Assembly: GCA_964515295.1 (NCBI GenBank) | Contig: CAZETW010000003.1 | Coordinates: forward strand, 4,768-68,767 | DNA length: 64,000 nucleotides | Direction of reading: 5' to 3' | DNA from: an uncultured bacterium | GTDB taxonomy: Bacteria; Zhuqueibacterota; QNDG01; CAYUAG01 | In this document: one piece after another, positions 1-64,000 of the stretch | How the letters are laid out: every line of letters starts with the position of its first letter | Numbering within the stretch: position 1 is the first letter of the stretch | Position numbers and translations under genes: made by a program | The notes under the pieces: model-generated | Told to the model about the DNA's origin: nothing | What the model saw: only the letters and a program-made list of their open reading frames with translations | The model's database searches: none

Positions 1-547
1 CGGCTTCCCCTTTCGGATTCTGACGGGGACCGTATACATTGGAATAACGGAGAATAATATATTTGAGTCCGAATTGGATCGAATAGTAGTATAGGTATTT
101 TTCCATAGTCAGTTTGGTTATACCATAGGGAGATACAGGTCTTAAGGGGTGTGACTCATCACAGGGGAACTGTTCCTGTTCACCATAGATTGCACCACCA
201 GTAGAAGCAAAAACAAATTTATTCACATGATATTTTACACAGTTTTCAAGCAGATTCAGACTTCCTTTTACATTTACTTCTGCGTCAAAAAGTGGATCTT
301 CAACTGATTTGCGCACATCCATCTGAGCTGCCTGATGACAAACAGCATCAAATTCTTCCTGCTGAAAAACTTTTTTCACCTCTTTTGCACCTATATCCAG
401 AAGGTAGAATTTTGCCTTTGGATTGATATTTTCCATACGTCCCATGGACAGATTATCCAGAATAACTACTTCATGTCCTTGTTCAATAAAACTATCAGCA
501 ATATGGGAGCCAATAAATCCGGCACCGCCTGTAACCAGTATTTTCAA
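1..547 (-). CDS. NAD-dependent sugar epimerase, UDP-glucose 4-epimerase-like (5' part only; 3' end lies beyond window start)
   Basis: Reverse-strand translation from TTG at 545-547 (RBS GGAGA 6 nt upstream) gives LKILVTGGAGFIGSHIADSFIEQGHEVVILDNL...STGGAIYG...SPYGITKLTME, i.e. Rossmann GxxGxxG plus YxxxK of extended SDR epimerases; ORF open to position 1. Confidence 0.8.
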   Translation of the reverse strand, partial: MKILVTGGAGFIGSHIADSFIEQGHEVVILDNLSMGRMENINPKAKFYLLDIGAKEVKKVFQQEEFDAVCHQAAQMDVRKSVEDPLFDAEVNVKGSLNLLENCVKYHVNKFVFASTGGAIYGEQEQFPCDESHPLRPVSPYGITKLTMEKYLYYYSIQFGLKYIILRYSNVYGPRQNPKGEA

Positions 548-558
548 CGTGTATCTCC

Positions 559-1464
559 TTATTTTTCTTTTATTACTGTATTTTTCAGAACACCAATTTT
601 TGAAAGTGTGATTTCAATGTTATCCCCGTCTTTGATCTCAGATACCCCTTCAGGAGTTCCGGTTGCGATAATATCACCAGGCTGGAGGGTCATGTATTTT
701 GAAATATAGGCAATTATTTCAGGGATCCTGAATATCATATCAGCTGTGTTTGCATTTTGTCTTATTTTGTTATTCAGTTTTAATTTAATGTTAAGATTGT
801 GAGGATCATCAATTTCATCGGCAGGTACTACAAATGGTCCCAGGGGGGAGAAGGTGTCTAAACTTTTAGAGCGGAACCAGGGATTGCTGTTTTTAAGATC
901 TTTTTTCTGCATGTCTCTGGCAGTAACATCATTGATGATGGTATATCCGGCCAGGTAGTTCAAGGCTTCGTCTTCTGAAATATTTTTACCTATTTTGCCT
1001 ATAATTACGGCCAGTTCAGCTTCGTGATCTATTCTGCCTTCCAGCCAGGAAGGAATGATAATTTCTTCATTATGGGCTATGAGAGTCGAAGTTGCTTTGG
1101 AAAAAAGTATAGGTTCATCCGGTACTGTATGTTTTAGTTCTTTTACATGTGCCCGGTAGTTCCTGCCCAGACATATAATTTTTGAAGGGCGGGGCACAGG
1201 AATGCTGTACTTAAATTCTGATGTAATCACTAATTCTTTTATTTTCGATTGAACCCAGGGATTATTAAATATTTGATTGATTATTGATCCTGAACAGTAC
1301 CCCAATTCAATCAGCATTTGTAAGAATTGAATAGAGAATTTTTTACTGACACCTTTAGACTTCTGATAGATATTTAGGGCTTCGGTCAGATTATAATTTT
1401 CCTCTTCTATTTCAGCTCCGATGTAAAATTTTTTTTCATCAAGTGTATAAGAAAAAAATTTCAA
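559..1464 (-). CDS. fumarylacetoacetate hydrolase (FAH) family protein (2-keto-4-pentenoate hydratase/HpcE-like)
   Basis: 301-aa ORF; C-terminal FAH-fold motifs (GRNYRAHVKELKH, HEAELAVIIG, GDIIATGTPEGV). Confidence 0.8.
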   Translation of the reverse strand: MKFFSYTLDEKKFYIGAEIEEENYNLTEALNIYQKSKGVSKKFSIQFLQMLIELGYCSGSIINQIFNNPWVQSKIKELVITSEFKYSIPVPRPSKIICLGRNYRAHVKELKHTVPDEPILFSKATSTLIAHNEEIIIPSWLEGRIDHEAELAVIIGKIGKNISEDEALNYLAGYTIINDVTARDMQKKDLKNSNPWFRSKSLDTFSPLGPFVVPADEIDDPHNLNIKLKLNNKIRQNANTADMIFRIPEIIAYISKYMTLQPGDIIATGTPEGVSEIKDGDNIEITLSKIGVLKNTVIKEK

Positions 1465-1807
1465 GGGTTATCTCCTTTTTTGAAAATGGTTAATAGTTAT
1501 ATAAATAATAATTATTTATAATGATTTAATCAAGAGAAAAATCATTAAATTCCAATTCTGAAAAAATGTTTGCAAATAAGAATTTTTATGATTAAATTTA
1601 GAGCTGTATGAATTATAGAATATTCAGGTGTGGTTTAACGGGCGGGGATTTGGGGATCCATGAATGTTTAAAAAATGAAACAGCAGGATAATTTAAATAT
1701 AAATAGATATTTATGATGAAGAGAATTAGTAACAGTGATGCTGTTTATTTGTATGTTTTTTTGAGCATTACCTGTTAATAATCCTTTATTAAATTAAGAG
1801 AGTCTAT
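1465..1807. promoter_or_regulatory. AT-rich divergent intergenic region between FAH-family gene (-) and purH (+); presumed divergent promoters
   Basis: 343 bp non-coding, very AT-rich, flanked by divergently oriented start codons; contains one short GC-rich island (about 1636-1665). Confidence 0.3.
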
Positions 1808-3484
1808 ATGATTAAAAGAGCATTAATCAGTGTTTCTGATAAGACAAACATAGTTTCTTTTGCAAAAGAACTGTCAGGCTTACATATAGACATTATTTCA
1901 ACCGGGGGAACCAGGAAATATCTTTCAGAAAATGGAATAAAAACCATATCAATAGAGGAAGTAACCGGATTTCCTCAAATGATGGACGGGAGGGTGAAAA
2001 CACTTCATCCGAAAATTCACGGAGCATTATTGGGAGTGAGGGATAATAAGGAACATTCATCCCAGGCAGAAAAGCATGGAATAGAGTGGATCGATCTTGT
2101 AGTGGTTAACCTTTATCCATTTGAATCTGTTATTCAGAAAGAAGATATTGATATCGATGATGTTATTGAAAATATTGATATTGGTGGCCCCACAATACTG
2201 CGAAGTTCTGCTAAAAATTATAAATATGTTACCGTTGTCACTGATGTCTCTGATTATAATTCCATACTAAAGGAAATTAAAGATACCGGGGAAGTATCCC
2301 TTGATACAAGAAAAAAACTTGCCGTAAAAGTCTTTCGCAGAACAGCTGACTATGATGCAGGTATTGATAGGTATTTATCTGAGAAATTTTTCAGTGAAAA
2401 AACTCTGCATATGAATTATTATAATGGATTAAGTCTACGGTACGGTGAAAACAACCATCAGAATGCAGTTTTTTTCCAGGATCCGAACAGTAAGGAACCT
2501 TCTGCAGCAGGGGCGGAAATAATCCATGGTAAGAAAATGTCCTATAACAATTATGTTGATTGTGATGCGGCCCTGGAAGCTGTAAAGGAGTTGAGGGAAT
2601 CTACCGGTGTTGCTGTCATAAAGCACACAAATCCATGTGGTTATGCGACTGGAGAAAATCCACGGGAAGCTTTAGAGCGTGCCTGGTTTGGGGATCCTGT
2701 TTCAGCTTTTGGCTCAGTTATTGCTTGTAATAAGAAGGTGGATTTAGAATTTGCTGAATTTTTAAAGGGGAAAAATGTTGAGCATACAGGCTATGTTATC
2801 GAAGGTGAAAAGTTGGTTTCTCAGAAAGTGCCCAAAAAATTTATAGAGGTAATACTCGCTCCTGATTTTAATGAAGACGCATATTCATTATTATCCAAGG
2901 CCAAATCACTTCGACTGCTTAAAACCGGAGAATTGAACACAGAAAACACAGAGAAAGAAACATACCGTAAAATTACTGCTGGATTATTAGCGATGGACAG
3001 AGATTTATCTTTAATGGAAAATTTTGATGTTGTCACTGAAGCACAGTTCAATGAAGAGAAAAAAAAGCTTGCCGAATTTACTTACAAAGCATGTAAGCAT
3101 ACAAAGTCAAATGCTATTGTCCTGGGCAGAGAGTATAAATTAGGATACTATCAGGTTATTGGAATGGGCGCAGGTCAGCCGAACAGAGTGGATTCTTTAC
3201 GCAAATTGGCAATTACTAAAGCAAAGGAAAATCTGCAGATAGAGTACGATTTATTAAAACCTGATCAGAATTTCAATGATTATTTGGAGGAACAATTTAA
3301 TCACATGGTGCTTGCTTCGGATGCTTTTTTTCCCTTTGATGATACAGTCAGAGTAGCAGATGAATTTGGCATTAAATTTATTATTCAGCCTGGCGGGTCA
3401 AAAAGAGATAGTGATTCCATTAAGGTCTGTAACGAAAAAGGCATCAGCATGGCTTTTACCGGAATGAGGCATTTTCGACATTAA
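1808..3484 (+). CDS. purH: bifunctional AICAR transformylase / IMP cyclohydrolase
   Basis: 558 aa; N-terminal MGS-like cyclohydrolase domain (ISVSDKT...STGGTRKYL...GRVKTLHPKIHGALL) and C-terminal AICARFT domain. Confidence 0.95.
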   Translation: MIKRALISVSDKTNIVSFAKELSGLHIDIISTGGTRKYLSENGIKTISIEEVTGFPQMMDGRVKTLHPKIHGALLGVRDNKEHSSQAEKHGIEWIDLVVVNLYPFESVIQKEDIDIDDVIENIDIGGPTILRSSAKNYKYVTVVTDVSDYNSILKEIKDTGEVSLDTRKKLAVKVFRRTADYDAGIDRYLSEKFFSEKTLHMNYYNGLSLRYGENNHQNAVFFQDPNSKEPSAAGAEIIHGKKMSYNNYVDCDAALEAVKELRESTGVAVIKHTNPCGYATGENPREALERAWFGDPVSAFGSVIACNKKVDLEFAEFLKGKNVEHTGYVIEGEKLVSQKVPKKFIEVILAPDFNEDAYSLLSKAKSLRLLKTGELNTENTEKETYRKITAGLLAMDRDLSLMENFDVVTEAQFNEEKKKLAEFTYKACKHTKSNAIVLGREYKLGYYQVIGMGAGQPNRVDSLRKLAITKAKENLQIEYDLLKPDQNFNDYLEEQFNHMVLASDAFFPFDDTVRVADEFGIKFIIQPGGSKRDSDSIKVCNEKGISMAFTGMRHFRH

Positions 3485-3557
3485 GATGTTGAATATCTTA
3501 GATGTATCGTAATATATTTTTTACTAGTGATAATATTACTAATTCAGGGAGAAAAAA

Positions 3558-4373
3558 ATGCATCCGATTCTTTTTAATATTGGCAGACTGGAAATTCGTG
3601 CTTACGGTGCCATGCTGGCACTGTCTTTTTTAATTGGAATATTTTGGGCTTCTAAACGGGCTAAAAATAGAGGATTAAATCCGAATCAGGTAGTTGATTT
3701 ATCATTGCTTATACTTTTAAGCGCAATTATCGGGTCCCGGATTCTTTATGTTATAACTCATCTGGGTGAGTTCAGAGGACACTGGACTGATACTTTTAAT
3801 CCTTTTCAGAGTACGGGTCAGTTTGGTATAGCAGGATTAACTTTACTGGGAGGGGTTTTCTTATCAATAATTGTAATTATAATTTATTGTCGGTGGAAGA
3901 ACATACCTCTTTTAAAATTATTTGATGTCCTTGCTCCGGTATTTGGATTGGGAGTGTTCTTGACCCGTATCGGATGTTTTTTTAATGGATGCTGCTATGG
4001 AATACCTTCTGATCTTCCCTGGGCAGTAAAATTTCCTTTTATAGGTGCCGCAGGGTATCATTTTTACGATACAGCTATTCATCCAACTCAATTATATTCT
4101 TCTTTGTACGGATTAATCCTAATGGTAGTACTTGTTATTGTCGATAAGAAAAAACATGTAGATGGATTTTTAACTTCATTGGCTTTTATAATGTATGGAA
4201 TTTTCAGGTTTTTAGTTGATTTTGTCAGATATTACGAGGAAACTGATATGGTTTCGTTGGGTTTTACTGAAATCACTATTAATCAGCTGATTAGTAGTGG
4301 TATGATTCTGTTCGGGATTATTTTATTGATTGTATTACAGAAGAAAAACAGCAGGAGATTTAGAAAAGCTTGA
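3558..4373 (+). CDS. lgt: prolipoprotein diacylglyceryl transferase
   Basis: 271 aa polytopic membrane protein; N-terminus MHPILFNIGRLEIRAYGAMLALSFLIG and overall Lgt signature; RBS GGGAGA upstream. Confidence 0.9.
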   Translation: MHPILFNIGRLEIRAYGAMLALSFLIGIFWASKRAKNRGLNPNQVVDLSLLILLSAIIGSRILYVITHLGEFRGHWTDTFNPFQSTGQFGIAGLTLLGGVFLSIIVIIIYCRWKNIPLLKLFDVLAPVFGLGVFLTRIGCFFNGCCYGIPSDLPWAVKFPFIGAAGYHFYDTAIHPTQLYSSLYGLILMVVLVIVDKKKHVDGFLTSLAFIMYGIFRFLVDFVRYYEETDMVSLGFTEITINQLISSGMILFGIILLIVLQKKNSRRFRKA

Positions 4374-4429
4374 TTTTTAGAATAAATTATTATAAATTAT
4401 TAAGAATAAAAAATTTTTAGGAGGCGGTT

Positions 4430-5176
4430 ATGGGAAAAAAATGTTTGACTATAGTCATAACAGCCATAATAATCATAGGTTTGATTTTGATTAATGGATG
4501 TGGGGGGTCAGGGAGTACTATGAGAAGAGAAACTCACGCCACCGGTGATGCAGAAGATATTGATGCATTATTAGGGTTGTCTGATAGTAAGGATGAATCT
4601 GGTAAGGAAGATAAGGACATTACCGAAGATGATGTGCTTAAATTATTAGGAGTAGTTGATGAAGGCGGAGACAGATCGGACACTCAGAAAATAACACAGT
4701 CTGAAGAAAAAAAAACAGACTATAACAGATATGATTACAAGGATGATTCCAGAACTACTGCTTCTGATAAGCCGGAACGAACTGTCAGAGCAGAAATGGA
4801 TACAAGAAGTTATGTTCAGAAGTATAATGAAGCATTTCAACTTTATGAAGATCGTAAACATCTTGAAGCAATCGAAAAATTTAATAAATTAATATTAGAG
4901 GAAAGTAATCACAAATTAGCAGATAATTGTCAATACTGGATCGGTGAATGCTATTATGATATGGGTAATTTTGAACAAGCAATTGTCAGTTTTGAAAAAG
5001 TATTTTCATTTACTAATTCCAATAAAGATGCTGATGCACAATTAAAAATCGGGATTTGTTACCATAGATTAAACAGAAAAGAAAAAGCTAAAGAAGAATT
5101 TCAAAGATTGATTACCTACTATCCGGATAGTGAATATGTGAGTATTGCCAGAAGTTATTTAAATAAATATAATTAA
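4430..5176 (+). CDS. TPR-repeat lipoprotein with acidic low-complexity linker
   Basis: Signal peptide with lipobox LINGC; D/E/K-rich disordered segment; C-terminal TPR repeats (AFQLYEDRKHLEAIEKFNKL..., GNFEQAIVSFEKV...); RBS AGGAGG. Confidence 0.7.
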   Translation: MGKKCLTIVITAIIIIGLILINGCGGSGSTMRRETHATGDAEDIDALLGLSDSKDESGKEDKDITEDDVLKLLGVVDEGGDRSDTQKITQSEEKKTDYNRYDYKDDSRTTASDKPERTVRAEMDTRSYVQKYNEAFQLYEDRKHLEAIEKFNKLILEESNHKLADNCQYWIGECYYDMGNFEQAIVSFEKVFSFTNSNKDADAQLKIGICYHRLNRKEKAKEEFQRLITYYPDSEYVSIARSYLNKYN

Positions 5177-6648
5177 TGAAAAAAAAATTGAAAATTTTAA
5201 TTGTTTCATCTGAAATAGCCCCATTTTCTAAGACTAATAACCTTGCTGAAGTTAATGGTTCATATTCCAAAAATTTAAAAGACATTGGTCATGATGTCCG
5301 TATTATAACACCTCAATACCGAGTTGTTAATGAGAGGAAATATACTTTACGGGATGTAATCAGACTGAAAGATATTGATGTTTCAGTTGGCAGTGATGTT
5401 TTACAGATAAATGTTAAGTCATCTTTTCTTCCTGATTCTAAAGTCCAGGTATATTTTATTGATTATAAACCTTATTTTTTCAGAGAAGGTTTATATAGGG
5501 ATCCTGATAAAAATGAGGCATATTCAGATAATGATAAGCGTTTTATTTTATTTTCTAAGTCTGTCATGGAGACGTTAAAAAAATTACAGTGGCAGCCTGA
5601 TGTAATTCACTGTAATGATTGGCAGACAGGTCTGATCCCTTTTCTTATTGAATACATGTATAAAAAGAGTACTTTTTTTCAGCAAGTAAGTACTCTTTTA
5701 ACTATAAGAGATTTTACAAATCAGGGAAGATTTAATTCAAAATGTTTTTCATTGTCTGGTATTAAAGAGGTCACTGAACTAAAAGATAAATTTCTTACTA
5801 ATGGGACTTTTAATTTTTTAAAAGCAGGTATGTCTACAGCTGATTGTGTTAATTTTACCAGCAGTAAATATGTTAAACAGTTAGAAACAAATGCAAAGTA
5901 TAAAGAATTTTTTGAATTCAGAAAAGACAAAATAAATCATATCAAGGATCAGATAGATTATACGGTATGGAGTCCAGTAAAAGATCCTTATATCCCGGAA
6001 AACTATGATGCTGAAGAATTGGAAAATAAAGAAAAAAATAAAAAAAATCTTTTAGAAGTGTTTAATTTAAAATATGATAATGAAAAACCGGTCTTTTCTG
6101 TTATCAGCTCTTTTATTGATGAATTTGGCGTTAAACTGATTAAGGAAAGTATCGAGGCTCTCCTTAAAATGGATATATATGTAATCATCATTACTTCCAA
6201 AGACGATAAATACTATGATTTTTTCAAAAAAATGGAGAAAAAACATAAAAATCGTATGGGATTACAGGAATATTATGAAGTTTCATTAGAACATATGGCT
6301 GTGGCCGGATCTGATATTATATTATTACCTATAAAATATGATTCCACTGGTTTATCTCCTGTTTATAGTCTCATGTACGGGACCGTTCCTGTTGTATATA
6401 ATTCAGGGGAAAGCATAGAACATATTACACAGTATGATAGTAAGAAAAAAATTGGGAATGGATTTGTATTTGGTGATTTTAATAAAGAATCATTAGTTGC
6501 CTGTGTAAAAAATGTTTTGGATTCATATAAAAAAACAGAAGTCTGGAAAAATATTATAAACAACGCAATAACCGGAGATTATATAAAGCAGGATACAATT
6601 AGAAAATATGAGAAATTATATTATAAATGTATAAAAAAAATACATTAA
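5176..6648 (+). CDS. glycogen/starch-synthase-like glycosyltransferase (GT5-like, divergent active-site motifs)
   Basis: 490 aa; N-terminus aligns to GlgA (APFSKTNNLAEV vs APFVKTGGLADV); C-terminal GT-B region STGLSPVYSLMYGTVPVV resembles GlgA PCGLTQLYALRYGTLPIV. Confidence 0.65.
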   Translation: MKKKLKILIVSSEIAPFSKTNNLAEVNGSYSKNLKDIGHDVRIITPQYRVVNERKYTLRDVIRLKDIDVSVGSDVLQINVKSSFLPDSKVQVYFIDYKPYFFREGLYRDPDKNEAYSDNDKRFILFSKSVMETLKKLQWQPDVIHCNDWQTGLIPFLIEYMYKKSTFFQQVSTLLTIRDFTNQGRFNSKCFSLSGIKEVTELKDKFLTNGTFNFLKAGMSTADCVNFTSSKYVKQLETNAKYKEFFEFRKDKINHIKDQIDYTVWSPVKDPYIPENYDAEELENKEKNKKNLLEVFNLKYDNEKPVFSVISSFIDEFGVKLIKESIEALLKMDIYVIIITSKDDKYYDFFKKMEKKHKNRMGLQEYYEVSLEHMAVAGSDIILLPIKYDSTGLSPVYSLMYGTVPVVYNSGESIEHITQYDSKKKIGNGFVFGDFNKESLVACVKNVLDSYKKTEVWKNIINNAITGDYIKQDTIRKYEKLYYKCIKKIH

Positions 6649-6674
6649 TTAATTTTGTAAATTCAGGGTAGTAA

Positions 6675-7379
6675 ATGCACGGTATAGATATTTCAGTAAA
6701 TACTATTGGTACAAGACTTGATGTTACTCTTCTTTCTATTACTGGTTATATTGATACTTCCAGTTGTCAGGAGTTGGAAAATATAATTAATGATTTATTA
6801 AATAAGAATCAAATTCAGATTATAGCTGATCTTGGTGGGGTAACCTATGTAAGCAGTGCAGGGTGGGGAGCATTTATGAGTAAACTGAAGAATATTCGTG
6901 ATCAGGGCGGTGATATCAAGATCGTACAAATGAGTCAGGAAGTTTTTGAAATTTTTGAAATGCTGGAATTTGATAAAATTTTAAGAAATTATGATTCTAT
7001 TGAAGAAGCATTAAATGATTTTGAAATAATCAGGGGAATAGATATTACAAGTGCTGGAGCAGTAACAGGTAATACAAAAGAAGTAAACCCTTTAATCGAT
7101 TATGATCCCAGAGTAGAGAACCTTTTTGAAGGTGAGGGTATACAGATTGATTCTTTAGCTTCAGAATATAAGCATCAGAATTTACAATTGCCTGTTAATG
7201 AAAAAATTAAAACGATAATTTTAGAAAATCCAATGTACAGCATAAGCAAGATATGTAAAAGAATGAATTCCGAAGAATACGGGAAAATAAAAATTGGTTG
7301 GTTTCAGATGCGTTCACTTTTAAAGAATATGAGTCTTGAAACAAAAGAAAAAAGGTATAGATTTTATAGATCAAGATAA
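6675..7379 (+). CDS. STAS-domain protein (anti-sigma-factor-antagonist-like) with ~120-aa C-terminal extension
   Basis: N-terminal ~110 aa match SpoIIAA/STAS (DLGGVTYVSSAGWGAF with serine in phospho-acceptor position); C-terminal basic region of unknown function. Confidence 0.7.
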   Translation: MHGIDISVNTIGTRLDVTLLSITGYIDTSSCQELENIINDLLNKNQIQIIADLGGVTYVSSAGWGAFMSKLKNIRDQGGDIKIVQMSQEVFEIFEMLEFDKILRNYDSIEEALNDFEIIRGIDITSAGAVTGNTKEVNPLIDYDPRVENLFEGEGIQIDSLASEYKHQNLQLPVNEKIKTIILENPMYSISKICKRMNSEEYGKIKIGWFQMRSLLKNMSLETKEKRYRFYRSR

Positions 7380-7488
7380 TTATGGAGACATGAGATTATA
7401 TTTATGCTTTTTAGCTAAATTGTATCTTTTCCCTTTAAATTTATAGTATATTAAGAGTTGTTGAGTTAAACAGCCCTTTTTTTTTGTT

Positions 7489-7517
7489 TATGGTATGTTA
7501 TTTGCTTGAATACCATA
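7489..7517. promoter_or_regulatory. 8-bp inverted repeat (TATGGTAT / ATACCATA, 13-nt spacer) preceded by T9 tract, upstream of wza-like gene
   Basis: Read directly: 7489-7496 tatggtat, 7510-7517 ataccata; T-run 7477-7485; lies in the 170-bp leader of the polysaccharide locus. Confidence 0.25.
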
Positions 7518-7548
7518 CTTAAGAGGAAAATAAAAGGAGAATGGTGGG

Positions 7549-8229
7549 ATGAAATCAAAAGAAAAGTGCTATTTTATTGATAATACTAAGGTTGCATTAG
7601 TAGTATTTCTTTTTATAATCTTATTTATTAATAGTTCATATGGTCAATCTATGCGTTCATTGACAATATTTCGTCCAGGTGATGCCATTAATGTGGTCGT
7701 ATGGGAGTATTTATATGAAGAAAGAAGAAATTTAGATTTCAGTGGAGTATATCCTATAAACCCTGAAGGATATGTGGCTTTGCCTTTAGTCGGTGAGGTT
7801 AGAATTAAGGCATTAACCCTGGATGAAGTTACCAAATTGATTACAGCGAAATACTCTGACTATTTAAGAAACCCTTATGTTTATGTACGTCCCTTGATCA
7901 GAGTAACCATGCAGGGAGCATTTGTAAAACCCGGAGTATATAGGATTGATCCATCAAGCTCATTATGGGATCTTGTTGCACTGGCCGGAGGGCCAGATGC
8001 CGGTGCGGATTTAGAAAGATTGCAAGTTAAAAGAGGGGGAGATGTAATAATTAAAGGGTTGCTAAATGCTTATGAAAAGGGATATTCTCTGGAGGAAATT
8101 GGTGTAGAATCAGGAGATCAGGTTATACTTCCAGGAAGAGAGCAAATAACGTTTCGTTTTATTATTTCGATAATACATCTTTGTGGAACATTAGTATTGC
8201 TTTATTTAAGAATACAAAGAGGATATTAA
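7549..8229 (+). CDS. wza: polysaccharide export protein (Poly_export + SLBB domain, Wza-like)
   Basis: 226 aa; signal sequence; PGDAINVVVWEY...YPINPEGYVALPLVGEVRIKALTLDEV...NPYVYV and SLBB segment GAFVKPGVYRIDPSSSLWDLVALAGG; C-terminal hydrophobic segment. Confidence 0.8.
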   Translation: MKSKEKCYFIDNTKVALVVFLFIILFINSSYGQSMRSLTIFRPGDAINVVVWEYLYEERRNLDFSGVYPINPEGYVALPLVGEVRIKALTLDEVTKLITAKYSDYLRNPYVYVRPLIRVTMQGAFVKPGVYRIDPSSSLWDLVALAGGPDAGADLERLQVKRGGDVIIKGLLNAYEKGYSLEEIGVESGDQVILPGREQITFRFIISIIHLCGTLVLLYLRIQRGY

Positions 8230-8253
8230 CAATAATCTAAAAATGGTGTAGAA

Positions 8254-10539
8254 ATGAATGAATTTGCAGAAGAATATTTAAATGAGGGACAATCTTTAAA
8301 TTTAGGTAAGTACTTCAGGGCGGTTAAAGAAAAATGGTGGTTAATAATTTTATTTACTGCAGTTATAGCAATACCATGGTATTTACATATTAGAAACCAA
8401 CCTCCTGTATATCAGGCAAAATCTTTAATTGAATTTAAAAATGTCAGAGAAGATATCTCTTTACAAAGCAGGATAATAAGACTGGAAAGCCGTCCAGTAA
8501 TGGAAGAAGTGGTTGCAGAATTGGGTTTAACCTTGGAACTGCCCAGTGAAAAAGGGGTTCAGTTGACAAGAGAACAAGTTTTTCAATATTTTACCACTGA
8601 CGAAGATGTTAAATCCGGGAAATATTTGATTAAATTTTATTCAAATGGATCTTTTTCGATATATCATGCAACCAACAGATTGGATAGTTTAAATAAAAAA
8701 TCCTTGCAGGATACATTGCGTTATAACGGAATGACCTTTGTTTTGAATCCAGAAGTTAGAAGAATGGAAACACTTGATTTTTTTATTAATTATTTTGATG
8801 CTACAGTGAATTCGTTACGATCCCGTTTACAATTCAGACCTGTCGGAGTGGGGAATATGTTAGTGATACTCCTTAAAGGGAGAGATCCTATCATCATCAG
8901 CAGAACTATAAATATGATTTCTAATATCTTTTCGGAAAAGAGCCGGAGGATCAATAAACAGCAGGATGATTTTGTCCTTGGTTATCTTCAACAACAGTGT
9001 GATATGGCCCAGGAAAAATTAAATCAATATGATTATCAATTAAGATCTTTTCGTAATAAGTACCCGGAAGGGCTGAATGAAGAAACTCAGAAGGTTTTAA
9101 ATGAATTAGATCAGCTTGAAACTGAAATAAGAAATATTGAATTAGATATTGATATGTTACAGACTTTTCTGAACCGGCTGGATCCTGCTCATGAAGATTT
9201 CGATCCTTCAATTTCTGCTCATAATATTTATAGGCAGATAACAAATCAGAGAAGTCTCGGGGATAATACTGCATTAGGTTTAATTAAAAGACAGTTGACT
9301 ACATTAGATGAAGAGAAAGCAAGATTGTTAGCCAGTGGCCGTCCTAGAGAAAATCCTGATGTCATTGAATTAAATAACGAAATATCCCGTTTAGAGGGGA
9401 AGGTTCATATAATAGCCCAGAAAGAAATTGAAGAATTAAAAAATGAATTAGGTGAAAAGAAACTGGAAAGACTGGAACAGGAAAATAAATTAGGTTATAT
9501 TCCAGATGAACAGCTTAGGGCGATAAAGTTGGAGAGAGAGAGAAGTGCTTCTGAAGATATTTATAGAATGCTTCTTAAAAGAACCCGCGAAGCGCAGATT
9601 AATCAAGCCGTAGAATCAGAAAGTGTGGTAGTACTGGAGCCAGCTGTGCCTCCCTCAAGTCCGAGAAGACAGGACAGTATGAAAAAAGTAGCTATGGGAT
9701 TAATGTTGGGGTTAGCTTTGGGTTTAGGAACAGTATTGCTCATAGAAGAGCTTAACAGGAACATTAAAACCAAGGAAGACGTGGCTAATTATTTAAAATT
9801 GGATATATTAGGGATTATTCCTCAGGTAAAGTTTGATGATAGATATCTGGAGGATTCAGAAAAAGCTAAAAGTATCAGTTCGCAAATAGTAACCCATGAT
9901 TATTCACCTACTCCAGTTGGTGAAGCATATCGTTCTTTAAGAACTAATATTCTTTTTTCCAGGAAATATGGATTTTTAAAAAGCCTTATCCTTGCCAGTG
10001 CTTCTCCTGGGGAAGGGAAATCATTTACAGCCACAAACTTAGCTATTGCCCTGGCACAGCAAAGATCTCATACATTACTTATTGATGCAGATTTAAGAAG
10101 AGGTGTGCTTCATAATATATTTAAAGTTCCTAAAAAACCTGGCTTAACCAACTATCTTACCGGAGTGAGTACAGTAAAAGAAGTGTTAAAGGAGACCTAT
10201 ATCCCAAATCTTTCATTAATAACCTGTGGCTCATTGATACCGAATCCTTCTGAATTATTAGGTTCAGGGAAAATGAAGAATTTTATTAAGAATTTACGTG
10301 AACATTTTGATCATATAATATTTGACACCTGTCCTTTAAATGCAGCTACTGATGCCGTTGTATTAGGATCTTTTGTTGAAGGTGTTGCAGTAATAGTACG
10401 TGCTAATGAAACAGATCGGGATAGCATCAATAACAAAATCAGTCTTTTTAACAAGGTCCATGCTAATGTAATTGGTGTAATACTAAATTGTGCTGGAGTT
10501 GAATTAGCCCACGAAGGATATAGTTATTATAGATATTAG
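8254..10539 (+). CDS. wzc: polysaccharide co-polymerase / BY-family tyrosine kinase (Wzc-like)
   Basis: 761 aa; N-terminal Wzz-like chain-length-determinant domain with TM and long coiled coil; C-terminal P-loop ASASPGEGKSF, DADLRRG, and Tyr-rich tail EGYSYYRY. Confidence 0.9.
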   Translation: MNEFAEEYLNEGQSLNLGKYFRAVKEKWWLIILFTAVIAIPWYLHIRNQPPVYQAKSLIEFKNVREDISLQSRIIRLESRPVMEEVVAELGLTLELPSEKGVQLTREQVFQYFTTDEDVKSGKYLIKFYSNGSFSIYHATNRLDSLNKKSLQDTLRYNGMTFVLNPEVRRMETLDFFINYFDATVNSLRSRLQFRPVGVGNMLVILLKGRDPIIISRTINMISNIFSEKSRRINKQQDDFVLGYLQQQCDMAQEKLNQYDYQLRSFRNKYPEGLNEETQKVLNELDQLETEIRNIELDIDMLQTFLNRLDPAHEDFDPSISAHNIYRQITNQRSLGDNTALGLIKRQLTTLDEEKARLLASGRPRENPDVIELNNEISRLEGKVHIIAQKEIEELKNELGEKKLERLEQENKLGYIPDEQLRAIKLERERSASEDIYRMLLKRTREAQINQAVESESVVVLEPAVPPSSPRRQDSMKKVAMGLMLGLALGLGTVLLIEELNRNIKTKEDVANYLKLDILGIIPQVKFDDRYLEDSEKAKSISSQIVTHDYSPTPVGEAYRSLRTNILFSRKYGFLKSLILASASPGEGKSFTATNLAIALAQQRSHTLLIDADLRRGVLHNIFKVPKKPGLTNYLTGVSTVKEVLKETYIPNLSLITCGSLIPNPSELLGSGKMKNFIKNLREHFDHIIFDTCPLNAATDAVVLGSFVEGVAVIVRANETDRDSINNKISLFNKVHANVIGVILNCAGVELAHEGYSYYRY

Positions 10540-10550
10540 GAATTTAATAT

Positions 10551-11513
10551 ATGAAATTTTTGGTAACTGGTGGAGCTGGATTCATAGGATCACATCTTAA
10601 TGAGCATCTGATAAAAGATACTAATAGTGTTGTATGTCTGGATAATTTTGATCCCTTTTATGATCCAAAAATTAAGTATGAGAATATAAAAAAGATAAAA
10701 TGTCACCCGAATTTTAGATTAGTAGAGGGTGATATATTAGATTGGAAATTATTAGATCAATTATTTAAAGGTAATAAATTTGATGTTGTTGTGCATCTGG
10801 CAGCAAGAGCAGGTGTTCTTCCTTCCATTCAAAATCCAAGGTTATATCAGAAAGTGAATATTGAGGGAACTGTTAATCTCCTGGAGTTAAGCTGTCAATA
10901 TACGGTCGGTAAATTTATTTTTGCTTCTTCATCTTCAGTATATGGAAATAATACAAAAGTACCTTTTTCAGAAAATGATCCAGTGGATCATCCCATTTCT
11001 CCCTATGCTGCCACTAAGAAAGCAGGCGAGCTTATTGCTCATACCTTTTCTTCTTTATATGATTTACCGGTTACCTGTTTGAGATTTTTTACTGTATATG
11101 GGCCAAGACAACGTCCAGATATGGCAATACATAAATTTACCAGATTAATTGATAAAGGGAAAACAATACCAGTTTATGGTAATGGTAAAAGCCGAAGAGA
11201 TTATACGTATATTGATGATATAATATCAGGTATCCTGCTTTCAATCGAAAAGTGTAAAGGGTTTAATATATTTAATTTAGGAGAATCGCAGACAATTGAA
11301 TTAAATAACCTGATCAAGCTGATCGAGGATGGATTAAACAAGAAAGCAAAAATTGAACGGTTATCTGAACAAGCGGGGGACATGAAAAAAACATATGCAG
11401 ATATAACTAAAGCCACAAAAGAACTGGGATATATACCTTCTTTTTCTATTGAAAATGGAATAAATGAATTCATTACTTGGTACAGGGATGTTCATGAAAT
11501 GGACACAGATTAA
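10551..11513 (+). CDS. NAD-dependent nucleotide-sugar epimerase (UDP-glucuronate 4-epimerase-like)
   Basis: 320 aa; TGGAGFIGSHL Rossmann motif, YAATKKAGE catalytic YxxxK; RBS-ATG immediately after wzc. Confidence 0.8.
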   Translation: MKFLVTGGAGFIGSHLNEHLIKDTNSVVCLDNFDPFYDPKIKYENIKKIKCHPNFRLVEGDILDWKLLDQLFKGNKFDVVVHLAARAGVLPSIQNPRLYQKVNIEGTVNLLELSCQYTVGKFIFASSSSVYGNNTKVPFSENDPVDHPISPYAATKKAGELIAHTFSSLYDLPVTCLRFFTVYGPRQRPDMAIHKFTRLIDKGKTIPVYGNGKSRRDYTYIDDIISGILLSIEKCKGFNIFNLGESQTIELNNLIKLIEDGLNKKAKIERLSEQAGDMKKTYADITKATKELGYIPSFSIENGINEFITWYRDVHEMDTD

Positions 11514-12207
11514 AAATTTTTTTGATCCTCAATATGAAGATAATGCCTGGGGGAAATGGATAGAATGTAATAAAAAGTATATTCACGATAAAGAAAATTT
11601 GTTGATCTTAGATGCTGGCTGCGGTACTGGTTTTGGATCAGCATTGAGAAAATTTAAATCAATAGAAAAAATTGGTTGTGATATTGACAAAAATTTAGCA
11701 AGTAAAAAATATCTTGATTTCTGGGTTTGTTGTTCAATTGAAAAGTTATGTTTTAAAAAAAATATTTTTCAGGCAGTAACCTGTAACTGGGTTTTAGAAC
11801 ATGTAAAAAATCCTAAGATGACTATTGAAGAAATCAACAGGACCATTGACAGGGGTGGATATTTTATATTTCGTACTCCAAATATTTTTAATTATGCTAT
11901 ATTGTTATCATATATAACATCAGTTAGATTTCATAATTTTTTTCGTAATTTGAACAGTAAGCAAGAAAATGGGAATGCTGATAATGTTCCTACTTATTAT
12001 TACGCAAATACTAAGTACCGATTACAAAAATACCTGAAAAACTCAGGATTTGAAATTGTTGATATATATTATCAGGGAACAGCAAGTGAATATCTCACCT
12101 TTTCTCCATTATTGTATGGTATGGGGAAGATTGGTGATTTAATTACAAATTTATTTTTCCTTCGTTGGTTAAAAAAAAATATAGTATGTGTTGCAAAAAA
12201 AAAATGA
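11464..12207 (+). CDS. class I SAM-dependent methyltransferase
   Basis: 247 aa; motif I LDAGCGTGFG; overlaps 3' end of upstream epimerase (true start may be ATG at 11488/11494). Confidence 0.75.
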   Translation: MNSLLGTGMFMKWTQIKNFFDPQYEDNAWGKWIECNKKYIHDKENLLILDAGCGTGFGSALRKFKSIEKIGCDIDKNLASKKYLDFWVCCSIEKLCFKKNIFQAVTCNWVLEHVKNPKMTIEEINRTIDRGGYFIFRTPNIFNYAILLSYITSVRFHNFFRNLNSKQENGNADNVPTYYYANTKYRLQKYLKNSGFEIVDIYYQGTASEYLTFSPLLYGMGKIGDLITNLFFLRWLKKNIVCVAKKK

Positions 12208-12233
12208 ACATTTATTGAGTGTATTATTAGACC

Positions 12234-13667
12234 ATGATTAGAGAAAAAGAAATATTTTTAATACGGTTAATGAAGTTTGTTGACGGACTAATTATAGTTT
12301 TTTCATTTTTAATTTCTTATGTGATAACTACTGAGCTCCGAAAATCTTTAGGGCTATCTTATTGGATGAATTTTGGCAGTTTTGTTCAGAATTTTCTTTT
12401 AGTCGGGATTTTGTCGATACCAATATGGATTATTACTATGTCCTATTACCGGGTTTATAAAAATTTTCGTACCATATCATTTTCTATTGTCATATGGAAT
12501 CTTATAAAATCAAGTGTATTAACACTTGTTTTTCTCGGGAGCATAACATTTATAATCAAAATGGAATTTGCCAGTCGATCCTATATTGCTGGATATGTTA
12601 TTATTACTGGAGTATTATTGACTTTAGAAAAATTTATAATCAGAAAAATATTAAATGTTATATATCGCAGTGGTCATAATCTTATAAATTTACTTATTGT
12701 TGGGACCGGAAGAAGAGCCCGGGGATTTATTAGTATTGTCAATGAACATAAAAACTGGGGATTGCAGATTGTCGGTCTTATAGATGATGATCCTAAATTT
12801 TTAGGTAAAAAAATCATGAATTATGAGATTATAGGCAGAATAAGAGATATTCCCCGGTTATTAAGAGAATTAGTTGTGGATCAGGTGGTTTTTGTGGTTC
12901 CCAGGATGTGGCTCAATCGTATTGAAAAAATTATTTTTCATTGTGAGAATGAGGGAGTAAGCACAGCAGTTTCACTGGATCTCTATAATCCTAAGTTTGC
13001 TCAAATGCGGATATCAAGCTTAGCTGAAGTTCCTCTGTTGATCTTTCATACCTCCATCGCAAAAGAATGGCAGTTATTTTTCAAGAGATCTATTGATTTA
13101 ATTATATCTTTTATATTTCTCATACTTATGTTCCCATTATTCATTCTCATTTCGGTCATCATTAAGTTAACCTCAAAAGGTCCTGTATTTTTTCGTCAGA
13201 TACGGAGTGGAAAATACGGCAGAAAATTTATACTGTATAAATTCAGGTCAATGTATGTCGGAGCTGAGAATCAGAGAGAATTATTGGATAAAAAAAATGA
13301 AATGAACGGACCCGTATTTAAAATGAAAAAAGATCCTCGTTGTACGAAATTTGGGAAATTCATGAGAAGATTCAGTATAGATGAGTTACCTCAGTTTTTT
13401 AATATTCTAAAAGGTGATATGAGTCTGGTAGGACCTCGTCCTCCCATTCCTTCAGAAGTAAATAATTATGAAACCTGGCAGAGACGACGTTTGAGTATGA
13501 AGCCGGGTTTAACCTGTATATGGCAGGTAAGTGGAAGAAATGAAGTGGATTTTGAAGAATGGATGGAAATGGATCTGAAATATATTGATAATTTTTCTTT
13601 ATGGTTGGATTTTAAAATTTTAATTCGTACTTTTTTTGTTGTTATTACCGGTTATGGTGCAGCATAA
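12234..13667 (+). CDS. polyprenyl-phosphate glycosylphosphotransferase (WbaP/WcaJ-like initiating sugar transferase)
   Basis: 477 aa; 4-5 N-terminal TM helices, Rossmann-like middle, C-terminal Bac_transf domain (FRSMY...DELPQFFNILKGDMSLVGPRP...KPGLTCIWQVSGR). Confidence 0.9.
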   Translation: MIREKEIFLIRLMKFVDGLIIVFSFLISYVITTELRKSLGLSYWMNFGSFVQNFLLVGILSIPIWIITMSYYRVYKNFRTISFSIVIWNLIKSSVLTLVFLGSITFIIKMEFASRSYIAGYVIITGVLLTLEKFIIRKILNVIYRSGHNLINLLIVGTGRRARGFISIVNEHKNWGLQIVGLIDDDPKFLGKKIMNYEIIGRIRDIPRLLRELVVDQVVFVVPRMWLNRIEKIIFHCENEGVSTAVSLDLYNPKFAQMRISSLAEVPLLIFHTSIAKEWQLFFKRSIDLIISFIFLILMFPLFILISVIIKLTSKGPVFFRQIRSGKYGRKFILYKFRSMYVGAENQRELLDKKNEMNGPVFKMKKDPRCTKFGKFMRRFSIDELPQFFNILKGDMSLVGPRPPIPSEVNNYETWQRRRLSMKPGLTCIWQVSGRNEVDFEEWMEMDLKYIDNFSLWLDFKILIRTFFVVITGYGAA

Positions 13668-13689
13668 TAAATAGTTGTGATGCTGATAT

Positions 13690-14865
13690 ATGAAAATATT
13701 GATGATTGCTCCTGAGCCAATTTTTGAACCAAGAGGTACACCTCTGAGTGTGGTCGGGCGCCTTAAAACATTATCTGATTTAGGTCATAAAGTTGATTTA
13801 TTAACATACTCCATAGGAGAAGATGTTGTTATTCCTGGTGTGAGTATATTTCGTATTCCTAAAATACCAGGTATCAGTAAAATAAAAATTGGACCTTCTT
13901 TTAAGAAAATCCCTCTGGATTTTCTTTTGTTTATTAAAACATGTATACATTTATTTAGATATAACTATCAGCTAATTCACACTCATGAGGAAGCAGGATT
14001 CTGGGGGACATTTTTAGCCAGAGTATTCAGACTTCCTCATATTTATGATATGCACTCCAGTCTTCCCCAGCAATTAAAGAATTTTCATTTTACAAATTCA
14101 AATATAATCATGCAAATATTTATAGCCATTGAACGCTGGGTTTTACGGTATTCCAGCAGAGTGATTACAATATGTCCTGATCTTTATGAGCTGGTTAAAA
14201 AAAATTTTCCGGAACAGAGTTCTGTGTTAATTGAAAATGTTATTGACTACAGTATGATTTTTGGAGAAGATGATGTGAGCTGGCAAATTAAAAATCAGCT
14301 GGAATTGGATAAAAAGAAGATACTTCTCTATACCGGAACCTTTGAACCGTATCAGGGTCTTGATCTTTTAATTAAGAGTGCCGAAAAGGTAGTTGCAATA
14401 AAAAAAAATGTATTGTTTCTATTGGTAGGAGGACATAAAGAACAGGTGGCATTCTATAAGAGGATGGTACAAAAAATGGGATTGGATGATCACTTTATTT
14501 TTACCGGACAGGTAACCCCGAATCAGGTGAACAGTTATATCCGTTTTGCTGATATTTTATTGTCACCGAGGACTAAAGGGACCAACACTCCCTTAAAGAT
14601 TTATAGTTATCTTCGTTCAGGTGTACCTGTAGTAGCAACCAATTTACTTACTCATACCCAGGTTTTGAATTCAGATGTTGCCTTTCTCTGTGACCCTGAT
14701 CCTGATAATTTTGCTAAAGGGATCATACATGCATTAAGAGAATCTTCCCGGGCAGAACTTATTGCGATGAATGCTGTAAAGCTTGCAGAAGAAAATTATA
14801 GTTACCAGGTATATAAAGAAAAGTTAAAGCGTGCATTATCTGAGGCTATAGAAAGGGCTGCTTAA
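13690..14865 (+). CDS. glycosyltransferase family 4 (GT-B)
   Basis: 391 aa; GT4 N- and C-domain pattern (EPYQGLDLLI..., E-x7-E-like region). Confidence 0.8.
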   Translation: MKILMIAPEPIFEPRGTPLSVVGRLKTLSDLGHKVDLLTYSIGEDVVIPGVSIFRIPKIPGISKIKIGPSFKKIPLDFLLFIKTCIHLFRYNYQLIHTHEEAGFWGTFLARVFRLPHIYDMHSSLPQQLKNFHFTNSNIIMQIFIAIERWVLRYSSRVITICPDLYELVKKNFPEQSSVLIENVIDYSMIFGEDDVSWQIKNQLELDKKKILLYTGTFEPYQGLDLLIKSAEKVVAIKKNVLFLLVGGHKEQVAFYKRMVQKMGLDDHFIFTGQVTPNQVNSYIRFADILLSPRTKGTNTPLKIYSYLRSGVPVVATNLLTHTQVLNSDVAFLCDPDPDNFAKGIIHALRESSRAELIAMNAVKLAEENYSYQVYKEKLKRALSEAIERAA

Positions 14866-16742
14866 TGTGTGGTATTTGTGGAATTCTCTATAAGGATGGA
14901 CAAAGAGCCCCGCAAAAGCAGACTTTGCAGGCTATGAACAATACAATTATTCACAGGGGGCCTGATGATGAAGGTATGAAGATGTTCTCTTCTGTGGGAC
15001 TTGCAATGCGCCGTCTGTCCATTATAGATCTTAAAACCGGACATCAGCCCTTGAGTAATGAAGATGATACTGCAACAGTGGTTTTTAATGGTGAAATTTA
15101 TAATTTTTTAGTGTTAAAGAAGCAGCTGCAGCAACTTGGCCATAGGTTTAGAACTTCAACTGATACAGAAGTAATTATACATGGATATGAAGAATGGGGG
15201 GAGGATGTATGTGAAAAGATGAACGGGATGTTTGCTTTTGCTATCTGGGATAAGAAAAAAAATAAATTAATGCTGGCGCGGGACAGAATTGGGATTAAAC
15301 CGCTTTATTATTATCAGGATAATGAGAAACTGGTTTTTGGTTCTGAAATCAAAACGATCCTGCAATGCCCTGAGATTAACAAAACCATAGATTGGGTTGC
15401 TGTAAATAATTTTTTAACATTCGAATATATACCTTCTCCCAGATCAATTTTTAAACATATCCGTAAATTAGAACCAGGACACTGGTTAACCTGGAACAGG
15501 AGAAACATAATAAATAAATCCTATTGGGATTTTACCCCTCAACAAAAATCCTGGGATGAGAGAAGTGCTCAGCAAAGACTGCAGGAGATCATGAAAGATT
15601 CTGTCCGGTTGCGGCTGATATCAGATGTTCCGCTGGGTGCTTTTTTGTCAGGAGGCATTGATTCCTCTATTACAGTGGCCAATATGGCTCAGCTTATGGA
15701 TACACCAGTAAAAACATTTTCCATAGGTTTTAAGGAATCCTCCTATAATGAATTAAAGTATGCCAGGGCTGTGGCTGAAAAGTATAACACCGAACATCAT
15801 GAATTTACCCTGGAAGCCAATGCTTTGGAATTGACGGAAAAGCTGGTAAAGCAATTTGATGAACCGTTTGGTGATTTTTCTATTTTTCCTACATATCTGG
15901 TCTCAAAAATAGCCAGAGATTTTGTAAAAGTAACCCTTTCCGGAGATGGCGGAGATGAGTTATTTGCCGGGTATGATACCTATCGAGCCCATATCTTTGC
16001 TCAGAATATTTATAAATGGATACCGGGAAAGGGCTTATTTAATTCCCTGGCAAAGAAAATCCCTCCTACAGAAAAGAAAAAAGGAGTGATCAACAGTTTT
16101 AAACGGTTTGTCCAGGGCACATGGCTTCCGCAGAATTTATATCATACCCGCTGGATGATATTTCTGCACCAGCAGGAAAGAGATCGACTTTTGAGCAGTG
16201 ATATTTTAAATGAGATTTCTGAATATCAACCTTATGATTTTATATATCGGTATGCTGATCAGCTAGATGAGGATACCGATGATATCACCAGAACCGGGTT
16301 TATAGATTTAAAAACCTATCTGGTAGACAATATTCTGGTAAAGGTTGACCGAATGTCCATGGCAAATTCACTTGAAACCAGAGTGCCTTTTCTGGATCAT
16401 CGAATGGTTGAATTTGCATTCTCACTTCCTCCGCACTTAAAAATGAAACTGTTTAAAACCAAGTATATTTTAAATAAAACTTTCTGGAATTATCTTCCCA
16501 AAGAAGTACAAAACAGAGATAAACAGGGGTTCAGTATTCCGATAAAAAATTGGATACGGGGAGATCTAAAACCCATGATGACTGATTTACTCAGTGAGTC
16601 CAGAATAAAACAACAGGGTTTTTTTAAACCAGAACATGTTGCTGGTTTAATGGATGAACACATAAAAGGTAAAGAAAATCATAGTCATATATTATGGGCA
16701 TTGATGTTTTTTCAACAGTGGTATGATCTATACGGTAAATAA
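14865..16742 (+). CDS. asparagine synthetase (glutamine-hydrolysing)-family amidotransferase
   Basis: 625 aa; starts MCGICGI (Ntn Cys2), PP-loop SGGIDSS in C-terminal synthetase domain. Confidence 0.9.
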   Translation: MCGICGILYKDGQRAPQKQTLQAMNNTIIHRGPDDEGMKMFSSVGLAMRRLSIIDLKTGHQPLSNEDDTATVVFNGEIYNFLVLKKQLQQLGHRFRTSTDTEVIIHGYEEWGEDVCEKMNGMFAFAIWDKKKNKLMLARDRIGIKPLYYYQDNEKLVFGSEIKTILQCPEINKTIDWVAVNNFLTFEYIPSPRSIFKHIRKLEPGHWLTWNRRNIINKSYWDFTPQQKSWDERSAQQRLQEIMKDSVRLRLISDVPLGAFLSGGIDSSITVANMAQLMDTPVKTFSIGFKESSYNELKYARAVAEKYNTEHHEFTLEANALELTEKLVKQFDEPFGDFSIFPTYLVSKIARDFVKVTLSGDGGDELFAGYDTYRAHIFAQNIYKWIPGKGLFNSLAKKIPPTEKKKGVINSFKRFVQGTWLPQNLYHTRWMIFLHQQERDRLLSSDILNEISEYQPYDFIYRYADQLDEDTDDITRTGFIDLKTYLVDNILVKVDRMSMANSLETRVPFLDHRMVEFAFSLPPHLKMKLFKTKYILNKTFWNYLPKEVQNRDKQGFSIPIKNWIRGDLKPMMTDLLSESRIKQQGFFKPEHVAGLMDEHIKGKENHSHILWALMFFQQWYDLYGK

Positions 16743-16783
16743 TTTTTGATGAGAAGTATTACAATAATAAAAAAGAGGTAATA

Positions 16784-17560
16784 ATGAAAGCAGAGGAAAA
16801 CAGTACATTACTCAATGAGATCAGAAAATACTGGAATGAGCATATTCATGATTTAGAGATCGTTAAGCATCAGATTGGATCTAAAGGTTTTTTTGAAGAT
16901 CTGGATGAGTACAGATTTGATAAACTCCGATATCTTCCCCAGGTTGTTGATTTTAATGGATACAAGGGAAAGAAAGTTCTTGAAATCGGATGTGGGGCAG
17001 GTATTGATCTGATACGGTTTGCCAGGGGAGGTGCGCAGGTGACAGGTGTTGATATTTCAGAGACTGCTATAGATCTGGCAAAAAAGAATTTTAAAATTAA
17101 CGGACTAAAAGCAGATCTGCAGGTGATGAACGGGGAAGCACTTGATTTCAAAGATAATAGTTTTGATCTGGTTTATGTTCACGGGGTTCTTCAGTATACA
17201 GCAGACAGCAGAAAAATGGCTGAAGAATCATTTAGAGTGTTAAAAAAGGGCGGGGAATTTATAGGGATGGTGTATAATCGTAAAGGATGGCTTAATACTT
17301 TATCAAAGTTGATGAAAGTTGGCCTGGAACACGAAGATGCCCCGGTGCTTGACATGTATACTATAGATGAATTTAAAAAAATGCTGTCTGAATTCAGCGA
17401 AATAAAGATAGTGCCAGAACGGTTTCCGGTCAAGACCCGTCTGCATAAAGGCATAAAAGCATTTCTTTTTAATACAATATTTGTTAATATGTTTAATCTT
17501 ATTCCCCGAAGTCTGGTTAGACCGTGGGGATGGCATATAATGGCCTTTTGTATTAAATGA
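16784..17560 (+). CDS. class I SAM-dependent methyltransferase
   Basis: 258 aa; motif I VLEIGCGAGIDL, motif post-I VTGVDISE. Confidence 0.8.
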   Translation: MKAEENSTLLNEIRKYWNEHIHDLEIVKHQIGSKGFFEDLDEYRFDKLRYLPQVVDFNGYKGKKVLEIGCGAGIDLIRFARGGAQVTGVDISETAIDLAKKNFKINGLKADLQVMNGEALDFKDNSFDLVYVHGVLQYTADSRKMAEESFRVLKKGGEFIGMVYNRKGWLNTLSKLMKVGLEHEDAPVLDMYTIDEFKKMLSEFSEIKIVPERFPVKTRLHKGIKAFLFNTIFVNMFNLIPRSLVRPWGWHIMAFCIK

Positions 17561-17649
17561 TCATACTGCTTTTTTTTTGATAAAATATTTGTTATATTCA
17601 TTACATTAATAAAAATAAATAAAAATGAATTTTAAACAGAAGTGAGTAT

Positions 17650-19326
17650 ATGAAGAGAGACTTAGAAAAGTTGTCAGACAAGACCTATGATTTGCTTATC
17701 ATGGGAGGCGGTATTTATGGTGCAGCAGCTGCCTGGGAAGCTTCCCTTCAGGGCCTTTCTGTGGCCTTGATCGAGCAGAATGATTTTGGTGGGGCAACTT
17801 CTGCCAACAGTTTGAAAATTATTCATGGCGGGTTGCGTTATCTTCAGCAGTTTGATATCATCCGTATGAGAGAATCCATACGGGAACGGCGGTTACTGAT
17901 GCAGCTGGCACCTCATTTAGTTCATCCGCTTACCTGTGTCATGCCTACTTTTGGTCATTTTATGAAAGGCAGAGAGGTGATGACTGCAGGGATGCTGATG
18001 AATGATATAATCAGCTTTGACCGGAACCGTCTTGATGATCCGGAAAAGAAAATACCCATGGGGAAAGTTATTTCCAAAAAGAAATGTCTGGAGATGGTGC
18101 CTTTTGTTGATCCGGATAAATACAATGGGGGAGCTTTGTGGACTGATGGCCAGGTGTATAATACTGAACGTCTTACACTGGCGTTTATCAGCTCAGCCGT
18201 TGAAATGGGTGCTGAGGTGGCAAATTATCTAAAAGGGATCCAGTTACATCAAACAGATGATCAGATAAAAGGTGTGAAGGTAAAGGATCAACTCACAGGC
18301 AAAGAGTTTTCAATTTCATGCAAAATGCTGTTGAATACCTGCGGCGGATGGGTAAGTGAATTTCTAAGTAAATCTAATGTTTTTGACAAGCTGCCTCCGG
18401 TTCAGCTGTCCACAGCTCTGAATTTGGTAGTGAAAAAGAAATTACTTAAAAAAAACGCAGCAGGGGTGTACAGTAATTATCAATATACCTTGCCGGATGG
18501 AAACAGGAAAAAAATCAGACGGGTGCTGTTTATGACTCCCTGGAGAGATCATACCATCATAGGAACATTTCATCGGCCATTTCAGAATAGTCCGGACAGT
18601 ATGCAGGTCAGTGAAAAAGAGATACAAGAGGCTTTGAAAGAAGCTAATACTGCCCTGCATAAAGAGAAAATAACCAGGGATGAGGTGAGCTTTGTTTTAA
18701 AGGGATTTCTTCCCATGGATGGTATTGACACAAAAACCGGGGAAGTAATACTTACAAAGCATTATTCACTGTTTGATCATGAGAAGGAAAATGGAACAGG
18801 AGGAATAATCAGTGTATCAGGAGTGAAATATACTACTGCCCGGGATGTAGCTGAGAAGAGTATAAAACAGGTGTTAAAGAAGCTAAATAAAAAGCCCACA
18901 TCAATTGATCATTTCAATATGAGACTTTCCGGAGGCAATATTGACAGGTTTGATGATTTTTTGGCCTCTGCCATAAATTCATATGGGTCAGATTTCAGTG
19001 AAAAAACAATAAAACACCTGGTTCTGAATTACGGTTCAGCGTATGAAAAGATATGTAATATATGTACTGCAGATTCAGAATCGGGAAGACTGATCAAAGG
19101 ATCAGATGAAGTTATACTGGCTGAAGTTCTTTATGCTGTAAGAGAAGAAATGGCTCACAAACTATCCGATGTGATTTTCAGACGTACTGATCTAGGAACA
19201 GCCGGAAATCCCGGAGATGGAGTTCTAAACGACTGTCTCCAACTTATGGGTAACGAATTAAATTGGGATAAAAGCAGAAAAGAACAAGAAACTGAACAAG
19301 TAAAAAATATGTATAAAACAGAGTAA
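17650..19326 (+). CDS. FAD-dependent oxidoreductase, glycerol-3-phosphate dehydrogenase/oxidase (GlpD/GlpA)-like
   Basis: 558 aa; dinucleotide-binding YDLLIMGGGIYGAAAAWEA and GlpD-type SANSLKIIHGGLRYL motif. Confidence 0.8.
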   Translation: MKRDLEKLSDKTYDLLIMGGGIYGAAAAWEASLQGLSVALIEQNDFGGATSANSLKIIHGGLRYLQQFDIIRMRESIRERRLLMQLAPHLVHPLTCVMPTFGHFMKGREVMTAGMLMNDIISFDRNRLDDPEKKIPMGKVISKKKCLEMVPFVDPDKYNGGALWTDGQVYNTERLTLAFISSAVEMGAEVANYLKGIQLHQTDDQIKGVKVKDQLTGKEFSISCKMLLNTCGGWVSEFLSKSNVFDKLPPVQLSTALNLVVKKKLLKKNAAGVYSNYQYTLPDGNRKKIRRVLFMTPWRDHTIIGTFHRPFQNSPDSMQVSEKEIQEALKEANTALHKEKITRDEVSFVLKGFLPMDGIDTKTGEVILTKHYSLFDHEKENGTGGIISVSGVKYTTARDVAEKSIKQVLKKLNKKPTSIDHFNMRLSGGNIDRFDDFLASAINSYGSDFSEKTIKHLVLNYGSAYEKICNICTADSESGRLIKGSDEVILAEVLYAVREEMAHKLSDVIFRRTDLGTAGNPGDGVLNDCLQLMGNELNWDKSRKEQETEQVKNMYKTE

Positions 19327-19337
19327 GAGATTATGAT

Positions 19338-20327
19338 ATGAAGAAACAAGTATTAGTAACAGGGGCATCAGGGTTCACCGGAGGATACTTATGTAAGGCT
19401 TTGATAAATAAAGGGTATACAGTCAAAGGTCTGGTACTGCCAGATATTAATACAGAGGATCTGGAAAAGAGCGGAGTGGAAATTGTCATAGGGGATTTAT
19501 GTGATAAAGACAGTTTGGTTCCTGCACTTAAAGGAGTGGAGAAGGTGTATCATATAGCAGCTGTATACCGGGAGCAGAATATTCCAGAACAGCTTTTTTT
19601 TAAAGTTAATGTAGATGGGACCAGGAATCTTCTAGAAGTGTCAAAATCTGAAGGAGTCCAACGGTTTATTCACTGCAGTACTGCAGGGGTTCAGGGAGAA
19701 ATTGATAATCCTCCTGCAACAGAGGAACATCCCTATAATCCCGGGGATTACTATCAGGAATCTAAAATGAAAGGTGAAATTCTTGCCCTCAATTTTTTCA
19801 AAGAGCAGGGTCTCCCAGGAGTGGTATTCCGTCCGGTGGGAATTTACGGTCCCGGAGATACTCGTTTTCTTAAACTTTTTAAACATATAAATAAAGGAAC
19901 TTTCCGTATGCTTGGTTCCGGAGAAGTTCTCTATCACCTTACCTATATAGATGATCTGGTGGAGGGCATCATATTAATGGGAAAAACCCCAAATATTGAA
20001 GGTGAAGTCATCACTCTGGCTGGAGCAAGGTATACAACCCTGAATGAATTGGTAGAAATCATTGCAGATGTACTTGGAGTGAAATCTTCCAAGACGCATA
20101 TTCCGGTATGGCCGGTCTGGCTGGCAGGCGCAGTCTGTGAATTTTTATGTAAACCTTTTAACATTAATCCCCCCATTTACAGACGAAGGGTGGATTTCTT
20201 TTTAAAAGACCGTGCTTTTGATATTACCAAAGCAAAAAGCCTTTTAGAATACGATCCCAAAGTAGATTTGCATACCGGACTTAAGCGTACTGCGGAATGG
20301 TATACATCTCAGGGATTATTGACCTGA
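19338..20327 (+). CDS. NAD-dependent epimerase/dehydratase (extended SDR)
   Basis: 329 aa; VLVTGASGFTGGYL, YQESKMKGE. Confidence 0.85.
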   Translation: MKKQVLVTGASGFTGGYLCKALINKGYTVKGLVLPDINTEDLEKSGVEIVIGDLCDKDSLVPALKGVEKVYHIAAVYREQNIPEQLFFKVNVDGTRNLLEVSKSEGVQRFIHCSTAGVQGEIDNPPATEEHPYNPGDYYQESKMKGEILALNFFKEQGLPGVVFRPVGIYGPGDTRFLKLFKHINKGTFRMLGSGEVLYHLTYIDDLVEGIILMGKTPNIEGEVITLAGARYTTLNELVEIIADVLGVKSSKTHIPVWPVWLAGAVCEFLCKPFNINPPIYRRRVDFFLKDRAFDITKAKSLLEYDPKVDLHTGLKRTAEWYTSQGLLT

Positions 20328-20375
20328 TAATGATATAGTATCATTTAAGAACCATGTACTACTCTTTAATATAAT

Positions 20376-22151
20376 GTGAAAAAAATGAAAAAAAAGACCA
20401 TTGACATCCAGAAAGAACTTATTAAAAAGGGTGGAAAAGTAAAGAAATATCAGGATCTTATCCTTGGCCGAAAGAATATTCTGATCTTATTAAAATATGA
20501 ACTTATTACTTCTTTCACTCAATCACTGCCCGGAGCTGTGGGATTATGGCTGAGAAGCAAACTGTATCCGAAGCTGTTAGGATTGGTGGGCGATAATGTT
20601 ACTTTTGGTTCCGGAATTGTGATCAGACATCCTCATAAAATTTTTATAGGAGATAATGTTGTTATTGATGATAATTGTGTACTTGATGCTAAGGGGAGTG
20701 ACAACAGAGGCATTTTTATCGGGGATGGAGTCTTTATAGGAAGAAATACAGTATTTAACTGTCAGAATGGAGATATAATTCTTGATAATGGAGTTAATAT
20801 CGGATCAAATTGTATGATTTTTTCTGCCAGCAGAGTTAATGTGGGAGAAAAGAATTTACTGGCAGCGTATTGTTATCTGGTAGGAGGTACACATAATTTT
20901 CAGGATCCCCGTCTGCCTGTACTGGATCAGGGGCGCAGCTCACAGGGAATTGAAATCGGACCAGGAGGATGGCTTGGAGCTCATGTAACTGTATTTGACG
21001 GAGTACGGCTGGGTAAAAATGTCGTCGTAGGTGCTGGTTCAGTAGTATCCAGGAAACTTCCGGATTATTGTATTGCAGGAGGTAATCCGGTTACTATAAT
21101 AAACAAAAGGAGAGTTGAGGAAATTCCATCCATAAAGAAGAAGGTAACAGTTGGTATAATTAACTACAACAATGAAAATGTGATTTTTGAGACTATTGAA
21201 TCTGTCTTAAAACAGAACTATAACGCCATAGATGAAGTTGTTATAGTGGATAATTGTTCAACAGATAATAGTATCAATCTTGTCAGGAAAAAATATCCTG
21301 ATCTTCGGATACTTACAACCAAGAGCAACAGAGGGCCCAATCCTGCCCGGAATAAAATTCTGAAAGAGTCAGATTCAGAATTAGTCCTATTAATTGATGG
21401 AGATATTGTGTTGTCTGAGAATACAGTATCAGAATTAATAGATGCTTTTCGATTGTATCCGGATGCAGGGATCGCAACAGCTCAAATCAGAAGTTATGAA
21501 GATCATACTCATATTCAATACAATGGAAGTAATATTCATTTTGTAGGAGGAGCAATTGCAAATCCCTATGAGCTTGAAAAACCTTTTCGTGTAGGAGCTT
21601 CTCCGGGCGGAATAATGATGGTAGATAGGAAGAAAGCAGAAGAGATAGGATATTTTGATGAGGATTTTATTTTTGGCTGGGAAGACGGAGACTTCAGTTT
21701 CAGAATGACTATATGCGGGTATCCTTGTCTGGTTGTATCTAAAGTTCATGTGTATCACAGGCAGGGGAAAAAAGGTATTCGCTGGGTAAAGTATCAGGTG
21801 AGAAACCGGATATGGTTTATTTTTAAAAATTATAACTGGAGGACAATTATAATTTTATTACCGGCTATCATATTCTATCAGATATGGGTATTCGGTTTCT
21901 TTCTAATACAGGGGAAAGGGCTTGATTATATAAAAGGAATATTTTCAGTATGTAAAGGATTGCCTGGTATACTTAAAAAACGTCAAAAAATCATGAAAAT
22001 CAAAAGCAGACCGGATAAAAGAACTCTTCGGGGCAGGGGAATAAATATGGTTGGAGAAGCCGGAGATAAATTGTATGTTCGAATAGCAATAAAACTATTA
22101 AACATTACTATGAAAATATATTGGCTGGGAGCGAAATGGTTCATAAAGTAA
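20376..22151 (+). CDS. fusion protein: left-handed beta-helix (hexapeptide) acetyltransferase + glycosyltransferase family 2
   Basis: 591 aa; residues ~60-245 hexapeptide repeats (IGDNVVIDDNCVLD..., WcaF/CysE-like HNFQDPRLPV); residues ~255-480 GT2 fold (VGIINYNNE...VIVDNCSTD...DGD...GWEDGDF); C-terminal hydrophobic tail. Confidence 0.8.
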   Translation: MKKMKKKTIDIQKELIKKGGKVKKYQDLILGRKNILILLKYELITSFTQSLPGAVGLWLRSKLYPKLLGLVGDNVTFGSGIVIRHPHKIFIGDNVVIDDNCVLDAKGSDNRGIFIGDGVFIGRNTVFNCQNGDIILDNGVNIGSNCMIFSASRVNVGEKNLLAAYCYLVGGTHNFQDPRLPVLDQGRSSQGIEIGPGGWLGAHVTVFDGVRLGKNVVVGAGSVVSRKLPDYCIAGGNPVTIINKRRVEEIPSIKKKVTVGIINYNNENVIFETIESVLKQNYNAIDEVVIVDNCSTDNSINLVRKKYPDLRILTTKSNRGPNPARNKILKESDSELVLLIDGDIVLSENTVSELIDAFRLYPDAGIATAQIRSYEDHTHIQYNGSNIHFVGGAIANPYELEKPFRVGASPGGIMMVDRKKAEEIGYFDEDFIFGWEDGDFSFRMTICGYPCLVVSKVHVYHRQGKKGIRWVKYQVRNRIWFIFKNYNWRTIIILLPAIIFYQIWVFGFFLIQGKGLDYIKGIFSVCKGLPGILKKRQKIMKIKSRPDKRTLRGRGINMVGEAGDKLYVRIAIKLLNITMKIYWLGAKWFIK

Positions 22152-23314
22152 CAAATAGCGGTAAAATAAATGTGATGTTTTTTATTTCCAGTTATGGATT
22201 GGGAGGATATGAAGGAGTTCTGAAAAATTTAGTTGATAATTTTGACAAAAAAGAATTCAATATCACTGCCGTTCTTTGTTATCCCTTATATACTTCAAAA
22301 AATTTATCTGCAAGGATGAGGGAAAAGTATTTCAGATTTTTAGATTGGAAAGATGTAAAAAGATATGTAATTAAGATAAGATCTCCTTTTCATATACATG
22401 TTATATTAAGACTGGTAAACATTCTGAAGCAGCAAAAAATAGATGTATTATTTTTTTTTGCATTAGGGATGGGAACCTTTATTGCACCGATAGCCGGTAT
22501 TATTGCCCGTATTCAGGTACTTATCAGAACTGATGCAAATCTACTTCATGGATTATATCCTCCGGTTTTTAAACCATTAGATAATCTATTATTAAAATAT
22601 GTTGATAAAATTGTTTTTCCGGCAGACTATTTAAAAAATGAATATATGAAAAATTTTGATATTGAGGAAAGTAAACTTACCAGAATTTACAACGGAGTGG
22701 ATCTGTCAGTATTTTCGAAAGAACAAAAAACCAGTCAGATCAGGAATGAATTAGGTATTGATAAACAATATAATATAATAGGCATTATTGCGAATCTCAC
22801 TCCGGTAAAATCACATAAGATCCTTATACATGCTTTTCCTGCGGTTGTTAAAAAGCGCCCACAGACAAAATTGTTAATCATTGGTGAAGGTCCCCAGGAT
22901 GATGAACTGAGGCAGTTGGTTTCACAGTTAAATCTTGAAGATCATATTATATTTCTGGGATACAGATCCGATACTGCACAGTTAATATCAATATTTGATA
23001 TAGGTGTACTGTGTTCCATGAGTGAAATACATCCGGTGGCATTGTTAGAAATTATGGCATGTGGCGTTCCTGTTATTGCTCCTGCAGTTGGAGGAATACC
23101 GGAAATAGTTCAACATGAAGAAAATGGTCTTCTTTTTTCAGCAGGAAAATCAAATGAACTGAGTCAGCATATAATCAGATTACTGACAAATAAAAAAGAA
23201 GCAAAAATGTTTGCTAAAAAAGGGCAGATGTTTGTAAAGGAGCATTTTTCATTACAAAAAATGATAGTTAACTATCAGAATCTTATTATGGACATGTATC
23301 AAAATAATGAATGA
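22121..23314 (+). CDS. glycosyltransferase family 4
   Basis: 397 aa; GT-B C-domain LIIGEGPQDDEL...EIHPVALLEIMACGVPVIAPAVGGIPE; 31-nt overlap with upstream gene (alternative start ATG 22136). Confidence 0.8.
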   Translation: MAGSEMVHKVTNSGKINVMFFISSYGLGGYEGVLKNLVDNFDKKEFNITAVLCYPLYTSKNLSARMREKYFRFLDWKDVKRYVIKIRSPFHIHVILRLVNILKQQKIDVLFFFALGMGTFIAPIAGIIARIQVLIRTDANLLHGLYPPVFKPLDNLLLKYVDKIVFPADYLKNEYMKNFDIEESKLTRIYNGVDLSVFSKEQKTSQIRNELGIDKQYNIIGIIANLTPVKSHKILIHAFPAVVKKRPQTKLLIIGEGPQDDELRQLVSQLNLEDHIIFLGYRSDTAQLISIFDIGVLCSMSEIHPVALLEIMACGVPVIAPAVGGIPEIVQHEENGLLFSAGKSNELSQHIIRLLTNKKEAKMFAKKGQMFVKEHFSLQKMIVNYQNLIMDMYQNNE

Positions 23315-24785
23315 TAATAACAGAAATATCTCAAACAGTCAGAAACTGGTTGGCAATACTTTATTGAGCAGTATATCCGAGATGTCATTGGTTTTTAGTT
23401 CGGTATTCTTTATACTGGCGGCTCGTTTTCTGGGTGATACTCTTCTGGGAATGTTCAATACAGCTATTGAATTTGTAGGATTATTTGTATTTCTGGTAGT
23501 CTTTGGCTTCAATTATTCTATCACCAAAGTTGTGGTACGTGACAGAGAACAAATGCCTAAATATGTTGTTAATGCCTTATTCATACAACTGCTTGTAGGG
23601 TTTGTTGTTTTTGGGATCTGTATTTTAGTAGCATATTTTTTAAAAACCAAGTATCCATTAAAGGTTCGTTACGTGATAATGATTGTTTTTGCAGCGGAAA
23701 CCTTCAGATCATTTAATTTTACATTGCGCACTTCGTTTAAAGCATTGGGAAAATTCAACTATGATGTGATTGCAGTTGTTTCTGAACGTTCATTCTTAAT
23801 GCTGGTTGGGGGATTTTTGTTAATAAAGGGAGCAGGATTGTTTACTGCTGCTGCTATACTTCTGGCCGGAAGAGTGATCAGTTTTAGTATACTAGTGGGA
23901 TTTCTTGGCAAGTCTGAAAAATGGAGGTCACCGCGTCTGGAATGGGCTACCTGTACTATGCTGATTAAGGAAAGTATAATTTTTATTACTCAGACTGGTA
24001 TCACTAAAATATATGAACATGCTGATGTTGTAATGATTTCTTTAATGAGAAAATTTGAGGAAGTAGGATGGTACAGTTTAGCCAGAAGGATACTAAAAGT
24101 ATCCTGGTTTGTACCGGATATTATTACTTCAGCAGTATATCCTGAATTAAGTTCGCGGCATTTGGTTTCCAGAAGACTGGTATGCAGGTTATTTGACAGA
24201 TCTTTTAAATATATTTTAATGATTGCTATTTTGATTACCATGGGTGTGGTATTATTATCCGAAATAGTAATTATCGGTCTTGTGGGAAAAGAATATGTTA
24301 ATTCAGTCATTGTTCTCATACTTTTAGGAATTGCAATTCTTCCCTCTTATTTACGATTTCTCTTTGGCACTACCTTAATAGCCATAAATAAACAAAAATT
24401 AGTTATGATAATCATTATTTTCAGAAGCATTTCAAACATAGTTCTGAATTTAATCTTTATAGGTCTCTATGGTTTTATAGGAGCAGCAATTGCAACAGTG
24501 AGTACAGAATACTTGTCTTTAGTCATATTTATAGTATATTTAAAGCAGGAGAATATTATACATATTGGTCAGCTGAAATTTATTTATAAACCTTTTGTTG
24601 CAGTATTGACAGTGATTCCTTTATATTTTGTTTTAGATTCATTAAATGATATATTAAAAGCATTAATAATGATAGTAGTCTATGGTGCTGTGGTTCTTGT
24701 ATTGAAGTTTTTTGATTCTGAAGAAATTGCTGTATTTAAAGAATTTATCACAAATAAACTAATAAAAAAGAGACAGTCAAGATGA
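23307..24785 (+). CDS. Wzx-like polysaccharide flippase (MOP/MATE superfamily)
   Basis: 492 aa, ~12-14 predicted TM helices, typical Polysacc_synt topology. Confidence 0.7.
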   Translation: MNDNNRNISNSQKLVGNTLLSSISEMSLVFSSVFFILAARFLGDTLLGMFNTAIEFVGLFVFLVVFGFNYSITKVVVRDREQMPKYVVNALFIQLLVGFVVFGICILVAYFLKTKYPLKVRYVIMIVFAAETFRSFNFTLRTSFKALGKFNYDVIAVVSERSFLMLVGGFLLIKGAGLFTAAAILLAGRVISFSILVGFLGKSEKWRSPRLEWATCTMLIKESIIFITQTGITKIYEHADVVMISLMRKFEEVGWYSLARRILKVSWFVPDIITSAVYPELSSRHLVSRRLVCRLFDRSFKYILMIAILITMGVVLLSEIVIIGLVGKEYVNSVIVLILLGIAILPSYLRFLFGTTLIAINKQKLVMIIIIFRSISNIVLNLIFIGLYGFIGAAIATVSTEYLSLVIFIVYLKQENIIHIGQLKFIYKPFVAVLTVIPLYFVLDSLNDILKALIMIVVYGAVVLVLKFFDSEEIAVFKEFITNKLIKKRQSR

Positions 24786-26596
24786 TTTTTGGTGTTACTG
24801 GAAATTTGCTGAAAAATAAATATAAAGACAGAGTCAACAGGTTACTTTCAGAAAAAGATACTGAAATCTCCAGAATCAGCTTTTCAGAAATGGATATTTA
24901 TTATAAAGGTAATGACTCTGGTAACGATATGCAGCAGGTGAAACAGAAAGATACTGGTTTAGTTATTAATGGAGAGCTTTACAAGTGTAAGGGAACAGAA
25001 AATACTACTAAAGGAGTATTGAGTTTATATAAGAAAAAGGGGATTTCTTTCTTAGAATCATTAAATGGTTCATATATACTGGCACTATCTGATGCTCGTA
25101 ATAAGCAGGTCATTATAGCTTCTGATAAGATGAATACGCAATCTATATTTTACAGTTTTGAGGAAGATGGCCTGATTTTTTCTTCTGATTTAAAATTTTT
25201 AGCTCATTTTTTACAAAGAACTGTACATATTGAACCTTTGGCGCTTATGAAATATTTAACGTTCTGTTATAATCCCGGAAGTCAGACATTTTTTCAGGGT
25301 ATTCAGCGTTTACTCCCGGGTTATTTTCTTTTCTGGAGCAAGGAAGGAGGACAAAAAAAGAAATACTGGAGTTTGTCCTTTAGTTCCCAGACAGAGGAAA
25401 AAACAGAAAAAGTGGGGGAGACTATACGGGAGAAACTTACTGAGGCAGTCAGAATACGAGCAGATCGAAGAAAAAAAATTGGTGCATTCTTGAGCGGCGG
25501 GTTAGATTCTTCCAGTATAGTTTCTCTGCTTTCTTCCTATACTAAACAGAATATTCCTACCTATTCCTTCCGGTGTAAGGGTAAATCCTTTGATGAATCT
25601 TATTATGCCAGGATGGTTTCAGATCACTGTAAAGCTCGATTTAATTTAATTGAGTACTCTCCTGAAGATGTACTAAAAGCTGAGAACATGGTAGAGTTAA
25701 TGGATGAACCTTTCTGTGATGTTGGTATTAATATAGCAACATATCTTTTAAGTGAAAATGCAGCAGGAAAGATTTCCAGTATTTTTACCGGAGACGGAGG
25801 GGATGAATTATTCGCCGGGCATCCTGTTTATGTTGCTGATAAAGTAACTAAAATGATTCATTGGATACCGGAGGCAATATTAAATTCGTTTTTCAGGTTT
25901 GGAAGAAGTTTAAAGGATTCTGAGAAGAAAAAAGATGTACGGGTGAAATTTAAGAGATTTTCTGAAAGTTACCGATATCCCGAAGAGCTGGGTACACATC
26001 GATGGAGAGTATATTATAACCCTTCAGATCTAAAAAGACTTTTAGTACAGGGGTGGTGGCATGGTGAAAACCCGGAGAATATATTTGAAGATATAATACA
26101 GTTTAATAAGCAGACAGATGGGAAAGATATACTGAGCAGATCCCTTGCTTCAGACTATCAGACTGTTGTACAGTTTTATTTAAGAAGAATGACTATAGCC
26201 AGACGCATGGGATTACAACCCAGGATGCCCATGCTTGATCCTGATCTGGTGAGCTATTGTGCGACTGTACCCTCAAAATTGAAAATAAAAGGCTTTTCAG
26301 ATGTAAAGTATATTGAGAAAATTGCAATTGAACCACTGTTGCCAAGAGAAGTTGTATACCGGAAGGATAAACTGGGGCACAGCATCCCTTTGAAAAATTG
26401 GTTGATTGACAATGCTCAAGTTAAGGAATTTGTGTATGATTTGATTTCTGAGAATACCATCAGATCGCGTAATTATTTTAATCCTGAATATATTAATAGA
26501 ATGAAGGAGGATCATCTCAACAGAGTACGAAATAATTCGCATCGCCTCTGGGCCCTGGCTGTTCTGGAACTCTGGCTGAAGTCTCTTGAACATTAA
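24782..26596 (+). CDS. asparagine-synthetase-like amidotransferase paralog lacking N-terminal catalytic cysteine
   Basis: 604 aa; PP-loop AFLSGGLDSSS present; N-terminus MIFGVTGN instead of MCG(I/V). Confidence 0.8.
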   Translation: MIFGVTGNLLKNKYKDRVNRLLSEKDTEISRISFSEMDIYYKGNDSGNDMQQVKQKDTGLVINGELYKCKGTENTTKGVLSLYKKKGISFLESLNGSYILALSDARNKQVIIASDKMNTQSIFYSFEEDGLIFSSDLKFLAHFLQRTVHIEPLALMKYLTFCYNPGSQTFFQGIQRLLPGYFLFWSKEGGQKKKYWSLSFSSQTEEKTEKVGETIREKLTEAVRIRADRRKKIGAFLSGGLDSSSIVSLLSSYTKQNIPTYSFRCKGKSFDESYYARMVSDHCKARFNLIEYSPEDVLKAENMVELMDEPFCDVGINIATYLLSENAAGKISSIFTGDGGDELFAGHPVYVADKVTKMIHWIPEAILNSFFRFGRSLKDSEKKKDVRVKFKRFSESYRYPEELGTHRWRVYYNPSDLKRLLVQGWWHGENPENIFEDIIQFNKQTDGKDILSRSLASDYQTVVQFYLRRMTIARRMGLQPRMPMLDPDLVSYCATVPSKLKIKGFSDVKYIEKIAIEPLLPREVVYRKDKLGHSIPLKNWLIDNAQVKEFVYDLISENTIRSRNYFNPEYINRMKEDHLNRVRNNSHRLWALAVLELWLKSLEH

Positions 26597-26659
26597 TAGT
26601 CCAAAATTTAAACATGAGAAATAAATGTTCAGAAATCATTATTAACTATAGTTCACTAT

Positions 26660-27649
26660 ATGAAAAGAAAAAATGAGTATAAAAAAAAATCTCTCTCAGT
26701 AGTTATTCCTCTCTATAATGAGAAAAAAAATGTTGTTCCTCTTTTTAAAGCCTTAAAAAAGGTGTTGCTGAATATGAAAAGAGAGGTGGAAATAATTTTT
26801 GTGGATGACGGCAGTAAAGACGGAACCAGAGAGGTTTTAAGAGAGATAGCACAGAAAGAAAATATAGTGAAAGTTATTTTTTTACGGAAAAATTTTGGTC
26901 AGTCAGCTGCCCTGGATGCCGGATTTAGAATCAGCAGCGGAGAAATTGTAGTGACTATGGATGGTGATCTCCAGAATGATCCGGAAGATATTCCTATGAT
27001 TATAGGAAAAATTGAACAAGGGTATGATGTTGTCAGTGGTTGGAGAAAGGACAGAAAAGACAAGCTTCTTTTCAGAAAAATACCGTCTATAATTGCTAAT
27101 AAGATAATATGTTCAATTACCAAAATCAAACTTCATGATACAGGTTGTGCATTGAAGGGGTACAAGAAAGAAGTAATTGACGGGATACGGCTGTACGGCG
27201 AACTGCATCGGTTTTTACCTGCTTTAACCAGAGTGGAAGGAGCTACAATTACTGAGGTTACAGTGAGACATCATCCCAGAAGGTTCGGAAGGTCAAAATA
27301 TAATTTAACCAGAACTTTCAGAGTATTGATGGATATGGTGTCATTACGTTTTTTTATTAAACATTTACGCAGTCCGTTGGGGTTTTTTGGTAAGATCGGC
27401 ATGCTGATAACTATGGCGGCGTTGATTGGTGCTGTATGGTGTGGATTTCAAATAATTGGTAAAAATATAAGTATTATTAATCTTAATGTACCTCTGACAG
27501 TAGTTTTTCTACTCTTAGTTGCTGGATTTCAATTTATTTTTTTAGGACTTATCGCCAGTCTAATTGTAAAAACCGGGGAGAGAAGTGGTTTTACCTTAAG
27601 TCCTTTTGTTTTGAATATAGATGAGGACAAGAATGAAGATAAAAAATAA
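26660..27649 (+). CDS. GT2 polyprenyl-phosphate sugar synthase (GtrB/ArnC/DPM1-like)
   Basis: 329 aa; VVIPLYNEKKNV, FVDDGSKDGT, DGDLQNDPEDI, two C-terminal TM helices. Confidence 0.8.
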   Translation: MKRKNEYKKKSLSVVIPLYNEKKNVVPLFKALKKVLLNMKREVEIIFVDDGSKDGTREVLREIAQKENIVKVIFLRKNFGQSAALDAGFRISSGEIVVTMDGDLQNDPEDIPMIIGKIEQGYDVVSGWRKDRKDKLLFRKIPSIIANKIICSITKIKLHDTGCALKGYKKEVIDGIRLYGELHRFLPALTRVEGATITEVTVRHHPRRFGRSKYNLTRTFRVLMDMVSLRFFIKHLRSPLGFFGKIGMLITMAALIGAVWCGFQIIGKNISIINLNVPLTVVFLLLVAGFQFIFLGLIASLIVKTGERSGFTLSPFVLNIDEDKNEDKK

Positions 27650-28589
27650 AATAATTAAGGAAGAGAAAATTTCTTATATTGTTTCTGTTTATAATATTGA
27701 AGATAAAGTGAATAATCTGTATGATTCTTCCAAAAAAATGCTTGAAAATATGAATGTTAACTATGAGATGATTTTTGTGGATGACGGAAGCAGTGATGAA
27801 ACTTGTCAACATTTGCAGTCTATCTCGGAAAATGACAAGAATGTAAAGATTATACGTATGCGTTCATCATTCGGGGAAGCCTGCGCTCTGGATGCCGGAA
27901 TAAAGTATTCTGTAGGGGGAAGAATAATTTTTTATAGTGGCCGGGTAAATATTAATATTGATGATATTGAAAAACTTGTTAAAAAGCATTCTTCGGGATA
28001 TGATCTGGTGGTGGGGTGGCGTTCTCCCAGAGAAGATTCCCTGTTAAATCGGTTGGTTTCATTTTTATTTAATAAATTGGTTGGTCTTTTTTCCGGTTGC
28101 AGAATACATGATATAAATAGTGGAATCTTTGTCTCTTACCGGTATGTATTTGATAATATATCTTATTATGGAAATCTCTACAATTTTATACCTGTTCTCT
28201 CACTGCAGCAGGGATATAAGATTTCGGAAGAAAAAGTAGAACAGGTTCCTGGATCCTACCGGACTTCACGAAATCCCAAAGAATATTTACGCAGGGTATT
28301 GGATATAGTAACAGTGTTCTTTTTAACAAAATACTCTAAAAAACCAATCCATTTCCTTGGTTTCGTAGGAACTATTTTTATTGTATTAGGTATGATAATC
28401 GAACTCTATCTTTTCTTTTACCGAATTTTTCTAATTGGCCCCATCGCAGGCAGACCGCTGTTAATTTTAGGTGCTCTGTTATTGGTTATTGGAATTCAGA
28501 TGATCTCTATCGGATTAATTGGTGAAATGATAATATTTACTCATGCAGGGGAAATAAAAGAATATAATATCGAAGAGATTATTGAGTAA
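27621..28589 (+). CDS. GT2 polyprenyl-phosphate sugar synthase paralog (GtrB-like)
   Basis: 322 aa; SYIVSVYNIEDKV, FVDDGSSDET, C-terminal TM helices; 29-nt overlap with upstream paralog. Confidence 0.75.
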   Translation: MRTRMKIKNKIIKEEKISYIVSVYNIEDKVNNLYDSSKKMLENMNVNYEMIFVDDGSSDETCQHLQSISENDKNVKIIRMRSSFGEACALDAGIKYSVGGRIIFYSGRVNINIDDIEKLVKKHSSGYDLVVGWRSPREDSLLNRLVSFLFNKLVGLFSGCRIHDINSGIFVSYRYVFDNISYYGNLYNFIPVLSLQQGYKISEEKVEQVPGSYRTSRNPKEYLRRVLDIVTVFFLTKYSKKPIHFLGFVGTIFIVLGMIIELYLFFYRIFLIGPIAGRPLLILGALLLVIGIQMISIGLIGEMIIFTHAGEIKEYNIEEIIE

Positions 28590-28656
28590 TTCATACGTTT
28601 TTACACTATAGCCAATAAAAGTCAGTATATTAACTATAAAAAAAGAGAGTTAAATA

Positions 28657-29658
28657 ATGTCAGATTTCCCTTATCACCTCCTTGAGCGAAAAAAGGTTTT
28701 AATAACAGGCGGACTTGGATTTATCGGAAGCAGTATAGCTCTCCGTTGCAGGGAGTTAGGGGCTGAAGTCACGATTCTGGATGCCTGTCTGGAACCCTAT
28801 GGATGGAATTTTGCCAATATTGAAGATATCACAGACGAGGTAGATTTTATTAAAGCTGATATAAGAGACCAAGAGCAGGTTGAAAAATTGACAGCAGATA
28901 AGGATTTAATATTTCATATGGCAGCTCAGGTGGGCAGGGAAATTTCTATGGAAGAGCCTAGGAAAGATACTGCCATTAATTGTTTTGGTACATTGAATCT
29001 TCTGGAATCTATACGAAACATGTCACACCCCCCTAAAGTAATTTATGCCGGCTCACGCGGACAGGTAGGAGAACCAAGGTATCTGCCGGTAGATGAAAAA
29101 CATCCTGATAATCCCACTGATATTTATGGAATAAATAAATTAGCAGCAGAAAAATATATTATGCTGTATCACTGGGTATATGATATTCCGGCAGTGTCTT
29201 TACGGTTGAATAATGTCTATGGTCCCCGATGTCAGATGCACGCAGGTTTTTACGGTATATTAAACTGGTTCATGTCGAATTGTATGCAGGATAAACCAAT
29301 CACAGTATATGGCAAAGGAACTCAAACCAGAGATTATGTATATATTGATGATACTGTAGATGCTTTTATCCGAGTGAGTCTGAGTGATAAGACGAATGGT
29401 GAGATTTTCTATGTTGGTTCCGGGGTTGAGACAGTATTTATTGATATGGTCAATGAGATCATCCGAACGGTCGGAAAAGGTGAAATTAAACATATTCCCT
29501 TTCCTGAGTCCAGAGAAAAGATAGATATCAATAAATTTGTTGTAACTTATGAAAAACTCAAGAAATTTGTTGAATGGGAACCGACAACAGATTTAAGAGA
29601 GGGTATAGGAAAGACATATGCATTTTATAAAAATAATTTACATGAATATTTAAAATAG
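28657..29658 (+). CDS. NAD-dependent epimerase/dehydratase (extended SDR)
   Basis: 333 aa; VLITGGLGFIGSSI, YGINKLAAE. Confidence 0.85.
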   Translation: MSDFPYHLLERKKVLITGGLGFIGSSIALRCRELGAEVTILDACLEPYGWNFANIEDITDEVDFIKADIRDQEQVEKLTADKDLIFHMAAQVGREISMEEPRKDTAINCFGTLNLLESIRNMSHPPKVIYAGSRGQVGEPRYLPVDEKHPDNPTDIYGINKLAAEKYIMLYHWVYDIPAVSLRLNNVYGPRCQMHAGFYGILNWFMSNCMQDKPITVYGKGTQTRDYVYIDDTVDAFIRVSLSDKTNGEIFYVGSGVETVFIDMVNEIIRTVGKGEIKHIPFPESREKIDINKFVVTYEKLKKFVEWEPTTDLREGIGKTYAFYKNNLHEYLK

Positions 29659-29700
29659 TAGAGATAAAGCTATATTAAATTAAATATGTAGGACAATATT

Positions 29701-30669
29701 ATGAAGTTAATTATTCAAATACCTTGTTTTAATGAAGAAGAGACGCTGCCTTTGACGTTAAAAGACATTCCCCGTACGTTTAAAGGGATAGACACTGTTG
29801 AAATACTAGTCATTGATGATGGCAGTACAGATAATACTTTCGAAGCTGCCAGAAAAGCAGGGGTTGATCATATTGTTCAGCATACACATAATAAAGGATT
29901 AGCTCAAAGTTTTGCTACCGGTTTAAAAGAAAGCCTGCTCCGGGATGCTGATATTATTGTTAATACTGATGGAGATAATCAATATGCAGGGAAAGACATT
30001 CAAAAATTAATTGATCCCATTATAACCGGAAAGGCTGATATCGTTATTGGTGACCGAGAAGTCATGTCTGTTGAACATTTTTCATTTATTAAAAAGTGGC
30101 TTCAGCGTATGGGCAGTTGGGTGGTCCGTCAGCTTTCCGGCACAAATATACCGGATGTTACCAGCGGATTTCGAGCAATAAGCAGAGAAGCAGCATTACA
30201 GATTAGTATTTTGTCAAAATTTACCTATACTCTGGAAACAATAATACAGGCCGGAAAGAAAAATATGTCAATAACGCATATTCCAGTCAAAACCAATGAA
30301 AAATTACGACCTTCCCGACTCTTCAGCACTATCCCTGTCTATTTAAAACGATCTCTGGGAACAATTCTTAAAGTATATACACTTTATACACCATTAAAAG
30401 TTTTTTCCATCATTGGAAGTGTAATTTTCGGCATTGGATTGATTATTTCTATACGGTTCCTATATTTTTATATTACAGGTGACAGCAGCGGGCATATTCA
30501 GTCTTTAATTCTTTCTGCTGTATTTATGATTGTAGGGTTTCAGATTTTTGTTATTGGGCTAATGGCTGAGTTAATAGCTACCAACAGAAAATTTTTAGAG
30601 GATATAATTTATCAAGTTAGAAAGATAAATTTATCCATGAAGAAGAGGAATGAAAAAAAAGAAAAATAA
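29701..30669 (+). CDS. GT2 polyprenyl-phosphate sugar synthase (GtrB/DPM1-like), third paralog
   Basis: 322 aa; IIQIPCFNEEETL, VIDDGSTDNT, TDGDNQY, two C-terminal TM helices. Confidence 0.8.
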   Translation: MKLIIQIPCFNEEETLPLTLKDIPRTFKGIDTVEILVIDDGSTDNTFEAARKAGVDHIVQHTHNKGLAQSFATGLKESLLRDADIIVNTDGDNQYAGKDIQKLIDPIITGKADIVIGDREVMSVEHFSFIKKWLQRMGSWVVRQLSGTNIPDVTSGFRAISREAALQISILSKFTYTLETIIQAGKKNMSITHIPVKTNEKLRPSRLFSTIPVYLKRSLGTILKVYTLYTPLKVFSIIGSVIFGIGLIISIRFLYFYITGDSSGHIQSLILSAVFMIVGFQIFVIGLMAELIATNRKFLEDIIYQVRKINLSMKKRNEKKEK

Positions 30670-31756
30670 AAATATAATTAAAATATGTTATATTGCAGGC
30701 AGGGAAGCCACGTATACAAGAACCAGGACGATATTAGAAGCACTTAAAAATAATGGATATGATGTTATCTCCTGCTTGCCTGTTGATAAGTCTTTTTTTC
30801 ATTATCCTTTGCTTCTGTGGCATTTTTTTTGGAAACATAAAGATTGTCAGCTTATTATTGTTGGTTTTTATGGCCAGTTGCTTCTGCCCTGGGTAAAACT
30901 TTTTACTAATAAGAAAATACTGTTTGATCTTTATGTATCAACCTATGATACCATGGTGTATGATCGAAGAGTCACTGCCTCCAATACACTTTTAGCTAAA
31001 TGGTTTCGTTTTTCTGATCGCTTATCAATGAGACTGGCTGATAAAATTATTCTGGAAACCAGGGATCATATTGATAATTATGCTGAAAAATTTAAAGTTT
31101 CTAAAGAAAAATTCTTTCATATATTTCTGGGATTAAATGAGAGTTTATTTATTCAGGATAAAAAGGCTAAAAAGAAAAAAAGTAGTTTCCTGGTTCATTT
31201 TCATGGTGAGTATGCGCCTTTCCACGGAGTAGAGTATATCCTTGAAGCTGCAGATTTATTACGTAACGAAAACGTCTGTTTCAGAATAATTGGTACTGGC
31301 ATAACCTATCAAAAGAATATGGAATTGGCGGCCAGGTTGAAACTTACTAATGTTGAATTTATAGATGGGGTTCCTTATGAATTGTTATCGGTTAAAATGT
31401 CTGAAGCTGATTGCTGCTTGGGATTCTTTGGTATTAATCCCAGAGCTGAAAGAATATTAACCAATAAAGTGATTGAAACCTTAGCAGTGGGTAAACCGCT
31501 TATCACCGGGCATAATCAGCCTGTACAGGAATTACTGGAGCATAATAAAAATGCTTTACTTATTAATAGAGGTGATCCTGGGGCATTAGCAGAGGCAATT
31601 TTACGGTTAAAAGAAAATCCATCATTAAGAAAAAAAATTGCAGAAAATGGCCATGTTGTTTTTAAGAAGAACTGTTCATTGAAAGTGTTTTCTCAAAAAT
31701 TAAAGACAGTAATTGAAGTGCTAATATCCGAAGATAAACAGAGATGGTTTAAATAA
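30650..31756 (+). CDS. glycosyltransferase (GT-B fold, GT1/GT4-like)
   Basis: 368 aa; C-terminal domain with ...KVIETLAVGKPLITGHN... Confidence 0.65.
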   Translation: MKKKKNKNIIKICYIAGREATYTRTRTILEALKNNGYDVISCLPVDKSFFHYPLLLWHFFWKHKDCQLIIVGFYGQLLLPWVKLFTNKKILFDLYVSTYDTMVYDRRVTASNTLLAKWFRFSDRLSMRLADKIILETRDHIDNYAEKFKVSKEKFFHIFLGLNESLFIQDKKAKKKKSSFLVHFHGEYAPFHGVEYILEAADLLRNENVCFRIIGTGITYQKNMELAARLKLTNVEFIDGVPYELLSVKMSEADCCLGFFGINPRAERILTNKVIETLAVGKPLITGHNQPVQELLEHNKNALLINRGDPGALAEAILRLKENPSLRKKIAENGHVVFKKNCSLKVFSQKLKTVIEVLISEDKQRWFK

Positions 31757-31885
31757 TTTTTTTTGTCACATAAGTAAAACCGAATGCTTTAATGAGCTGA
31801 GAATTTGAAGTATAATACATACATAGAGTTTTATGTATAGAAATAATTAGATAAAAGTCTTAATAAAAGTGAGGAATGCCGTAAT

Positions 31886-32800
31886 ATGCTTCATAAACAA
31901 GAAATATTCTGTTCTGTAATCATCCCCAGTTATAATTCCAAAAACAAGATCTGTAAGACACTTGACGCTTTGAAAGAGATGGAAACTGAACATGCGCATG
32001 AAATAATTGTGGTGGATTCTTCTGCTGATGAAACGCCGGATATTATTAAAAAAAAGTATCCCTGGGTAAAATTAATACATCTTGAAGAACAAACCTATCC
32101 TGGATCAGCCAGGAATTTGGGTATAAGACATTCCCGGGGAAATATTATTGCATTTCTGGATTCCGATTGCACTGTTATTAAAGAATGGCTGGATATAATA
32201 GTTGAAACTCATCTTACTCACCCCGACTATGCAGCAGTAGTAGGAAGTATAGGCAATGGTACTCCTTATAATTTAGTAGGGACTGCTTCTTATTTAATAG
32301 AATTTAATGAATGGACACCAAAAACTAAGAAACGTGAAATAGATTATATTCTGGGCGGTAATGTCAGTTATAAGAAGGAGATTATTATGAAACACAGTCT
32401 TTCTTATACTGATATTTTTCCTTCCGAGGATACGATCTTTGCTCAGGATCTTATTGCAAAGGGAGAGAAAATAATATTTATTCCGGAATTAATTGTATAT
32501 CATGTGAATAATACTGATTTATCACATGTTTTAAGACATCAGTATGTGCTCGGCAATGCTTCTGCCAAAGCCAGGCGGGATAAAAATATGTTTGGGAATA
32601 TAATCAGCAAATATAAAATTTTAATATTAGGTGTTCCTTTTGTTCGTTATGTTAGGGCTTTTATAAGGCTTTTAAAGCAGGATTTTATATTATTTATAAT
32701 CTTTATTGTTATCTCTCCTCTTTATATTTTAGCAGTATTTTGCTGGGCAATTGGATATATGGGAAAAGATAAGTTTAAGCCTACAAAAATTAAAGTATAA
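31886..32800 (+). CDS. glycosyltransferase family 2
   Basis: 304 aa; SVIIPSYNSKNKI, VVDSSADET, FLDSDC (DxD). Confidence 0.75.
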   Translation: MLHKQEIFCSVIIPSYNSKNKICKTLDALKEMETEHAHEIIVVDSSADETPDIIKKKYPWVKLIHLEEQTYPGSARNLGIRHSRGNIIAFLDSDCTVIKEWLDIIVETHLTHPDYAAVVGSIGNGTPYNLVGTASYLIEFNEWTPKTKKREIDYILGGNVSYKKEIIMKHSLSYTDIFPSEDTIFAQDLIAKGEKIIFIPELIVYHVNNTDLSHVLRHQYVLGNASAKARRDKNMFGNIISKYKILILGVPFVRYVRAFIRLLKQDFILFIIFIVISPLYILAVFCWAIGYMGKDKFKPTKIKV

Positions 32801-32826
32801 TGTATAATATATAATTTATTAAGCTC

Positions 32827-34362
32827 TTATTTATTCTTATCATCAAATGATATAGTATCAGTTTTATTTACCAGCCATATAGTAGAACCAGTAAAACAGG
32901 AATCCTGCCATAATAAAGATGCATTATTTTTCAGCCATGTATTAATATTTTCTTTAAATGGTGAATCTGGTAACAGTCCGTCTGTAGTAAAAATAAGGTT
33001 TTTAAATTGAGCAGACAGTGAGTCCATTTCAGAGGTGGATTCTATCTGTATTCTTCGCACTGTTGGATTATTAAAGGAAAGTTTGGATAAGTAATACCGA
33101 ATACTGTAGTCTCCCCATTCAGGGATGGAAATAATGGTTGTGTTCTCAGAATTATATTCAGATATATATGATATTCCCTTTTCCCAGTCAGGTTTTTTTT
33201 GATTTATATAATAATAATAAAGAATATAAGAATTAATTGCGGTTAATAGTATTACAATTACTTTTATAGAGTTTGTGTGAGAAGCATGATGTATCTTAGT
33301 TTTTTTAAAACCGGCTGTTTTCCCCCAAAAATGTGAGATTATGTTGCCTAAAGAGACTGCAGAGCAGGTTAACAATAAAAGATAAGGAATAAGGAGAAAT
33401 ATCAGGAATCTGTAACCACTGCCGAAATAGATAACGAATGTACTCATCCAGCTCAGCAGTAAAGAAAAAAGTATTATATAACCGTTAAAAATAAATATTT
33501 TTTTGTATTTGTTCCATCCGGTTATCATGCCTGATATGATAAATAATCCCATAAAATATTTAATATATCTGTCTAAGAAGCAATGGGGAAGATCTACTGG
33601 ATTTATTAAGTTTTTACCAAATATTAATATAAAATGAAGCGGATGTATACTGTGACGATATGAAGTAGATGCACTAAGCTTAGCAGAGGTTTGTTGAAAG
33701 AAAAAGAATGATTGCGGTATATGGCCAATAAAGATAATTAACAAGGAATAAAAGAACCATTTTTGATATTTAAAAGATGATTTTATGTTTTTTGTAAAGA
33801 GTAAATAAAAAATATATAAGGATATTTGCGAGGCAAGCAGAATCAGGGAAAAATAGTGGATGTAAAAATTAACTATGCTGACTCCTGCCCACATCAGCCA
33901 GTCATGTTTTTTCTGATATATCACAGCTTTGTAAAGGAATACAAAAGATACAAGAGATATCAAAAGAAAAAGTGAATAAACGCGTGCTTCCTGAGAATAA
34001 CGAATATGAAAAACTGATACAGTAAGCAGAAGGGCTGCTATTATTGCTTCTTTTTTCCCGATGATACGATGAGTGAGAGAATAAAATAATGGAACAGCTG
34101 CAATACCACATAAAGCAGAAAAGAAGCGAAGTGCAAATTCAGATTTACTCAGTTTAACTATAAAGTGAATAATTAAATAATAGGTTGGGGGGTGAACATC
34201 CCACCCATAAGAGTTTTTTATGATTTCAGAAAAACCTAAAACCGCTCTGTAAAAAGTAATGGCTTCATCAAACCACAGACATTCTTTTCCTAAGTTATAT
34301 AGTCTGAGGAAAATTGCTAAACCTAAAATAAGATAAAAAAGGATTGATTGTTTGTTTTTCAT
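32827..34362 (-). CDS. GT-C membrane glycosyltransferase, PMT/ArnT-like (GT39/GT83 family)
   Basis: 511 aa, polytopic; first external loop LRLYNLGKECLWFDEAITFYRA carries the DE-xx-Y motif of lipid-carrier-dependent GT-C enzymes. Confidence 0.75.
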   Translation of the reverse strand: MKNKQSILFYLILGLAIFLRLYNLGKECLWFDEAITFYRAVLGFSEIIKNSYGWDVHPPTYYLIIHFIVKLSKSEFALRFFSALCGIAAVPLFYSLTHRIIGKKEAIIAALLLTVSVFHIRYSQEARVYSLFLLISLVSFVFLYKAVIYQKKHDWLMWAGVSIVNFYIHYFSLILLASQISLYIFYLLFTKNIKSSFKYQKWFFYSLLIIFIGHIPQSFFFFQQTSAKLSASTSYRHSIHPLHFILIFGKNLINPVDLPHCFLDRYIKYFMGLFIISGMITGWNKYKKIFIFNGYIILFSLLLSWMSTFVIYFGSGYRFLIFLLIPYLLLLTCSAVSLGNIISHFWGKTAGFKKTKIHHASHTNSIKVIVILLTAINSYILYYYYINQKKPDWEKGISYISEYNSENTTIISIPEWGDYSIRYYLSKLSFNNPTVRRIQIESTSEMDSLSAQFKNLIFTTDGLLPDSPFKENINTWLKNNASLLWQDSCFTGSTIWLVNKTDTISFDDKNK

Positions 34363-34542
34363 ATATTTATTTATAAAAATTTTAATTTAATATAAATAAA
34401 CAGAGTAGAAAAATCAAGTATGATTTCAGTATTTTCTTGACATTAATTATTATAATGTTAACTTTCAACTGTAGGTTCACAAGAAAGGGAAGAATTTTAA
34501 TATTATATATACAATTTATAATGTTTAGATTGGGGATCATAT
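34363..34542. promoter_or_regulatory. divergent intergenic region between two GT-C glycosyltransferase genes
   Basis: 180 bp AT-rich spacer between a - strand start (34362) and + strand start (34543). Confidence 0.3.
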
Positions 34543-36222
34543 ATGAGATTATTTGTAAAGCCTTTCAAAAATACGGTTCCCTTTATTATTGTTGTACTTC
34601 TTCTTTTACTTCGGGCAGCATGGGAATATGTGGCTCCGGTGAATCCGGATGATTTCAAGGGCCTGATATATCTGAGAGATATAGTGTTTGTTTTTCCAGC
34701 TAGTTTAATATTAACTTACACACTGTTTATACATGTTGATTCCATAGTCTCTGAGAAAATAAACTATTTGGACTGGATTCAGAAGAGAAAACGGATAATA
34801 ACATTTATAATGGCTGTGATAATTTTCTGCCTGTGTTTATTATTAAATATATTTGTCTATAAGACCTGTGCTCATATTGTGGATGAAGCAAATTATCTTT
34901 TTCAGGCAAAGGTTTTTGCATCAGGAAGGTTATGGGCACAACCTCCCGAACTTTCCAAAGAATTCTTTCACCTTCTTTATTTTGTCCAGACTCCGGATAA
35001 ATGGTACGGTTCATTCTTTCCAGGTCAAAGCTTACTGCTGGCTTTAGGGATACTGTTAAAAATGCCTTTTCTGATCAATCCTTTTCTTACAGCTGTTCTT
35101 TTAATAACCACAGTTTGGGCAGGTCAAAAAATTTATTCGGCACATACCGGGATAATAGCAGGATTTTTTTTGCTGTGCTCTCCTTTTGTATTGTTTCAGG
35201 GGGCAAGTTATTTTTCACATATTCTCCCGGCAATAATTATTACTGTATTACTGGTATGGATTGCAAGGTTTGGAGAGTTTACTCATAAAAAATGTATTAT
35301 CAGCGGATTAATAACAGGAATGCTTTTTCTCTTTCGTCCACTATCGGCATTTGTCATAATTGTATTTTTTTTATTTTATATTGTATTCCAAGTTATAAAA
35401 AATAAAGATTTCAATGTTAAGGTTGGTATCAATTTTCTGATTCTGTTCGGTATCGGATTGTTGCCGGGGATTATATTGTTGTTAGGATATAATTATTATT
35501 TAACCGGTCAATATTTTACCACACCTCATCAATTAGCGTTACCCAATGAAACCATGCGGTTTGGAATTCATTCATTAAAAAATACTTTAATTAATGTAAC
35601 GGGACTTTCAGTTGATTTATTGGGATTACCCTTAATATCTTTGATTCCTGTTATTTTATTTTTTATTTCCCGCTGTCAATATTCAAAATTGTTTTTGATT
35701 TTCAGTGTTATGTACTGTATAGCATACAGTATATACCCGTATCACGGATTGAGTTACGGACCCCGGTTTTATTTCGAGCTGGTTCCCCTCTTACTTATTG
35801 GTTCTGTACAGGTATTGTTGAAAAAATGTACTTTTCCAAAGAGGAAATTAACCGGATTATTTTCATCTTTATCTAAAAATGCAATTATTATTACATTATT
35901 TATTACAGTTCCTGTTATTTCTTTTCTGGGTATAGTACCGTGGAGAGTTTCAGTATTTGTCAACAGGGGGGAATATTATAACATTAAAGATACTGTACAA
36001 AAAAAGGTTATACCTCCTGCAATCGTCTCAATAAAAAGTTCTGATAAAGAACGTATGATACCGTATTTGGCTGGTTTTCAACTAAATTCTCCAATCTGGA
36101 AAGGAAATGTTATATTTGTTCATTATTTACCAGAGAAAAAAGATGAAATAATGATGAAATATCCTGAAAGACGTCATTATATACTGGATATGGACAAAAA
36201 AATTGTTATTTCAGATACTTGA
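34543..36222 (+). CDS. putative GT-C-type membrane glycosyltransferase
   Basis: 559 aa, ~11 TM helices; early loop HIVDEANYLFQAKVFASGRLW resembles DE-xx-Y loop of ArnT/PMT. Confidence 0.55.
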   Translation: MRLFVKPFKNTVPFIIVVLLLLLRAAWEYVAPVNPDDFKGLIYLRDIVFVFPASLILTYTLFIHVDSIVSEKINYLDWIQKRKRIITFIMAVIIFCLCLLLNIFVYKTCAHIVDEANYLFQAKVFASGRLWAQPPELSKEFFHLLYFVQTPDKWYGSFFPGQSLLLALGILLKMPFLINPFLTAVLLITTVWAGQKIYSAHTGIIAGFFLLCSPFVLFQGASYFSHILPAIIITVLLVWIARFGEFTHKKCIISGLITGMLFLFRPLSAFVIIVFFLFYIVFQVIKNKDFNVKVGINFLILFGIGLLPGIILLLGYNYYLTGQYFTTPHQLALPNETMRFGIHSLKNTLINVTGLSVDLLGLPLISLIPVILFFISRCQYSKLFLIFSVMYCIAYSIYPYHGLSYGPRFYFELVPLLLIGSVQVLLKKCTFPKRKLTGLFSSLSKNAIIITLFITVPVISFLGIVPWRVSVFVNRGEYYNIKDTVQKKVIPPAIVSIKSSDKERMIPYLAGFQLNSPIWKGNVIFVHYLPEKKDEIMMKYPERRHYILDMDKKIVISDT

Positions 36223-36480
36223 TTTTATGCTGATATTTTAGTATATTTTAAATTATTTATATGTCTGAGACTGATTGCAGTGCATGAAAAAAGACCATTA
36301 ATGGGGATTTCCCCAGGTAGGATAAAGGTTACTATTAGAAAAAGTTTATATTTTTAAATATATATTATATGAACATCTATCATATTATTATCTTTCCCAA
36401 GCTACTATTAATATTTTGCATCACAAAGAAAGGATTATTTTTTTAAAAATACTTAATTTAAGATAAAAACCAAATACATA

Positions 36481-38181
36481 ATGAACCGGATAATATATAA
36501 TAAATATTTTTCTAAGATTTATCACAAAATAATTGAGCATTGGGAAATGCTCATGTTTTTAATTATTGGTTTTGTGATTCGTTTATTCTTGACAAGATAT
36601 CAGGAAGTTGTGTCATATGATGAAGTAAATTATCTTAAATTAGCTGTTTACGGAGCGATACATGGCATAATGAATGTTATGCATACATATTGGTCACCCT
36701 TTTATCCATTTATTATTGCTTTATTCTCCAAGATTTCGTCAAACTATGAGATCATTGCCAGACTTATTTCAGTATTCTGCGGCAGCCTGGTGATATTGCC
36801 TTTGTACAAGCTTGCACGATATCGACTGACAAAAAAAACTTCTGTAATCACTATTGCTATGATAGCCCTGTACCCTGCTTTGTCTTCATTGAGTGCTAAA
36901 ATATTAACAGAATCTCTCTACATATTTTTGGGAATATCCGGAGTATTGGTTATCTGGAATTCTCTTACGAAAAAATCGCTTGGATTATCGTTTTGTGGCG
37001 GAGTTGTTTTTGGGATGACCTACTTGACTCGTCCTGAGGGGATAGGATTTATTATTATTGTGATAATGATCAATCTTATTCTTTTAATTAACAGTATGTT
37101 TCAGAGAAAGAAAAATAAGTATATTCAATTGGTGATTTTTTCTGTATTAGGATTTATAATAACTTCTTCACCATATTTATTATTCTTGCATCATAAAACA
37201 GGTGAATGGACCATAAGCGCAAAGCAAAAGTCTTTACAGCAGGCAGAGGCTGATGTATTTAAACATGAAAAAGAAGACTATCAATTCAGAAAACTTTCTG
37301 CTGATAATAAATCACTTCTTATTGATCAAATGTTTCATCTTGGAAATTTTATTACAGCAGAAGAAGAAAGAGGAGAGCCTGTAGTTCAGGTGACGTTATT
37401 TTTAATGGTCCAGAAATATATTAAAAATTTCCATGAATTAATTAATATGATAGTTCCTACCGTAATTCCGCTTACACTGGCTGTATTCTTAATTCTGGGT
37501 CTTTTCTGTCGGACAGGGGGAAAAGAGAAAATATTGTTTGATTTGTATCTTCTGAGCTTTATAATCTTTTTTTGGGGTATTGTTATCCCGCTTTTTCATA
37601 TTAATTACCGATATTTTTTACCAATATTACCAATATGTTTCATCTGGATTGGTAAAGGCGTGGTTGTTTTTTATTCCTGGGTGAAGAATTTATTTCATAA
37701 TCTTATCATATGGAAAAATAAGAAGTTATTTATTCAAATGATATCTTTATTATCAGTATTTCTTTTTATTTCTTTGTCGTATGTACCTGATTATATAAAA
37801 TTTTTTACTGACAATACTGCTGCTGCCACCAGATGGGCAAAGCCGGTTGAATATAAAAGAGCTGGTTTATGGTTAAAGAATAACTGTACAACAACACCTG
37901 TTGTAATGAGCCATTATCAAATCGTAAGTTACTATGCCGGGAATTATGATATAACTGAATCGGTTAGTATCCCTTTCAACACTATTGATAGGGTGCTGGA
38001 ATATGCTGAATATAGAAACGTAGACTATCTTGTTTTATCTGAAAGATATGTAAGACTGTTTCCTCTCATTGAAAATCTTTTTTATATGAAAAATATACCT
38101 GAGAAATTAAAGGTTGTGTATCATTTTGAAAGCAAAGCAGATTTGAGAGTAGTTATTTATAAATTAATGCATGATAAATGA
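36481..38181 (+). CDS. GT-C membrane glycosyltransferase, PMT/ArnT-like
   Basis: 566 aa polytopic; first loop LTRYQEVVSYDEVNYLKL (DE-xx-Y); large C-terminal soluble domain. Confidence 0.7.
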   Translation: MNRIIYNKYFSKIYHKIIEHWEMLMFLIIGFVIRLFLTRYQEVVSYDEVNYLKLAVYGAIHGIMNVMHTYWSPFYPFIIALFSKISSNYEIIARLISVFCGSLVILPLYKLARYRLTKKTSVITIAMIALYPALSSLSAKILTESLYIFLGISGVLVIWNSLTKKSLGLSFCGGVVFGMTYLTRPEGIGFIIIVIMINLILLINSMFQRKKNKYIQLVIFSVLGFIITSSPYLLFLHHKTGEWTISAKQKSLQQAEADVFKHEKEDYQFRKLSADNKSLLIDQMFHLGNFITAEEERGEPVVQVTLFLMVQKYIKNFHELINMIVPTVIPLTLAVFLILGLFCRTGGKEKILFDLYLLSFIIFFWGIVIPLFHINYRYFLPILPICFIWIGKGVVVFYSWVKNLFHNLIIWKNKKLFIQMISLLSVFLFISLSYVPDYIKFFTDNTAAATRWAKPVEYKRAGLWLKNNCTTTPVVMSHYQIVSYYAGNYDITESVSIPFNTIDRVLEYAEYRNVDYLVLSERYVRLFPLIENLFYMKNIPEKLKVVYHFESKADLRVVIYKLMHDK

Positions 38182-38189
38182 GTTGTTAA

Positions 38190-39554
38190 ATGAATTTTGA
38201 TGTTAGATGGTTAATTGCTGTAATTATCTTAATTGTAGGCACAATATTTTTTGCCTTCAGCCGGAAAAAGGAAATCTTTTTAACCAGAGCATTGATTTTT
38301 GTCATGCCCTTTGCAATTGGGTTTTATTATATTGCAGTATCGAGGGAAGAAGATGCAATTAATGCCTGCGATGTGATACTCCTTTTTCTTTATATTTACT
38401 GGTTTTGGGAAACAGATGGATTTAAATCTCAAAAAATATATTTTGATAAAATATTTTATTTATATACTGCTGTCATTATATGGATATTACTTCCTACAGT
38501 TATTGTCATTTCACCGTCAAGTTTACTGTTTGCTGCTTTTATGTGGATAAAATGTTTATTACTTTTCTTTTATGTTTCCAACAGAGTGAAAACAATGGAG
38601 CATTTAAAAGCCATTATTGATATGCTGATTATTATGCTGTTTATACAGGCGTTGATAGGTACTTTACAGAAGATATTAGGGCATACCTTAGGATTAGGTT
38701 TTTTAGGGGAAAGATCAAGTGTTTATTTAAGGGGGTTTACCCAGGCACGTGCCAGAGGTACATTGGGATTTCCTAATAAATATGCTGCCTATATGATTAT
38801 GCTGATGCCTCTCACAGTTACTATGTTTATATATTCAGAAAAAGGGATAAAAAAAATATGGTATTCACTTATTATTATTTTATCAAGTATGGGGTGGATC
38901 TTTTCTTTATCACGGTCTGCCTGGATAGGATTAGTCGGTGCTTTGGTAATAATATTTATTTTTATGACCAAAGCATCGAAGGTGAATTTAAAATCATTTT
39001 TACTGCTGTTGGTTATGGTAGCAATTATTTCTACAGTTATTATTTATTTTGCAGATCACGTTATGGGAAGGATCGAGATGACCGGCGACCAGCCCTATAG
39101 ATGGATAATGATGAGAAAGGCTGTTGAGTTAATGGGTTCCCATCCTGTATTTGGGGTTGGATTATGGAATTATCAGTTCCATTCGTATGGAGAGTTCAGA
39201 TACTGGCATGCGGTACATAATATGATTTTACGTCTGGGTGCAGAAATAGGAATTCCAGGATTACTAATATTTTTATCTATGTTATATAAAAATTTCAAAA
39301 ATTGTTTAATGACATTAAAATTCAAAAACAGATATTTAGAATATATAACATTAGGAATAATGGGTGGATTACTGGCATTTCTGCTTGCGGCTTTGTTTAA
39401 TCCTCAATTTCAGTCTTATCGTCATAAATTTTTATTTTGGTTTTTAATGGGATTGGCTGTGTCTGTTAAAAGAATTGGATTACATGAAGCATACTTAGAA
39501 TTCAAGAAAAGAAAAAAGAATCAGGCTTTGCAGGATAAGTTACCTGGGTTATAA
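38190..39554 (+). CDS. O-antigen ligase / polymerase family protein (Wzy_C domain)
   Basis: 454 aa, ~10-12 TM; Wzy_C signature region IFSLSRSAWIGLVGALVIIF and periplasmic loop HAVHNMILRLGAEIGIPG. Confidence 0.8.
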   Translation: MNFDVRWLIAVIILIVGTIFFAFSRKKEIFLTRALIFVMPFAIGFYYIAVSREEDAINACDVILLFLYIYWFWETDGFKSQKIYFDKIFYLYTAVIIWILLPTVIVISPSSLLFAAFMWIKCLLLFFYVSNRVKTMEHLKAIIDMLIIMLFIQALIGTLQKILGHTLGLGFLGERSSVYLRGFTQARARGTLGFPNKYAAYMIMLMPLTVTMFIYSEKGIKKIWYSLIIILSSMGWIFSLSRSAWIGLVGALVIIFIFMTKASKVNLKSFLLLLVMVAIISTVIIYFADHVMGRIEMTGDQPYRWIMMRKAVELMGSHPVFGVGLWNYQFHSYGEFRYWHAVHNMILRLGAEIGIPGLLIFLSMLYKNFKNCLMTLKFKNRYLEYITLGIMGGLLAFLLAALFNPQFQSYRHKFLFWFLMGLAVSVKRIGLHEAYLEFKKRKKNQALQDKLPGL

Positions 39555-39583
39555 ATTCAATATTTATATTCATTTATTATAGT

Positions 39584-40567
39584 ATGGAGGTGTTTACATT
39601 GAAAATATTAATAACAGGCGGAGCAGGTTTTATAGGTTCTCATCTTTCAGAATCATTGGTTGAAAAGGAAGAAAATGTTACGGTCATTGATAATTTGTCC
39701 ACAGGAAGATATGACAATATCAGACAATTAGTAGATCGTAAGAATTTTAGATTCATTGTAGATTCAATATTAAATATTGAAACTCTGGAAACATTAATTC
39801 AGGATTGTGATATAATATATCATTTGGCGGCTTCAGTGGGAGTAAAACGGATTGTATCGAAACCTGTGGATACTATTGAAACTAATGTTCTGGGAAGCCA
39901 TGCTGTATTCAGTTTAGCAGCAAAATATAACCGGGAAGTGATTCTATTTTCTACTTCTGAAGTGTATGGGAAAAATCAAAATCTTCCATTTAAAGAGACT
40001 GATGATTGTATATTCGGAACAACTATGATGAGCAGATGGAGTTATGGATGCAGTAAAGCGGTGGATGAATTTCTGGGACTGGCATATCATAAAGAGCAGG
40101 GTCTTCCGGTAATTATTATTCGTGTTTTTAATATGATTGGTCCACGACAAACCGGAGTATACGGAATGGTTGTACCAACATTTATCAGACAGGCACTTTC
40201 AGGTATGCCTATTACTGTTTATGGAGATGGTACCCAATCCAGGTGTTTTACCTATGTGCAAGATTTGGTTGATACAGTTATAAAATTTCCAAAAAGAAGA
40301 GAATGTGTCGGCAATATATATAATATCGGGAGTGAAGATGAAATATCAATTAATGAGTTAGCTGAGAAAATCAAGAAAAAAATTCGCTCCAAATCTGAAA
40401 TTGTTTATATACCCTATGAAAAAGCCTATGAGCAAGGATTTGAGGATATGAACAGAAGAAGACCGGATATATCAAAGATAAAAAAAGAATTTGGTTTTGA
40501 ACCTAAAGTTAATTTAGATAAAGCTTTAGATTTGATTATTGAGTATCAAAAGAAGGCAATAGCTTAA
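39584..40567 (+). CDS. NAD-dependent epimerase/dehydratase (UDP-sugar decarboxylase/dehydratase-like extended SDR)
   Basis: 327 aa; ILITGGAGFIGSHL, YGCSKAVDE. Confidence 0.85.
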   Translation: MEVFTLKILITGGAGFIGSHLSESLVEKEENVTVIDNLSTGRYDNIRQLVDRKNFRFIVDSILNIETLETLIQDCDIIYHLAASVGVKRIVSKPVDTIETNVLGSHAVFSLAAKYNREVILFSTSEVYGKNQNLPFKETDDCIFGTTMMSRWSYGCSKAVDEFLGLAYHKEQGLPVIIIRVFNMIGPRQTGVYGMVVPTFIRQALSGMPITVYGDGTQSRCFTYVQDLVDTVIKFPKRRECVGNIYNIGSEDEISINELAEKIKKKIRSKSEIVYIPYEKAYEQGFEDMNRRRPDISKIKKEFGFEPKVNLDKALDLIIEYQKKAIA

Positions 40568-40597
40568 TATCTTGATCGATTAAAGGGGGTTAAAAAC

Positions 40598-42274
40598 ATG
40601 TTAAAAGACAAAAAAGTAACATATAAACATTTTTCAATAATACTTTTAATACTATTACTGTTGATTGGTGGATTCTTGAGATTATGGAATTTAGGTGAAC
40701 GTAGTTTATGGGTTGATGAAGTAAACACCGTATTTGCTGCTCAGTCAATGAAAGATACAGGTGTGCCTGAACATCCATCCGGTGTGATATATAACATAAC
40801 TCCCTTGTTTACTAAGTGTGTATCATTAATCTATCAGGTATTGGAAGTTGATGAGGCTTCTTCACGCATACCTTCAGCAATTTTCGGGATTCTTGCAATT
40901 ATTTTGGTTTTTTATTGCGCAAAAACTGTTTTTAACAGGAGTGTAGGGTTATTTTCAGTATTTTTAATGACATTTTCTCATTTTGAAATAGGATGGTCCA
41001 GAGTTTCAAGACCATACACCTTGTTGCAGGTTTTTACATTATTGGTAGTGATATTTTTTATTAAAGGATTTGAGAATCCAAAATATAATCGAAAAAATTT
41101 TAACAATGTAATTTCGAAGCAAAATAAATTTAATCAGTTAAGAAGTTCACTGGCACATTTACAAATTTCCCCTCTCTGGTTATTACTATTTATTGCTGTT
41201 TTGGGCTATTCATATTTAGAAATCAATGATTTAATGGTATTTGTTGCAGGTGGTTTTTGTGTTTATATTTTTTTTATGAGTTTAGTGGGATTGTATTGGA
41301 AAGAAAGGTATAAAAAAATTATAAATAAATATTCTGTTTGTTCTGCAGTAATTATTCTGCTTGGAGTGATTTATTTTTTGTTTTCTCAGGGTCTACAGAA
41401 TGACATCAATTTTTTTCTGGGATATACTCCTCCCTGGGCAGTAGAATCATCACCAGTAACTGACAATTTGTATTTATTTAATTTTTTAATATCCAGTATG
41501 AAATTTCCTATAGCTGTATTTTTTTTCCTTGGCTGCGTACAGCTGATGAGTCACAGAAATCGTTTAGGCTGGATATTATTGTGGGTATTTATAGTGCCGC
41601 TTTTTTTGTTATCCTTGGTATTTACTCATAGAGCACCCAGATATTTATTTTTTGTTTATCCGTTTTTTCTTATTATAAGCAGTTACGGATTTATTAATAT
41701 TGTACAAAATGAGTTCGAAATACTGAAAAAAGATTTAATTTTTAAATACAAATGGTTACAATACTGTATTATCTTTGCCTTTTTTATAATATTCTTGATA
41801 TCTCCCTGGTTTCGATTCAGTTTGAAGATTCCATTTCAAGGTGATGGTGTTACAAACGGAGCCGTCACCACGGATGAATGGAAGGAAGCAGCTGGAATAG
41901 TTAAGTATAATATGAAAATGGATGATATAGTAATAACGAGTCTCCCTCAGGTTGCATATTATTATAATGTAAAATCAGATTATGGTTTGAACTGGATCAA
42001 TCTTAATCGTGCTGAAATTCAGTCTTTTAAAAATGATACAGGTCACTACATTGATATTTATGCAGGTATACCATGTATAGCATCTTTGGATGAATTAAAA
42101 CAAATTGTGGAATCAAATGAACGGGGATGGATTATTATTACTCAATATCATTTTGAACATACTAAAGTAATTCCTGAGGAGGTAAGAGAATACATAGAAA
42201 CAGAATTTAACGTAGCATATAGGACAAAAAAAGGAACAATTTTAATCTATTTATGGAAACCAAATTCGGAATAA
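40598..42274 (+). CDS. GT-C membrane glycosyltransferase, PMT/ArnT-like (fourth copy)
   Basis: 558 aa polytopic; first loop LRLWNLGERSLWVDEVNTVFAA (DE motif); C-terminal soluble domain. Confidence 0.7.
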   Translation: MLKDKKVTYKHFSIILLILLLLIGGFLRLWNLGERSLWVDEVNTVFAAQSMKDTGVPEHPSGVIYNITPLFTKCVSLIYQVLEVDEASSRIPSAIFGILAIILVFYCAKTVFNRSVGLFSVFLMTFSHFEIGWSRVSRPYTLLQVFTLLVVIFFIKGFENPKYNRKNFNNVISKQNKFNQLRSSLAHLQISPLWLLLFIAVLGYSYLEINDLMVFVAGGFCVYIFFMSLVGLYWKERYKKIINKYSVCSAVIILLGVIYFLFSQGLQNDINFFLGYTPPWAVESSPVTDNLYLFNFLISSMKFPIAVFFFLGCVQLMSHRNRLGWILLWVFIVPLFLLSLVFTHRAPRYLFFVYPFFLIISSYGFINIVQNEFEILKKDLIFKYKWLQYCIIFAFFIIFLISPWFRFSLKIPFQGDGVTNGAVTTDEWKEAAGIVKYNMKMDDIVITSLPQVAYYYNVKSDYGLNWINLNRAEIQSFKNDTGHYIDIYAGIPCIASLDELKQIVESNERGWIIITQYHFEHTKVIPEEVREYIETEFNVAYRTKKGTILIYLWKPNSE

Positions 42275-42295
42275 AAATAATAGGAAATATTTTAC

Positions 42296-44407
42296 ATGAA
42301 TAATAAATTGAAAAAAAGAAAAGGAAAAGTGTTTGTTACCGGTGCATCTGGTTTTGTTGGATCACATATTGTTGACCGGCTTGTGGATGAAGGCTATGAA
42401 ATTGTAGTATTAGTACGACCTACCAGTGATATCAAAAATCTGAAAAAACCTGGCATTCATATGATTACTGGCGATATTCGTGATGAAATAATATTATCAC
42501 AAGCTGTAAAAGGAGTTGATACTATTGTTCATGCTGCAGCTACATTTGTGGGTGATTGGGATAATCATTATGAAATAAATGTCAAGGCAACCAGAACTCT
42601 GTTGGAAAAGGCACGTCTGGCAGGAGTTAAAAAAGTTATCCTTATTAGTTCCATTAGTATATACCCGTTATCAACCATAAAAAAAGGGCAGGGTATATCT
42701 GAGGATATGGGATATGAAGAAAAAGATCTGAACAATTATTCAAGATCTAAAATTGAACAGGAAAAGATTGTAAAAGAATATCATAAAGAATATGGAATAA
42801 AGTATTCAATCATTCGTCCGGGTTCTATTTATGGACCCAGAGGACCACTGTTCCCAGCTATGACCGGTCTTGCTTTAGGGAACAGTCGAATTGCCCTGAT
42901 TGGAAGAGGTAAAAATCCTGTTCCTTTATCCTATGTTGAAAATGTTGCAGATGCTGTTTTGCATTGCATCGAAAAAGAAAATACTGACACCAAGATTTAT
43001 AATCTGGTTGAAGATACCTTACTTACTCGTAAGGAATATCTTAATGCCATAAGAGAAAAAGTTGATCCGGATTTATCAGTTATTAAAATGCCCTATATCT
43101 TATGGTCAATATTAAAATTTTCACTCAGAACTGTTTTTGGTCTAATGGGCAGGAAGGCGCCATTAAGTGATTTAAATTTAAAAACTTATTCTATGAGATT
43201 AAATTTTTCTACAGACAGATTTAAGAGTGATATACGAAGCAGACCTTATATAGCTTTTGATGAGAGTATTAACAGAACTTTACATTGGTATAAGAGCAAA
43301 CGGACACCCAAGCGTTCAACCGGACTGGCGGAACACTATAAAGTTGATATTCCCACCACAAAAAAGCTAAAAATCGGAATAGTAGGATGTGGGGGAATAT
43401 CCATTGAACATTTATCTGCACTCCATAAAATGAAAAATGCTCAATTAACTGCTCTTGTTGATGTGAATCAGGAAGTTCGCGAGTACATGGCAAAAAAGTT
43501 TAATGTCAGTAATACCTTTGCTAATGTTGATAAGATGCTTTCCACAATGAAGCTGGATGCCGTACATATTATTACACCTCCTCAAACTCATAAAGACATA
43601 GCAATTAAAGCTATGAATAAAAAATGTCATGTATTCGTTGAGAAACCTATGGCAGTTGATGCTGAGCAAGCACGTACAATGATGCAAGCTGCCAGAGAAA
43701 ATAATGTAAAATTATGTGTTGATCATAATATCCTTTATGATGAGGTGATGATTGATGCCCGGAAAATACTGGCAGATAATATTATTGGGGATATTGCTTA
43801 TGTGGAATGCTGGTTTGGAACTGAATTTAATCCTTACGGACCCTACGGGAATAAAGATCATTGGGTATATGAACTCCCGGGGTTATTATATCAAGATTTT
43901 ATTGTCCATCCTCTCTATCTCTTACTGGATATAATGGGTGAAGCTGAGTGTAAGAATGTTTCATCCAAATATATCCGTTCAGTTCCTTATATGGACAGCG
44001 ATGAGCTGATTGTTACTTTGGAAAATAAAGAACAATTCGGAACTTTGCATTTATCCAATGCCGTTTCTCCCCGGTATCAGTTTTTACATATTTATGGAAC
44101 AGAGGGCACGTTAAAAATTGACTTTCTGAATAAGTTTACTTTTGTTGATAAAGGCATCTCTATGTTACCCAAGACCATCAATCGCTGTATGACCAGCCGA
44201 AAACTTGGTTCACTATTAAAATCAAGTGCAAGAAAAAATTTGTTCCAGGGATTAACTGGTAAATTCAGTCTTTGTACGGGGATTGACCGGTTAATACAGC
44301 TTTTTTATCGAAGTATTTTACTGGATGAGCAAGTACCTGTATCCGGAGAAGAGGGGCTTCGATCTATGGAAATAATGGATAAAATCTGGCACCACATTAA
44401 ATGTTAA
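42296..44407 (+). CDS. fusion protein: extended-SDR epimerase/dehydratase + Gfo/Idh/MocA-family NAD(P) oxidoreductase
   Basis: 703 aa; N-terminal VFVTGASGFVGSHIV...YSRSKIEQE; C-terminal KIGIVGCGGISIEHL...FVEKPMA...typical Gfo/Idh/MocA N-domain. Confidence 0.8.
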   Translation: MNNKLKKRKGKVFVTGASGFVGSHIVDRLVDEGYEIVVLVRPTSDIKNLKKPGIHMITGDIRDEIILSQAVKGVDTIVHAAATFVGDWDNHYEINVKATRTLLEKARLAGVKKVILISSISIYPLSTIKKGQGISEDMGYEEKDLNNYSRSKIEQEKIVKEYHKEYGIKYSIIRPGSIYGPRGPLFPAMTGLALGNSRIALIGRGKNPVPLSYVENVADAVLHCIEKENTDTKIYNLVEDTLLTRKEYLNAIREKVDPDLSVIKMPYILWSILKFSLRTVFGLMGRKAPLSDLNLKTYSMRLNFSTDRFKSDIRSRPYIAFDESINRTLHWYKSKRTPKRSTGLAEHYKVDIPTTKKLKIGIVGCGGISIEHLSALHKMKNAQLTALVDVNQEVREYMAKKFNVSNTFANVDKMLSTMKLDAVHIITPPQTHKDIAIKAMNKKCHVFVEKPMAVDAEQARTMMQAARENNVKLCVDHNILYDEVMIDARKILADNIIGDIAYVECWFGTEFNPYGPYGNKDHWVYELPGLLYQDFIVHPLYLLLDIMGEAECKNVSSKYIRSVPYMDSDELIVTLENKEQFGTLHLSNAVSPRYQFLHIYGTEGTLKIDFLNKFTFVDKGISMLPKTINRCMTSRKLGSLLKSSARKNLFQGLTGKFSLCTGIDRLIQLFYRSILLDEQVPVSGEEGLRSMEIMDKIWHHIKC

Positions 44408-45825
44408 TTCGTGGAACATTTTTGATGGTCATAGGCCAGGCATCTTTTATGCTTGCGTCCTTTGCAATTAATTTCGGGCTGGCACGTTTACTGGGTCCTA
44501 TTCATTACGGCACTTTTGGTCTGGTTATGTCTATTTTAGTAGCAATAGAACGGTTAGTGGTAACCGGAATACCTGAAATGATGCAGAAGTATGGCGGTGA
44601 AAGACCTGAGAGCATGTATATCCTTCAACAGAAAATGTTCCTCAGACAGCTTTTTTATAGTGTTATAATTTTTGGTGTTTTCTGGCTGGTGACGCCCCTG
44701 GTCTCGAAATTTTTTGCAGATAAAACCCTTACATTCTATTTGCGCATTGCATCTTTCGATATTATATTTTATGGTTTATATAAATTTTATCTGGGGATGC
44801 AGAATGGACTGCATCGTTTCAATCATCATGCATTGATGGCCATTACATATTCAGTTTCAAAAGTATGCGCTGTTTTTGGACTGGTTTTATCAGGATTATC
44901 ACTGACAGGTGCCCTGATAGGTAATGCTTTAGGTTCTGTAGGCGGTCTTATTCTGGGAATCATTATAACTCGTTTGCCCAGGGTTGAAGGTAAATGGGGC
45001 CATATTCCTTATTGTGAATTTATAATACCCAATATTTTATATTTTGTAGGTTTATTTTTATTCTTTTGTATTGACCTTTGGTTTGTAAAGTATTTTTTAG
45101 ATAAATTAGAAGTCGGGTATTATGTTTCTGCTTCAGCATTATCAAAAGTGCCTTACTTTACTTCTATAGCATTATCTGCGGCCTTGCTACCATCAGTCTC
45201 ATTTGCTACCAAAAAACAGGACAGGCAACGGGTTCATGCATTAGTACAACAGTCATTACGGTATATTTTTATGGGGCTGGTGATTATAAATATTTTTTTT
45301 ATAACCATGCCGTCTTCGCTAATACATATAGTTTTTGGTGCTGAATATTCCGGGGCTGCTGAGGTACTGCCAATATTGGGAATAGGACTTTCATTTTTAA
45401 CATTTTTTGCTGTGATGAATACTATTTTAATGGCTCGTAATCGAATGAAAAATATATTTATCATTACTTTCTTTGTCATTATTATTGATGTTGTGTGTAA
45501 TTATATTTTAGTACCCAGATATCATTTAATGGGAGCAGCTGTTTCGACTTCCATAGCAGCAGTTATAGGGACCCTGCTCAGCGGTATTAATGTGTTTTGG
45601 GATTTGAAAGTTTTTTTTCCTTTTCTTTCTTTCTTGCGTATAAGTGGAGTGGCTGCGGTTGTTTTTATACTTTCTTTATTTATTCCGGAACAGGGAATCT
45701 GGGTAGTCATAAAAATATTAAGTGTACCGGCTGTTTATTTTTTACTGCTGTGGGTAATTGGTGAACTTACAGAAATTGATTTTCGCCGGTTAAAAGAAAT
45801 TATACCAATAAAAGATTTTAAATAA
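44401..45825 (+). CDS. Wzx-like polysaccharide flippase (MOP superfamily), second copy
   Basis: 474 aa, ~12-14 TM helices. Confidence 0.7.
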   Translation: MLIRGTFLMVIGQASFMLASFAINFGLARLLGPIHYGTFGLVMSILVAIERLVVTGIPEMMQKYGGERPESMYILQQKMFLRQLFYSVIIFGVFWLVTPLVSKFFADKTLTFYLRIASFDIIFYGLYKFYLGMQNGLHRFNHHALMAITYSVSKVCAVFGLVLSGLSLTGALIGNALGSVGGLILGIIITRLPRVEGKWGHIPYCEFIIPNILYFVGLFLFFCIDLWFVKYFLDKLEVGYYVSASALSKVPYFTSIALSAALLPSVSFATKKQDRQRVHALVQQSLRYIFMGLVIINIFFITMPSSLIHIVFGAEYSGAAEVLPILGIGLSFLTFFAVMNTILMARNRMKNIFIITFFVIIIDVVCNYILVPRYHLMGAAVSTSIAAVIGTLLSGINVFWDLKVFFPFLSFLRISGVAAVVFILSLFIPEQGIWVVIKILSVPAVYFLLLWVIGELTEIDFRRLKEIIPIKDFK

Positions 45826-45838
45826 TTAAAGGAAATGT

Positions 45839-46945
45839 ATGAAAATAGCTTTATTAGGAACCCGGGGAATTCCTGCAAATTATGGAGGTTTTGAAACATT
45901 TGCTGAAAATCTATCCACTCGTCTGGTGAAGCGCGGACACAGTGTGACTGTGTATGGTCGTTCTTCTTATATAGATAAAAATCAGACATGTTATAAAGGA
46001 GTGCGGATTAAAGTCTTACCTACTATCAGTCATAAATATCTGGATACACCAGTAAATACTTTTTTATCTTCTCTGCATACAATTGTCTGTAAGTATGATA
46101 TAATATTTATTTGTAACAGTGCGAACAGTTTTTGTGCTCTTATTCCTCGTCTATTGGCTAGACCTGTTGTCCTTAATGTGGATGGTCTGGAATGGAAACG
46201 GGCGAAATGGTCGGTTTTTGGCAAGTCGGTATACAGAATTTCGGAATGGCTTGCCACTTTTATTCCCAATAACATTGTTACAGATGCAAAAGAAATTCAG
46301 AAATACTACCGGAAAAAATTTAATAAAAAGAGCACATATATTCCCTATGGATCTACTGTGAACAAAGTTACATCCACAACTGTTTTAGATAAATATAACC
46401 TGAAAAAAAGAAAATATTTTCTTTATGTCAGCCGCCTGGAGCCTGAGAATAACGCTCATGTTGTTATTAAGGCCTATACAAATATAGATACTGACTTTCC
46501 TTTAGTGGTTGTAGGAGATGCCCCTTACAGCAAAGATTATATTCAGAGTCTGAAAAAAATAAAAGACGACAGGGTGATATTTACAGGATATGTTTTTGAT
46601 AAAGGGTATAATGAATTTCAGTCTCATGCTTATTGTTATATACAGGCAACAGAAGTTGGAGGTACACACCCGGCTTTAGTAGAAGCAATGGGACATGGGA
46701 ATTGTATTATAGCTAATGATGTTCCGGAACACAGAGAGGTTTTGGGTGAATCCGGATTGTACTTTAATGCTGAAGATATCTCAACCCTTATAAAAAAAAT
46801 GCAGTTTGTATTACAGAATCCAGGAAAAGTTGAGGAATTTGGTAAAAAAGCACAACACCGGGTATCAAAACTGTATACCTGGGAAAAAGTAACATCTGAT
46901 TATGAAAGATTATTCCGGAAAATTGTTCGGGGAAAACGTATATGA
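45839..46945 (+). CDS. glycosyltransferase family 4 (DUF1972-type N-domain, often rhamnosyl/glycosyl transferases)
   Basis: 368 aa; MKIALLGTRGIPANYGGFETFAENL N-terminus typical of DUF1972-GT4 proteins; C-terminal GT4 domain. Confidence 0.75.
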   Translation: MKIALLGTRGIPANYGGFETFAENLSTRLVKRGHSVTVYGRSSYIDKNQTCYKGVRIKVLPTISHKYLDTPVNTFLSSLHTIVCKYDIIFICNSANSFCALIPRLLARPVVLNVDGLEWKRAKWSVFGKSVYRISEWLATFIPNNIVTDAKEIQKYYRKKFNKKSTYIPYGSTVNKVTSTTVLDKYNLKKRKYFLYVSRLEPENNAHVVIKAYTNIDTDFPLVVVGDAPYSKDYIQSLKKIKDDRVIFTGYVFDKGYNEFQSHAYCYIQATEVGGTHPALVEAMGHGNCIIANDVPEHREVLGESGLYFNAEDISTLIKKMQFVLQNPGKVEEFGKKAQHRVSKLYTWEKVTSDYERLFRKIVRGKRI

Positions 46946-47850
46946 AAACAATTTGTATCACTGGCGGTAACGGACTTTTAGGCAGTAAATTAATAGTGGC
47001 AGCCCAGGGCCAGTATAGAATAATCAGTATTGATTTGGCTGAATCGCCTTTGTATACTGCAGATAATCTGGATTATATTCAAGCAGATATAACTGATAAA
47101 AAAAAGATAACTACTGTAATCAGAAATGAAAAACCAGATTGTATTTTTCATACTGCCGCACTGACTGATGTTGATGCCTGCGAACGGGAGCAAGACAAGG
47201 CCTGGAATATTAATGTTGGAGGCACTGAAAATCTTATTCAGGCCTGTCAGGCATTTCCCTGTACTTTTATTCATCTTTCCACGGATTATGTTTTTAATGG
47301 TAAAGACGGCCCCTACAGTGAGAATGATCAACCGGATCCTATTAGTGTTTATGGAAAAACAAAACTTGAAGGCGAAAAGAGAGTAAAAAATGATCTGGCT
47401 GATTATATTATTGCCAGGACAATGGTATTATATGGCTATTTCCCCGGAGTGCGTAAAAATTTTGTGACCTGGTTAATTGAAGAACTAAAAAAAGGCAATA
47501 ATTTACGAATTGTAAATGACCAGTACGGCACCCCGACTTTAGCAGATGATTGTGCAAATGCATTATTTACCTTGTATACGAACAATGCCAGAGGTATTTA
47601 TCATACAGCCGGAGGAGATCTGGTTAACCGGTATGAAATTGCCGGGAAGGTTATAGATATTTTTAATTTCGAAAATGTTGATTTAGCTTCGATATCCACA
47701 AAACAGCTAAATCAGGATGCTCCCAGACCGCTTCATTCCGGATTAAGAACTGATAAAATAAATAAGGAATTTGGTGTCTGTTTTTCTTCAATTGAAGAAG
47801 GAATTTCTCTGGTAAAAAAACAATTAGAAGAAAATTTTTTTAAGAAGTAA
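46942..47850 (+). CDS. rfbD: dTDP-4-dehydrorhamnose reductase
   Basis: 302 aa; ITGGNGLLGSKL, STDYVFNGKDGPYSE, SVYGKTKLEGE matches RmlD substrate-binding domain. Confidence 0.85.
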   Translation: MKTICITGGNGLLGSKLIVAAQGQYRIISIDLAESPLYTADNLDYIQADITDKKKITTVIRNEKPDCIFHTAALTDVDACEREQDKAWNINVGGTENLIQACQAFPCTFIHLSTDYVFNGKDGPYSENDQPDPISVYGKTKLEGEKRVKNDLADYIIARTMVLYGYFPGVRKNFVTWLIEELKKGNNLRIVNDQYGTPTLADDCANALFTLYTNNARGIYHTAGGDLVNRYEIAGKVIDIFNFENVDLASISTKQLNQDAPRPLHSGLRTDKINKEFGVCFSSIEEGISLVKKQLEENFFKK

Positions 47851-47888
47851 TATATGTTAATTTTTCGAGTATTGACAGGTTTGAATAA

Positions 47889-49133
47889 ATGAAAATCTTA
47901 ATGGCTAATAAATTTTATTTTGTAAAAGGAGGTTCAGAGAGATACTATTTTGAACTAACGGATATTTTAAAAGCACACGGACATGAGGTTATCCCGTTTT
48001 CTATGCATCATCCAGATAATTTTTCTACTCCCTATAGTTCCTCCTTTGTTGATTATATTGATTATGATCAGATTTCTGCTGATAAGAATCCAGTTCAGGG
48101 ATTATCAGCTTTATTGAGAATGATTTATTCAAGACAAGCAAAAAAGAAAATCAAAAAATTAATAGATAAAGTACGGCCTGATATTGCTCATGTTCATATG
48201 ATTGATCATCAATTGTCGCCTTCCATACTTGATGCCTTGCACGATTATGGTATTCCTGTAATACAGACAGTTCATCAGTATAAATTAGTATGTCCGAGCT
48301 ACCTTTTTTTTAACAACAGGACAAAGAAAGTATGCGAAAAATGCCTTGACGGACATTTTTACCATCCTATTGTTGAAAGATGTCATAAAAATTCAGCAGT
48401 GGCAGGATTGATGCTGGCCATTGAAAGTACGATTCACAAAAAGTTACAACTGTATGAAAAAAATATTAATATCTTTCATGTTCCCAGCTCTTTTATGGGG
48501 AAAAAATTAGTACAGGGAGGAGTGAATAAAAGAAAGATTGAGCATTTATTCTATTCTATAAATATTAATGATTATATTCCCAGCTATAAATCTGATGATT
48601 ATTTTGTTTATTGTGGCCGTCTGTCCATAGAAAAAGGAGTTATTACCTTATTAAAGGCGATGAAGAAGATCAGCAGCTCTCAGCTGATACTGGTTGGTGA
48701 CGGGCCTCAGCGGGAAGAATTGGAAAGGTTTGCTGTAGAGAATGGTTTACAAAATGTTTTTTTTGCTGGTTATAAATCCAGTGGTGAATTGAAAAATTTG
48801 ATTTCGAACTCAAAGTTTGTTGTGCAGCCTTCTGAGTGTTATGATAACTCTCCCTTGACTGCTTATGAATCCTTTGCTTTGGGGAAACCTGTGATTGGAT
48901 CCGATATCGGGGGAATACCGGAATTAATTAATGATCAGGAATGTGGATTGATTTTTGAACCTGGTAATTCTGAAATGTTAATTGAGAAAATCAATTATTT
49001 GTTACAGTCTCGGAGGCGACGATTAAATTTTGGTAAAAAAGCTCGACACAGAGCTGAAAAAGAATTCAGTCCTGAAGTTCATTATCAAAAATTGATTGAA
49101 ATATATAATAGGTTGATTTTCAAACATGAATGA
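47889..49133 (+). CDS. glycosyltransferase family 4
   Basis: 414 aa; GT4 C-domain YCGRLSIEKGV...ECYDNSPLTAYESFALGKPVIGSDIGGIPE. Confidence 0.8.
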   Translation: MKILMANKFYFVKGGSERYYFELTDILKAHGHEVIPFSMHHPDNFSTPYSSSFVDYIDYDQISADKNPVQGLSALLRMIYSRQAKKKIKKLIDKVRPDIAHVHMIDHQLSPSILDALHDYGIPVIQTVHQYKLVCPSYLFFNNRTKKVCEKCLDGHFYHPIVERCHKNSAVAGLMLAIESTIHKKLQLYEKNINIFHVPSSFMGKKLVQGGVNKRKIEHLFYSININDYIPSYKSDDYFVYCGRLSIEKGVITLLKAMKKISSSQLILVGDGPQREELERFAVENGLQNVFFAGYKSSGELKNLISNSKFVVQPSECYDNSPLTAYESFALGKPVIGSDIGGIPELINDQECGLIFEPGNSEMLIEKINYLLQSRRRRLNFGKKARHRAEKEFSPEVHYQKLIEIYNRLIFKHE

Positions 49134-50586
49134 CAACAGTAATAATATTAAAAAAATAATAATTAATTCAACATTTCTCTACGGGGCTGAGATTTACCGG
49201 AGAATTGTTAGAGTTGCTTTGGTTATTTTTGCTGCTCGTCTTTTAGGTGATGCAAATTACGGAAAATTTGCATTTGCAATGGTTCTGGTGAAATTCTTTT
49301 TAATTTTTTCCGATGCAGGAATACATCAGCTTCTGGTAAGAGAGTTAGCCCGGTTTAAAAAATATCAACAAAAATATATAGGAAATGCTATCCTTATAAA
49401 GATAGTATTATGCCTGATTACAACTATTGCCATTATTGTCATTATCAATTTATCCAATAAACCAGCAGATGTTATGTATACTGTATATTATTTTACAGTG
49501 AGTAATATTTTTGCTTCTTTTTCTTTAGTTTTTCAGTCAATATTTCAGGCACGGCAGAAAATGAAATATGTAGCGTATTCTAATATGATAGCGATTTCAA
49601 TAAGTTCTATTGGCGGAATCGGAATATTACTTATGGGAGGAGATCATGTAATACTTGCAATGATATTTGCTGCCGGAGCTTTTGTAAAACTTTGTTATTG
49701 TATATTTATAACTCTTAAAAAATTTATAAAAATTAAAATTTCATATGATTATAATGTAATAAAATTTATTCTTAAAGAAGGGATACCTATAGGTGTTAAT
49801 CTTATTCTTGCTACCATATATACTTTAATTGATCAGATTATGCTTTCGTATATCTGCAGTGATGAAGCAGTAGGCTGGTATAGGGCTGCTTATCAGTTTG
49901 TCTTTACCATGATGGTAATTCCTAATGAATTGGTAAAGGCAGCTTTCCCGGTTCTTTCAAAATATTTTGTCACCTCTATTGATGATTTAAAAGGTTTATT
50001 TAACAGATTGTTAAAATTTCTTCTTTTAATTTCACTATCATTATCAACATTATTATTTCTATTTTCTGATGATTTAATTATGCTGATATATGGAAATGAG
50101 TATATTATTGGTGCAAAAGCCTTGCGTATCTTAGTATGGTCAACCGGACTTATTTTTATTACCCTTATTTTTACCAATACAACCAGAGCAACAGACAGAC
50201 AACGATTTACTGCCAAAATTGTTATGATAGGAACAGTGATCAATATTGGGCTTAATATATTATTAATGCCACGCTATGGAGTAGTCGGAGCTGCAGCAAC
50301 AACATTAATAACAGAATTATTTGTTTTTACAGTCCATTATATATATCTGAGCGGTTATCTTTTCCGGCCTCCAGTATTTAGATTTCTTCCCAAGGTGTTA
50401 TTAATCAATGCCGTTATGGTTTTATCAGTATTTATTTTTAAAAGATTTGGGTTTTTTATATCATTTTTCCTGGCAATATTTGTTAATATAGCTATGATAT
50501 TTATCACTTCTTATTTTAATAAAAAAGAATTCGATTTCTTCAAAAATTTATTCTTAAGAGTAAAAAACAGAAGCAGGATCAAGTAA
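49126..50586 (+). CDS. Wzx-like polysaccharide flippase (MOP superfamily), third copy
   Basis: 486 aa, ~14 TM, Polysacc_synt-like. Confidence 0.75.
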   Translation: MNDNSNNIKKIIINSTFLYGAEIYRRIVRVALVIFAARLLGDANYGKFAFAMVLVKFFLIFSDAGIHQLLVRELARFKKYQQKYIGNAILIKIVLCLITTIAIIVIINLSNKPADVMYTVYYFTVSNIFASFSLVFQSIFQARQKMKYVAYSNMIAISISSIGGIGILLMGGDHVILAMIFAAGAFVKLCYCIFITLKKFIKIKISYDYNVIKFILKEGIPIGVNLILATIYTLIDQIMLSYICSDEAVGWYRAAYQFVFTMMVIPNELVKAAFPVLSKYFVTSIDDLKGLFNRLLKFLLLISLSLSTLLFLFSDDLIMLIYGNEYIIGAKALRILVWSTGLIFITLIFTNTTRATDRQRFTAKIVMIGTVINIGLNILLMPRYGVVGAAATTLITELFVFTVHYIYLSGYLFRPPVFRFLPKVLLINAVMVLSVFIFKRFGFFISFFLAIFVNIAMIFITSYFNKKEFDFFKNLFLRVKNRSRIK

Positions 50587-50671
50587 TTAAGGTATAATAT
50601 TTGCAATAATTCATTAATTAGTTTGTAAAGCGATGAATTATAGGTAATATTTTAATATTATTGTAGATAGA

Positions 50672-51871
50672 ATGAAAATTTTATATGTAAATTATCTTTA
50701 TGACGTTACACTCAGCTCTGTTGGTGCAGCTGTACATGTAAAAGAACTGGCTGAAGCATTGAGTACATTACATTATGATGTTAAGGTTTGTTTTTTAAAC
50801 CGGTTTACAGGAGTAGAAAAGTCAGAAAAAAGAACTTTGAGAACATTGTTAAAGCAGTACTTAGGCAGGTATGTAAGTAACCTACATGCACTATACTCAA
50901 ATATATATTATTTCTTACGCGAATGGAAACTCATTATGAAAGAAAGACCGGATATACTTCTTGTACGGTATAATATTTTTAATTTTTCTATTGCAATTGT
51001 TTGTAAAATTCTAAAGATTCCGTTTATACTGGAGATTAACTCTCCAATGGTTTATGAGAAAAAAGTTTTTAGAAGATCTGTTATTGATATGATCCTGATT
51101 GGATGGTTTCTGGAAAGGTTAATGATTCATTTTGCTGCAACTGTATATGTGGTTTCCAATCAATTAAAGCAGTATTATATTGAAAGAAATATAGATTCTG
51201 AAAAACTTCATGTTATCTTTAACGGAGTTGATGAGACAAAAATAAGCCCGTCTGTTTCTTCTAAGAAAGTAAGAATGAAATATAATTTACAGGGGAAAAA
51301 AGTATTGGGTTTTGTTGGTTCTTTTCATTATTGGCATGGTATTGAACAGCTTCAATCATTGCTGATGGATATACTTTTTAACTATGATCAGACAATGTTT
51401 TTATTGGTAGGAGACGGACCTTTAAAACAAAATATGGAAGATTTTATCAAAGAACACAGAATAACAGATAGGGTTGTTTTGCCCGGATATGTTACTTATA
51501 ATGACATTCCGGAATATCTTTCTGCTATGGATATAGTGCTTGCTCCTTATCCCAGACATAGAATTTTTTATTTTTCACCAATAAAATTATTTGAATATAT
51601 GGCTGCAGGCAAGAGTGTTGTAGCATCTTCTATCGGACAAATTAAGGAAATAATTGAAGATGGGGTTAACGGGATGCTTTTTCAGGCAGGGAATTATAAA
51701 GAGATGTTAGAAAAATCCACCTTGTTGTTAAAAAATAATTCTCTCCGGGAACGCATCGGAAAAGCAGCAAGAATGACAATTGAGAAGAATTATACCTGGA
51801 AACATACAGCAGAAAAACTTAAGCACATTATTGAACAGGATATTATGGGCAACAAATATGGAGTTATGTGA
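50672..51871 (+). CDS. glycosyltransferase family 4
   Basis: 399 aa; GT4 C-domain FSPIKLFEYMAAGKSVVASSIGQIKE. Confidence 0.8.
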   Translation: MKILYVNYLYDVTLSSVGAAVHVKELAEALSTLHYDVKVCFLNRFTGVEKSEKRTLRTLLKQYLGRYVSNLHALYSNIYYFLREWKLIMKERPDILLVRYNIFNFSIAIVCKILKIPFILEINSPMVYEKKVFRRSVIDMILIGWFLERLMIHFAATVYVVSNQLKQYYIERNIDSEKLHVIFNGVDETKISPSVSSKKVRMKYNLQGKKVLGFVGSFHYWHGIEQLQSLLMDILFNYDQTMFLLVGDGPLKQNMEDFIKEHRITDRVVLPGYVTYNDIPEYLSAMDIVLAPYPRHRIFYFSPIKLFEYMAAGKSVVASSIGQIKEIIEDGVNGMLFQAGNYKEMLEKSTLLLKNNSLRERIGKAARMTIEKNYTWKHTAEKLKHIIEQDIMGNKYGVM

Positions 51872-53025
51872 TGACGGATATCAACAGAAAAATTAATGTT
51901 TTTCAATTGGTGGAAGGATTTGGTCTGGGAGGAGCAGAGAAGAAATTACTTGAATTAGTTAAACGAATGGACAATAACCGCTTTAAGACTGTAATCTGTA
52001 GTCTTGGTTTGGAAGGATCAAGTGGTAATATTTCAAAGGATTTTGAAAAATTAAAAGAATATGGTATTGAAGTGTTTGAAATTCCCCGAAAACATCGTAT
52101 TGATTTTGATTTATTATATAAATTACTGCAGATAATAAAAAGCAGACGGATTGATGTTATCATGACTACTCTGTATTATGCTGATATTATGGGTGCAGTA
52201 ACCGGAACACTCGGAGGAGTGAAAGCGGTCTTTTTCTGGGAAACAATTTCTTCTCCAGAATGGCTTGTTCGCAGAAGATTTATTTCTTACAGAGCAGCAG
52301 TGAAGTTTTGTGATAAAGTAGTATCAGTATCTCAGAGAACGGCTGATTTTTTAGTTGAGGACAGAAAGATACATCCTGATAAAATTAAAATCATACCTTA
52401 TGGTGTGGATCTGAAGAAATACAGTAGTGGGAAAGGTCATAAGATAAGGGAAAAATTAGATATCAGCGAAAAAGATAAAATAATAGGAATGGTGGGCCGT
52501 TTAGTTACCCAGAAAGGTCATATTTATTTAATTGATGCTGCAGAAAGAATAGTAAAAGAATATCCGGATGTAAGATTTCTAATAATTGGTGAAGGTGAGT
52601 TGCGTTCAGATTTAGAAAAAAGAGTGAAGGACAGAAAATTGGATAATAATTTTATTTTTCTGGGATCCCGTGACGATGTACCTGATTTACTGAAAGTCAT
52701 AGATATATTCACGTTACCTTCTCTTTTCGAAGGGCTCCCAAATGTTGTATTAGAAGCCATGGCTTCGGGGAAACCAATTGTTGCAACCGCAGTTGACGGG
52801 ACAAAAGAGGCGGTGATACATGGCCAGACCGGTTTACTGGTACCCCTAAAAGATCCGGAGAAGCTGTCAGCAGCATTAATTGATCTCCTGGATAACCCTC
52901 AGAAAGCACTGGATTATGGGGGAAAAAGCAGAAAAAGAGCGGAAGAGTATTTTTCACTGGAACAACAGGTGAAAAGTTTTGAAGATTTATATGAAAAATA
53001 TTTTATTAAAAATTTAAGGAGTTAA
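51868..53025 (+). CDS. glycosyltransferase family 4
   Basis: 385 aa; VGRLVTQKG..., EGLPNVVLEAMASGKPIVATAVDGTKE. Confidence 0.85.
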   Translation: MMTDINRKINVFQLVEGFGLGGAEKKLLELVKRMDNNRFKTVICSLGLEGSSGNISKDFEKLKEYGIEVFEIPRKHRIDFDLLYKLLQIIKSRRIDVIMTTLYYADIMGAVTGTLGGVKAVFFWETISSPEWLVRRRFISYRAAVKFCDKVVSVSQRTADFLVEDRKIHPDKIKIIPYGVDLKKYSSGKGHKIREKLDISEKDKIIGMVGRLVTQKGHIYLIDAAERIVKEYPDVRFLIIGEGELRSDLEKRVKDRKLDNNFIFLGSRDDVPDLLKVIDIFTLPSLFEGLPNVVLEAMASGKPIVATAVDGTKEAVIHGQTGLLVPLKDPEKLSAALIDLLDNPQKALDYGGKSRKRAEEYFSLEQQVKSFEDLYEKYFIKNLRS

Positions 53026-53030
53026 AGGGT

Positions 53031-55880
53031 ATGGTACAATATACATCTTTTTATAGAAGAAAGTTTTTTAAATATGCAGTTATCACATCATCCATTTTTC
53101 TTTTACTTAATGCAAATATGTTAGCTCAGCATTTAGCTCATCAGGGGCATTCACATCCGCGGTCTGCAGTGTTCCATTTCAGTGGCCGGCAGCCCGAGTG
53201 GTATGCACGTTTTGATATGGTTATTACTCCGCTTACTCATGACGGGTTTGCTCAGTCTGTTCATGCAATCAATCCGGATTGTTATGTTCTTGCCTCCAGA
53301 GACTGGAATGTCGATGAGTTAATGGATATACCGGAAGAATGGCTTCTTAGAGATTCAAATGGTAATCCGGTACGAGCTTATGGAGGTCGAAGTAATTTAA
53401 TAGATATCACTGAGTACTGTTCAAAAAGCCCTGCGCATGGCGGTAAAAAGTACAATGAATTTTTACCAGTATATATGAGTACTCTTGTCGATTATTCCAT
53501 TTATGATGGCATTTGTTCACAGGGAGTATGGAATCATCCTTATAATACCGATGATGTTGATATAGATGGTAATGGAGTAAATGACTGGGAGGAACATGGG
53601 AAAAACTGGCTTATTAATGTATGGACTCAGGGAGTTGAAAAAGCTGTAGAAGTGTTACGCAATATAATTGGTGATGATAAAATTATTTTTTTAAATTCCG
53701 GGAATTTTCATACATTTGCATGGTATCATTCTAACGGTCTGATGAAAGAACGTTGTAATAAAACTTTTAATGTAAAATGGGAATTAAATAAGTTTTACCG
53801 GTGGGAGAGTTCTGCTCCCTATCCACATACTTTTTTCTTTAATTCCTGTGGACCATCTAAGAATGATTTTTATAATATGAGGTATTTCATTGGTAAAGCT
53901 CTGATGTATAATGCCTATTCCAGTTATACTGATTATGCATCCGGAGAACATCACTATACTAAATATTATGATGAATATGACATTAATCTAGGATTTTCCA
54001 CAGATAGTGTACGGCAGGTAACCTATAGTGAGATCAAAAATGAGCAGGGTATATGGGCAAAATTTTATGATAATGGAGCAGTTATTATTAACATGGATAA
54101 TTATAACAATACAATAACTGATGCTCAACTACAGACACTTGATTATTATGACGGACCATATTATCGGTTCTTAGGCGGGCAGGATCCTGAATTTAATAAC
54201 GGAGAATTGTTTACGGAAGTAACCCTTAGAGGAGAAGCACGATCTTTAGATCCACTGGGTTTTGTCGGTGATGCAATAATTTTATTGAAAGAACCTGATA
54301 CTGTGGTATCTGATATCATTATTGATGATATTGATGCCGGCACTTCTCCTGGGAGTAATGCGGCCAAATTTAAAGGAACCTGGACAAATTCAGCGGATAA
54401 TAATTATGCATTCTGGGGGGTGGGCGGAAGAGCTTACCGTAATCTGTATAATTATGCTAAAATTCAACCCGGACGGGGAGAAGCATATGCAGAATACATC
54501 CCCACTATTGGAGTACCGGGCAATTATGAAGTTTTTGAATGGCATGGATTCCTGGGAAGTAATGAGGAGACTATACAGGAAGCAACCAATGTTCCTGTTA
54601 TTATTAAATTTGCCGATAATGAAGTTGCAGAAGGCTTTATTGATCAATCCAAAGATTATAAACAGTGGAATAGTTTAGGTACGTATTATTTTACTAAAGG
54701 CACAAGCGGAGGGGTTAAGATAACCAATGATGCCGACGGACAAGTTATGGCAGATGCATTTAAATTTGTCTATAAAGGAGATGATCCTGATGACACTGTA
54801 CCACCTAATCCTCCGGAAAATTTACAGATGACTGACCATTCAGAGCATACTATAACTCTAACCTGGGATGCTCCCGGAGCTGCAAGTGACGGAGACGGTG
54901 CTGCAGCTTATCAGGTTTTCCGTAACGGACATTTGGTCGGAAGGCCTTTTGATACTACCTTTATTGATGAAGGATTATATGAAAATACCAATTATACCTA
55001 TGAAGTATACTCCATAGATAATGTAGGTAACAGAAGCTCCTCAAATATTCAGGATGTTTTTAAAACATATACAGATTATGTTCCTCCTGAAATCGTTCAT
55101 GCTCGCTTAATAAATGACACTAAACTGGAAATTCTTTTCAGTGAAAAGGTCGACCAGACAAGTGCTGAAACTCCTTCAAATTATGATGTTGACAATGGAA
55201 TTATAGTAGATAGTGTGGAAATGGACATTGCAGATTCAACTATGTATTATTTAACCACCAGTAAACATGTAGTCGGGGTTCATTACAGTGTTTCAGGACG
55301 TGATATTGTGGACCTGGCTTCAACCCCGAACAAGATAGATCCCAGTAAAACTGTGGAATATATCGGTATTACCGGTGATTCCTTAAGAATTACCATTACA
55401 GCGGATAATGTTTATAAGTTATATGTAAATGGTTATTATATTGCTGAAGCAGACGGGTGGAGTGATGCCGAGACTTATGAAATACCAACCATTGGTGGTA
55501 CGAATCTGATCGCAATTCAGGCAACTGACAGAGGAGGAGAAGCGGCAATCCTGGCAGAAATTGAATTTGGAAATGAGCAGTTTGTTACAAACGAGAATTG
55601 GAAAATTACAACATTCGAAGAAGCTGGATGGGAGACATTATCCTTTGAAGATGCGTTATGGGAATATGCTACAAGCTGGGGGCTACACGGCTCAGCTGAG
55701 CCCTGGGCAAAGTATACAGATGTTGAAGGTATTTCAACATCTTATCCTGTACACTGGATTTGGTCTTCTGATTATATAAATGATGATGTGGTGTATTTCA
55801 GGTTTACCCTGGATTATGAAGGCGATAATACAGCTCCTCAACCACCAGCGGATGTATCTGTAAACTCATCGTATCAATAA
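53031..55880 (+). CDS. secreted multidomain protein: putative glycoside-hydrolase-like TIM-barrel domain + FN3 + Ig-like + beta-sandwich carbohydrate-binding-like domain
   Basis: 949 aa; signal peptide; N-terminal ~450 aa resemble GH114/GHL15-type putative polysaccharide hydrolases; FN3 at ~aa 590-690 (ENLQMTDHSEHTITLTWDAP...YTYEVYSIDNVGNRS); C-terminal region with rhamnosidase-N/CBM-like LYVNGYYI motif. Confidence 0.55.
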   Translation: MVQYTSFYRRKFFKYAVITSSIFLLLNANMLAQHLAHQGHSHPRSAVFHFSGRQPEWYARFDMVITPLTHDGFAQSVHAINPDCYVLASRDWNVDELMDIPEEWLLRDSNGNPVRAYGGRSNLIDITEYCSKSPAHGGKKYNEFLPVYMSTLVDYSIYDGICSQGVWNHPYNTDDVDIDGNGVNDWEEHGKNWLINVWTQGVEKAVEVLRNIIGDDKIIFLNSGNFHTFAWYHSNGLMKERCNKTFNVKWELNKFYRWESSAPYPHTFFFNSCGPSKNDFYNMRYFIGKALMYNAYSSYTDYASGEHHYTKYYDEYDINLGFSTDSVRQVTYSEIKNEQGIWAKFYDNGAVIINMDNYNNTITDAQLQTLDYYDGPYYRFLGGQDPEFNNGELFTEVTLRGEARSLDPLGFVGDAIILLKEPDTVVSDIIIDDIDAGTSPGSNAAKFKGTWTNSADNNYAFWGVGGRAYRNLYNYAKIQPGRGEAYAEYIPTIGVPGNYEVFEWHGFLGSNEETIQEATNVPVIIKFADNEVAEGFIDQSKDYKQWNSLGTYYFTKGTSGGVKITNDADGQVMADAFKFVYKGDDPDDTVPPNPPENLQMTDHSEHTITLTWDAPGAASDGDGAAAYQVFRNGHLVGRPFDTTFIDEGLYENTNYTYEVYSIDNVGNRSSSNIQDVFKTYTDYVPPEIVHARLINDTKLEILFSEKVDQTSAETPSNYDVDNGIIVDSVEMDIADSTMYYLTTSKHVVGVHYSVSGRDIVDLASTPNKIDPSKTVEYIGITGDSLRITITADNVYKLYVNGYYIAEADGWSDAETYEIPTIGGTNLIAIQATDRGGEAAILAEIEFGNEQFVTNENWKITTFEEAGWETLSFEDALWEYATSWGLHGSAEPWAKYTDVEGISTSYPVHWIWSSDYINDDVVYFRFTLDYEGDNTAPQPPADVSVNSSYQ

Positions 55881-55918
55881 ATATGTGATGTTAATGTTAT
55901 TATTTAAGAGTAAAGAGT

Positions 55919-56611
55919 ATGATTATATCTCATAAATATAAATTTATCTTTCTTAAGACAAACAAAACAGCGGGCACAAGTGTTGAAATTGCTTTATCAA
56001 AATTTTGTGGTCCAAATGATATTATTACACCTGTTACCAGAGAAGATGAGAAAACAAGAAAAAAATTTGGTTATCCTGGTCCGCAAAATTGTCTGGCGCC
56101 TGTAACAGATTATGGTTTGAGAGACTGGATCCGTTTAATTGTAAAAGCAAGAAGAAAACTTACCTATTATAATCATATTTCTGCTGTTAAGGTAAAAAAA
56201 TTAATCGGAGAAGAAATTTGGAATAATTATTTTAAATTTTGTATTGAACGGAATCCCTGGGATCGTTTTCTGTCATTTTATTACTGGATCAATCAGTCTG
56301 AACCGCGTCCGACAATTTTGGATTTTGTCAACTCAAAAGTTCCCTTAATACTCAAGAGACGAGGATTTGAAGTCTACACCATTAATGGAAAGATTGCTGT
56401 GGATAAAGTTTGTTTTTTTGAAAACCTGAAAGAGGATTTAGAAGAAGTGAGGATCCGGATAGGATTACCTGAAAAGTTAGATCTGCCCAGAGCCAAGTCT
56501 ACCTACAGAAAAGACAGACGAAGCTATCGTGAAGTATTAAATGAAAATGAGAGAAATAAAATAAAACAATTATTCAATCAGGAAATTTCGTATTTTGGCT
56601 ATGAGTTTTAA
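55919..56611 (+). CDS. sulfotransferase, galactose-3-O-sulfotransferase-like family
   Basis: 230 aa; 5'-PSB-like FIFLKTNKTAGTSV (cf. Gal3ST FLKTHKTASST); 3'-PB-like RNPWDRFLSFYY. Confidence 0.6.
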   Translation: MIISHKYKFIFLKTNKTAGTSVEIALSKFCGPNDIITPVTREDEKTRKKFGYPGPQNCLAPVTDYGLRDWIRLIVKARRKLTYYNHISAVKVKKLIGEEIWNNYFKFCIERNPWDRFLSFYYWINQSEPRPTILDFVNSKVPLILKRRGFEVYTINGKIAVDKVCFFENLKEDLEEVRIRIGLPEKLDLPRAKSTYRKDRRSYREVLNENERNKIKQLFNQEISYFGYEF

Positions 56612-57540
56612 ACAAATTTTTTGTAATCTGTCTTAACAGTATATGGTAAGGTTAATAATGAAGTTAAAAATTTTAAGGTTTTGTTAAGATTGATTTGATT
56701 GTCTTTTTTTATAACGATAGAATTTTTGAATCTGTCAGGATTACCTGATAGATCATGTCTTACTTTTTTAAAATTAATTTTTCTGTTTGTCAATATATCA
56801 TCAACAGTATCATCTATCCCGATAAAATTGAATACTTGTTTAAGTTCTTTATTTGGGTTCTCTAAAAATTTTTCTAAATAAAGTTTATAATAATTTGTAT
56901 TATGGAAAAATTTTTCACTGAAAAGATTAAGTCTGATGTAATTTTCACAGGATTTTAAAAATGGTCTGTTACCCATTGTAATACTTCTATCTTTTGTAAC
57001 AACCTGTTTTTTCTTTTTATAACTGGCAGAATAGATAGCACCTCTGGGGTTTCTAATGACGTGTAAATAATAAACCTTGAAATCAGGCATATAGTTAAGC
57101 AGAATACCATATAAATAGTGCTTAGAACTATCAACAATTATTTTCTTATCGGAATTAAACACTATGGAATTATATATATTATTTAATAATAAAATATAGT
57201 CTTTAAAATAATTCTTAACATAGTTAATATATAATTTGTTAATTGGCAGGTATGGTAAAATCTTGAGTATTGTATGGTGTGTTGTTATATCATACTTTTT
57301 ATTGTTATAGAATTCATTCTTATCATTGACAGGTAAATGTATAGTTTCAAAAACATTGTTCCAGAATGTACAAGTATGAAAATCGGAGCCGCAGTTACAT
57401 TGCCAGTTTTCCTTAAATCCCCTATGCCACAAATACCAGAATTCCCCTATGCTCATTATCTGATCATTTTCATTCAGAATATTACTGATTAAAGTGGATC
57501 CGCTCCGTACCATTCCGCTAATATACACTATTTTTTTCAT
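56608..57540 (-). CDS. sulfotransferase (PAPS P-loop RSGST type, Stf0/Sulfotransfer_3-like)
   Basis: 310 aa; VYISGMVRSGSTLISNIL 5'-PSB loop. Confidence 0.65.
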   Translation of the reverse strand: MKKIVYISGMVRSGSTLISNILNENDQIMSIGEFWYLWHRGFKENWQCNCGSDFHTCTFWNNVFETIHLPVNDKNEFYNNKKYDITTHHTILKILPYLPINKLYINYVKNYFKDYILLLNNIYNSIVFNSDKKIIVDSSKHYLYGILLNYMPDFKVYYLHVIRNPRGAIYSASYKKKKQVVTKDRSITMGNRPFLKSCENYIRLNLFSEKFFHNTNYYKLYLEKFLENPNKELKQVFNFIGIDDTVDDILTNRKINFKKVRHDLSGNPDRFKNSIVIKKDNQINLNKTLKFLTSLLTLPYTVKTDYKKFV

Positions 57541-57569
57541 GAAATTATCCTTACACTGGGAGCGTTATT

Positions 57570-58184
57570 TTATACTTTGTTTTTTATATCAGTAATAATG
57601 TTTTTTAATTTTTTTGCGATTTTACGATGTACCCGTTCTTCTTTTTTACGAACTTCAGCTTTGTTTCTATGGGGAAAAAGAATATTCGGGATTTCTTTCT
57701 CTAAAAAAGGACAAAGTTTTTGCCAGCCTTCTGCTTTAATTAAATCTAAAATCAACAAGTCATTCGGGCGGTTTTTAAAATAAGCTAAAACGTCTTTATT
57801 ATGATTTTCATATTTTTTAATGTATATCTCTTCATTGCCTTTAGGACAGCCAACACCGTATATCCATTTTCTCATCGGAGTTTTTCTTCTACCAAAATGG
57901 CTTACCATACTTTTAATCCATGAATCAGTATTTCTTACTGTAAGAATAAATTTACTGCCAGGATATGATTTGTCCATTTCTTTATAAATTATAGGCCAGG
58001 GATTATCCTGAAATGCATCATATTGTTTAACCAGATTATGGGCCATGGTATACACATTCTGAGCAATTTTTGAGTCTTTTACTCCATTGGGACCCGTAAT
58101 GCTATAGCCGAGTTTTGAAAGTGCAGTTGCAAGAGATTTTGTTCCGGTTTTGTGAAAGCCGATACAGAATATTTTAGTTTTCAT
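57570..58184 (-). CDS. sulfotransferase family protein (small bacterial Sulfotransfer_4-like)
   Basis: 204 aa; IFCIGFHKTGTKSL (5'-PSB-like) and TVRNTDSWIKS (3'-PB-like R...S). Confidence 0.55.
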   Translation of the reverse strand: MKTKIFCIGFHKTGTKSLATALSKLGYSITGPNGVKDSKIAQNVYTMAHNLVKQYDAFQDNPWPIIYKEMDKSYPGSKFILTVRNTDSWIKSMVSHFGRRKTPMRKWIYGVGCPKGNEEIYIKKYENHNKDVLAYFKNRPNDLLILDLIKAEGWQKLCPFLEKEIPNILFPHRNKAEVRKKEERVHRKIAKKLKNIITDIKNKV

Positions 58185-58593
58185 GAAAATTTCCTTTTTT
58201 TATCACTTAACATTCAATTTTATTAATTCAGGAAAGTAAAATAATAAAAAATTTCAAAAAAAACAATCATAAAACCATCTCAGATATTTCATCATAGGTA
58301 TGATTTTTGCTTGTTAAATATTTGATAATATATAAATTGGTTGATCAATAAGAATGGGCATAAAAAAATAGTATAATCAGGTATATTTTTTAAAAAAATA
58401 TTGACAATTATTTATTATTAAAAAGGTTATAAATAATTCATTGATTGATAGTAATAATTTTTAACAGTTGTTAAAAATACCAAGAAAAAATGAGAAAATT
58501 TATTTTATGAAAAATCTTTCATATTGAATGACAGGTAAATGTGCAGTATAACGATGAAAAAGTATACCATAAATTACTTTAAGGTGAAATAAA
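58185..58593. promoter_or_regulatory. 409-bp AT-rich divergent intergenic region between sulfotransferase genes (-) and sugar-binding MCP-domain gene (+)
   Basis: No ORF >60 aa; TTGACA at ~58401; RBS AGGTGA 8 nt before ATG 58594. Confidence 0.3.
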
Positions 58594-60747
58594 ATGGCTA
58601 ATGTATATAAGAATATTTTGAAACAAGGGAAAATATTATTAAAAGATCTGAATAACTGGAAGAATGCCATGGCCAATCTTTCTCAAGGAGATCTTTCCAC
58701 TTGCCTTGCTATTGAAGCCAATCCTGTGAAAATACCAGATACCCAGAAGAAAACACAATTGAGTATACTGAACCAGATCATCAGTAATTTGCATGAAGTA
58801 GCAGCTGAATTTAATTTAGTTACTGATAAACCATGTAAAAGATTGTGTTATGTGGGTGGAGATTCATTTCTGGAAGGGCAGCGATGTGGTGAATTTATGG
58901 GTAAAATTCTTAATGGCAAAGGTCAGGTGGCAGTCGTAACAAATGTTTTTGGCTATGCAAGTACTGAATTAAGACGTAAGGGATTAGAATCAGTTTTTAA
59001 GACCTTATTTCCAGGAATACATATTGTCGATATTATCGAAAGTCGTGACAGTACAGAAATAAGTTATAAAAAAACAACATCATTGATTAAAAAACATTCA
59101 CATTTAAATGGCATATATATTTGTGAAGGTGCAACCCCTCATGCTGTAGCACAAGCGGTTATTGATGCTGAAAAAAAGGATAAAATAAAAATAATAGCAC
59201 ATGACCTGACCAGTACCATCATTGAGTTCATTGAAAAAGGTGTAATAACCGCAGTACTTGATGAAAACCCATATGCTCAGGGATTTAATCCGGTTATTCA
59301 TCTTTTTAATCATCTTGTAGATGATTGGGAACCTCACGTTCCACGACTGCTCACTGATATGAAGTTTGTAACCCAAAAGAATTATCATAAATACTGGAAT
59401 GAAGAAAAAAAATTAATTCAGTCTCAGGATAGTCTGGATAGGCTGGCAAAACCGGTAGACAAGAAACCTTCCAAACCTATTCGCATTGCAATGATGGGCA
59501 GAGTTGATTGTGAATTCTGGTTGCCGGTTAAGGAGGGTTCTCTCGCTGCCAAAAAGTTATTAGAGACCAAAGAAAATGTTCAGGTTGACTTAATTATACC
59601 TGAAGAAAACAGAACCAAGGGACTATTTGGTCCAGATGTATTTGTACCTGCATTCAAAAAACTTATCCAGGAAAAATATGATGGTATCGGTGTTATTGCA
59701 TCAGATGCAGAACTGGTCCCGCATATTAACCGTGCAGTTGAAACCGGAATACCAGTGGTTACTTTGAACAGTGAACCTTTCAATCTGCGCAGTTTGATGC
59801 TGTCTATTACAGATCAGGCTGATAAACTTATGGGCTTAAGTGATCAGTTATCCGTGAGCACCACTGAAACAAAAGCAATGACATCAAACATAAATACAGC
59901 CATGGATGAAATGTACCAGGGAACGCTGTCACAGAATGAAAATGTAAAGAAAACCCAAGATACGTTAAATTATTTACTGAAAAATATTAAAACAGTTAAT
60001 GAAGAAACTGAAGAAAATACCAAAACTGCTGAGGAAACTGTCAAAGCAGTTACCAGCGGCACTATGGCAATGCAGAAAACTATTGAGAGTCTCCGCATGG
60101 TAGAAAATTCTGTATCTGATTCCTGGCAGGTAGTTGAAGAATTAGGAGATTATTCCAATAAAATTGATAAAATTATGTGGTTTATCAATGATATCGCCAC
60201 AGAAATAAATATCCTGGGATTAAATGCCAATCTGGTTTCAGTAAAAGCAGGTAAGTACGGAAAAAGTTTTGGTGTGGTAGCCAGTGAAATACGTAAAATG
60301 GTGCAGGAGACCAAGGATCATACAACAGAAATTTTTAATCTGATTGAAATGTTTAAAGAAGGGATAAAAAAGGTAGAAAATGTAATGAATTCCGGATTGG
60401 AGAAGATCAAAAGTTCAGCGAGTTTATCAGATGAAGCAGTCTCAGCAATAAAAGATATTCGCGAATATGTTACCCTTAATCAAGAACGTATGAATAAAAT
60501 TTCATCTTCTTTAAATGAAATTGAAACGTTTTCTCAAGATGTTGATGTTGCCATGCACAATGTGACAAGTGTAAGTGAACAGAATGCTGCGGAAGTGGGA
60601 AAGGTGAATAATTATACCAAAGAGATGGAACGCCAGTTAAATACTGTAGAATCAATGACTAAAACATTATTGCAGATGGCTGAATCAGAAAAACAGCAGC
60701 TGGCAAAGTTTAATGTTGCTGAAAAAGATCAATATCACCGGCCTTAG
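58594..60747 (+). CDS. soluble chemoreceptor-like protein: periplasmic-binding-protein (sugar-binding, type I) fold + methyl-accepting chemotaxis protein signalling domain, no TM segment
   Basis: 717 aa; N-terminal LacI/RbsB-like PBP halves (aa ~80-290 and ~300-400); C-terminal MCP highly conserved region ILGLNANLVSVKAGKYGKSFGVVASEIRKMVQETKD; no hydrophobic helix. Confidence 0.75.
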   Translation: MANVYKNILKQGKILLKDLNNWKNAMANLSQGDLSTCLAIEANPVKIPDTQKKTQLSILNQIISNLHEVAAEFNLVTDKPCKRLCYVGGDSFLEGQRCGEFMGKILNGKGQVAVVTNVFGYASTELRRKGLESVFKTLFPGIHIVDIIESRDSTEISYKKTTSLIKKHSHLNGIYICEGATPHAVAQAVIDAEKKDKIKIIAHDLTSTIIEFIEKGVITAVLDENPYAQGFNPVIHLFNHLVDDWEPHVPRLLTDMKFVTQKNYHKYWNEEKKLIQSQDSLDRLAKPVDKKPSKPIRIAMMGRVDCEFWLPVKEGSLAAKKLLETKENVQVDLIIPEENRTKGLFGPDVFVPAFKKLIQEKYDGIGVIASDAELVPHINRAVETGIPVVTLNSEPFNLRSLMLSITDQADKLMGLSDQLSVSTTETKAMTSNINTAMDEMYQGTLSQNENVKKTQDTLNYLLKNIKTVNEETEENTKTAEETVKAVTSGTMAMQKTIESLRMVENSVSDSWQVVEELGDYSNKIDKIMWFINDIATEINILGLNANLVSVKAGKYGKSFGVVASEIRKMVQETKDHTTEIFNLIEMFKEGIKKVENVMNSGLEKIKSSASLSDEAVSAIKDIREYVTLNQERMNKISSSLNEIETFSQDVDVAMHNVTSVSEQNAAEVGKVNNYTKEMERQLNTVESMTKTLLQMAESEKQQLAKFNVAEKDQYHRP

Positions 60748-60971
60748 ATATCTATACTTTGAATATTAATAAGAATATTGTATATCTTAACGAGTATTAA
60801 TGCTCCCTAATCCTTGTAATAATTTTCATAATATATTGATTGTATTAATCTTACATGAATCCATCTATTGATCTAAACACATCAATTTATAAATTTATAA
60901 AAAAATAACTTGAACACGCAGTGATTTTTTTGTATATTATTAGAGTGAAAAATACAAAAAAGAGGCTGTAA

Positions 60972-61508
60972 ATGATATCTAAAATGTATTTTTATGGAAT
61001 ACTATCAGCAGTTTTTTTGGTTTCCTGTTCCACTTCCCAGCTGGGATGGAAAAGTGAACCGCATACTGATAAAGAGGGGGGAAAATATACCGAGGATTTT
61101 GATCCGCTAACACTGGATGAGGATTTTGGAATATCTGATGAAAATGATGTTGAAACTGATACAAAAGACAGTGAAAAAAGTGACGTTATTGATGACAACA
61201 AAGAGTCTTCAGTCAAGACAGAAGAAGTCACCATACAGGGATACAGAGTTCAGCTTTTAGCAACGCCTCACGAAGACCTTGCCAGAAGGGCAAAACAAAA
61301 AGCAATATATAAAATTCAGGAAAATGTCTATCTGGAATTTGCCGGAACTTTTTGGAAGATCCGGGTCGGGGATTGCAGGACCCGCAAAGAAGCTGAAGAG
61401 TTAAGGGAAAAAGTGAAACGTATTGGCAGGCGGGAAGGTGAGAGTGAATGGGTTAATGCCTGGATTGTACCCTCCAAAATTAAAGTAAAACAAAAGATTG
61501 ACAGTTAA
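60972..61508 (+). CDS. SPOR-domain lipoprotein (peptidoglycan/septal-ring binding)
   Basis: 178 aa; signal + lipobox LVSC; acidic linker; C-terminal SPOR domain (YRVQLLATPHEDLARRAKQK...FWKIRVGDCRTRKEAEELREKV). Confidence 0.7.
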   Translation: MISKMYFYGILSAVFLVSCSTSQLGWKSEPHTDKEGGKYTEDFDPLTLDEDFGISDENDVETDTKDSEKSDVIDDNKESSVKTEEVTIQGYRVQLLATPHEDLARRAKQKAIYKIQENVYLEFAGTFWKIRVGDCRTRKEAEELREKVKRIGRREGESEWVNAWIVPSKIKVKQKIDS

Positions 61509-61596
61509 CTGTAGATTTTTCAGTATTGTAGTATTAAAGTATCATTTAATATTTTTAATTCTTTTATAATACCAGATAGTTTTGGAGGAAATCATT

Positions 61597-62337
61597 ATGT
61601 CCGGACACTCCAAATGGAGTACCATAAAAAGAAAAAAGGCAAAAGAGGATGCAAAACGGGGGCAAATATTTACTAAACTGATCAGAGAGATCACTACTGC
61701 TGCAAGACTCGGTGGAGGCGATGAGGAAACAAATCCCAGATTACGCTCAGCCATAGATGATGCAAAATCTGCCAATATGCCTCAGTCTAACATTGAAAGA
61801 GCCATAAAGAAGGGGACAGGTGAGCTACCTGGGGTCGTATATGAGGAAAAAGTATATGAAGGATATGGACCAGGCGGGGTTGCTATTATGGTAGACACAT
61901 TAACCGATAATAATAATCGTACAACATCCGAAGTCCGTCATATCCTTAGCAAGTATAATGGAAATTTAGGTGAATCAGGATGTGTTTCCTGGATGTTCGA
62001 TAAAAAAGGTCTTTTAACGGTGAATAAGGATGATATTGGTGAAGATGAACTCATGGAACTGGTTATAGAAGCCGGAGCAGAGGATATGAGTACTGAAGGG
62101 GATGAATATGAGATAATAACTTCACCGGAAGATTTTGACCAGGTTAAAGAAAAAATCAGTGCTAAAGGGGTTACACTTGCTTCATCAGAGCTGACTATGA
62201 TCCCCAAGAATACAGTTAAAGTAGAGGGGAAAGACGCAAAAAGTGTTCTTGCTTTGTTGGACAGCCTGGATGAAAGTGATGATGTACAAAAGGTTTATTC
62301 CAATTTTGATATCGATGAATCAGAAATTGAGGATTAA
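61597..62337 (+). CDS. yebC: YebC/PmpR family DNA-binding transcriptional regulator
   Basis: Classic N-terminus [28 protein letters not shown]; start chosen at ATG 61597 (RBS GGAGG 8 nt upstream) rather than upstream in-frame ATG 61582. Confidence 0.9.
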
Positions 62338-62343
62338 TCGATT

Positions 62344-62826
62344 TTGATAATATTAGGTATTGATCCAGGATTGCGAAGCATTGGTTATGGACTGATCGAT
62401 TCTGCGAACAATACAATAAAAACAATTTCTTCCGGGAATTTTAGTATTAATCCTAAATTATCTTTTCCTGAAAGACTTAAAAAAATTTATGATAATATTC
62501 AGGGTCTTTTGGACGATCATAGACCTGATGTGATGGCGATTGAAAATGTTTTTGTTAATAAAAATGCTAAGGTCAGTTTAAAACTGGGACATGCCAGGGG
62601 AGTAATTATTCTGGCAGTGGTTAACAGAGGGATACCCATTGCTGAATATTCACCCAGAGAGATCAAACAGTCTATAGTAGGGGTGGGGAGAGCTTCTAAG
62701 AAACAAGTTCAGGCAATGGTGATGCATATTCTCAATATGTATAATAAAACCTTACAGGCAGATGAAGCTGATGGATTAGCTGTTGCTGTCTGTCATGAGT
62801 TCAAGAAGAAAAAATATGGTGTTTAG
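62344..62826 (+). CDS. ruvC: crossover junction endodeoxyribonuclease RuvC
   Basis: 160 aa; MIILGIDPGLRSIGYGLI and catalytic acidic residues pattern. Confidence 0.95.
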   Translation: MIILGIDPGLRSIGYGLIDSANNTIKTISSGNFSINPKLSFPERLKKIYDNIQGLLDDHRPDVMAIENVFVNKNAKVSLKLGHARGVIILAVVNRGIPIAEYSPREIKQSIVGVGRASKKQVQAMVMHILNMYNKTLQADEADGLAVAVCHEFKKKKYGV

Positions 62827-62840
62827 TTTTAATTATTAGT

Positions 62841-63428
62841 ATGATTGCTTATATACGAGGCACATTAATTGATAAAAATCCAACCTTTTTGATTGTGGAA
62901 TCGAATGGTATTGGATATAAAATATTAATAACATTATCCAGTTTTAATGCTCTGGGAAATGTTGGAGAAGAAATCTGTATTTTGACCTATCTTCATCACC
63001 GGGAAGATTCTGTTCGTTTATTTGGATTTGCAACAGAAGAAGAAAGAGAAATTTTTAAAATGATCTTATCTGTATCTGGTATAGGACCTAAACTGGCGCA
63101 GAGTATGCTTTCTGGTATTCCTTTTGAAAAATTTAAACATGCAGTCTGCACGCGCGATATTAAAACCTTAACCTCTGCTCCCGGGATCGGGGGAAAAACA
63201 GCTGAACGTCTGGTGGTGGAATTAAAGGAAAAAATGCAAAAGATTTTTGATGAAACAACTGAACCCAAAACAGCTACTCCGGTACCTGCTAACAGGGATG
63301 CAGTTCTGGCTTTAGTATCCCTTGGTTTTAGTGAAGCTAAAGCCAACAGAGAAGTACAGAGAGCCTGGGAAGAAAATCCTTCAGCTACAGTTGAACAGAT
63401 TATCAGAAATGCGCTTATTAAGCAGTGA
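62841..63428 (+). CDS. ruvA: Holliday junction DNA helicase subunit RuvA
   Basis: 195 aa; MIAYIRGTL...NGIGYKI OB-fold N-terminus, HhH motifs [10 protein letters not shown] / [12 protein letters not shown]. Confidence 0.95.
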
Positions 63429-63452
63429 ATTTTTACAGGAGTATACATACTA

Positions 63453-64000
63453 TGGAATCTGAGCGAATTACAGATCCTTCAATTCAGGAAGATGAAAAAA
63501 AATTTGACCGTACCCTACGACCCCAAAATTTCAATGAATTCGTCGGGCAGAAAAAGATTGTTTCTAATCTGAAGGTTTTTGTAAAGGCGGCAAAAAAACG
63601 CGGTGATGTACTGGACCATGTATTATTATACGGTCCGCCGGGATTAGGTAAAACAACCCTTGCTCATATTCTGGCTAATGAGCTGGATACCAGAATTAAA
63701 ACAATAACCGGTCCGGCTCTGGAACGGCCTGCTGATCTGGCCGGAATATTGACCAATCTTCAGCCCAAAGATGTATTGTTCATTGATGAGATACATCGTT
63801 TGAATCCGGTAGTGGAAGAATATCTTTATCCTGCTATGGAAGATTTTCGGCTGGATATTGTAATTGACAGCGGTCCTCATGCCAGAAGTGTTTGTCTTAA
63901 TCTTCCCGGATTTACCTTGATCGGGGCAACAACCAGAGCAGGTCTTATTACCTCACCCTTAAGAGCCCGGTTTGGGGTGGTAAACAGACTGGATTATTAT
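63453..64000 (+). CDS. ruvB: Holliday junction DNA helicase RuvB (N-terminal part; continues beyond window)
   Basis: ATG 63453 (RBS ACAGGAG); translation ...[56 protein letters not shown]... Walker A of RuvB; ORF open to window end. Confidence 0.9.

Follow-up and report, generated by a model that had tools for sequence, protein, structure and literature searches.

A 51-kb locus predicted to make, decorate and export a complex surface polysaccharide in an uncultured Zhuqueibacterota bacterium

Results

The 64,000-nucleotide stretch of DNA analysed here (the window) carries an intact 51-kb cluster that, from its gene content, is predicted to make, decorate and export a complex surface polysaccharide. 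We favour, with a probability of about 0.6, a single chromosomally native Wzx/Wzy-dependent heteropolysaccharide locus (EPS or capsule), composed of three modules and inherited as a unit. Its presumed single polymer probably contains rhamnose and an amidated uronic acid, with methyl, acetyl and sulfate groups and with periplasmic side branches from lipid-linked donors. The locus belongs to a well-known type, of which it is a large member, and does not represent a new kind of system.

Gene content and integrity

The analysis establishes domain identities, gene integrity and conservation patterns; the sugars, their acceptors, the lipid-linked substrate of each flippase and the single product are inferred. 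The ORF listing and the Pfam/NCBIfam scans revealed 39 contiguous ORFs between positions 6675 and 58184 (Table 1), 36 of them on the + strand, and almost all are for polysaccharide synthesis. The block is 97% coding, with only ~1.5 kb of non-coding DNA, and neighbouring genes overlap or sit close. Domain E-values ranged from ~1e-9 to 1e-100 across the block, so chance matches are no concern. Nearly all equivalog-level NCBIfam matches fell below their curated cutoffs, and hence the substrate assignments are weak. An initial annotation had described one large, ~50-kb, mainly co-directional surface-polysaccharide locus, and both gene content and conservation in relatives uphold this description. 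The Wza, Wzc, WbaP-like transferase, GlpD-like oxidoreductase, two methyltransferases, acetyltransferase domain, three sulfotransferases and six SDR enzymes (one fused, one RmlD) that it had listed were all recovered, as were three Wzx and one Wzy. Its count of at least 13 GT2/GT4 enzymes was too high: 12 were found (7 GT4 and 5 GT2), the would-be thirteenth being the glycogen synthase at 5176-6648, outside the block. The minus-strand GT-C enzyme that it had placed at 32.8-34.4 kb is real, but is one of four. The redundancy proposed for export and polymerisation holds for Wzx only, since genes for the OPX, the PCP/kinase, Wzy_C and the initiating transferase each occur exactly once in the window.

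Table 1. Genes of the polysaccharide locus (a single number is the gene start)
Feature	Position	Strand	Evidence
STAS-domain protein, 234 aa	6675-7379	+	Pfam STAS, TIGR00377
Short OPX, Wza-like, 226 aa	7549-8229	+	Signal peptide, Poly_export, one SLBB
Wzc-like PCP-2a co-polymerase fused to tyrosine autokinase, 761 aa	8254-10539	+	Wzz, GNVR, AAA_31
SDR epimerase/dehydratase	10551-11513	+	Pfam/NCBIfam
Class-I methyltransferase	11464-12207	+	Pfam/NCBIfam
Polyprenyl-phosphate hexose-1-phosphate transferase, WbaP/WcaJ type, polytopic	12234-13667	+	Bac_transf, CoA_binding_3
GT4	13690-14865	+	Pfam/NCBIfam
AsnB1, glutamine-dependent AsnB-type amidotransferase	14865-16742	+	Cys2 present (MCGICG)
Methyltransferase (class-I)	16784-17560	+	Pfam/NCBIfam
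GlpD-like FAD oxidoreductase (flavoprotein)	17650-19326	+	Pfam/NCBIfam
HpnA/OleD-like SDR	19338-20327	+	Pfam/NCBIfam
Hexapeptide O-acetyltransferase fused to GT2	20376-22151	+	Pfam/NCBIfam
GT4, hypervariable allele	22121-23314	+	Pfam/NCBIfam
Wzx-type flippase 1	23307-24785	+	Polysacc_synt
AsnB2, AsnB-like synthetase	24782-26596	+	Starts MIFGVTG
GtrB/ArnC/AglJ-type polyprenyl-phosphate sugar synthase, GT2	26660	+	Two C-terminal TM helices
GtrB/ArnC/AglJ-type polyprenyl-phosphate sugar synthase, GT2	27621	+	Two C-terminal TM helices
SDR	28657	+	Pfam/NCBIfam
GtrB/ArnC/AglJ-type polyprenyl-phosphate sugar synthase, GT2	29701	+	Two C-terminal TM helices
GT4	30650	+	Pfam/NCBIfam
Generic membrane-anchored GT2	31886	+	TM prediction; PDB matches
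GT-C, polytopic	32827-34362	-	PMT_2
GT-C, polytopic	34543-36222	+	No Pfam match; weakly LA_3751/3752-like (Leptospira family)
GT-C, polytopic	36481-38181	+	PMT_2
Wzy_C-family protein, 454 aa, ~10 TM segments	38190-39554	+	Pfam Wzy_C
UDP-xylose-synthase/ArnA-C-terminal-like SDR	39584-40567	+	NF008872, 164 bits (below cutoff 294)
GT-C, polytopic	40598-42274	+	PMT_2
SDR fused to Gfo/Idh/MocA oxidoreductase, 703 aa	42296-44407	+	Pfam/NCBIfam
MurJ/Wzx-type flippase 2	44401	+	Polysacc_synt
Cps2T-like GT4 with DUF1972	45839	+	Pfam/NCBIfam
RmlD (SDR fold)	46942	+	Above curated cutoff
GT4	47889	+	Pfam/NCBIfam
Wzx-type flippase 3	49126	+	Polysacc_synt
GT4	50672	+	Pfam/NCBIfam
GT4	51868	+	Pfam/NCBIfam
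Secreted putative glycoside hydrolase, multidomain, 949 aa	53031-55880	+	Pfam, AF2, Foldseek
Sulfotransferase	55919-56611	+	Sulfotransfer_2
Sulfotransferase	56608-57540	-	Sulfotransfer_1/3
Sulfotransferase	57570-58184	-	Sulfotransfer_4

For the 38 of the 39 called genes that could be paired, dN/dS was 0.04-0.18, equal to that of the housekeeping flanks. All 38 are under purifying selection and none is a pseudogene, although pseudogenes had been named as a finding that would undo the original claim. Promoter and terminator scans of the locus gave a signal at background level. No NTP_transferase or UDPG_MGDP_dh domain was detected in the window, in agreement with the earlier report of a missing nucleotidyltransferase and UDP-sugar dehydrogenase. 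A Wzb phosphatase, a PAPS-synthesis gene and rmlABC were likewise not found there, which weighs against the favoured reading. Precursor supply (rmlABC, ugd, nucleotidyltransferases and PAPS synthesis) must, as already proposed, be encoded elsewhere. In one distant relative ugd is located inside the locus, which supports a uronic acid in the polymer.

Conservation across relatives

The head of the locus adjoins Lgt-TPR-GlgA in ten contigs from relatives (L002/L088, L087, L089-L094 and L103; 33-96% identity). In the relative at 85% identity, gene order between flippase 1 and the right flank is identical, and in a relative at 44-50% a single 245-kb contig has head and tail on one strand, with 13.6 kb between them. 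This co-conservation speaks against two unrelated loci that happen to be adjacent, the other outcome that would have undone the initial claim. The comparison of synteny that had been suggested did reveal sub-blocks that vary between relatives, namely the GtrB/GT-C block, the sulfotransferases and one GT4 allele. The comparison shows a modular locus, inherited as a unit.

Could the block be a recently assembled mosaic island of horizontally acquired pieces? Among 2-kb windows GC content ranges over 0.29-0.40, one GT4 allele is strongly divergent, and accessory content differs among relatives (sulfotransferases, a nitroreductase plus 618-622-aa pair, a radical-SAM/SPASM gene, ugd and the SDR-Gfo fusion). 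However, the GC swings follow protein type, low in membrane proteins and high in conserved enzymes; GC3 is 0.22-0.38 across the locus with the flanks alike, and per-gene GC3 and codon-usage distance overlap with those of the housekeeping flanks. The window ORFs include no integrase, transposase, tRNA or repeat boundary, and the position beside glgA is kept down to 33-50% identity. The minus-strand genes had been read as a hint of mosaic assembly, but the GT-C at 32827-34362 is found at the same place in the relatives at 85% and 71% identity. We therefore consider a recent mosaic origin highly improbable.

Module 1: predicted export, initiation and tailoring

The STAS protein combines an anti-sigma-antagonist-like domain with a 120-aa tail. 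In every relative seen, its gene is flanked by glgA and the exporter gene; it forms the junction between glgA and the locus and encodes a possible partner-switching regulator. An unrelated contig (L006) also has the glgA-STAS pair, and the gene is tied to glgA as strongly as to the polysaccharide locus.

The first module (7.5-26.6 kb) would provide export and chain-length control via the short OPX protein and the Wzc kinase. The OPX protein gave weak NCBIfam matches to EpsE, pepcterm_export and EpsY, and its C-terminal hydrophobic helix is kept in seven orthologues. The Wzc-like protein exceeded the TIGR01007 cutoff (187.6 bits vs 108), and has a Walker A motif (SPGEGKSF, residues 583-590) and a Tyr cluster at the C-terminus. 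The OPX and the PCP-2a tyrosine autokinase, both deeply conserved in the head of the locus, are export machinery of the Wza/Wzc type and argue against an LPS O-antigen locus, in which Wzy_C would act as a ligase (WaaL type) or as O-antigen polymerase and the polysaccharide would end up on lipid A-core instead of leaving the cell as a free or capsular polymer. Three points fit such a locus: O-antigen clusters are typically large and co-directional with rhamnose genes, Pfam Wzy_C spans ligases as well as polymerases, and one GT-C weakly matches a Leptospira family. Neither a Wzz-only chain-length regulator nor lipid A-core genes were found in the window, and an O-antigen product is very unlikely.

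In the preferred single-polymer reading, synthesis would be initiated by the sole hexose-1-phosphate transferase of the window and continued by the core glycosyltransferases and flippase 1. The transferase has five predicted TM segments, and scored above the cutoff of TIGR03025 (413 vs 295) and below that of the WcaJ model (360 vs 410). AsnB1, with TIGR03108 (XrtA/PEP-CTERM amidotransferase) as closest model (692 bits, cutoff 817), would use glutamine to amidate, probably, a uronic acid. Both amidotransferases of the initial annotation are AsnB-like proteins, but AsnB2 lacks the catalytic Cys2 nucleophile of the glutaminase site that AsnB1 has. Further tailoring would fall to the two methyltransferases, the O-acetyltransferase domain and the GlpD-like flavoprotein/SDR pair. 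The genes at 16784-20327 (methyltransferase, flavoprotein and SDR) appear to be a conserved tailoring trio, with an order kept in relatives down to ~50% identity; two relatives have a radical-SAM/SPASM gene inserted between flavoprotein and SDR. The methyltransferase gene at 11464-12207 is missing in the distant relatives L002 and L092. The GT4 at 22121-23314 shares 66% identity with its L089 counterpart, against 91-95% for its neighbours, and its dS is 1.36 vs roughly 0.2-0.5 for other head genes.

Module 2: proposed lipid-linked donors and side branches

The second module (26.7-42.3 kb) is proposed to act in periplasmic decoration. Its donor-synthesis half spans 26660-32800 and includes three GT2s that align full-length with ArnC, PgfS, AglJ and PpgS, all below the NCBIfam cutoffs. 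They match the GtrB-type architecture, a GT2 domain with one or two C-terminal TM helices (PMC11127046); the PDB matches of the GT2 at 31886 are ordinary Leloir GT2s. The three enzymes would load polyprenyl phosphate with sugars, and the UXS-like SDR adjacent in this module suggests a UDP-GlcA-derived pentose. The lipid-linked donors would then be flipped, possibly via the extra Wzx/MurJ-type proteins. In the GacI/J/K/L system, the proposed flippase of Und-P-GlcNAc is GacK, a Wzx-family protein (bioRxiv 10.1101/180810), and the 71% relative has a gene for a MOP-family flippase immediately flanked by the last GT2 and the first GT-C. The block of three synthases and four GT-C enzymes fits the earlier suggestion that extra Wzx proteins serve side-branch donors; the lack of a small GtrA/ArnE-type flippase in the window counts against the favoured reading. 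The four GT-C enzymes would finally attach the donors as side branches outside the cytoplasm. All four show a D-E motif near the N-terminus (first 140 residues read), taken to lie in the first extracytoplasmic loop, and distant homologues of the one at 34543 carry PF13231. The window has a single Wzy_C protein, which is presumed to polymerise the repeat units; it shares 33% identity over 414 aa with a Wzy_C gene product that a distant relative encodes inside its tail module.

GT-C/PMT_2 enzymes elsewhere target lipid A or proteins, not EPS. The locus could hold an EPS/capsule pathway that relies on the initiating transferase, Wzy, Wzc and Wza, beside a separate lipid-linked-sugar system of GtrB-like synthases, GT-C enzymes and one additional flippase, with another target such as LPS/lipid A, surface proteins or a second polymer, a reading that we consider doubtful but worth weighing. 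The presence of three Wzx-type genes fits it, and, taken together, PMT_2/ArnT-like GT-C, ArnC-like GT2 and ArnA-C-terminal-like SDR recall the lipid A Ara4N pathway. Against a single polymer, the distant relative GCA_016930535.1 has no module 2 between its AsnB2 and SDR-Gfo, and LA_3751-like GT-C homologues occur in an unrelated, differently organised EPS locus. In addition, none of the LA_3751-like homologues listed is on the 245-kb contig of the relative at 44-50% identity. Against two pathways, the window lacks a second initiating transferase, polymerase and exporter, and Pfam scans of it found no ArnB-type aminotransferase, formyltransferase or ArnD. Physically the modules interleave, since module 2 contains the only Wzy_C gene. 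Module 2 is also packed co-directionally with module 1 on one side and module 3 on the other, a place that it keeps in the relatives at 85% and 71% identity. With three Wzx-type genes and nine Leloir glycosyltransferases, the locus could equally make two different lipid-linked repeat units.

Module 3: predicted rhamnose addition, putative hydrolase and sulfation

In the favoured single locus, the third module (42.3-58.2 kb) would add rhamnose and further sugars via the Cps2T-like GT4, RmlD and three other GT4s, and it has two additional flippase homologues. RmlD, above its curated cutoff, lies beside the Cps2T-like GT4, in support of rhamnose. The SDR-Gfo fusion adjoins AsnB2 in the distant relative L088 and is missing in the 71% relative, and the order of the tail assembly module (44401-53025) is unchanged in relatives at 85%, 71% and 44% identity.

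The last gene of the biosynthetic block, directly before the sulfotransferases, encodes a protein with signal peptide, TIM-barrel, Golvesin_C, Fn3 and a lectin-like C-terminal domain, which may trim or release the polymer. The AF2 model of residues 35-440 has a pLDDT of 92.7, and the best Foldseek PDB matches of the barrel were GH168 endo-1,3-fucanases (E 3e-13, TM 0.54-0.62), followed by GH66, PelA and Ega3. The fold is thus nearest to enzymes that act on sulfated fucans (GH168) and to PelA and Ega3, which process EPS. Its homologues either bear the name 'putative glycoside hydrolase' or have PF14885.

The sulfotransferases, which mark the right end of the locus, would sulfate the polymer from PAPS. 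Wzx/Wzy clusters with sulfotransferases inside are already known (synechan; PMC8205485). Sequence reading found recognisable PAPS-binding motifs in all three, which belong to three Pfam families. Homologues are missing in two other relatives and one more has a non-orthologous sulfotransferase, whereas the 71% relative has two of the three and the 85% relative all three.

Gene content and boundaries of the locus

The region between positions 6675 and 58184 contains 39 ORFs, 36 of them on the + strand, as deduced from the ORF listing (58 ORFs of at least 100 aa in the window, of which 50 are main ORFs) and from Pfam and NCBIfam scans. Only ~1.5 of its 51.5 kb is non-coding, and overlaps or gaps of tens of bases between genes are common. 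By Pfam, the housekeeping genes on the left encode an FAA hydrolase, PurH, Lgt, a TPR protein and glycogen synthase, and the right flank encodes a chemoreceptor, an SPOR protein, YebC, RuvC and RuvA. The counts of sigma-70 promoters and intrinsic terminators over 5-64 kb were those of the shuffle background, with no intergenic terminator found, so operons were left undefined. A short ORF without family match, which overlaps the FAA-hydrolase gene in antisense, is probably not a gene. The chemoreceptor gene, whose product has a periplasmic domain of the sugar-binding-protein type, adjoins the locus and occupies the same place in a relative with 85% identity.

Domain scans upheld the initial annotation in its essentials: a Wza-like protein, a Wzc-like protein, an initiating transferase of the WbaP/WcaJ type, three Wzx-type proteins, one Wzy_C protein, six SDR-fold enzymes, two AsnB homologues, two methyltransferases, an acetyltransferase domain, a GlpD-like flavoprotein and three sulfotransferases are all present, and nucleotidyltransferase and Ugd-type dehydrogenase genes are absent from the window. 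What did not stand was the count of at least 13 GT2/GT4 glycosyltransferases (12 were counted, 7 GT4 and 5 GT2; GlgA, outside the block, would make the 13th), the single GT-C (four polytopic proteins of this type were found), and the glutaminase activity implied for the second AsnB homologue. The description of the export and polymerisation machinery as redundant has to be dropped, as the OPX, the PCP/kinase, Wzy_C and the initiating transferase each occur once and Wzx alone is multiple.

Features of the locus and of homologous contigs (window positions unless a contig is named; L-numbers are contigs fetched for comparison; - marks the minus strand)
Feature	Position	Details
ORF in left flank	335-709	124 aa
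Glycogen synthase gene (glgA)	5176-6648	left flank
glgA-STAS pair	5176-7379	26-bp gap
OPX	7549-8229	226 aa
Initiating transferase	12234-13667	Bac_transf, CoA_binding_3
AsnB1	14865-16742	starts MCGICG
Gap at radical-SAM/SPASM gene site	19326-19338	11 bp
GT4 with divergent allele	22121-23314
AsnB2	24782-26596	starts MIFGVTG
GtrB-type GT2s	start at 26660, 27621, 29701	two C-terminal TM helices each
Fourth membrane-anchored GT2	starts at 31886
GT-C	32827-34362 (-)	PMT_2
GT-C	34543-36222	Pfam-negative; distant homologues carry PMT_2
GT-C	36481-38181	PMT_2
UXS/ArnA-C-terminal-like SDR	39584
GT-C	40598-42274	PMT_2
SDR-Gfo fusion	42296-44407
Putative hydrolase	53031-55880	949 aa
Chemoreceptor	58594-60747	Peripla_BP_4, MCPsignal
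Split GT-C, 71% relative	L086 11953-13654	476 + 98 aa
Nitroreductase-like and 618-622-aa genes	L083 2282-5508	adjacent
Nitroreductase-like and 618-622-aa genes	L104 754-3917	adjacent
Nitroreductase-like and 618-622-aa genes	L105 1567-5825	sulfotransferase gene between
Radical-SAM/SPASM gene	L087 11744-12721
Radical-SAM/SPASM gene, most distant relative	L088 11665-12657
UDP-glucose dehydrogenase gene, most distant relative	L088 2115-3413
Head, 44-50% relative	scaffold_13 149.0-170.7 kb
Tail, 44-50% relative	scaffold_13 184.3-199.6 kb
glgA-STAS pair	L006 1540-4074	short contig labelled Cytophagia
Response-regulator/PAS/SpoIIE/HATPase_c_2 protein	L101 1-1472	unrelated EPS locus
Small STAS protein	L101 12763-13107	unrelated EPS locus

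The locus is conserved in relatives as a modular unit

The contig of the window is present in both Logan and NCBI. A scan of species-representative genomes with GlgA gave no close genome among the matches listed (the best listed was 42% identical), and relatives were recovered by protein and metagenome searches instead; the nearest named matches were candidate division KSB1 and Calditrichaeota. In the 85% relative (ENA ERZ27256796, a 97-kb contig) the gene order does not differ from that of the window between flippase 1 and the last of the three sulfotransferases, nor on entering the right flank, which is the same. The 71% relative (GCA_964442615.1; 71% is the identity of the hydrolase, and identity overall is 65-88%) keeps the order from Wza to the sulfotransferases. 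It has an extra radical-SAM/SPASM gene after the GlpD-like gene and an inserted pair formed by a nitroreductase gene and a 618-aa gene, lacks the SDR-Gfo fusion, has two sulfotransferases only, and is flanked on the right by MutS. The head of the locus, which comprises export, initiation and tailoring genes, was found in six metagenome contigs at 50-96% PGT identity (ten relative contigs in all, with the earlier ones), and wherever a contig reaches the left flank the head lies next to Lgt-TPR-GlgA-STAS.

More distant relatives differ in their sub-blocks. In the 44-50% relative (ERZ28614697 scaffold_13) head and tail lie on the same strand with 13.6 kb between them; the tail holds its own Wzy_C, 33% identical to the window Wzy, and no sulfotransferases. 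The 59% and 47% relatives end in GT4-GT4-hydrolase without an orthologous sulfotransferase, and one of them has an unrelated Sulfotransfer_1/3 gene. The most distant relative (GCA_016930535.1) keeps the head and has added ugd, an Acetyltransf_9-domain gene (presumably FemAB-like), a deacetylase gene and an rSAM gene. Here AsnB2 directly abuts the SDR-Gfo fusion, and therefore this site does not hold the 16-kb GtrB/GT-C/Wzy block.

Orthologue lengths in the closest relatives equal those of the window genes, and Nei-Gojobori dN/dS was 0.04-0.18 for the 38 pairable locus genes versus 0.05-0.28 in the housekeeping flanks; by this measure none of the 38 behaves as a pseudogene. GC3 is 0.22-0.38 across the locus, like the flanks, and neither per-gene GC3 nor codon usage revealed a foreign block, so that there is no sign of a mosaic of foreign DNA by composition. 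One GT4 (22121-23314) shares 66% identity with its orthologue in the head contig of a close relative (L089) versus 91-95% in its neighbours, and its dS is 1.36 versus ~0.2-0.5 in other head genes, which looks like an allelic replacement within an otherwise clonal head module.

On this comparative and composition evidence, we take the locus to be modular and inherited as a unit, with an ancient core and a variable middle block, 3′ end and one allele. An ancient core with variable sub-blocks is the usual pattern of surface-glycan loci. The possibility that the block is merely a set of adjacent unrelated loci, or that it contains pseudogenes, is rejected on the conserved order and the dN/dS values. 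The modularity that had been suspected is real, as sub-blocks differ between relatives, although the minus-strand genes, which had been read as its signature, do not mark it.

Export, initiation and likeness to known loci

By Pfam the OPX protein consists of Poly_export and one SLBB domain; its C-terminal hydrophobic helix is conserved, and its size is unusually short. In the OPX class scheme (class 1 or 3; PMC9603273), class-3 proteins need a separate beta-barrel porin; the short window protein may either cross the outer membrane on its own or depend on such a porin, and no beta-barrel porin gene is encoded within the window. The Wzc homologue matches TIGR01007 above cutoff, carries the Walker A motif SPGEGKSF and has the tyrosine-rich tail HEGYSYYRY at its C-terminus. 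A cognate phosphotyrosine phosphatase of the Wzb or PHP type was not found, with no LMWPc or PHP domain among the window ORFs, and one may be encoded elsewhere. The initiating transferase matches TIGR03025 with 413 bits (cutoff 295).

With the E. coli group 1 capsule and colanic acid loci (Wza-Wzb-Wzc, WcaJ/WbaP, Wzx, Wzy) the locus shares an OPX protein and a PCP-2a tyrosine autokinase at the head, a polytopic hexose-1-P initiating transferase, Wzx, Wzy_C, GT2/GT4 enzymes, a WcaF-like hexapeptide acetyltransferase and co-directional genes. Unlike them, it lacks Wzb, has an OPX of 226 aa with one SLBB, and carries three Wzx-type genes, four GT-C enzymes, three GtrB-type synthases, three sulfotransferases and a secreted hydrolase. 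The Wzc and WcaJ equivalog models remained below their cutoffs for the window proteins. At ~51 kb, the locus is roughly twice as long as the E. coli loci. Judged by its genes, it is of the Wzx/Wzy-dependent, Wza/Wzc-exported capsule/EPS type, all testable defining features of which were found save an in-locus Wzb.

The head also resembles the EPS loci of the XrtA/PEP-CTERM type (the TIGR03108, TIGR03013, TIGR03027, TIGR03088 and TIGR04063 set). The first AsnB homologue, AsnB1, is nearest to the XrtA amidotransferase (692 bits), several GT4s are nearest to the stp2/stp3 families, and the OPX protein and the kinase match pepcterm_export and pepcterm_TyrKin. Acetyltransf_9-domain and polysaccharide deacetylase genes are typical of such loci, and the distant relative has both. 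However, the NCBIfam matches to XrtA families (TIGR03108, 03088, 04063, 03027, 03018) were all below their curated cutoffs, no exosortase (XrtA/EpsH) domain was present in the 50 main window ORFs, and no gene for EpsI or a PEP-CTERM protein was found in the window. Because the exosortase is missing and every diagnostic model is sub-cutoff, the resemblance is one of family level and not of membership.

The synechan xss cluster of Synechocystis PCC 6803 is of the Wzx/Wzy type with in-cluster sulfotransferases (PMC8205485), and shares with the window a PCP, many glycosyltransferases and sulfotransferases of distinct subfamilies. It belongs to another phylum, its OPX gene lies elsewhere in the genome whereas here it is in the locus, and its XssS/R/Q regulator set has no counterpart in the window; conversely, the three sulfotransferases of the window are accessory among relatives, and the GtrB/GT-C block is extra. 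In 2021, sulfotransferase-bearing Wzx/Wzy clusters of the synechan type were known only in cyanobacteria (PMC8205485). Sulfated capsules are also reported for marine Vibrio and Cobetia, and their clusters can be grouped with synechan as comparators.

GtrB-type synthases, GT-C enzymes and flippases

Three GT2s (26660, 27621 and 29701, named by start position) can be aligned over their whole length with ArnC, PgfS, AglJ and PpgS. These alignments and the two C-terminal TM helices assign them the GtrB-type architecture, a GT2 domain followed by a short C-terminal membrane anchor (PMC11127046). The assignment could not be extended to all four membrane-anchored GT2s, as the PDB relatives of 31886 are ordinary Leloir GT2s.

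Each of the four GT-C proteins is predicted to cross the membrane 10-14 times and carries, in its N-terminal part, a D-E motif in what we took to be the first extracytoplasmic loop. A PDB sequence search with the PMT_2 protein 36481 gave no match. In the 71% relative the orthologue of this gene was called as two ORFs; either the assembly is wrong here, or the gene is frameshifted or a pseudogene in that relative.

A membrane-anchored GT2 combined with a polytopic GT-C is also found in Gtr O-antigen glucosylation, in GacI/J/K/L and in Citrobacter GT136 (PMC11127046; bioRxiv 10.1101/180810); the Wzx-family flippase candidates of the window and the SDR gene in the block have parallels in GacK, for which such a role was proposed, and in the epimerase ORF13. 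The window differs from these systems in having three or four sets within an OPX/PCP locus instead of a single set, and in having no small GtrA/ArnE-type flippase; its GT-Cs are of the PMT_2 family.

The three Polysacc_synt (Wzx-type) proteins and the Wzy_C protein are all predicted to be polytopic. We consider the latter a putative polymerase, although its sequence alone fits a ligase too. No small GtrA/ArnE-like ORF fits the intergenic gaps of the locus, and for this reason the two surplus Wzx/MurJ-type proteins are the best candidates for flipping polyprenyl-P-sugars. Their candidacy is favoured by the proposal of the Wzx-family protein GacK as flippase in the GacI/J/K/L system (bioRxiv 10.1101/180810), and by the 71% relative, in which the last GT2 gene is separated from the first GT-C gene by one for a MOP-family flippase. 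GacK is a better precedent than the PNAS 2024 'MATE' flippase, which was rejected as one for a 12-TM Wzx-type protein, being a 4-TM EmrE/ArnE-like protein.

In-cluster sulfotransferases and periplasmic GtrB/GT-C side-branching are both already known. What is unusual is quantity and combination: the locus measures ~51 kb, places three or four donor/GT-C sets among OPX/PCP genes, has one Wzy for three Wzx-type proteins, encodes three sulfotransferases and a hydrolase whose fold resembles GH168, and is deeply conserved although its lineage is uncultured.

Tailoring genes

AsnB1 has the catalytic Cys2. AsnB2 has no catalytic cysteine at its N-terminus and shows little of the glutaminase domain signal; given its start, the usual glutamine hydrolysis is impossible, and the amine that it ligates may not be ammonia from glutamine. 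It may form a further tailoring pair with the SDR-Gfo fusion, its neighbour in the most distant relative (L088).

The GlpD-like flavoprotein scored 250 bits with the best GlpD model, below the equivalog threshold of 360, and its nearest PDB relatives are GlpD and GlpO (E 4e-48). In all eight relatives whose contigs span the gene, it is located in the polysaccharide locus and not in a glycerol-metabolism context. It lies beside a methyltransferase gene and an HpnA/OleD-like SDR gene, an arrangement kept down to ~50% identity. A radical-SAM/SPASM gene is inserted between the GlpD-like gene and the SDR gene in two relatives (L087 and L088), and is absent from the corresponding gap of the window and from four other contigs of relatives (L089, L090, L094 and L103). 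In the most distant relative, a UDP-glucose dehydrogenase gene, a precursor gene missing from the window, lies between the initiating transferase gene and the first GT4 gene.

Secreted putative hydrolase and sulfotransferases

The N-terminal domain of the 949-aa protein (residues ~35-440) was modelled with confidence as a (beta/alpha)-barrel (pLDDT 92.7), followed by Golvesin_C, Fn3 and lectin-like domains. It has no Pfam or CAZy family match in the window protein, and a PDB sequence search with it gave no match; some homologues carry PF14885, which we take to be GHL15. The closest structural matches of the barrel were the GH168 sulfated-fucan endo-hydrolases, then GH66, PelA and Ega3. The match to GH168 had a TM of 0.54-0.62 at 13-16% sequence identity. 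With the GH168 endo-1,3-fucanases, the PelA GH domain and Ega3, the secreted window protein shares the barrel fold as modelled; it differs in sequence and in its extra domains. In every relative examined it is encoded by the last biosynthetic gene, with only accessory genes (e.g., for sulfotransferases) beyond. It would be natural to infer that the putative hydrolase trims or releases the polymer.

The three sulfotransferases belong to three Pfam families, the 5′-PSB and 3′-PB-like PAPS motifs are readable in all of them, and their dN/dS is 0.07-0.12. The tail module of three relatives contains two genes that are absent from the window, one nitroreductase-like (426-433 aa) and one without annotation (618-622 aa).

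A proposed pathway

Following pathway logic, the polytopic initiating transferase would start Und-PP-hexose, and nine Leloir glycosyltransferases would extend it. One of them is a Cps2T-like GT4 that adjoins RmlD, which implies rhamnose. Cytoplasmic tailoring would add amide (AsnB1), methyl, acetyl and sulfate groups; the amide is probably placed on a uronic acid, since one relative carries ugd in the locus. Wzx would then flip the unit, the single Wzy would polymerise it, and Wzc and the short OPX would export it. In parallel, and by analogy with the Gtr, GacI/J/K/L and Citrobacter GT136 systems, the three GtrB-type enzymes would make polyprenyl-P-sugars that are flipped and used by the four GT-Cs to add extracytoplasmic side branches. 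The UXS/ArnA-C-terminal-like SDR (39584) points to a UDP-GlcA-derived pentose.

A broader reading, to which we give a probability of about one in five, is that this is an undescribed, clade-wide system. A Wza/Wzc-exported polymer would be extensively rebuilt outside the cytoplasm by four GT-Cs supplied by three polyprenyl-phosphate sugar synthases, with flippases of the Wzx and not the GtrA type, and would be sulfated at up to three positions, and the GlpD-like flavoprotein, the SDR, the rSAM/SPASM protein and the cysteine-less AsnB could install a novel non-sugar substituent.

These data show that an uncultured lineage has a polysaccharide locus that is both large and deeply conserved, and add a candidate sulfated bacterial EPS. 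Two questions could be studied on this natural example: whether polyprenyl-monophosphate sugars are flipped for GT-Cs by Wzx-family proteins, and what role GlpD-like flavoproteins have in glycan tailoring. The locus is of practical interest for sulfated polysaccharide production and as a source of new glycan-active enzymes, with a concept that stays within known pathway logic.

A STAS gene at the left junction

The glgA-STAS pair is kept in all relatives. It also occurs on the short Cytophagia-labelled contig, and hence the STAS gene may belong with glycogen synthase no less than with the polysaccharide genes. An unrelated EPS locus (L101), whose GT-C is a homologue of the LA_3751-like one at 47% identity, has genes for a small STAS protein and for a response-regulator/PAS/SpoIIE/HATPase_c_2 protein. 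This hints at partner-switching control of the window locus, and suggests that such control of EPS loci recurs.

Follow-up and report, generated by a model that had tools for sequence, protein, structure and literature searches.

Organization of the locus

The stretch of DNA analysed here (the window, 64 kb) carries, between positions 26660 and 42274, three full-length GT2 glycosyltransferases of the ArnC/GtrB/DPMS type (A, A' and B) and four polytopic GT-C proteins (C1 to C4; Table 1). All genes named in a preliminary description of this DNA are present at the positions it gave them. The module is packed tightly between genes for Wzx, Wzy, GT4 and Cps2T-like proteins on one strand and with tiny gaps, the largest intergenic gap inside the locus being 258 bp; C1 is the sole minus-strand gene of the span. 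The three MOP genes of the window, which the preliminary description had recognized as Wzx-like and which find support in Pfam, outnumber the phosphoglycosyl transferase, of which there is one gene, as there is one for Wzy_C.

Table 1. Genes of the glycosylation module and its surroundings (positions in the window)
Gene	Position	Strand	Assignment	Evidence
Wzx1	23307..24785	+	MOP-family flippase	Polysacc_synt E 2e-21; NCBIfam best Wzx_EPS E 3e-16, far below cut-off
AsnB2	24782..26596	+	Asparagine-synthetase-like, lacks N-terminal catalytic Cys	Asn_synthase E 2e-68; weak GATase domain
A	26660..27649	+	Polyprenyl-phosphate glycosyltransferase, ArnC/GtrB clade	Canonical; DGDLQN motif
A'	27633..28589	+	ArnC/GtrB-like paralogue without DxDxQ (SGRVN)	Overlaps 3' end of A; other ATG 27621
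SDR3	28657..29658	+	Nucleotide-sugar epimerase/dehydratase, beside B and GT1x	Pfam Epimerase E 3e-46
B	29701..30669	+	Polyprenyl-phosphate glycosyltransferase, DPMS/AglJ/PpgS clade	Canonical; DGDNQY motif
GT1x	30650..31756	+	GT-B glycosyltransferase, conserved-cluster member	WcaI-like C-terminal half
GT2y	31886..32800	+	Ordinary GT2, not ArnC-like	C-terminal membrane anchor
C1	32827..34362	-	GT-C (PMT_2)	PMT_2 E 2e-14; DE at 32-33 after TM1
C2	34543..36222	+	Divergent GT-C, two extra N-terminal helices	DE at 114-115; fold match ArnT
C3	36481..38181	+	GT-C (PMT_2)	PMT_2 E 6e-11; DE at 47-48
Wzy_C	38190..39554	+	Wzy_C-family polymerase or ligase	Wzy_C E 4e-17
SDR4	39584..40567	+	UDP-glucuronate decarboxylase (UXS)-like, directly upstream of C4	Human UXS1 E 5e-57
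C4	40598..42274	+	GT-C (PMT_2)	PMT_2 E 9e-10; D40/E41 invariant (family alignment)
SDR-Gfo	42296..44407	+	Fused SDR and Gfo/Idh/MocA oxidoreductase, conserved-cluster member	
Wzx2	44401..45825	+	MOP family	Best matches MurJ and SpoVB
Cps2T-like, RmlD-like	45839..47850	+	GT4 (DUF1972) rhamnosyltransferase and reductase, 3' end of conserved cluster	NF046071 E 9e-55; RmlD_sub_bind E 5e-74
Wzx3	49126..50586	+	Third MOP flippase, distal part of locus	Polysacc_synt E 3e-36; Wzx_EPS E 8e-22

Relatives of the cluster were found in 417 species-level genomes, the named ones mostly KSB1/Calditrichota; the named relatives of the A' gene itself are likewise mostly from KSB1 or Calditrichota MAGs. In a sample of 80 loci drawn from these genomes, with genes labelled by the best BLAST match of the longest ORFs to the window proteins, the syntenic cluster comprises an AsnB-like gene, A, A' and B, followed by C4 beside Wzx2. 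The AsnB-like gene lies directly upstream of the trio and is kept in 33 of the 41 full-length related loci; AsnB2 begins with MIFGVTGN, AsnB1 with MCGICG. The order B-GT1x-SDR3-GT2y-C4-Wzx2 is conserved as well, GT2y usually being found just before C4. Across at least two phylum-level groups the identity amounts to 50–65% for A, A' and B and to 29–47% for C4 where present. A C4-like gene occurs in 25/41 full-length related loci; no other GT-C of the cluster is conserved as widely. The C1-C2 block was seen only in the three closest relatives; in L007, whose flank extends far enough, C3 lies next to it. Many related loci have a C3-like gene downstream of RmlD. The layout is not the repeated module described earlier but a conserved trio A/A'/B together with C4, plus lineage-specific extra GT-Cs.

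Two candidate sugar-modifying enzymes accompany the glycosyltransferases. SDR3, for which Pal and UDP-glucose 4-epimerases are the top PDB matches, is 57–70% identical in most related loci that have it. SDR4 also matches the C-terminal domain of ArnA (about 1e-33) and NF008872 (E 4e-48) and is a neighbour of C4 or A in other loci; its UXS-like character suggests a UDP-pentose donor. The match of GT2y to A is confined to the N-terminal 91 residues.

Synthases A and B and the paralogue A'

Each of the three GT2 proteins possesses two C-terminal hydrophobic helices and aligns over its full length to ArnC, GtrB or DPMS, in agreement with their earlier classification as GtrB/ArnC/DPM1-like enzymes. 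A (Pfam PF00535, E 1.6e-36) aligns to ArnC (9hwj, E 2e-47), its closest solved homologue, and to GtrB (5ekp, E 3e-35). With 182 bits it stays far below the 529-bit cut-off of the ArnC equivalog, and its second-best NCBIfam match is PgfS from a protein-glycosylation system. B (PF00535, E 2e-22) matches DPMS (5mlz, E 2e-16) and ArnC (E 1e-12); its top NCBIfam match is AglJ (E 1e-37, far under the cut-off). The catalytic and metal-binding motif DxDxQ is kept in A and B only: DGDLQN in all 73 A orthologues and D[GA]DNQY effectively without variation in 66 B orthologues (both Asp, Gln and Tyr in 66/66, Asn in 65/66).

A' is 34% identical to A and matches PF00535 (E 8.5e-17) as well as, over the full length, ArnC (E 1e-26) and GtrB (E 4e-25). 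The two tandem genes overlap, as reported before, either by 17 nt (ATG 27633, preceded by the Shine-Dalgarno-like GAGGA) or by 29 nt (ATG 27621). Aligned to ArnC, A' displays Ser, Arg and Asn at the positions of D100, D102 and Q104. In ArnC, these three residues comprise D100, which has been proposed as catalytic base, and the ligands of Mn, among them D102 (PMC12690121). The 83 members of the A' family share the pattern [TSA]-x-R-V-[RNHK] without Asp; the D100 equivalent is Ser, Thr or Ala in 82/83 and Gly in 1/83, and the Arg at the D102 position is invariant. Accordingly, the earlier count of three synthases holds by homology but may not hold by chemistry, and the three to four synthase/GT-C pairs proposed on its basis reduce to two canonical synthases facing four GT-Cs, since A' lacks the equivalents of D100, D102 and Q104 in 83/83 members.

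In A', conservation is distributed the other way round from A and B. Whereas the GT domain is better conserved than the C-terminal part in A (0.71 vs 0.50) and B (0.78 vs 0.66), in A' the values are 0.59 and 0.80, the membrane/C-terminal region being its best-conserved part. Many residues of its GT domain are nevertheless invariant, among them DDGSxD, R130, R133/D135, D160 and S212. A is located directly upstream of A' in about 80/82 loci, often overlapping, and among loci with enough flank none has A' without A just upstream. ArnC is a tetramer, the protomers of which are bridged by its C-terminal hairpin (PMC12690121). We read A' as a translationally coupled paralogue that lost DxDxQ and most likely joins A, as a non-catalytic subunit, in an ArnC-like tetramer. 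A comparable dependence is found in GacI, which needs the non-catalytic membrane partner GacJ (PMC8035078; PMC11127046).

GT-C transferases

C1, C3 and C4 exceed the Pfam threshold for PMT_2. C2 has no Pfam match, yet its homologues at 21–33% identity carry PMT_2. In all four proteins a DE motif follows the first canonical transmembrane helix, and the first-loop motifs WFDEA, VDEANY, YDEVNY and WVDEVN are present as previously quoted. The motif is invariant or nearly so across the C2 and C4 families, with D114 invariant in the former. ArnT is the top fold match for the AF2 models of both C2 (pLDDT 92.8; 5f15, E 4e-7) and C4 (pLDDT 87.8; 5ezm, E 3e-10), with oligosaccharyltransferases as next-best matches, namely AglB, STT3 and PglB for C4; fold similarity of this kind does not separate mono- from oligosaccharide transfer. 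The oligosaccharyltransferase motif WWDxG is absent from C1–C4, which measure 511–566 residues, and C4 (558 residues) has no large periplasmic domain. The combination of top fold match, missing WWDxG and length supports an assignment of the predicted transferases as ArnT/PMT-like and neither Wzy-like nor oligosaccharyltransferase-like, the alternative that the preliminary description had set against its own proposal.

None of the four GT-Cs is a recent duplicate of another; only C1 and C4 share similarity (29% identity over 138 N-terminal residues). C1 is 66–69% identical in the closest relatives (L005-7), and one best-hit ORF of 37% identity occurs in the more distant L031.

Candidate flippases

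No match to PF04138 (GtrA), SMR or EamA was obtained with Pfam for the 49 window ORFs of at least 150 residues. A hydropathy screen extending to shorter ORFs revealed no small multi-TM ORF outside larger genes in the 64-kb window, so the missing GtrA-like flippase noted earlier is borne out there; the same type of screen, which used hydropathy and not a GtrA profile, detected no GtrA-type small multi-TM ORF in the 80 related loci. The gene for a flippase of the GtrA, SMR or PplT type may still lie in another part of the genome.

The slot upstream of the AsnB-like gene and A, occupied by Wzx1 in the window, contains an MprF-type flippase-like gene in 37/51 relatives, a MOP gene in 6/51, neither in 8 and both in 0. 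This mutual exclusion of LPG_synthase_TM and MOP genes (Fisher p ~2e-4 with relatedness ignored; perhaps 3–4 independent lineages) provides new support for a MOP protein as flippase. Furthermore, a Wzx2-like MOP gene lies at most two genes from C4 in 24/25 full-length related loci having C4, and a fourth MOP gene adjoins the C1–C3 block in the closest relatives. None of Wzx1, Wzx2 and Wzx3 reaches an NCBIfam family cut-off. Judged from these gene neighbourhoods, the flippase would most plausibly be a MOP protein in the host lineage. The idea that MOP-type proteins flip lipid-monophosphate sugars is not new: GacK (PMC8035078) and, for Citrobacter O antigens, a MATE-family protein (PMC11127046) have been proposed to do so. 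An MprF-like domain in turn was predicted to flip lipid-linked saccharides in archaea, where it is found near AglD-like glycosyltransferases and PMT/STT3-like enzymes (PMC5898192).

Proposed mechanism and alternatives

We read the region as the core of a Wza/Wzc, Wzx/Wzy-type polysaccharide locus of about 50 kb, in an uncultured bacterium, that codes for a multi-component extracytoplasmic glycosylation machinery, and put the probability of this reading, together with the scheme below, at roughly 0.55. For its sugars, acceptor, flippase and the role of A' we infer the following scheme. At the cytoplasmic face, A and B would load undecaprenyl phosphate with monosaccharides, for which SDR4 and SDR3, the nucleotide-sugar enzymes conserved along with them, probably supply the donors. 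The lipid-linked sugars would be flipped by a non-GtrA protein, most plausibly of the MOP type, with Wzx1 in the MprF-type slot and the C4-linked Wzx2 as candidates. At the periplasmic face, the four mutually divergent ArnT/PMT-like GT-Cs may transfer the sugars to different positions of an acceptor, likely the polymer that the locus itself produces. C4 would represent the common component and C1–C3 largely lineage additions.

As to the flippase, it is possible, though we tend to doubt it, that each of the three MOP proteins is an ordinary flippase for repeat units linked to Und-PP, that the region consists of two to three concatenated polysaccharide loci and that an Und-P-sugar flippase of the GtrA, SMR or PplT type resides elsewhere. 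Wzx1 and Wzx3 match EPS Wzx models best, the window spans no more than 64 kb of the genome, and a single flippase encoded elsewhere can serve several GT-A/GT-C pairs, as CflA does in Lactococcus (PMC8035078). However, the window has just a single gene each for a phosphoglycosyl transferase and Wzy_C, and the proximity of C4 to Wzx2, the exclusive occupancy of the slot and the additional MOP gene beside C1–C3 speak against this reading as well. Unlikely, but worth serious consideration, is an active A' that would work without metal or on another donor, with Arg in place of the metal, so that the locus makes three lipid-linked donors. Metal-independent GT-A enzymes relying on basic residues exist, and with so many invariant GT-domain residues and the fixed Arg, A' could still bind a nucleotide sugar. 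Against this stand the replacement of the proposed catalytic base (role: PMC12690121) in every family member, the strongest constraint on the membrane/C-terminal part rather than the GT domain, and the constant company of A in loci with enough flank.

The acceptor may differ as well. Glycosylation of another envelope target, with the module residing in the locus only because of shared precursors, is considered rather improbable, despite precedents for proteins (PMT or streptococcal Pgf systems) and for lipid A or other glycolipids (Arn, Flm or Lgm systems). Conservation of A, A', B and, where present, C4 across phylum-level groups is not usually seen in the hypervariable side chains of capsules or O antigens and would suit a core function in the envelope, and both the ArnC and PgfS matches of A and the PMT_2 family membership of the GT-Cs are in line with such a target. 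In contrast, the embedding of the module among Wzx, Wzy, GT4 and Cps2T-like genes speaks against it, the window contains no ArnB-type aminotransferase, ArnD or ArnE/F, and the score of A is remote from that of the ArnC equivalog. Very improbable, finally, is an archaeal Agl-like pathway in which the AglJ-like B would begin an oligosaccharide on undecaprenyl monophosphate for GT1x and GT2y to extend; once flipped by Wzx2, it would be transferred en bloc by C4 as an oligosaccharyl- instead of a monosaccharyltransferase. The preserved gene order from B to Wzx2, the AglJ match of B, a weak match of GT2y to AglG and the oligosaccharyltransferases that follow ArnT among the fold matches of C4 would suit it, but ArnT ranks first, C4 shows neither WWDxG nor a large periplasmic domain, and all Agl-family scores are far under the cut-offs. 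We know of no bacterial monophosphate-linked oligosaccharide donor.

Comparison with known systems

The system is of a known kind, multi-component glycosylation, with some new twists. The Arn pathway (ArnA/B/C/D/T/E/F), which adds L-Ara4N to lipid A, resembles it in the relation of A to ArnC, in the ArnT-like folds of C2 and C4 and in the UDP-GlcA decarboxylase-like SDR beside C4. In contrast, the window has no aminotransferase, formyltransferase, deformylase or ArnE/F, A misses the ArnC equivalog cut-off by far, SDR4 is nearer to UXS than to ArnA, and the genes are set in a Wzx/Wzy polysaccharide locus. Most relatives combine Pren-P glycosyltransferase genes, a PF03706 (MprF flippase-like) gene and a PMT_2 GT-C, similar to the predicted archaeal neighbourhood of AglD-like glycosyltransferase, MprF-like domain and PMT/STT3-like enzyme (Makarova et al. 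2015; PMC5898192); the host, however, is bacterial, and its lineage lacks the PF03706 gene and has a MOP gene in that slot instead.

With the Gac system of Streptococcus pyogenes (GacI/GacJ/GacK/GacL) and the pentofuranose system of Citrobacter youngae O1/O2 (MATE-family ORF14), the locus shares a proposed flippase of the MOP superfamily instead of GtrA, a role that in these systems is proposed and not directly demonstrated (PMC11127046). The host synthases, however, are ArnC- and DPMS-like and not phosphoribosyl transferases, and the putative partner A' is a full-length synthase paralogue, unlike the small DUF2304 protein of Gac.

In the three-component Gtr system of O-antigen glucosylation (GtrA/GtrB/Gtr*) and in the Gram-positive multi-component systems (CsbB/YfhO/GtcA; CsdAB, CsdCD and CsdEF with CflA in Lactococcus), too, the Und-P-sugar produced by a membrane-anchored GT2 is transferred outside the cytoplasm by a polytopic GT-C, and several GT-A/GT-C sets may coexist in one organism (PMC11127046; PMC8035078). 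The host locus differs from these in having no GtrA-family gene in the window, in combining two canonical synthases with four GT-Cs in one locus and in adding a synthase paralogue devoid of DxD. Moreover, its core is neither phage-borne nor serotype-specific but conserved across phylum-level groups.

Gene content of the locus

The polysaccharide locus extends from about 7.5 to 58 kb of the AT-rich window (GC ~30-40%), lies nearly entirely on one strand and is flanked by the housekeeping genes purH and lgt on one side and yebC, ruvC and ruvA on the other. In addition to Wza, Wzc and a phosphoglycosyl transferase it comprises many GT4 and GT2 genes, two asparagine-synthetase-like genes, several methyltransferases, three MOP/Wzx genes (Wzx1 to Wzx3), one Wzy_C gene, an RmlD-like gene, a Cps2T-like rhamnosyltransferase and three sulfotransferases. 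Identical copies of the window proteins occur in metagenome assemblies only. Promoter and terminator counts between 26 and 45.9 kb were not above those of shuffled sequence, so that operon boundaries could not be drawn.

Table. Features of the window and of related loci (L numbers) discussed in the text
Feature	Coordinates	Strand	Description
STAS-domain protein	6675-7379		directly upstream of Wza, 5′ edge of locus
Wza	7549-8229		polysaccharide locus gene
Wzc	8254-10539		polysaccharide locus gene
Phosphoglycosyl transferase	12234-13667		single copy
Second asparagine-synthetase-like copy	14865-16742		normal MCGICG start
Upstream segment	17650-22151		glycerol-3-phosphate dehydrogenase-like FAD enzyme, SDR, 591-aa fused hexapeptide-acyltransferase/GT2 protein
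Wzx1	23307-24785		MOP flippase-like
AsnB2	24782-26596		asparagine-synthetase-like, start MIFGVTGN
A	26660-27649		ArnC/GtrB/DPMS-like GT2
A′	27633-28589		ArnC/GtrB/DPMS-like GT2
SDR3	28657-29658		neighbouring gene
B	29701-30669		ArnC/GtrB/DPMS-like GT2
GT1x	30650-31756		neighbouring gene
GT2y	31886-32800		neighbouring gene
C1	32827-34362	minus	polytopic GT-C
C2	34543-36222		polytopic GT-C
C3	36481-38181		polytopic GT-C
Wzy_C gene	38190-39554		sole PF04932 match
SDR4	39584-40567		neighbouring gene
C4	40598-42274		polytopic GT-C
Wzx2	44401-45825		MOP flippase-like
Wzx3	49126-50586		MOP flippase-like
3′ segment	53031-58184		949-aa protein, three sulfotransferases
YdjM-family gene, L012	8463-9002		directly at start of A
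YdjM-family gene, L004	8513-9061		directly at start of A
Extra MOP gene, L005	15336-16721		between GT2y and C1
Extra MOP gene, L006	15245-16639		between GT2y and C1
Extra MOP gene, L007	15156-16535		between GT2y and C1
DUF2304 protein, L069	20086-20403		106 aa
Insert, L023	1556-6561		three genes between Wzx1-like gene and AsnB2

Synthase homologues and the paralogue A′

The three GT2 proteins A, A′ and B display the architecture of polyprenyl-phosphate glycosyltransferases, an N-terminal GT-A domain (PF00535) followed by juxtamembrane and C-terminal transmembrane (TM) helices, with two C-terminal hydrophobic helices in each protein by hydropathy. Against solved structures, A aligns over its full length with ArnC (E 2e-47), GtrB (E 3e-35) and DPMS (E 3e-22), A′ likewise with ArnC (E 1e-26) and GtrB (E 4e-25), and the top match of B is DPMS (E 2e-16). 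The best NCBIfam matches of B are AglJ (E 1e-37) and PpgS (E 3e-19). Full-length alignments and C-terminal helices thus confirm the proposal of the preliminary description that the three proteins are true polyprenyl-phosphate glycosyltransferase homologues.

By mechanism, however, the proposed count of three synthases may not extend to A′. In ArnC, Asp100 is the proposed catalytic base, and Asp102 and Gln104 are Mn ligands (PMC12690121). This DxDxQ feature is found in A (DGDLQN in 73/73 orthologues) and in B, where D[GA]DNQY is effectively invariant (n=66; DGDNQY in the window), and both proteins are predicted from their sequences to form Und-P-sugars from nucleotide sugars. In A′ the equivalent residues are Ser, Arg and Asn. 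All 83 family members lack both aspartates and carry the motif [TSA]-x-R-V-[RNHK] with an invariant Arg. Since the DxDxQ feature is missing, A′ is to be regarded as a homologue, not as a demonstrated member of the synthase class by mechanism.

A and A′ share 34% identity. With ATG 27633 as the start of A′, the two genes overlap by 17 nt; this codon is preceded by GAGGA and is also used in the public gene call. In about 80 of the 82 loci A is the gene directly 5′ of A′, frequently with an overlap, and B follows in 65 of these. At E < 1e-5, 948 homologues of A′ were found, the best 120 of the 948 being 52-92% identical, and relatives are present in 417 species-level genomes; those with names belong mostly to candidate division KSB1, to Calditrichota or to MAGs that bear the label 'Cytophagia'. 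The genome of the window is itself absent from these species representatives, the best match being 85%, and its phylum is suggested by the named relatives and by a T9SS sorting domain in a related locus. This number of homologues, together with ~50-65% identity across distant lineages and the invariant replacement residues, rules out a decaying duplicate. Orthologues taken from 80 fetched loci (A, n=73; B, n=66; A′, n=83) gave conservation values for the GT domain and the C-terminal part of 0.71 and 0.50 in A, 0.78 and 0.66 in B, and 0.59 and 0.80 in A′. The conservation profile of A′ is inverted relative to A and B.

We assign a probability of roughly 55% to A′ being a non-catalytic partner of A. 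The main alternative, an active, metal-independent enzyme, draws on the invariant Arg and on the many retained GT-domain residues and is regarded as a tentative possibility; the loss of both aspartates throughout the family and the inverted profile stand against it. ArnC is a tetramer, in which the C-terminal hairpin bridges the protomers (PMC12690121), and for P. furiosus DPMS it was recently raised that the synthase's own TM domain may flip its product (PMC12992685). A more specific form of the partner role, rather unlikely as a whole, is that A′ represents a new non-catalytic ArnC/GtrB paralogue family which would form a hetero-tetramer with A and whose constrained membrane and C-terminal region would hand over or translocate the Und-P-sugar. 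Should this hold, the synthase complex would be partly self-sufficient in clusters without GtrA. A full-text search of a limited literature collection found no description of catalytically inactive polyprenyl-phosphate glycosyltransferase paralogues. The translational coupling, conserved over long distances, of an active synthase to a paralogue without DxD is presented as a new element, and A′ could be the first example of a paralogous partner subunit in this enzyme class. Control of synthase activity is poorly understood; the A/A′ pair offers a testable handle.

The GT-C proteins

PMT_2 (PF13231) was detected in C1, C3 and C4 with 54.3, 43.3 and 39.5 bits, respectively (gathering cut-off 26.1). 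C2 gave no match in the Pfam search of the window ORFs, and PMT_2 is present in its remote homologues (21-33% identity). The DE motifs which the preliminary description quoted for the four proteins are present in the sequence and follow the first canonical TM helix in each. Family alignments show D40 and E41 of C4 as well as D114 of C2 to be invariant, and E115 of C2 to be at least 90% conserved. According to the positive-inside rule and the helices of the models, the motif would be situated on the first extracytoplasmic loop.

Sequence searches of PDB chains returned nothing for any of the four proteins, even at E up to 1; fold searches were therefore used, and C2 and C4 were modelled from family alignments (pLDDT 92.8 and 87.8). 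Foldseek against the PDB placed ArnT first for both C2 (5f15, E 4e-7) and C4 (5ezm, E 3e-10), followed by oligosaccharyltransferases (OSTs), ALG mannosyltransferases, Aft/Emb and PMTs. The models thus indicate an ArnT-like fold for C2 and C4, which taken alone would also be compatible with oligosaccharide donors. The oligosaccharyltransferases STT3, PglB and AglB are characterised by a large C-terminal periplasmic domain with WWDxG; this motif is absent in C1-C4, which measure 511-566 aa, and matches to TIGR04154 (E 1e-6 to 5e-4) stay far below the cut-off. Wzy_C (PF04932) is likewise absent from the four proteins and confined to a separate gene. With ArnT as the best fold for C2 and C4, and WWDxG and Wzy_C missing from all four, the reading of the GT-C proteins as OST- or Wzy-like enzymes, raised at the outset as a possible objection, can be set aside. 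Pairwise similarity is limited to C1 and C4 (29% identity over 138 N-terminal residues), and judged by sequence C1-C4 are not recent duplicates. Four divergent ArnT-like transferases versus two canonical donors in one locus represent a new element, useful for the study of acceptor and linkage specificity.

A conserved cluster in related genomes

When the ORFs of 80 related loci were labelled by their BLAST matches to proteins of the window, a recurrent 5′ part emerged, in which a group of GT4a, AsnB1, MT2, GlpD-like, SDR2 and hexapeptide-GT2 genes precedes AsnB2, A, A′ and B. The recurrent 3′ part, after B, reads (GT1x, SDR3) - GT2y - C4 - (SDR-GFO) - Wzx2 - Cps2T-like GT4 - RmlD - C3-like. 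Identity of A, A′ and B is 50-65% in most related loci. In the 41 loci whose 20-kb flanks are complete, A and A′ are present throughout, B in 40, AsnB2 in 33, Wzx2 in 28 and C4 in 25, and in 24 of these 25 C4 is at most two genes away from Wzx2. C1 (on the minus strand) and C2 occur together in the order of the window only in L005-7, the three closest relatives; in L007, with a fetched flank that extends far enough, C3 comes next.

The preliminary description had seen a repeated module of synthases and GT-C transferases. This reading is rejected, because the GT-C proteins have hardly any pairwise similarity and synteny reveals a conserved core to which individual lineages have added genes; what recurs across the phylum is one cluster and not a series of pairs. 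In KSB1/Calditrichota-type bacteria the cluster probably marks a core envelope glycoconjugate, on which nothing was found in the limited literature collection searched, and its deep conservation in such genomes is a new element.

SDR4 directly precedes C4 in the window, and C4 or A in other loci. It matches UXS1 (E 5e-57) better than ArnA (E 1e-33) and is closest to UDP-glucuronate decarboxylase, which suggests a pentose donor. AsnB2, which retains its position in the 33 loci, lacks the N-terminal catalytic Cys. The genes of the upstream segment are co-conserved upstream of the A/A′/B trio in many related loci. L005-7 are colinear with the window. Their additional MOP gene, which matches Polysacc_synt_3/MurJ in Pfam and is 28-30% identical to Wzx2, occupies a position at which the window has 26 nt only (32801-32826).

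Candidate flippases

Systems in which a lipid-sugar synthase, a flippase and a GT-C enzyme together carry out glycosylation outside the cytoplasm are widespread. The Gtr-type three-component system combines GtrA (PF04138) with a synthase and a GT-C protein; GtrA, SMR and EamA families were all absent from the 49 window ORFs of at least 150 aa searched with Pfam. Small multi-TM ORFs outside larger genes were found neither in the window nor in 80 related loci, and the largest intergenic gap inside the locus is at most 258 bp. The earlier observation that a GtrA-like flippase is missing hence holds within the 64-kb window. The Arn pathway differs in that ArnB, the ArnA formyltransferase, ArnD and ArnE/F are absent from the window, where the Pfam scan detected no aminotransferase, formyltransferase, deformylase or SMR domains; A, with 182 bits against the ArnC equivalog model (cut-off 529 bits), does not qualify as an ArnC orthologue.

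Two membrane genes present in most related loci are missing from the window by tblastn. A YdjM-family gene (PF04307, ~185 aa) directly adjoins the start of A, frequently with an overlap, in about 60 of 67 related loci; neither the window nor L005-7 possess it. In most related loci a gene for an LPG_synthase_TM protein (PF03706, MprF-flippase-like) is situated just 5′ of AsnB2; the window is without it and has GT4b-Wzx1 in this slot. In the 51 loci whose upstream flank spans 7 kb or more, the slot holds a PF03706 gene and no MOP gene in 37, a MOP gene and no PF03706 gene in six, neither in eight and both in none (Fisher's exact p ~2e-4, relatedness ignored). Two of the eight loci with neither contain a 48%-identical Wzx1 homologue just past the 7-kb limit. 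In archaea, an MprF-like domain is a predicted lipid-linked saccharide flippase, found beside AglD-like glycosyltransferases and PMT/STT3-like enzymes (PMC5898192). The slot pattern looks like non-orthologous displacement.

That MOP proteins might flip the Und-P-sugars, as suggested previously, gains comparative support from the slot pattern, from the linkage between C4 and Wzx2 and from the surplus of MOP proteins over the single phosphoglycosyl transferase. The idea itself is not new: Wzx-type GacK is the proposed C55-P-GlcNAc flippase of S. pyogenes (PMC8035078), and a MATE-family protein of Citrobacter the proposed UndP-ribofuranose flippase (PMC11127046). The flippase step has not been directly shown in the systems reviewed (PMC11127046). 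A new element is that PF03706 and MOP genes exclude each other in the same slot, which provides comparative evidence on flippases of lipid-monophosphate sugars. NCBIfam matches of Wzx1, Wzx2 and Wzx3 were all far below cut-off and assigned no family.

In the mechanism we propose, A (with A′) and B would load two different sugars onto Und-P on the cytoplasmic side of the membrane, a MOP protein would flip the products, and C4, C1, C2 and C3 would attach the sugars at different acceptor sites at the periplasmic face. The acceptor would most simply be the polymer assembled by the same locus, to which a protein or lipid A is a rival. An Agl-like pathway with monophosphate-linked oligosaccharides competes with monosaccharide transfer; the AglJ match of B and the ranking of oligosaccharyltransferases next after ArnT in the fold search of C4 fit it, and the missing WWDxG motif stands on the other side. 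Flipping may also be performed by a flippase encoded elsewhere in the genome, a rival to be weighed against the slot pattern and the C4-Wzx2 linkage.

Observations at the locus edges

The STAS-domain protein upstream of Wza may be a regulator of the locus. At the edge of the related locus L069, a DUF2304 protein is encoded beside another GT2 gene. The insert of L023, found in one related lineage, encodes a deacetylase of the PIG-L family, a GNAT acetyltransferase and a 935-aa FG-GAP/cohesin protein whose C-terminal sorting domain is of the T9SS type; this domain fits an FCB-group organism. At the 3′ end of the window locus, the 949-aa protein contains Golvesin_C, fn3 and weak GHL15 domains, and the neighbouring three sulfotransferases, which belong to three different Pfam families, suggest a sulfated polymer.

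Follow-up and report, generated by a model that had tools for sequence, protein, structure and literature searches.

The window analysed here, a 64-kb stretch of DNA from an uncultured bacterium, carries a polysaccharide locus of the Wza/Wzc/WbaP/Wzx/Wzy type, ~50 kb long and complete in its gene set, which is closed by three adjacent sulfotransferase genes. On the plus strand lie a Wza/OPX gene (Poly_export, 7549–8229), a Wzc-like PCP (GNVR/AAA_31, 8254–10539), a WbaP-like priming transferase (Bac_transf, 12234–13667), a Wzy gene (Wzy_C, 38190–39554) and a Wzx-type flippase (49126–50586), along with two further Wzx genes (23307–24785 and 44401–45825). The rest of the plus-strand stretch from 7549 to 49133 holds about 13 GT2/GT4 genes and three PMT_2/GT-C genes, one of which (32827–34362) is on the minus strand, as well as two AsnB-like amidotransferases, two methyltransferases, and epimerases/dehydratases including RmlD. 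Past the flippase at 49126 come two GT4 glycosyltransferases (50672–51871 and 51868–53025, plus strand), for a total of about 15 glycosyltransferases in the locus. Priming transferase, glycosyltransferases, Wzx, Wzy, PCP, OPX and sulfotransferases are all found in this one locus, which has three flippases and may make more than one product. A STAS-domain protein (6675–7379) was considered as a clue to sulfate transport and rejected, as it has neither a transporter domain nor TM segments.

The last glycosyltransferases are followed by a 949-aa secreted protein (53031–55880, plus strand) with an N-terminal signal/anchor-like hydrophobic segment, Golvesin_C and fn3 domains, and a GHL15-like region that scores below the Pfam cut-off. 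This protein stands directly upstream of the first sulfotransferase in every relative seen, and may serve the distal module by processing or binding the glycan. The sulfotransferases come after it and the two GT4 genes, just where the preliminary description had put them, and the genes beyond (MCP, SPOR, YebC, RuvC, RuvA) are unrelated, so the trio marks the distal end of the polysaccharide locus.

Exactly three ORFs occupy positions 55919–58184, each scoring above its Pfam curated cut-off, which bears out the earlier claim of three adjacent sulfotransferases from three families. These are ST-A (55919–56611, plus strand, 230 aa; Sulfotransfer_2, PF03567), ST-B (56608–57540, minus strand, 310 aa; Sulfotransfer_1/_3) and ST-C (57570–58184, minus strand, 204 aa; Sulfotransfer_4, PF17784). 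All are predicted to be cytoplasmic sulfotransferases, with neither a signal peptide nor a membrane segment predicted in any of them. The signatures first quoted for them are also in place, namely FLKTNKTAGTS (ST-A residues 11–21), RSGST (ST-B 12–16), and HKTGTKSL and RNTDSW (ST-C 11–18 and 84–89).

The three genes fall into two transcriptional groupings. ST-A starts 39 nt past the preceding plus-strand gene and is therefore probably co-transcribed with the glycan operon. ST-C is the first gene of a two-gene minus-strand operon, separated by a 29-nt spacer from ST-B, which is preceded by a Shine-Dalgarno-like AAGGA and whose stop overlaps the convergent ST-A stop by 4 nt. Between ST-C and the divergent MCP gene lies an AT-rich intergenic region of 409 nt (58185–58593), presumed from the gene orientation to be the ST-C/ST-B promoter region. 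Scanned for promoters and terminators, the surroundings of the trio gave only consensus-level promoter matches, not above shuffle expectation, and an Rfam scan of the whole window returned zero matches. The G+C content of ST-B (26.8%) is the lowest in the region, but its GC3 resembles that of its neighbours, and a foreign origin of the sulfotransferases is unsupported by composition.

ST-A scores 46.6 bits on Sulfotransfer_2 (cut-off 22). Its 5'-PSB, K13-x-x-K16-T-A-G-T-S21, has K13 and K16-TAGTS invariant in 33–37 homologues, and its 3'-PB, R111-N-P113-W-D-R116-F-L-S119, aligns with RNPKDCLVS of SULT1C3 and conforms, as P113-x-x-R116-x-x-S119, to the PF03567 consensus PxxRxxS (PMC11625862). 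When PDB sequences were searched with the single sequence of ST-A or ST-B, only noise came back, and we used family profiles and predicted structures instead. The AF2 models of ST-A and ST-B (pLDDT 92 and 81) have the sulfotransferase alpha/beta fold, and their best structural neighbours in Foldseek are all sulfotransferases. For ST-A, the top fold matches to the model are carbohydrate (heparan sulfate) O-sulfotransferases of animals (HS6ST 5t03, 3-OST-5 3bd9, HS2ST 3f5f; Sulfotransfer_1/_2), at 13–17% identity. These, however, are Golgi type II membrane proteins that act on the finished polymer, whereas ST-A is a minimal 230-aa soluble protein predicted to be cytoplasmic. A Gal3ST identity of ST-A, as its first label 'Gal3ST-like' would have it, was rejected: ST-A has no match to PF06990 (Gal-3-O_sulfotr) at E ≤ 0.1, and the only PF06990 match is that of ST-B, at 13 bits, below the cut-off of 27.

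ST-B scores 38.1 bits on Sulfotransfer_1 (PF00685, cut-off 22) and 38.5 bits on Sulfotransfer_3 (PF13469, cut-off 27). By both profile and fold its closest solved relatives are the sulfotransferase domains of CurM and olefin synthase (4gbm, 4gox) and the tyrosylprotein sulfotransferases; the family profile recovers 4gox at 1.6e-20 and 4gbm at 2.6e-15 with the motifs aligned. The invariant 5'-PSB R12-S-G-S-T16 aligns with RSGSTLL of 4gox/4gbm, and the 3'-PB R163-N-P-R166...S171 with R-H-P-Y-A-V-I-E-S of 4gox, RSGSTLL and R-x-P-x-A-V-x-x-S being shared with these relatives as a group. The acceptors of the latter are ACP-bound acyl chains or protein tyrosine. Unlike them, ST-B is stand-alone, stands in a glycan context, and has an extra invariant Cys triad (C48/C50/C57) and an equally invariant GNPDR motif (G266-N-P-D-R270), besides an invariant H262 and a VDSSK motif (136–140). 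Only 10 ST-B homologues were found in the word index, the sister genome's at 87% identity and the next best at 33%.

ST-C is the strongest match of the three, with 122.7 bits on Sulfotransfer_4 (cut-off 22.8). Its 5'-PSB, H11-K-T-G-T-K-S17, in which K12-TGTKS is conserved at ≥ 95%, aligns with RTGT(A/K)SL of 8y9p and 4mua, and its 3'-PB, R84-N-T-D-S-W89...S92, aligns with VRDPVQWHRS of 8y9p. Both PAPS motifs are covered in the alignment of ST-C with SgdX2 (8y9p) and the Schistosoma oxamniquine-activating sulfotransferase (4mua), and ST-C shares PF17784 and aligned PAPS motifs with these and with Cpz8 (9kf1/9kf2). All of these are small-molecule sulfotransferases, whereas the surroundings of ST-C are those of a glycan locus; the literature searched ascribes no sulfation of glycans to PF17784.

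Across the family alignments of the trio, the PSB Lys/Arg and the PB Arg/Ser are invariant. Invariant His residues also occur, as sequence positions in these alignments, at H86 of ST-A, H262 of ST-B (with H160 nearly invariant) and H11/H128/H172 of ST-C. Against a sister genome, dN/dS lies between 0.07 (ST-B) and 0.12 (ST-C) for all three genes, and purifying selection on them is strong. Judged by sequence, the trio are genuine, selectively maintained sulfotransferases from three families.

In the sister genome (L001), the genes stand in the same order gene for gene, at 85–89% protein identity, so the arrangement of the trio is not due to chance. A distant relative (L009) keeps the block Wzx, GT4, GT4, 949-aa protein, ST-A and ST-C at 71–81% identity. 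In a scan of GTDB representatives the closest relative of the window stands at 79%, and for PurH the best 50%-cluster representative is 56% identical. Further afield, the immediate neighbours of ST-A homologues (71 GTDB loci, 134 ORFs) are enriched in other sulfotransferases, with 10 ST_3, 7 ST_1 and 6 ST_2 matches, the ST_1 and ST_3 counts overlapping because a single protein can match both models. The same neighbour set is enriched also in GT4 (9), GT2 (6), Wzx (5) and Wzy (3). Of 79 distinct GTDB loci that we examined, at least 31 hold two or more sulfotransferases. At L085, homologues of ST-A and ST-C, 61% identical each, are adjacent in a Wzx/GT4 locus with two further sulfotransferases; at L086, an ST-C homologue lies within a Wzy/Wzx locus; and at L087, the nearest distant ST-B homologue sits between Wzx and Wzy. 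More generally, ST-C and its close homologues (60–75% identity) adjoin Wzx/Wzy/GT genes. Homologue contexts number 6,277 for ST-A and 2,090 for ST-C.

We consider it likely that the trio are active, cytoplasmic enzymes that use PAPS to sulfate the heteropolysaccharide made by the adjacent Wzx/Wzy locus, or one of several made there. The WbaP-like transferase would prime undecaprenyl phosphate, the GT2/GT4 enzymes would assemble the repeat unit at the cytoplasmic face, and ST-A, ST-B and ST-C would each take sulfate from PAPS and place it at a separate position of the lipid-linked oligosaccharide, a hydroxyl (or amino) group. The sulfated unit would then be flipped by Wzx, most likely the one at 49126, before polymerization by Wzy and export of the polymer by Wzc/Wza. 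Here we infer the acceptor, the timing before flipping, the sharing of one polymer by the three enzymes, and a supply of PAPS from genes outside the window. The preliminary description had proposed a sulfated glycan, and that proposal is strengthened by the Wzx/Wzy/GT context in which homologues occur in other genomes; from its genes, the organism probably makes a sulfated surface polysaccharide.

Several observations count against sulfation of a polysaccharide by all three enzymes. ST-B and ST-C form an operon of their own that runs in the opposite direction and faces a chemoreceptor gene; the possible making of more than one product counts in the same direction, as do the solved relatives of ST-B and ST-C, which act on small molecules, acyl-ACP or protein. 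The trio could be genuine sulfotransferases of which some or all, and above all the ST-C/ST-B pair, have an acceptor other than a polysaccharide, for instance a glycolipid or lipo-oligosaccharide, a small metabolite or a protein, their position at the edge of the locus being partly incidental. Such a role is in keeping with the solved Sulfotransfer_4 members, which are small-molecule enzymes, with the PKS domains and tyrosylprotein sulfotransferases closest to ST-B, and with NodH and Stf0, which work on glycolipids (PMC11625862). An acceptor that is conserved independently of the glycan would also fit the identity levels across phyla, where ST-A and ST-C are ~60% identical while the neighbouring glycosyltransferases are 22–32% identical. 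However, all three families recur within Wzx/Wzy/GT loci of unrelated genomes, the window has no genes for the biosynthesis of small molecules nearby (PKS, NRPS or other), the glycan genes and ST-A probably share a transcript, and the best fold matches of ST-A are carbohydrate sulfotransferases. On balance we regard a non-polysaccharide acceptor as unlikely, though it is the strongest competitor to polysaccharide sulfation.

The supply of PAPS bears on whether the enzymes are in use. As was first remarked from inspection of the window, PAPS-synthesis genes are lacking there: none of the 47 scanned ORFs matches APS_kinase, ATP-sulfurylase or PAPS_reduct, and tblastn of the window with E. coli CysC/CysN/CysD gave a best E of 0.45. 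The Pfam scan took in ORFs of ≥ 120 aa and left out YebC, RuvC, RuvA and two ORFs overlapping larger opposite-strand genes. PAP-phosphatase and sulfate-uptake genes were likewise not found in the 64-kb window. In one paper, PAPS genes together with sulfotransferases at one locus are taken as the hallmark of sulfated-polysaccharide clusters (PMC11641403), of which the window presents half, sulfotransferases being there and cysC/cysDN/sat not, and this too counts against the polysaccharide reading. PAPS-synthesis genes do adjoin homologues in Frateuria (L088), Anabaena (L089), Nitrospira (L008) and Oceanobacillus (L046). In Frateuria soli, the ST-A homologue is accompanied by Wzx, two more sulfotransferases, a CysD-like gene and a CysN-CysC fusion; in Anabaena UHCC 0187, the ST-C homologue is accompanied by APS kinase, Wzx and GT2.

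It might then be that the genes are idle, the organism making no PAPS or too little for a sulfated product, as the 64-kb window without PAPS genes would allow and as the dedicated cysDN/cysC copies kept beside sulfotransferases by several other carriers (our loci; PMC11641403) would lead one to ask. This we hold to be very improbable in view of the strong purifying selection on the trio, the PAPS-binding residues, which are all intact, and the arrangement, which is kept in two further lineages. Moreover, PAPS genes of the housekeeping kind as a rule lie apart from the genes for enzymes that consume PAPS, and the synechan cluster region is likewise without annotated PAPS genes. Finally, the notion that the three are other P-loop nucleotide-binding enzymes (kinases) sharing short motifs by chance is effectively refuted already and retains next to no probability, the Pfam profile search having placed all three in sulfotransferase rather than other P-loop families. 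Two refuting outcomes named in the preliminary description, assignment to P-loop families other than sulfotransferases and motifs that fail to align with PAPS-binding residues, were checked for, and neither came about.

Among known systems, the closest comparison is with the xss cluster of Synechocystis sp. PCC 6803, which makes the sulfated exopolysaccharide synechan (PMC8205485). Both systems are Wzx/Wzy-dependent, with a priming transferase, many glycosyltransferases and a PCP, and in both the cytoplasmic sulfotransferases number at least two and belong to distinct subfamilies; in the validated model for synechan, modification takes place on the cytoplasmic side ahead of Wzx, and in both models the lipid-linked unit would be sulfated before flipping. 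XssE and the ST-B family are remotely related (hhalign probability 97%, E 1e-11). In contrast to the three sulfotransferases of the window, the xss region, as scanned here, has two, both PF13469/PF00685, and the PF03567 and PF17784 enzymes have no xss counterpart. In addition, xss has STAND and two-component regulators of the XssQ/R/S type, whereas the scanned window ORFs have no response-regulator, histidine-kinase or NACHT/STAND Pfam matches, and the OPX (Wza) gene lies inside the locus here but elsewhere on the chromosome in Synechocystis. Synechan is a known sulfated polymer, whereas the product of the window is predicted from its genes.

Outside the cyanobacteria, Vibrio sp. KMM 8419 (PMC11641403) has a polysaccharide cluster in which three sulfotransferase genes occur, and the structure of its product proves it to be a sulfated glycan. 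That cluster differs in being an ABC transporter (Kps-type) CPS system with a second cysNDC copy, as opposed to Wzx/Wzy without PAPS genes, and its likeness to ours is one of gene count and context. Sulfated capsules with sulfotransferase clusters outside the cyanobacteria are described in PMC11641403, PMC11766843 and PMC7356697, a further example being Cobetia marina KMM 1449 (PMC11766843). Given these capsules and the frequency of multi-sulfotransferase glycan loci in environmental genomes, the rarity ascribed to such systems in the preliminary description was overstated. Rhizobial NodH/NodPQ and mycobacterial Stf0 likewise represent bacterial cytoplasmic PAPS-dependent sulfation of carbohydrate-containing molecules, and the CysD and CysN/C pair beside the ST-A homologue in Frateuria is a dedicated, NodPQ-like one. 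The acceptors of NodH and Stf0 are, however, a lipo-chitooligosaccharide or trehalose, as against the Wzx/Wzy polymer proposed here, and in NCBIfam, similarity to nodulation sulfotransferases is limited to NoeE and negligible (13.6 bits, cut-off 500). The locus thus extends an already described kind of system and overturns nothing.

To a more speculative suggestion we give somewhat less than an even chance: ST-A (PF03567, 230 aa) and ST-C (PF17784, ~200 aa) may form a horizontally mobile two-gene sulfation cassette, spread at ~60% identity through Wzx-dependent loci of many phyla (Planctomycetota, Verrucomicrobiota, Nitrospirota, Desulfobacterota, Cyanobacteriota and Gammaproteobacteria, besides the present deep-branching lineage) and serving a conserved sugar acceptor whatever the glycosyltransferases. 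If so, Sulfotransfer_4, known so far from small-molecule enzymes only, would be a major unrecognized polysaccharide sulfotransferase family, and sulfated exopolysaccharides would be widespread in uncultured non-cyanobacterial bacteria. Sulfated polysaccharides are valued biomaterials, and in biofilms and sediments they influence hydration, the binding of metals and the turnover of carbon; to our knowledge, the acceptor is proven for few of the bacterial enzymes that sulfate polysaccharides. The locus adds a clear case from outside the model organisms studied so far. More useful still are two types of sulfotransferase, very well conserved and found in company with flippase and glycosyltransferase genes. 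These types occur also in cultured, tractable strains, Frateuria soli (CP088252.1, 282–301 kb) and Anabaena sp. UHCC 0187, where the predicted sulfation is directly testable.

Exactly three open reading frames fill window positions 55919-58184 and, as the preliminary description had proposed, they encode three sulfotransferases, each scoring above the curated Pfam-A cut-off of a different family. ST-A (55919-56611, plus strand, 230 aa) matches Sulfotransfer_2 with 46.6 bits (cut-off 22), ST-B (56608-57540, minus strand, 310 aa) matches both Sulfotransfer_1 with 38.1 bits (cut-off 22) and Sulfotransfer_3 with 38.5 bits (cut-off 27), and ST-C (57570-58184, minus strand, 204 aa) matches Sulfotransfer_4 with 122.7 bits (cut-off 22.8). 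The motifs first quoted for these proteins were found at their N-termini, and RNTDSW in ST-C. The label 'Gal3ST-like' for ST-A was not borne out: PF06990 gives no match to this protein, and matches ST-B alone, at a sub-threshold 13 bits. An NCBIfam scan of the three added nothing specific.

The superfamily is defined by a Lys/Arg in the 5'-phosphosulfate-binding (PSB) motif, a Ser in the 3'-phosphate-binding (PB) helix and a beta-sheet architecture that binds the sulfate donor PAPS (PMC11625862). The proposed PAPS-binding motifs align to those of solved enzymes in ST-B and ST-C, and at the 3'-PB in ST-A. By sequence, ST-C aligns to the solved Sulfotransfer_4 structures SgdX2 (8y9p, E 2.7e-10) and a Schistosoma sulfotransferase (4mua), with PSB and PB in register. 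When the profile of the 11-member ST-B family (alignment A1) was searched against solved structures, it matched the sulfotransferase domains of an olefin synthase (E 1.6e-20) and CurM (E 2.6e-15) as well as tyrosylprotein sulfotransferases, with RSGSTLL and the R-x-P-x-A-V-x-x-S helix aligned; the predicted ST-B model (pLDDT 80.7) had 17 significant Foldseek matches, all of them sulfotransferases. The ST-A profile match to solved structures was weak (E 0.13), its aligned part being precisely the 3'-PB (veRnPwdkvislY vs vaRNPKDCLVSYY of SULT1C3); ST-A also conforms to the PxxRxxS consensus of PF03567. Outside the canonical PAPS motifs, the ST-B family (members down to 19% identity) keeps an invariant CxC-x6-C triad (C48, C50, C57), H262 and a G-N-P-D-R motif (266-270), residues that could possibly form a metal site.

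The plus-strand glycan operon probably ends with ST-A, whose start lies 39 nt past the stop codon of the 949-aa gene upstream (same strand) and is preceded by a purine-rich stretch. On the minus strand, ST-C and ST-B make up a two-gene unit of their own, with a 29-nt spacer containing AAGGA before ST-B; it starts from a 409-nt AT-rich region that it shares with a divergent chemoreceptor gene. ST-A and ST-B converge, with a 4-nt overlap of their stop codons. Scans for consensus promoters and terminators around these genes gave results no better than shuffles. Nei-Gojobori dN/dS values against the sister genome were 0.10 (ST-A), 0.07 (ST-B) and 0.12 (ST-C), so strong purifying selection acts on each of the genes. 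No hydrophobic stretch that could serve as signal peptide or membrane anchor occurs in any of the three proteins, which should therefore act in the cytoplasm, where PAPS occurs.

The polysaccharide locus of ~50 kb (7549-58184) makes up most of the window, 47 of whose 52 ORFs >=120 aa were covered by our Pfam scan (omitted were YebC, RuvC, RuvA and two antisense-overlapping ORFs). It encodes Wza/OPX, a Wzc-like co-polymerase, a WbaP-like priming transferase, ~15 GT2/GT4 glycosyltransferases, three PMT_2/GT-C proteins, two AsnB-like amidotransferases, two methyltransferases and several epimerases/dehydratases including RmlD. Three Wzx-type flippases (23307-24785, 44401-45825 and 49126-50586, all plus strand) accompany a sole Wzy (38190-39554, plus strand) in this single co-directional locus, which suggests two or three glycan pathways, or side-branch modules, joined end to end. 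Among the Wzy and PMT_2/GT-C genes sits one for a 559-aa protein with ~12 TM-like segments (34543-36222, plus strand), which has no Pfam match even at E <= 1 and no detectable similarity to the PMT_2 paralogues.

The sulfotransferases do lie at the distal end of the locus, as initially described; beyond them lie the genes for a chemoreceptor, a SPOR protein, YebC, RuvC and RuvA. The chemoreceptor (MCP; 58594-60747, plus strand, 717 aa), divergent to the ST-C/ST-B operon, combines two Peripla_BP_4 (sugar-binding-protein-like) stretches with an MCP signalling domain and has no TM-like segment, and therefore would be soluble; its position is kept in the sister metagenomic contig L001. The secreted 949-aa protein (53031-55880, plus strand; 11663-14509 in L001 and 7112-9937 in the more distant relative L009) has a near-full-length but sub-threshold match to GHL15 (hypothetical glycoside hydrolase), Golvesin_C and fn3 matches, and weak C-terminal similarity to a rhamnosidase. 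Its gene is directly upstream of ST-A in all three related lineages, and it may be the hydrolase that processes the polymer.

The reading of this locus as one for a sulfated polysaccharide is supported by sequence, by structure prediction and by the comparative context. In a Wzx/Wzy-dependent pathway, the three soluble sulfotransferases would draw on cytoplasmic PAPS and, before the undecaprenyl-diphosphate-linked repeat unit is flipped, sulfate different positions on it, as has been modelled for synechan (PMC8205485). We infer the acceptor and the timing of sulfation here, as we do the choice between one polymer and several acceptors. With three flippases to one Wzy, the region may encode more than one product. 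The conserved block at the distal end, which comprises the Wzx at 49126, two GT4 genes, ST-A, ST-C and the gene for the secreted 949-aa protein, is the most likely functional partner of the sulfotransferases.

A Wzx/Wzy polysaccharide locus with several sulfotransferases is an already known type of system. The closest validated one is the xss cluster for synechan, the sulfated EPS of Synechocystis sp. PCC 6803, both of whose sulfotransferases, fetched and scanned here, belong to PF13469/PF00685. A remote relationship links XssE, but not XssA, to the ST-B family (hhalign 97%, E 1e-11 for XssE); ST-A and ST-C have no counterpart in the cluster, and its XssQRS regulators have none in the window. 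Outside the cyanobacteria, Vibrio sp. KMM 8419 has a structurally proven sulfated capsule, with three sulfotransferases and a second cysNDC copy, and PAPS genes together with sulfotransferases are considered the hallmark of such clusters by its authors (PMC11641403); the window has the sulfotransferase half alone. That bacteria other than cyanobacteria have the potential to make sulfated glycans is already recognised, from Pontiella (PMC7356697), Shark Bay mat MAGs (PMC9723792) and granular-sludge EPS (PMC10483923). In the literature searched, PF17784 appears only in a sulfotransferase-family table, in connection with other organisms or, reportedly, with small-molecule sulfation by gut bacteria, and no polysaccharide role for it turned up; such a role, putative here, would therefore be new.

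In L001 the genes stand in the same order (GT4-GT4-949aa-STA-STB-STC-MCP-SPOR-YebC-RuvCAB), their proteins being 83-93% identical to those of the window. L009 (uncultured bacterium, GCA_964442615.1) retains Wzx-GT4-GT4-949aa-STA-STC at 71-81% identity, with ST-C co-directional with ST-A and different flanks, and is without ST-B, which is thus a lineage-specific addition or loss. Of the three, ST-B is also found least often: the word index gave 10 homologues, of which the next best after that of the sister genome has 33% identity. For ST-A and ST-C, homologues number in the thousands, spread over many phyla at 57-75% identity. Among 134 Pfam-scanned ORFs directly flanking ST-A homologues in 71 GTDB loci, the families seen most often were Sulfotransfer_3 (10), GT4 (9), Sulfotransfer_1 (7), GT2 (6), Sulfotransfer_2 (6), Wzx (5) and Wzy (3), and by HMMs built here at least 31 of 79 distinct GTDB loci hold two or more sulfotransferase genes within ~10 kb. 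One locus (L085) has adjacent ST-A and ST-C homologues (61% each) in a Wzx/GT4 setting with two more sulfotransferases and a PMT_2 gene, its glycosyltransferases being merely 22-32% identical to those of the window; another (L086) groups an ST-C homologue and two additional sulfotransferases with Wzx, Wzy and a GT, and in a third (L087) the 33% homologue of ST-B lies between Wzx and Wzy. The cross-phylum conservation of ST-A and ST-C is far above that of neighbouring glycosyltransferases and also above the 56% peak of PurH, and could reflect horizontal spread as a small cassette or a conserved acceptor. That peak is the identity of the best 50%-identity cluster representative, among 1.84 billion proteins, to PurH (1808-3484, plus strand), and, being so low, it makes the host look like a deep-branching lineage that has been sampled only sparsely.

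The absence of PAPS-synthesis genes from the window, also noted at the outset, held among the ORFs scanned, which include no APS kinase, ATP sulfurylase or CysD/N, nor CysQ or a sulfate transporter; tblastn of the window with E. coli CysC/N/D (NC_000913.3) found nothing. The gene just upstream of wza (6675-7379, plus strand) encodes a 234-aa protein with a STAS domain. Having no transporter domain and no TM segment, this protein was rejected as a sulfate transporter; it probably regulates the locus in the manner of an anti-sigma antagonist. Elsewhere, linkage of the sulfotransferases to PAPS synthesis recurs among homologue loci, and this survey is most useful for pointing to cultured strains in which the same sulfotransferases could be tested by experiment, namely Frateuria soli and Anabaena sp. 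UHCC 0187, with close ST-A (60%) or ST-C (75%) homologues in Wzx/GT loci that have PAPS-synthesis genes dedicated to them. The complete Frateuria soli genome (CP088252.1:282326-301018) holds contiguous genes for Wzx, ST_3, the ST-A homologue, ST_1/3, a CysD-like protein and a CysN-CysC fusion. In Anabaena (VILB01000033.1), the ST-C homologue is flanked by APS-kinase genes, Sulfotransfer_3, Wzx and GT2, and the contig carries mobilisation genes (Mob_Pre relaxase, integrase, ParA/McdB), which suggests that the locus is on a mobile element. A Nitrospira MAG and Oceanobacillus arenosus likewise have CysC no more than 4 kb from an ST-A homologue.
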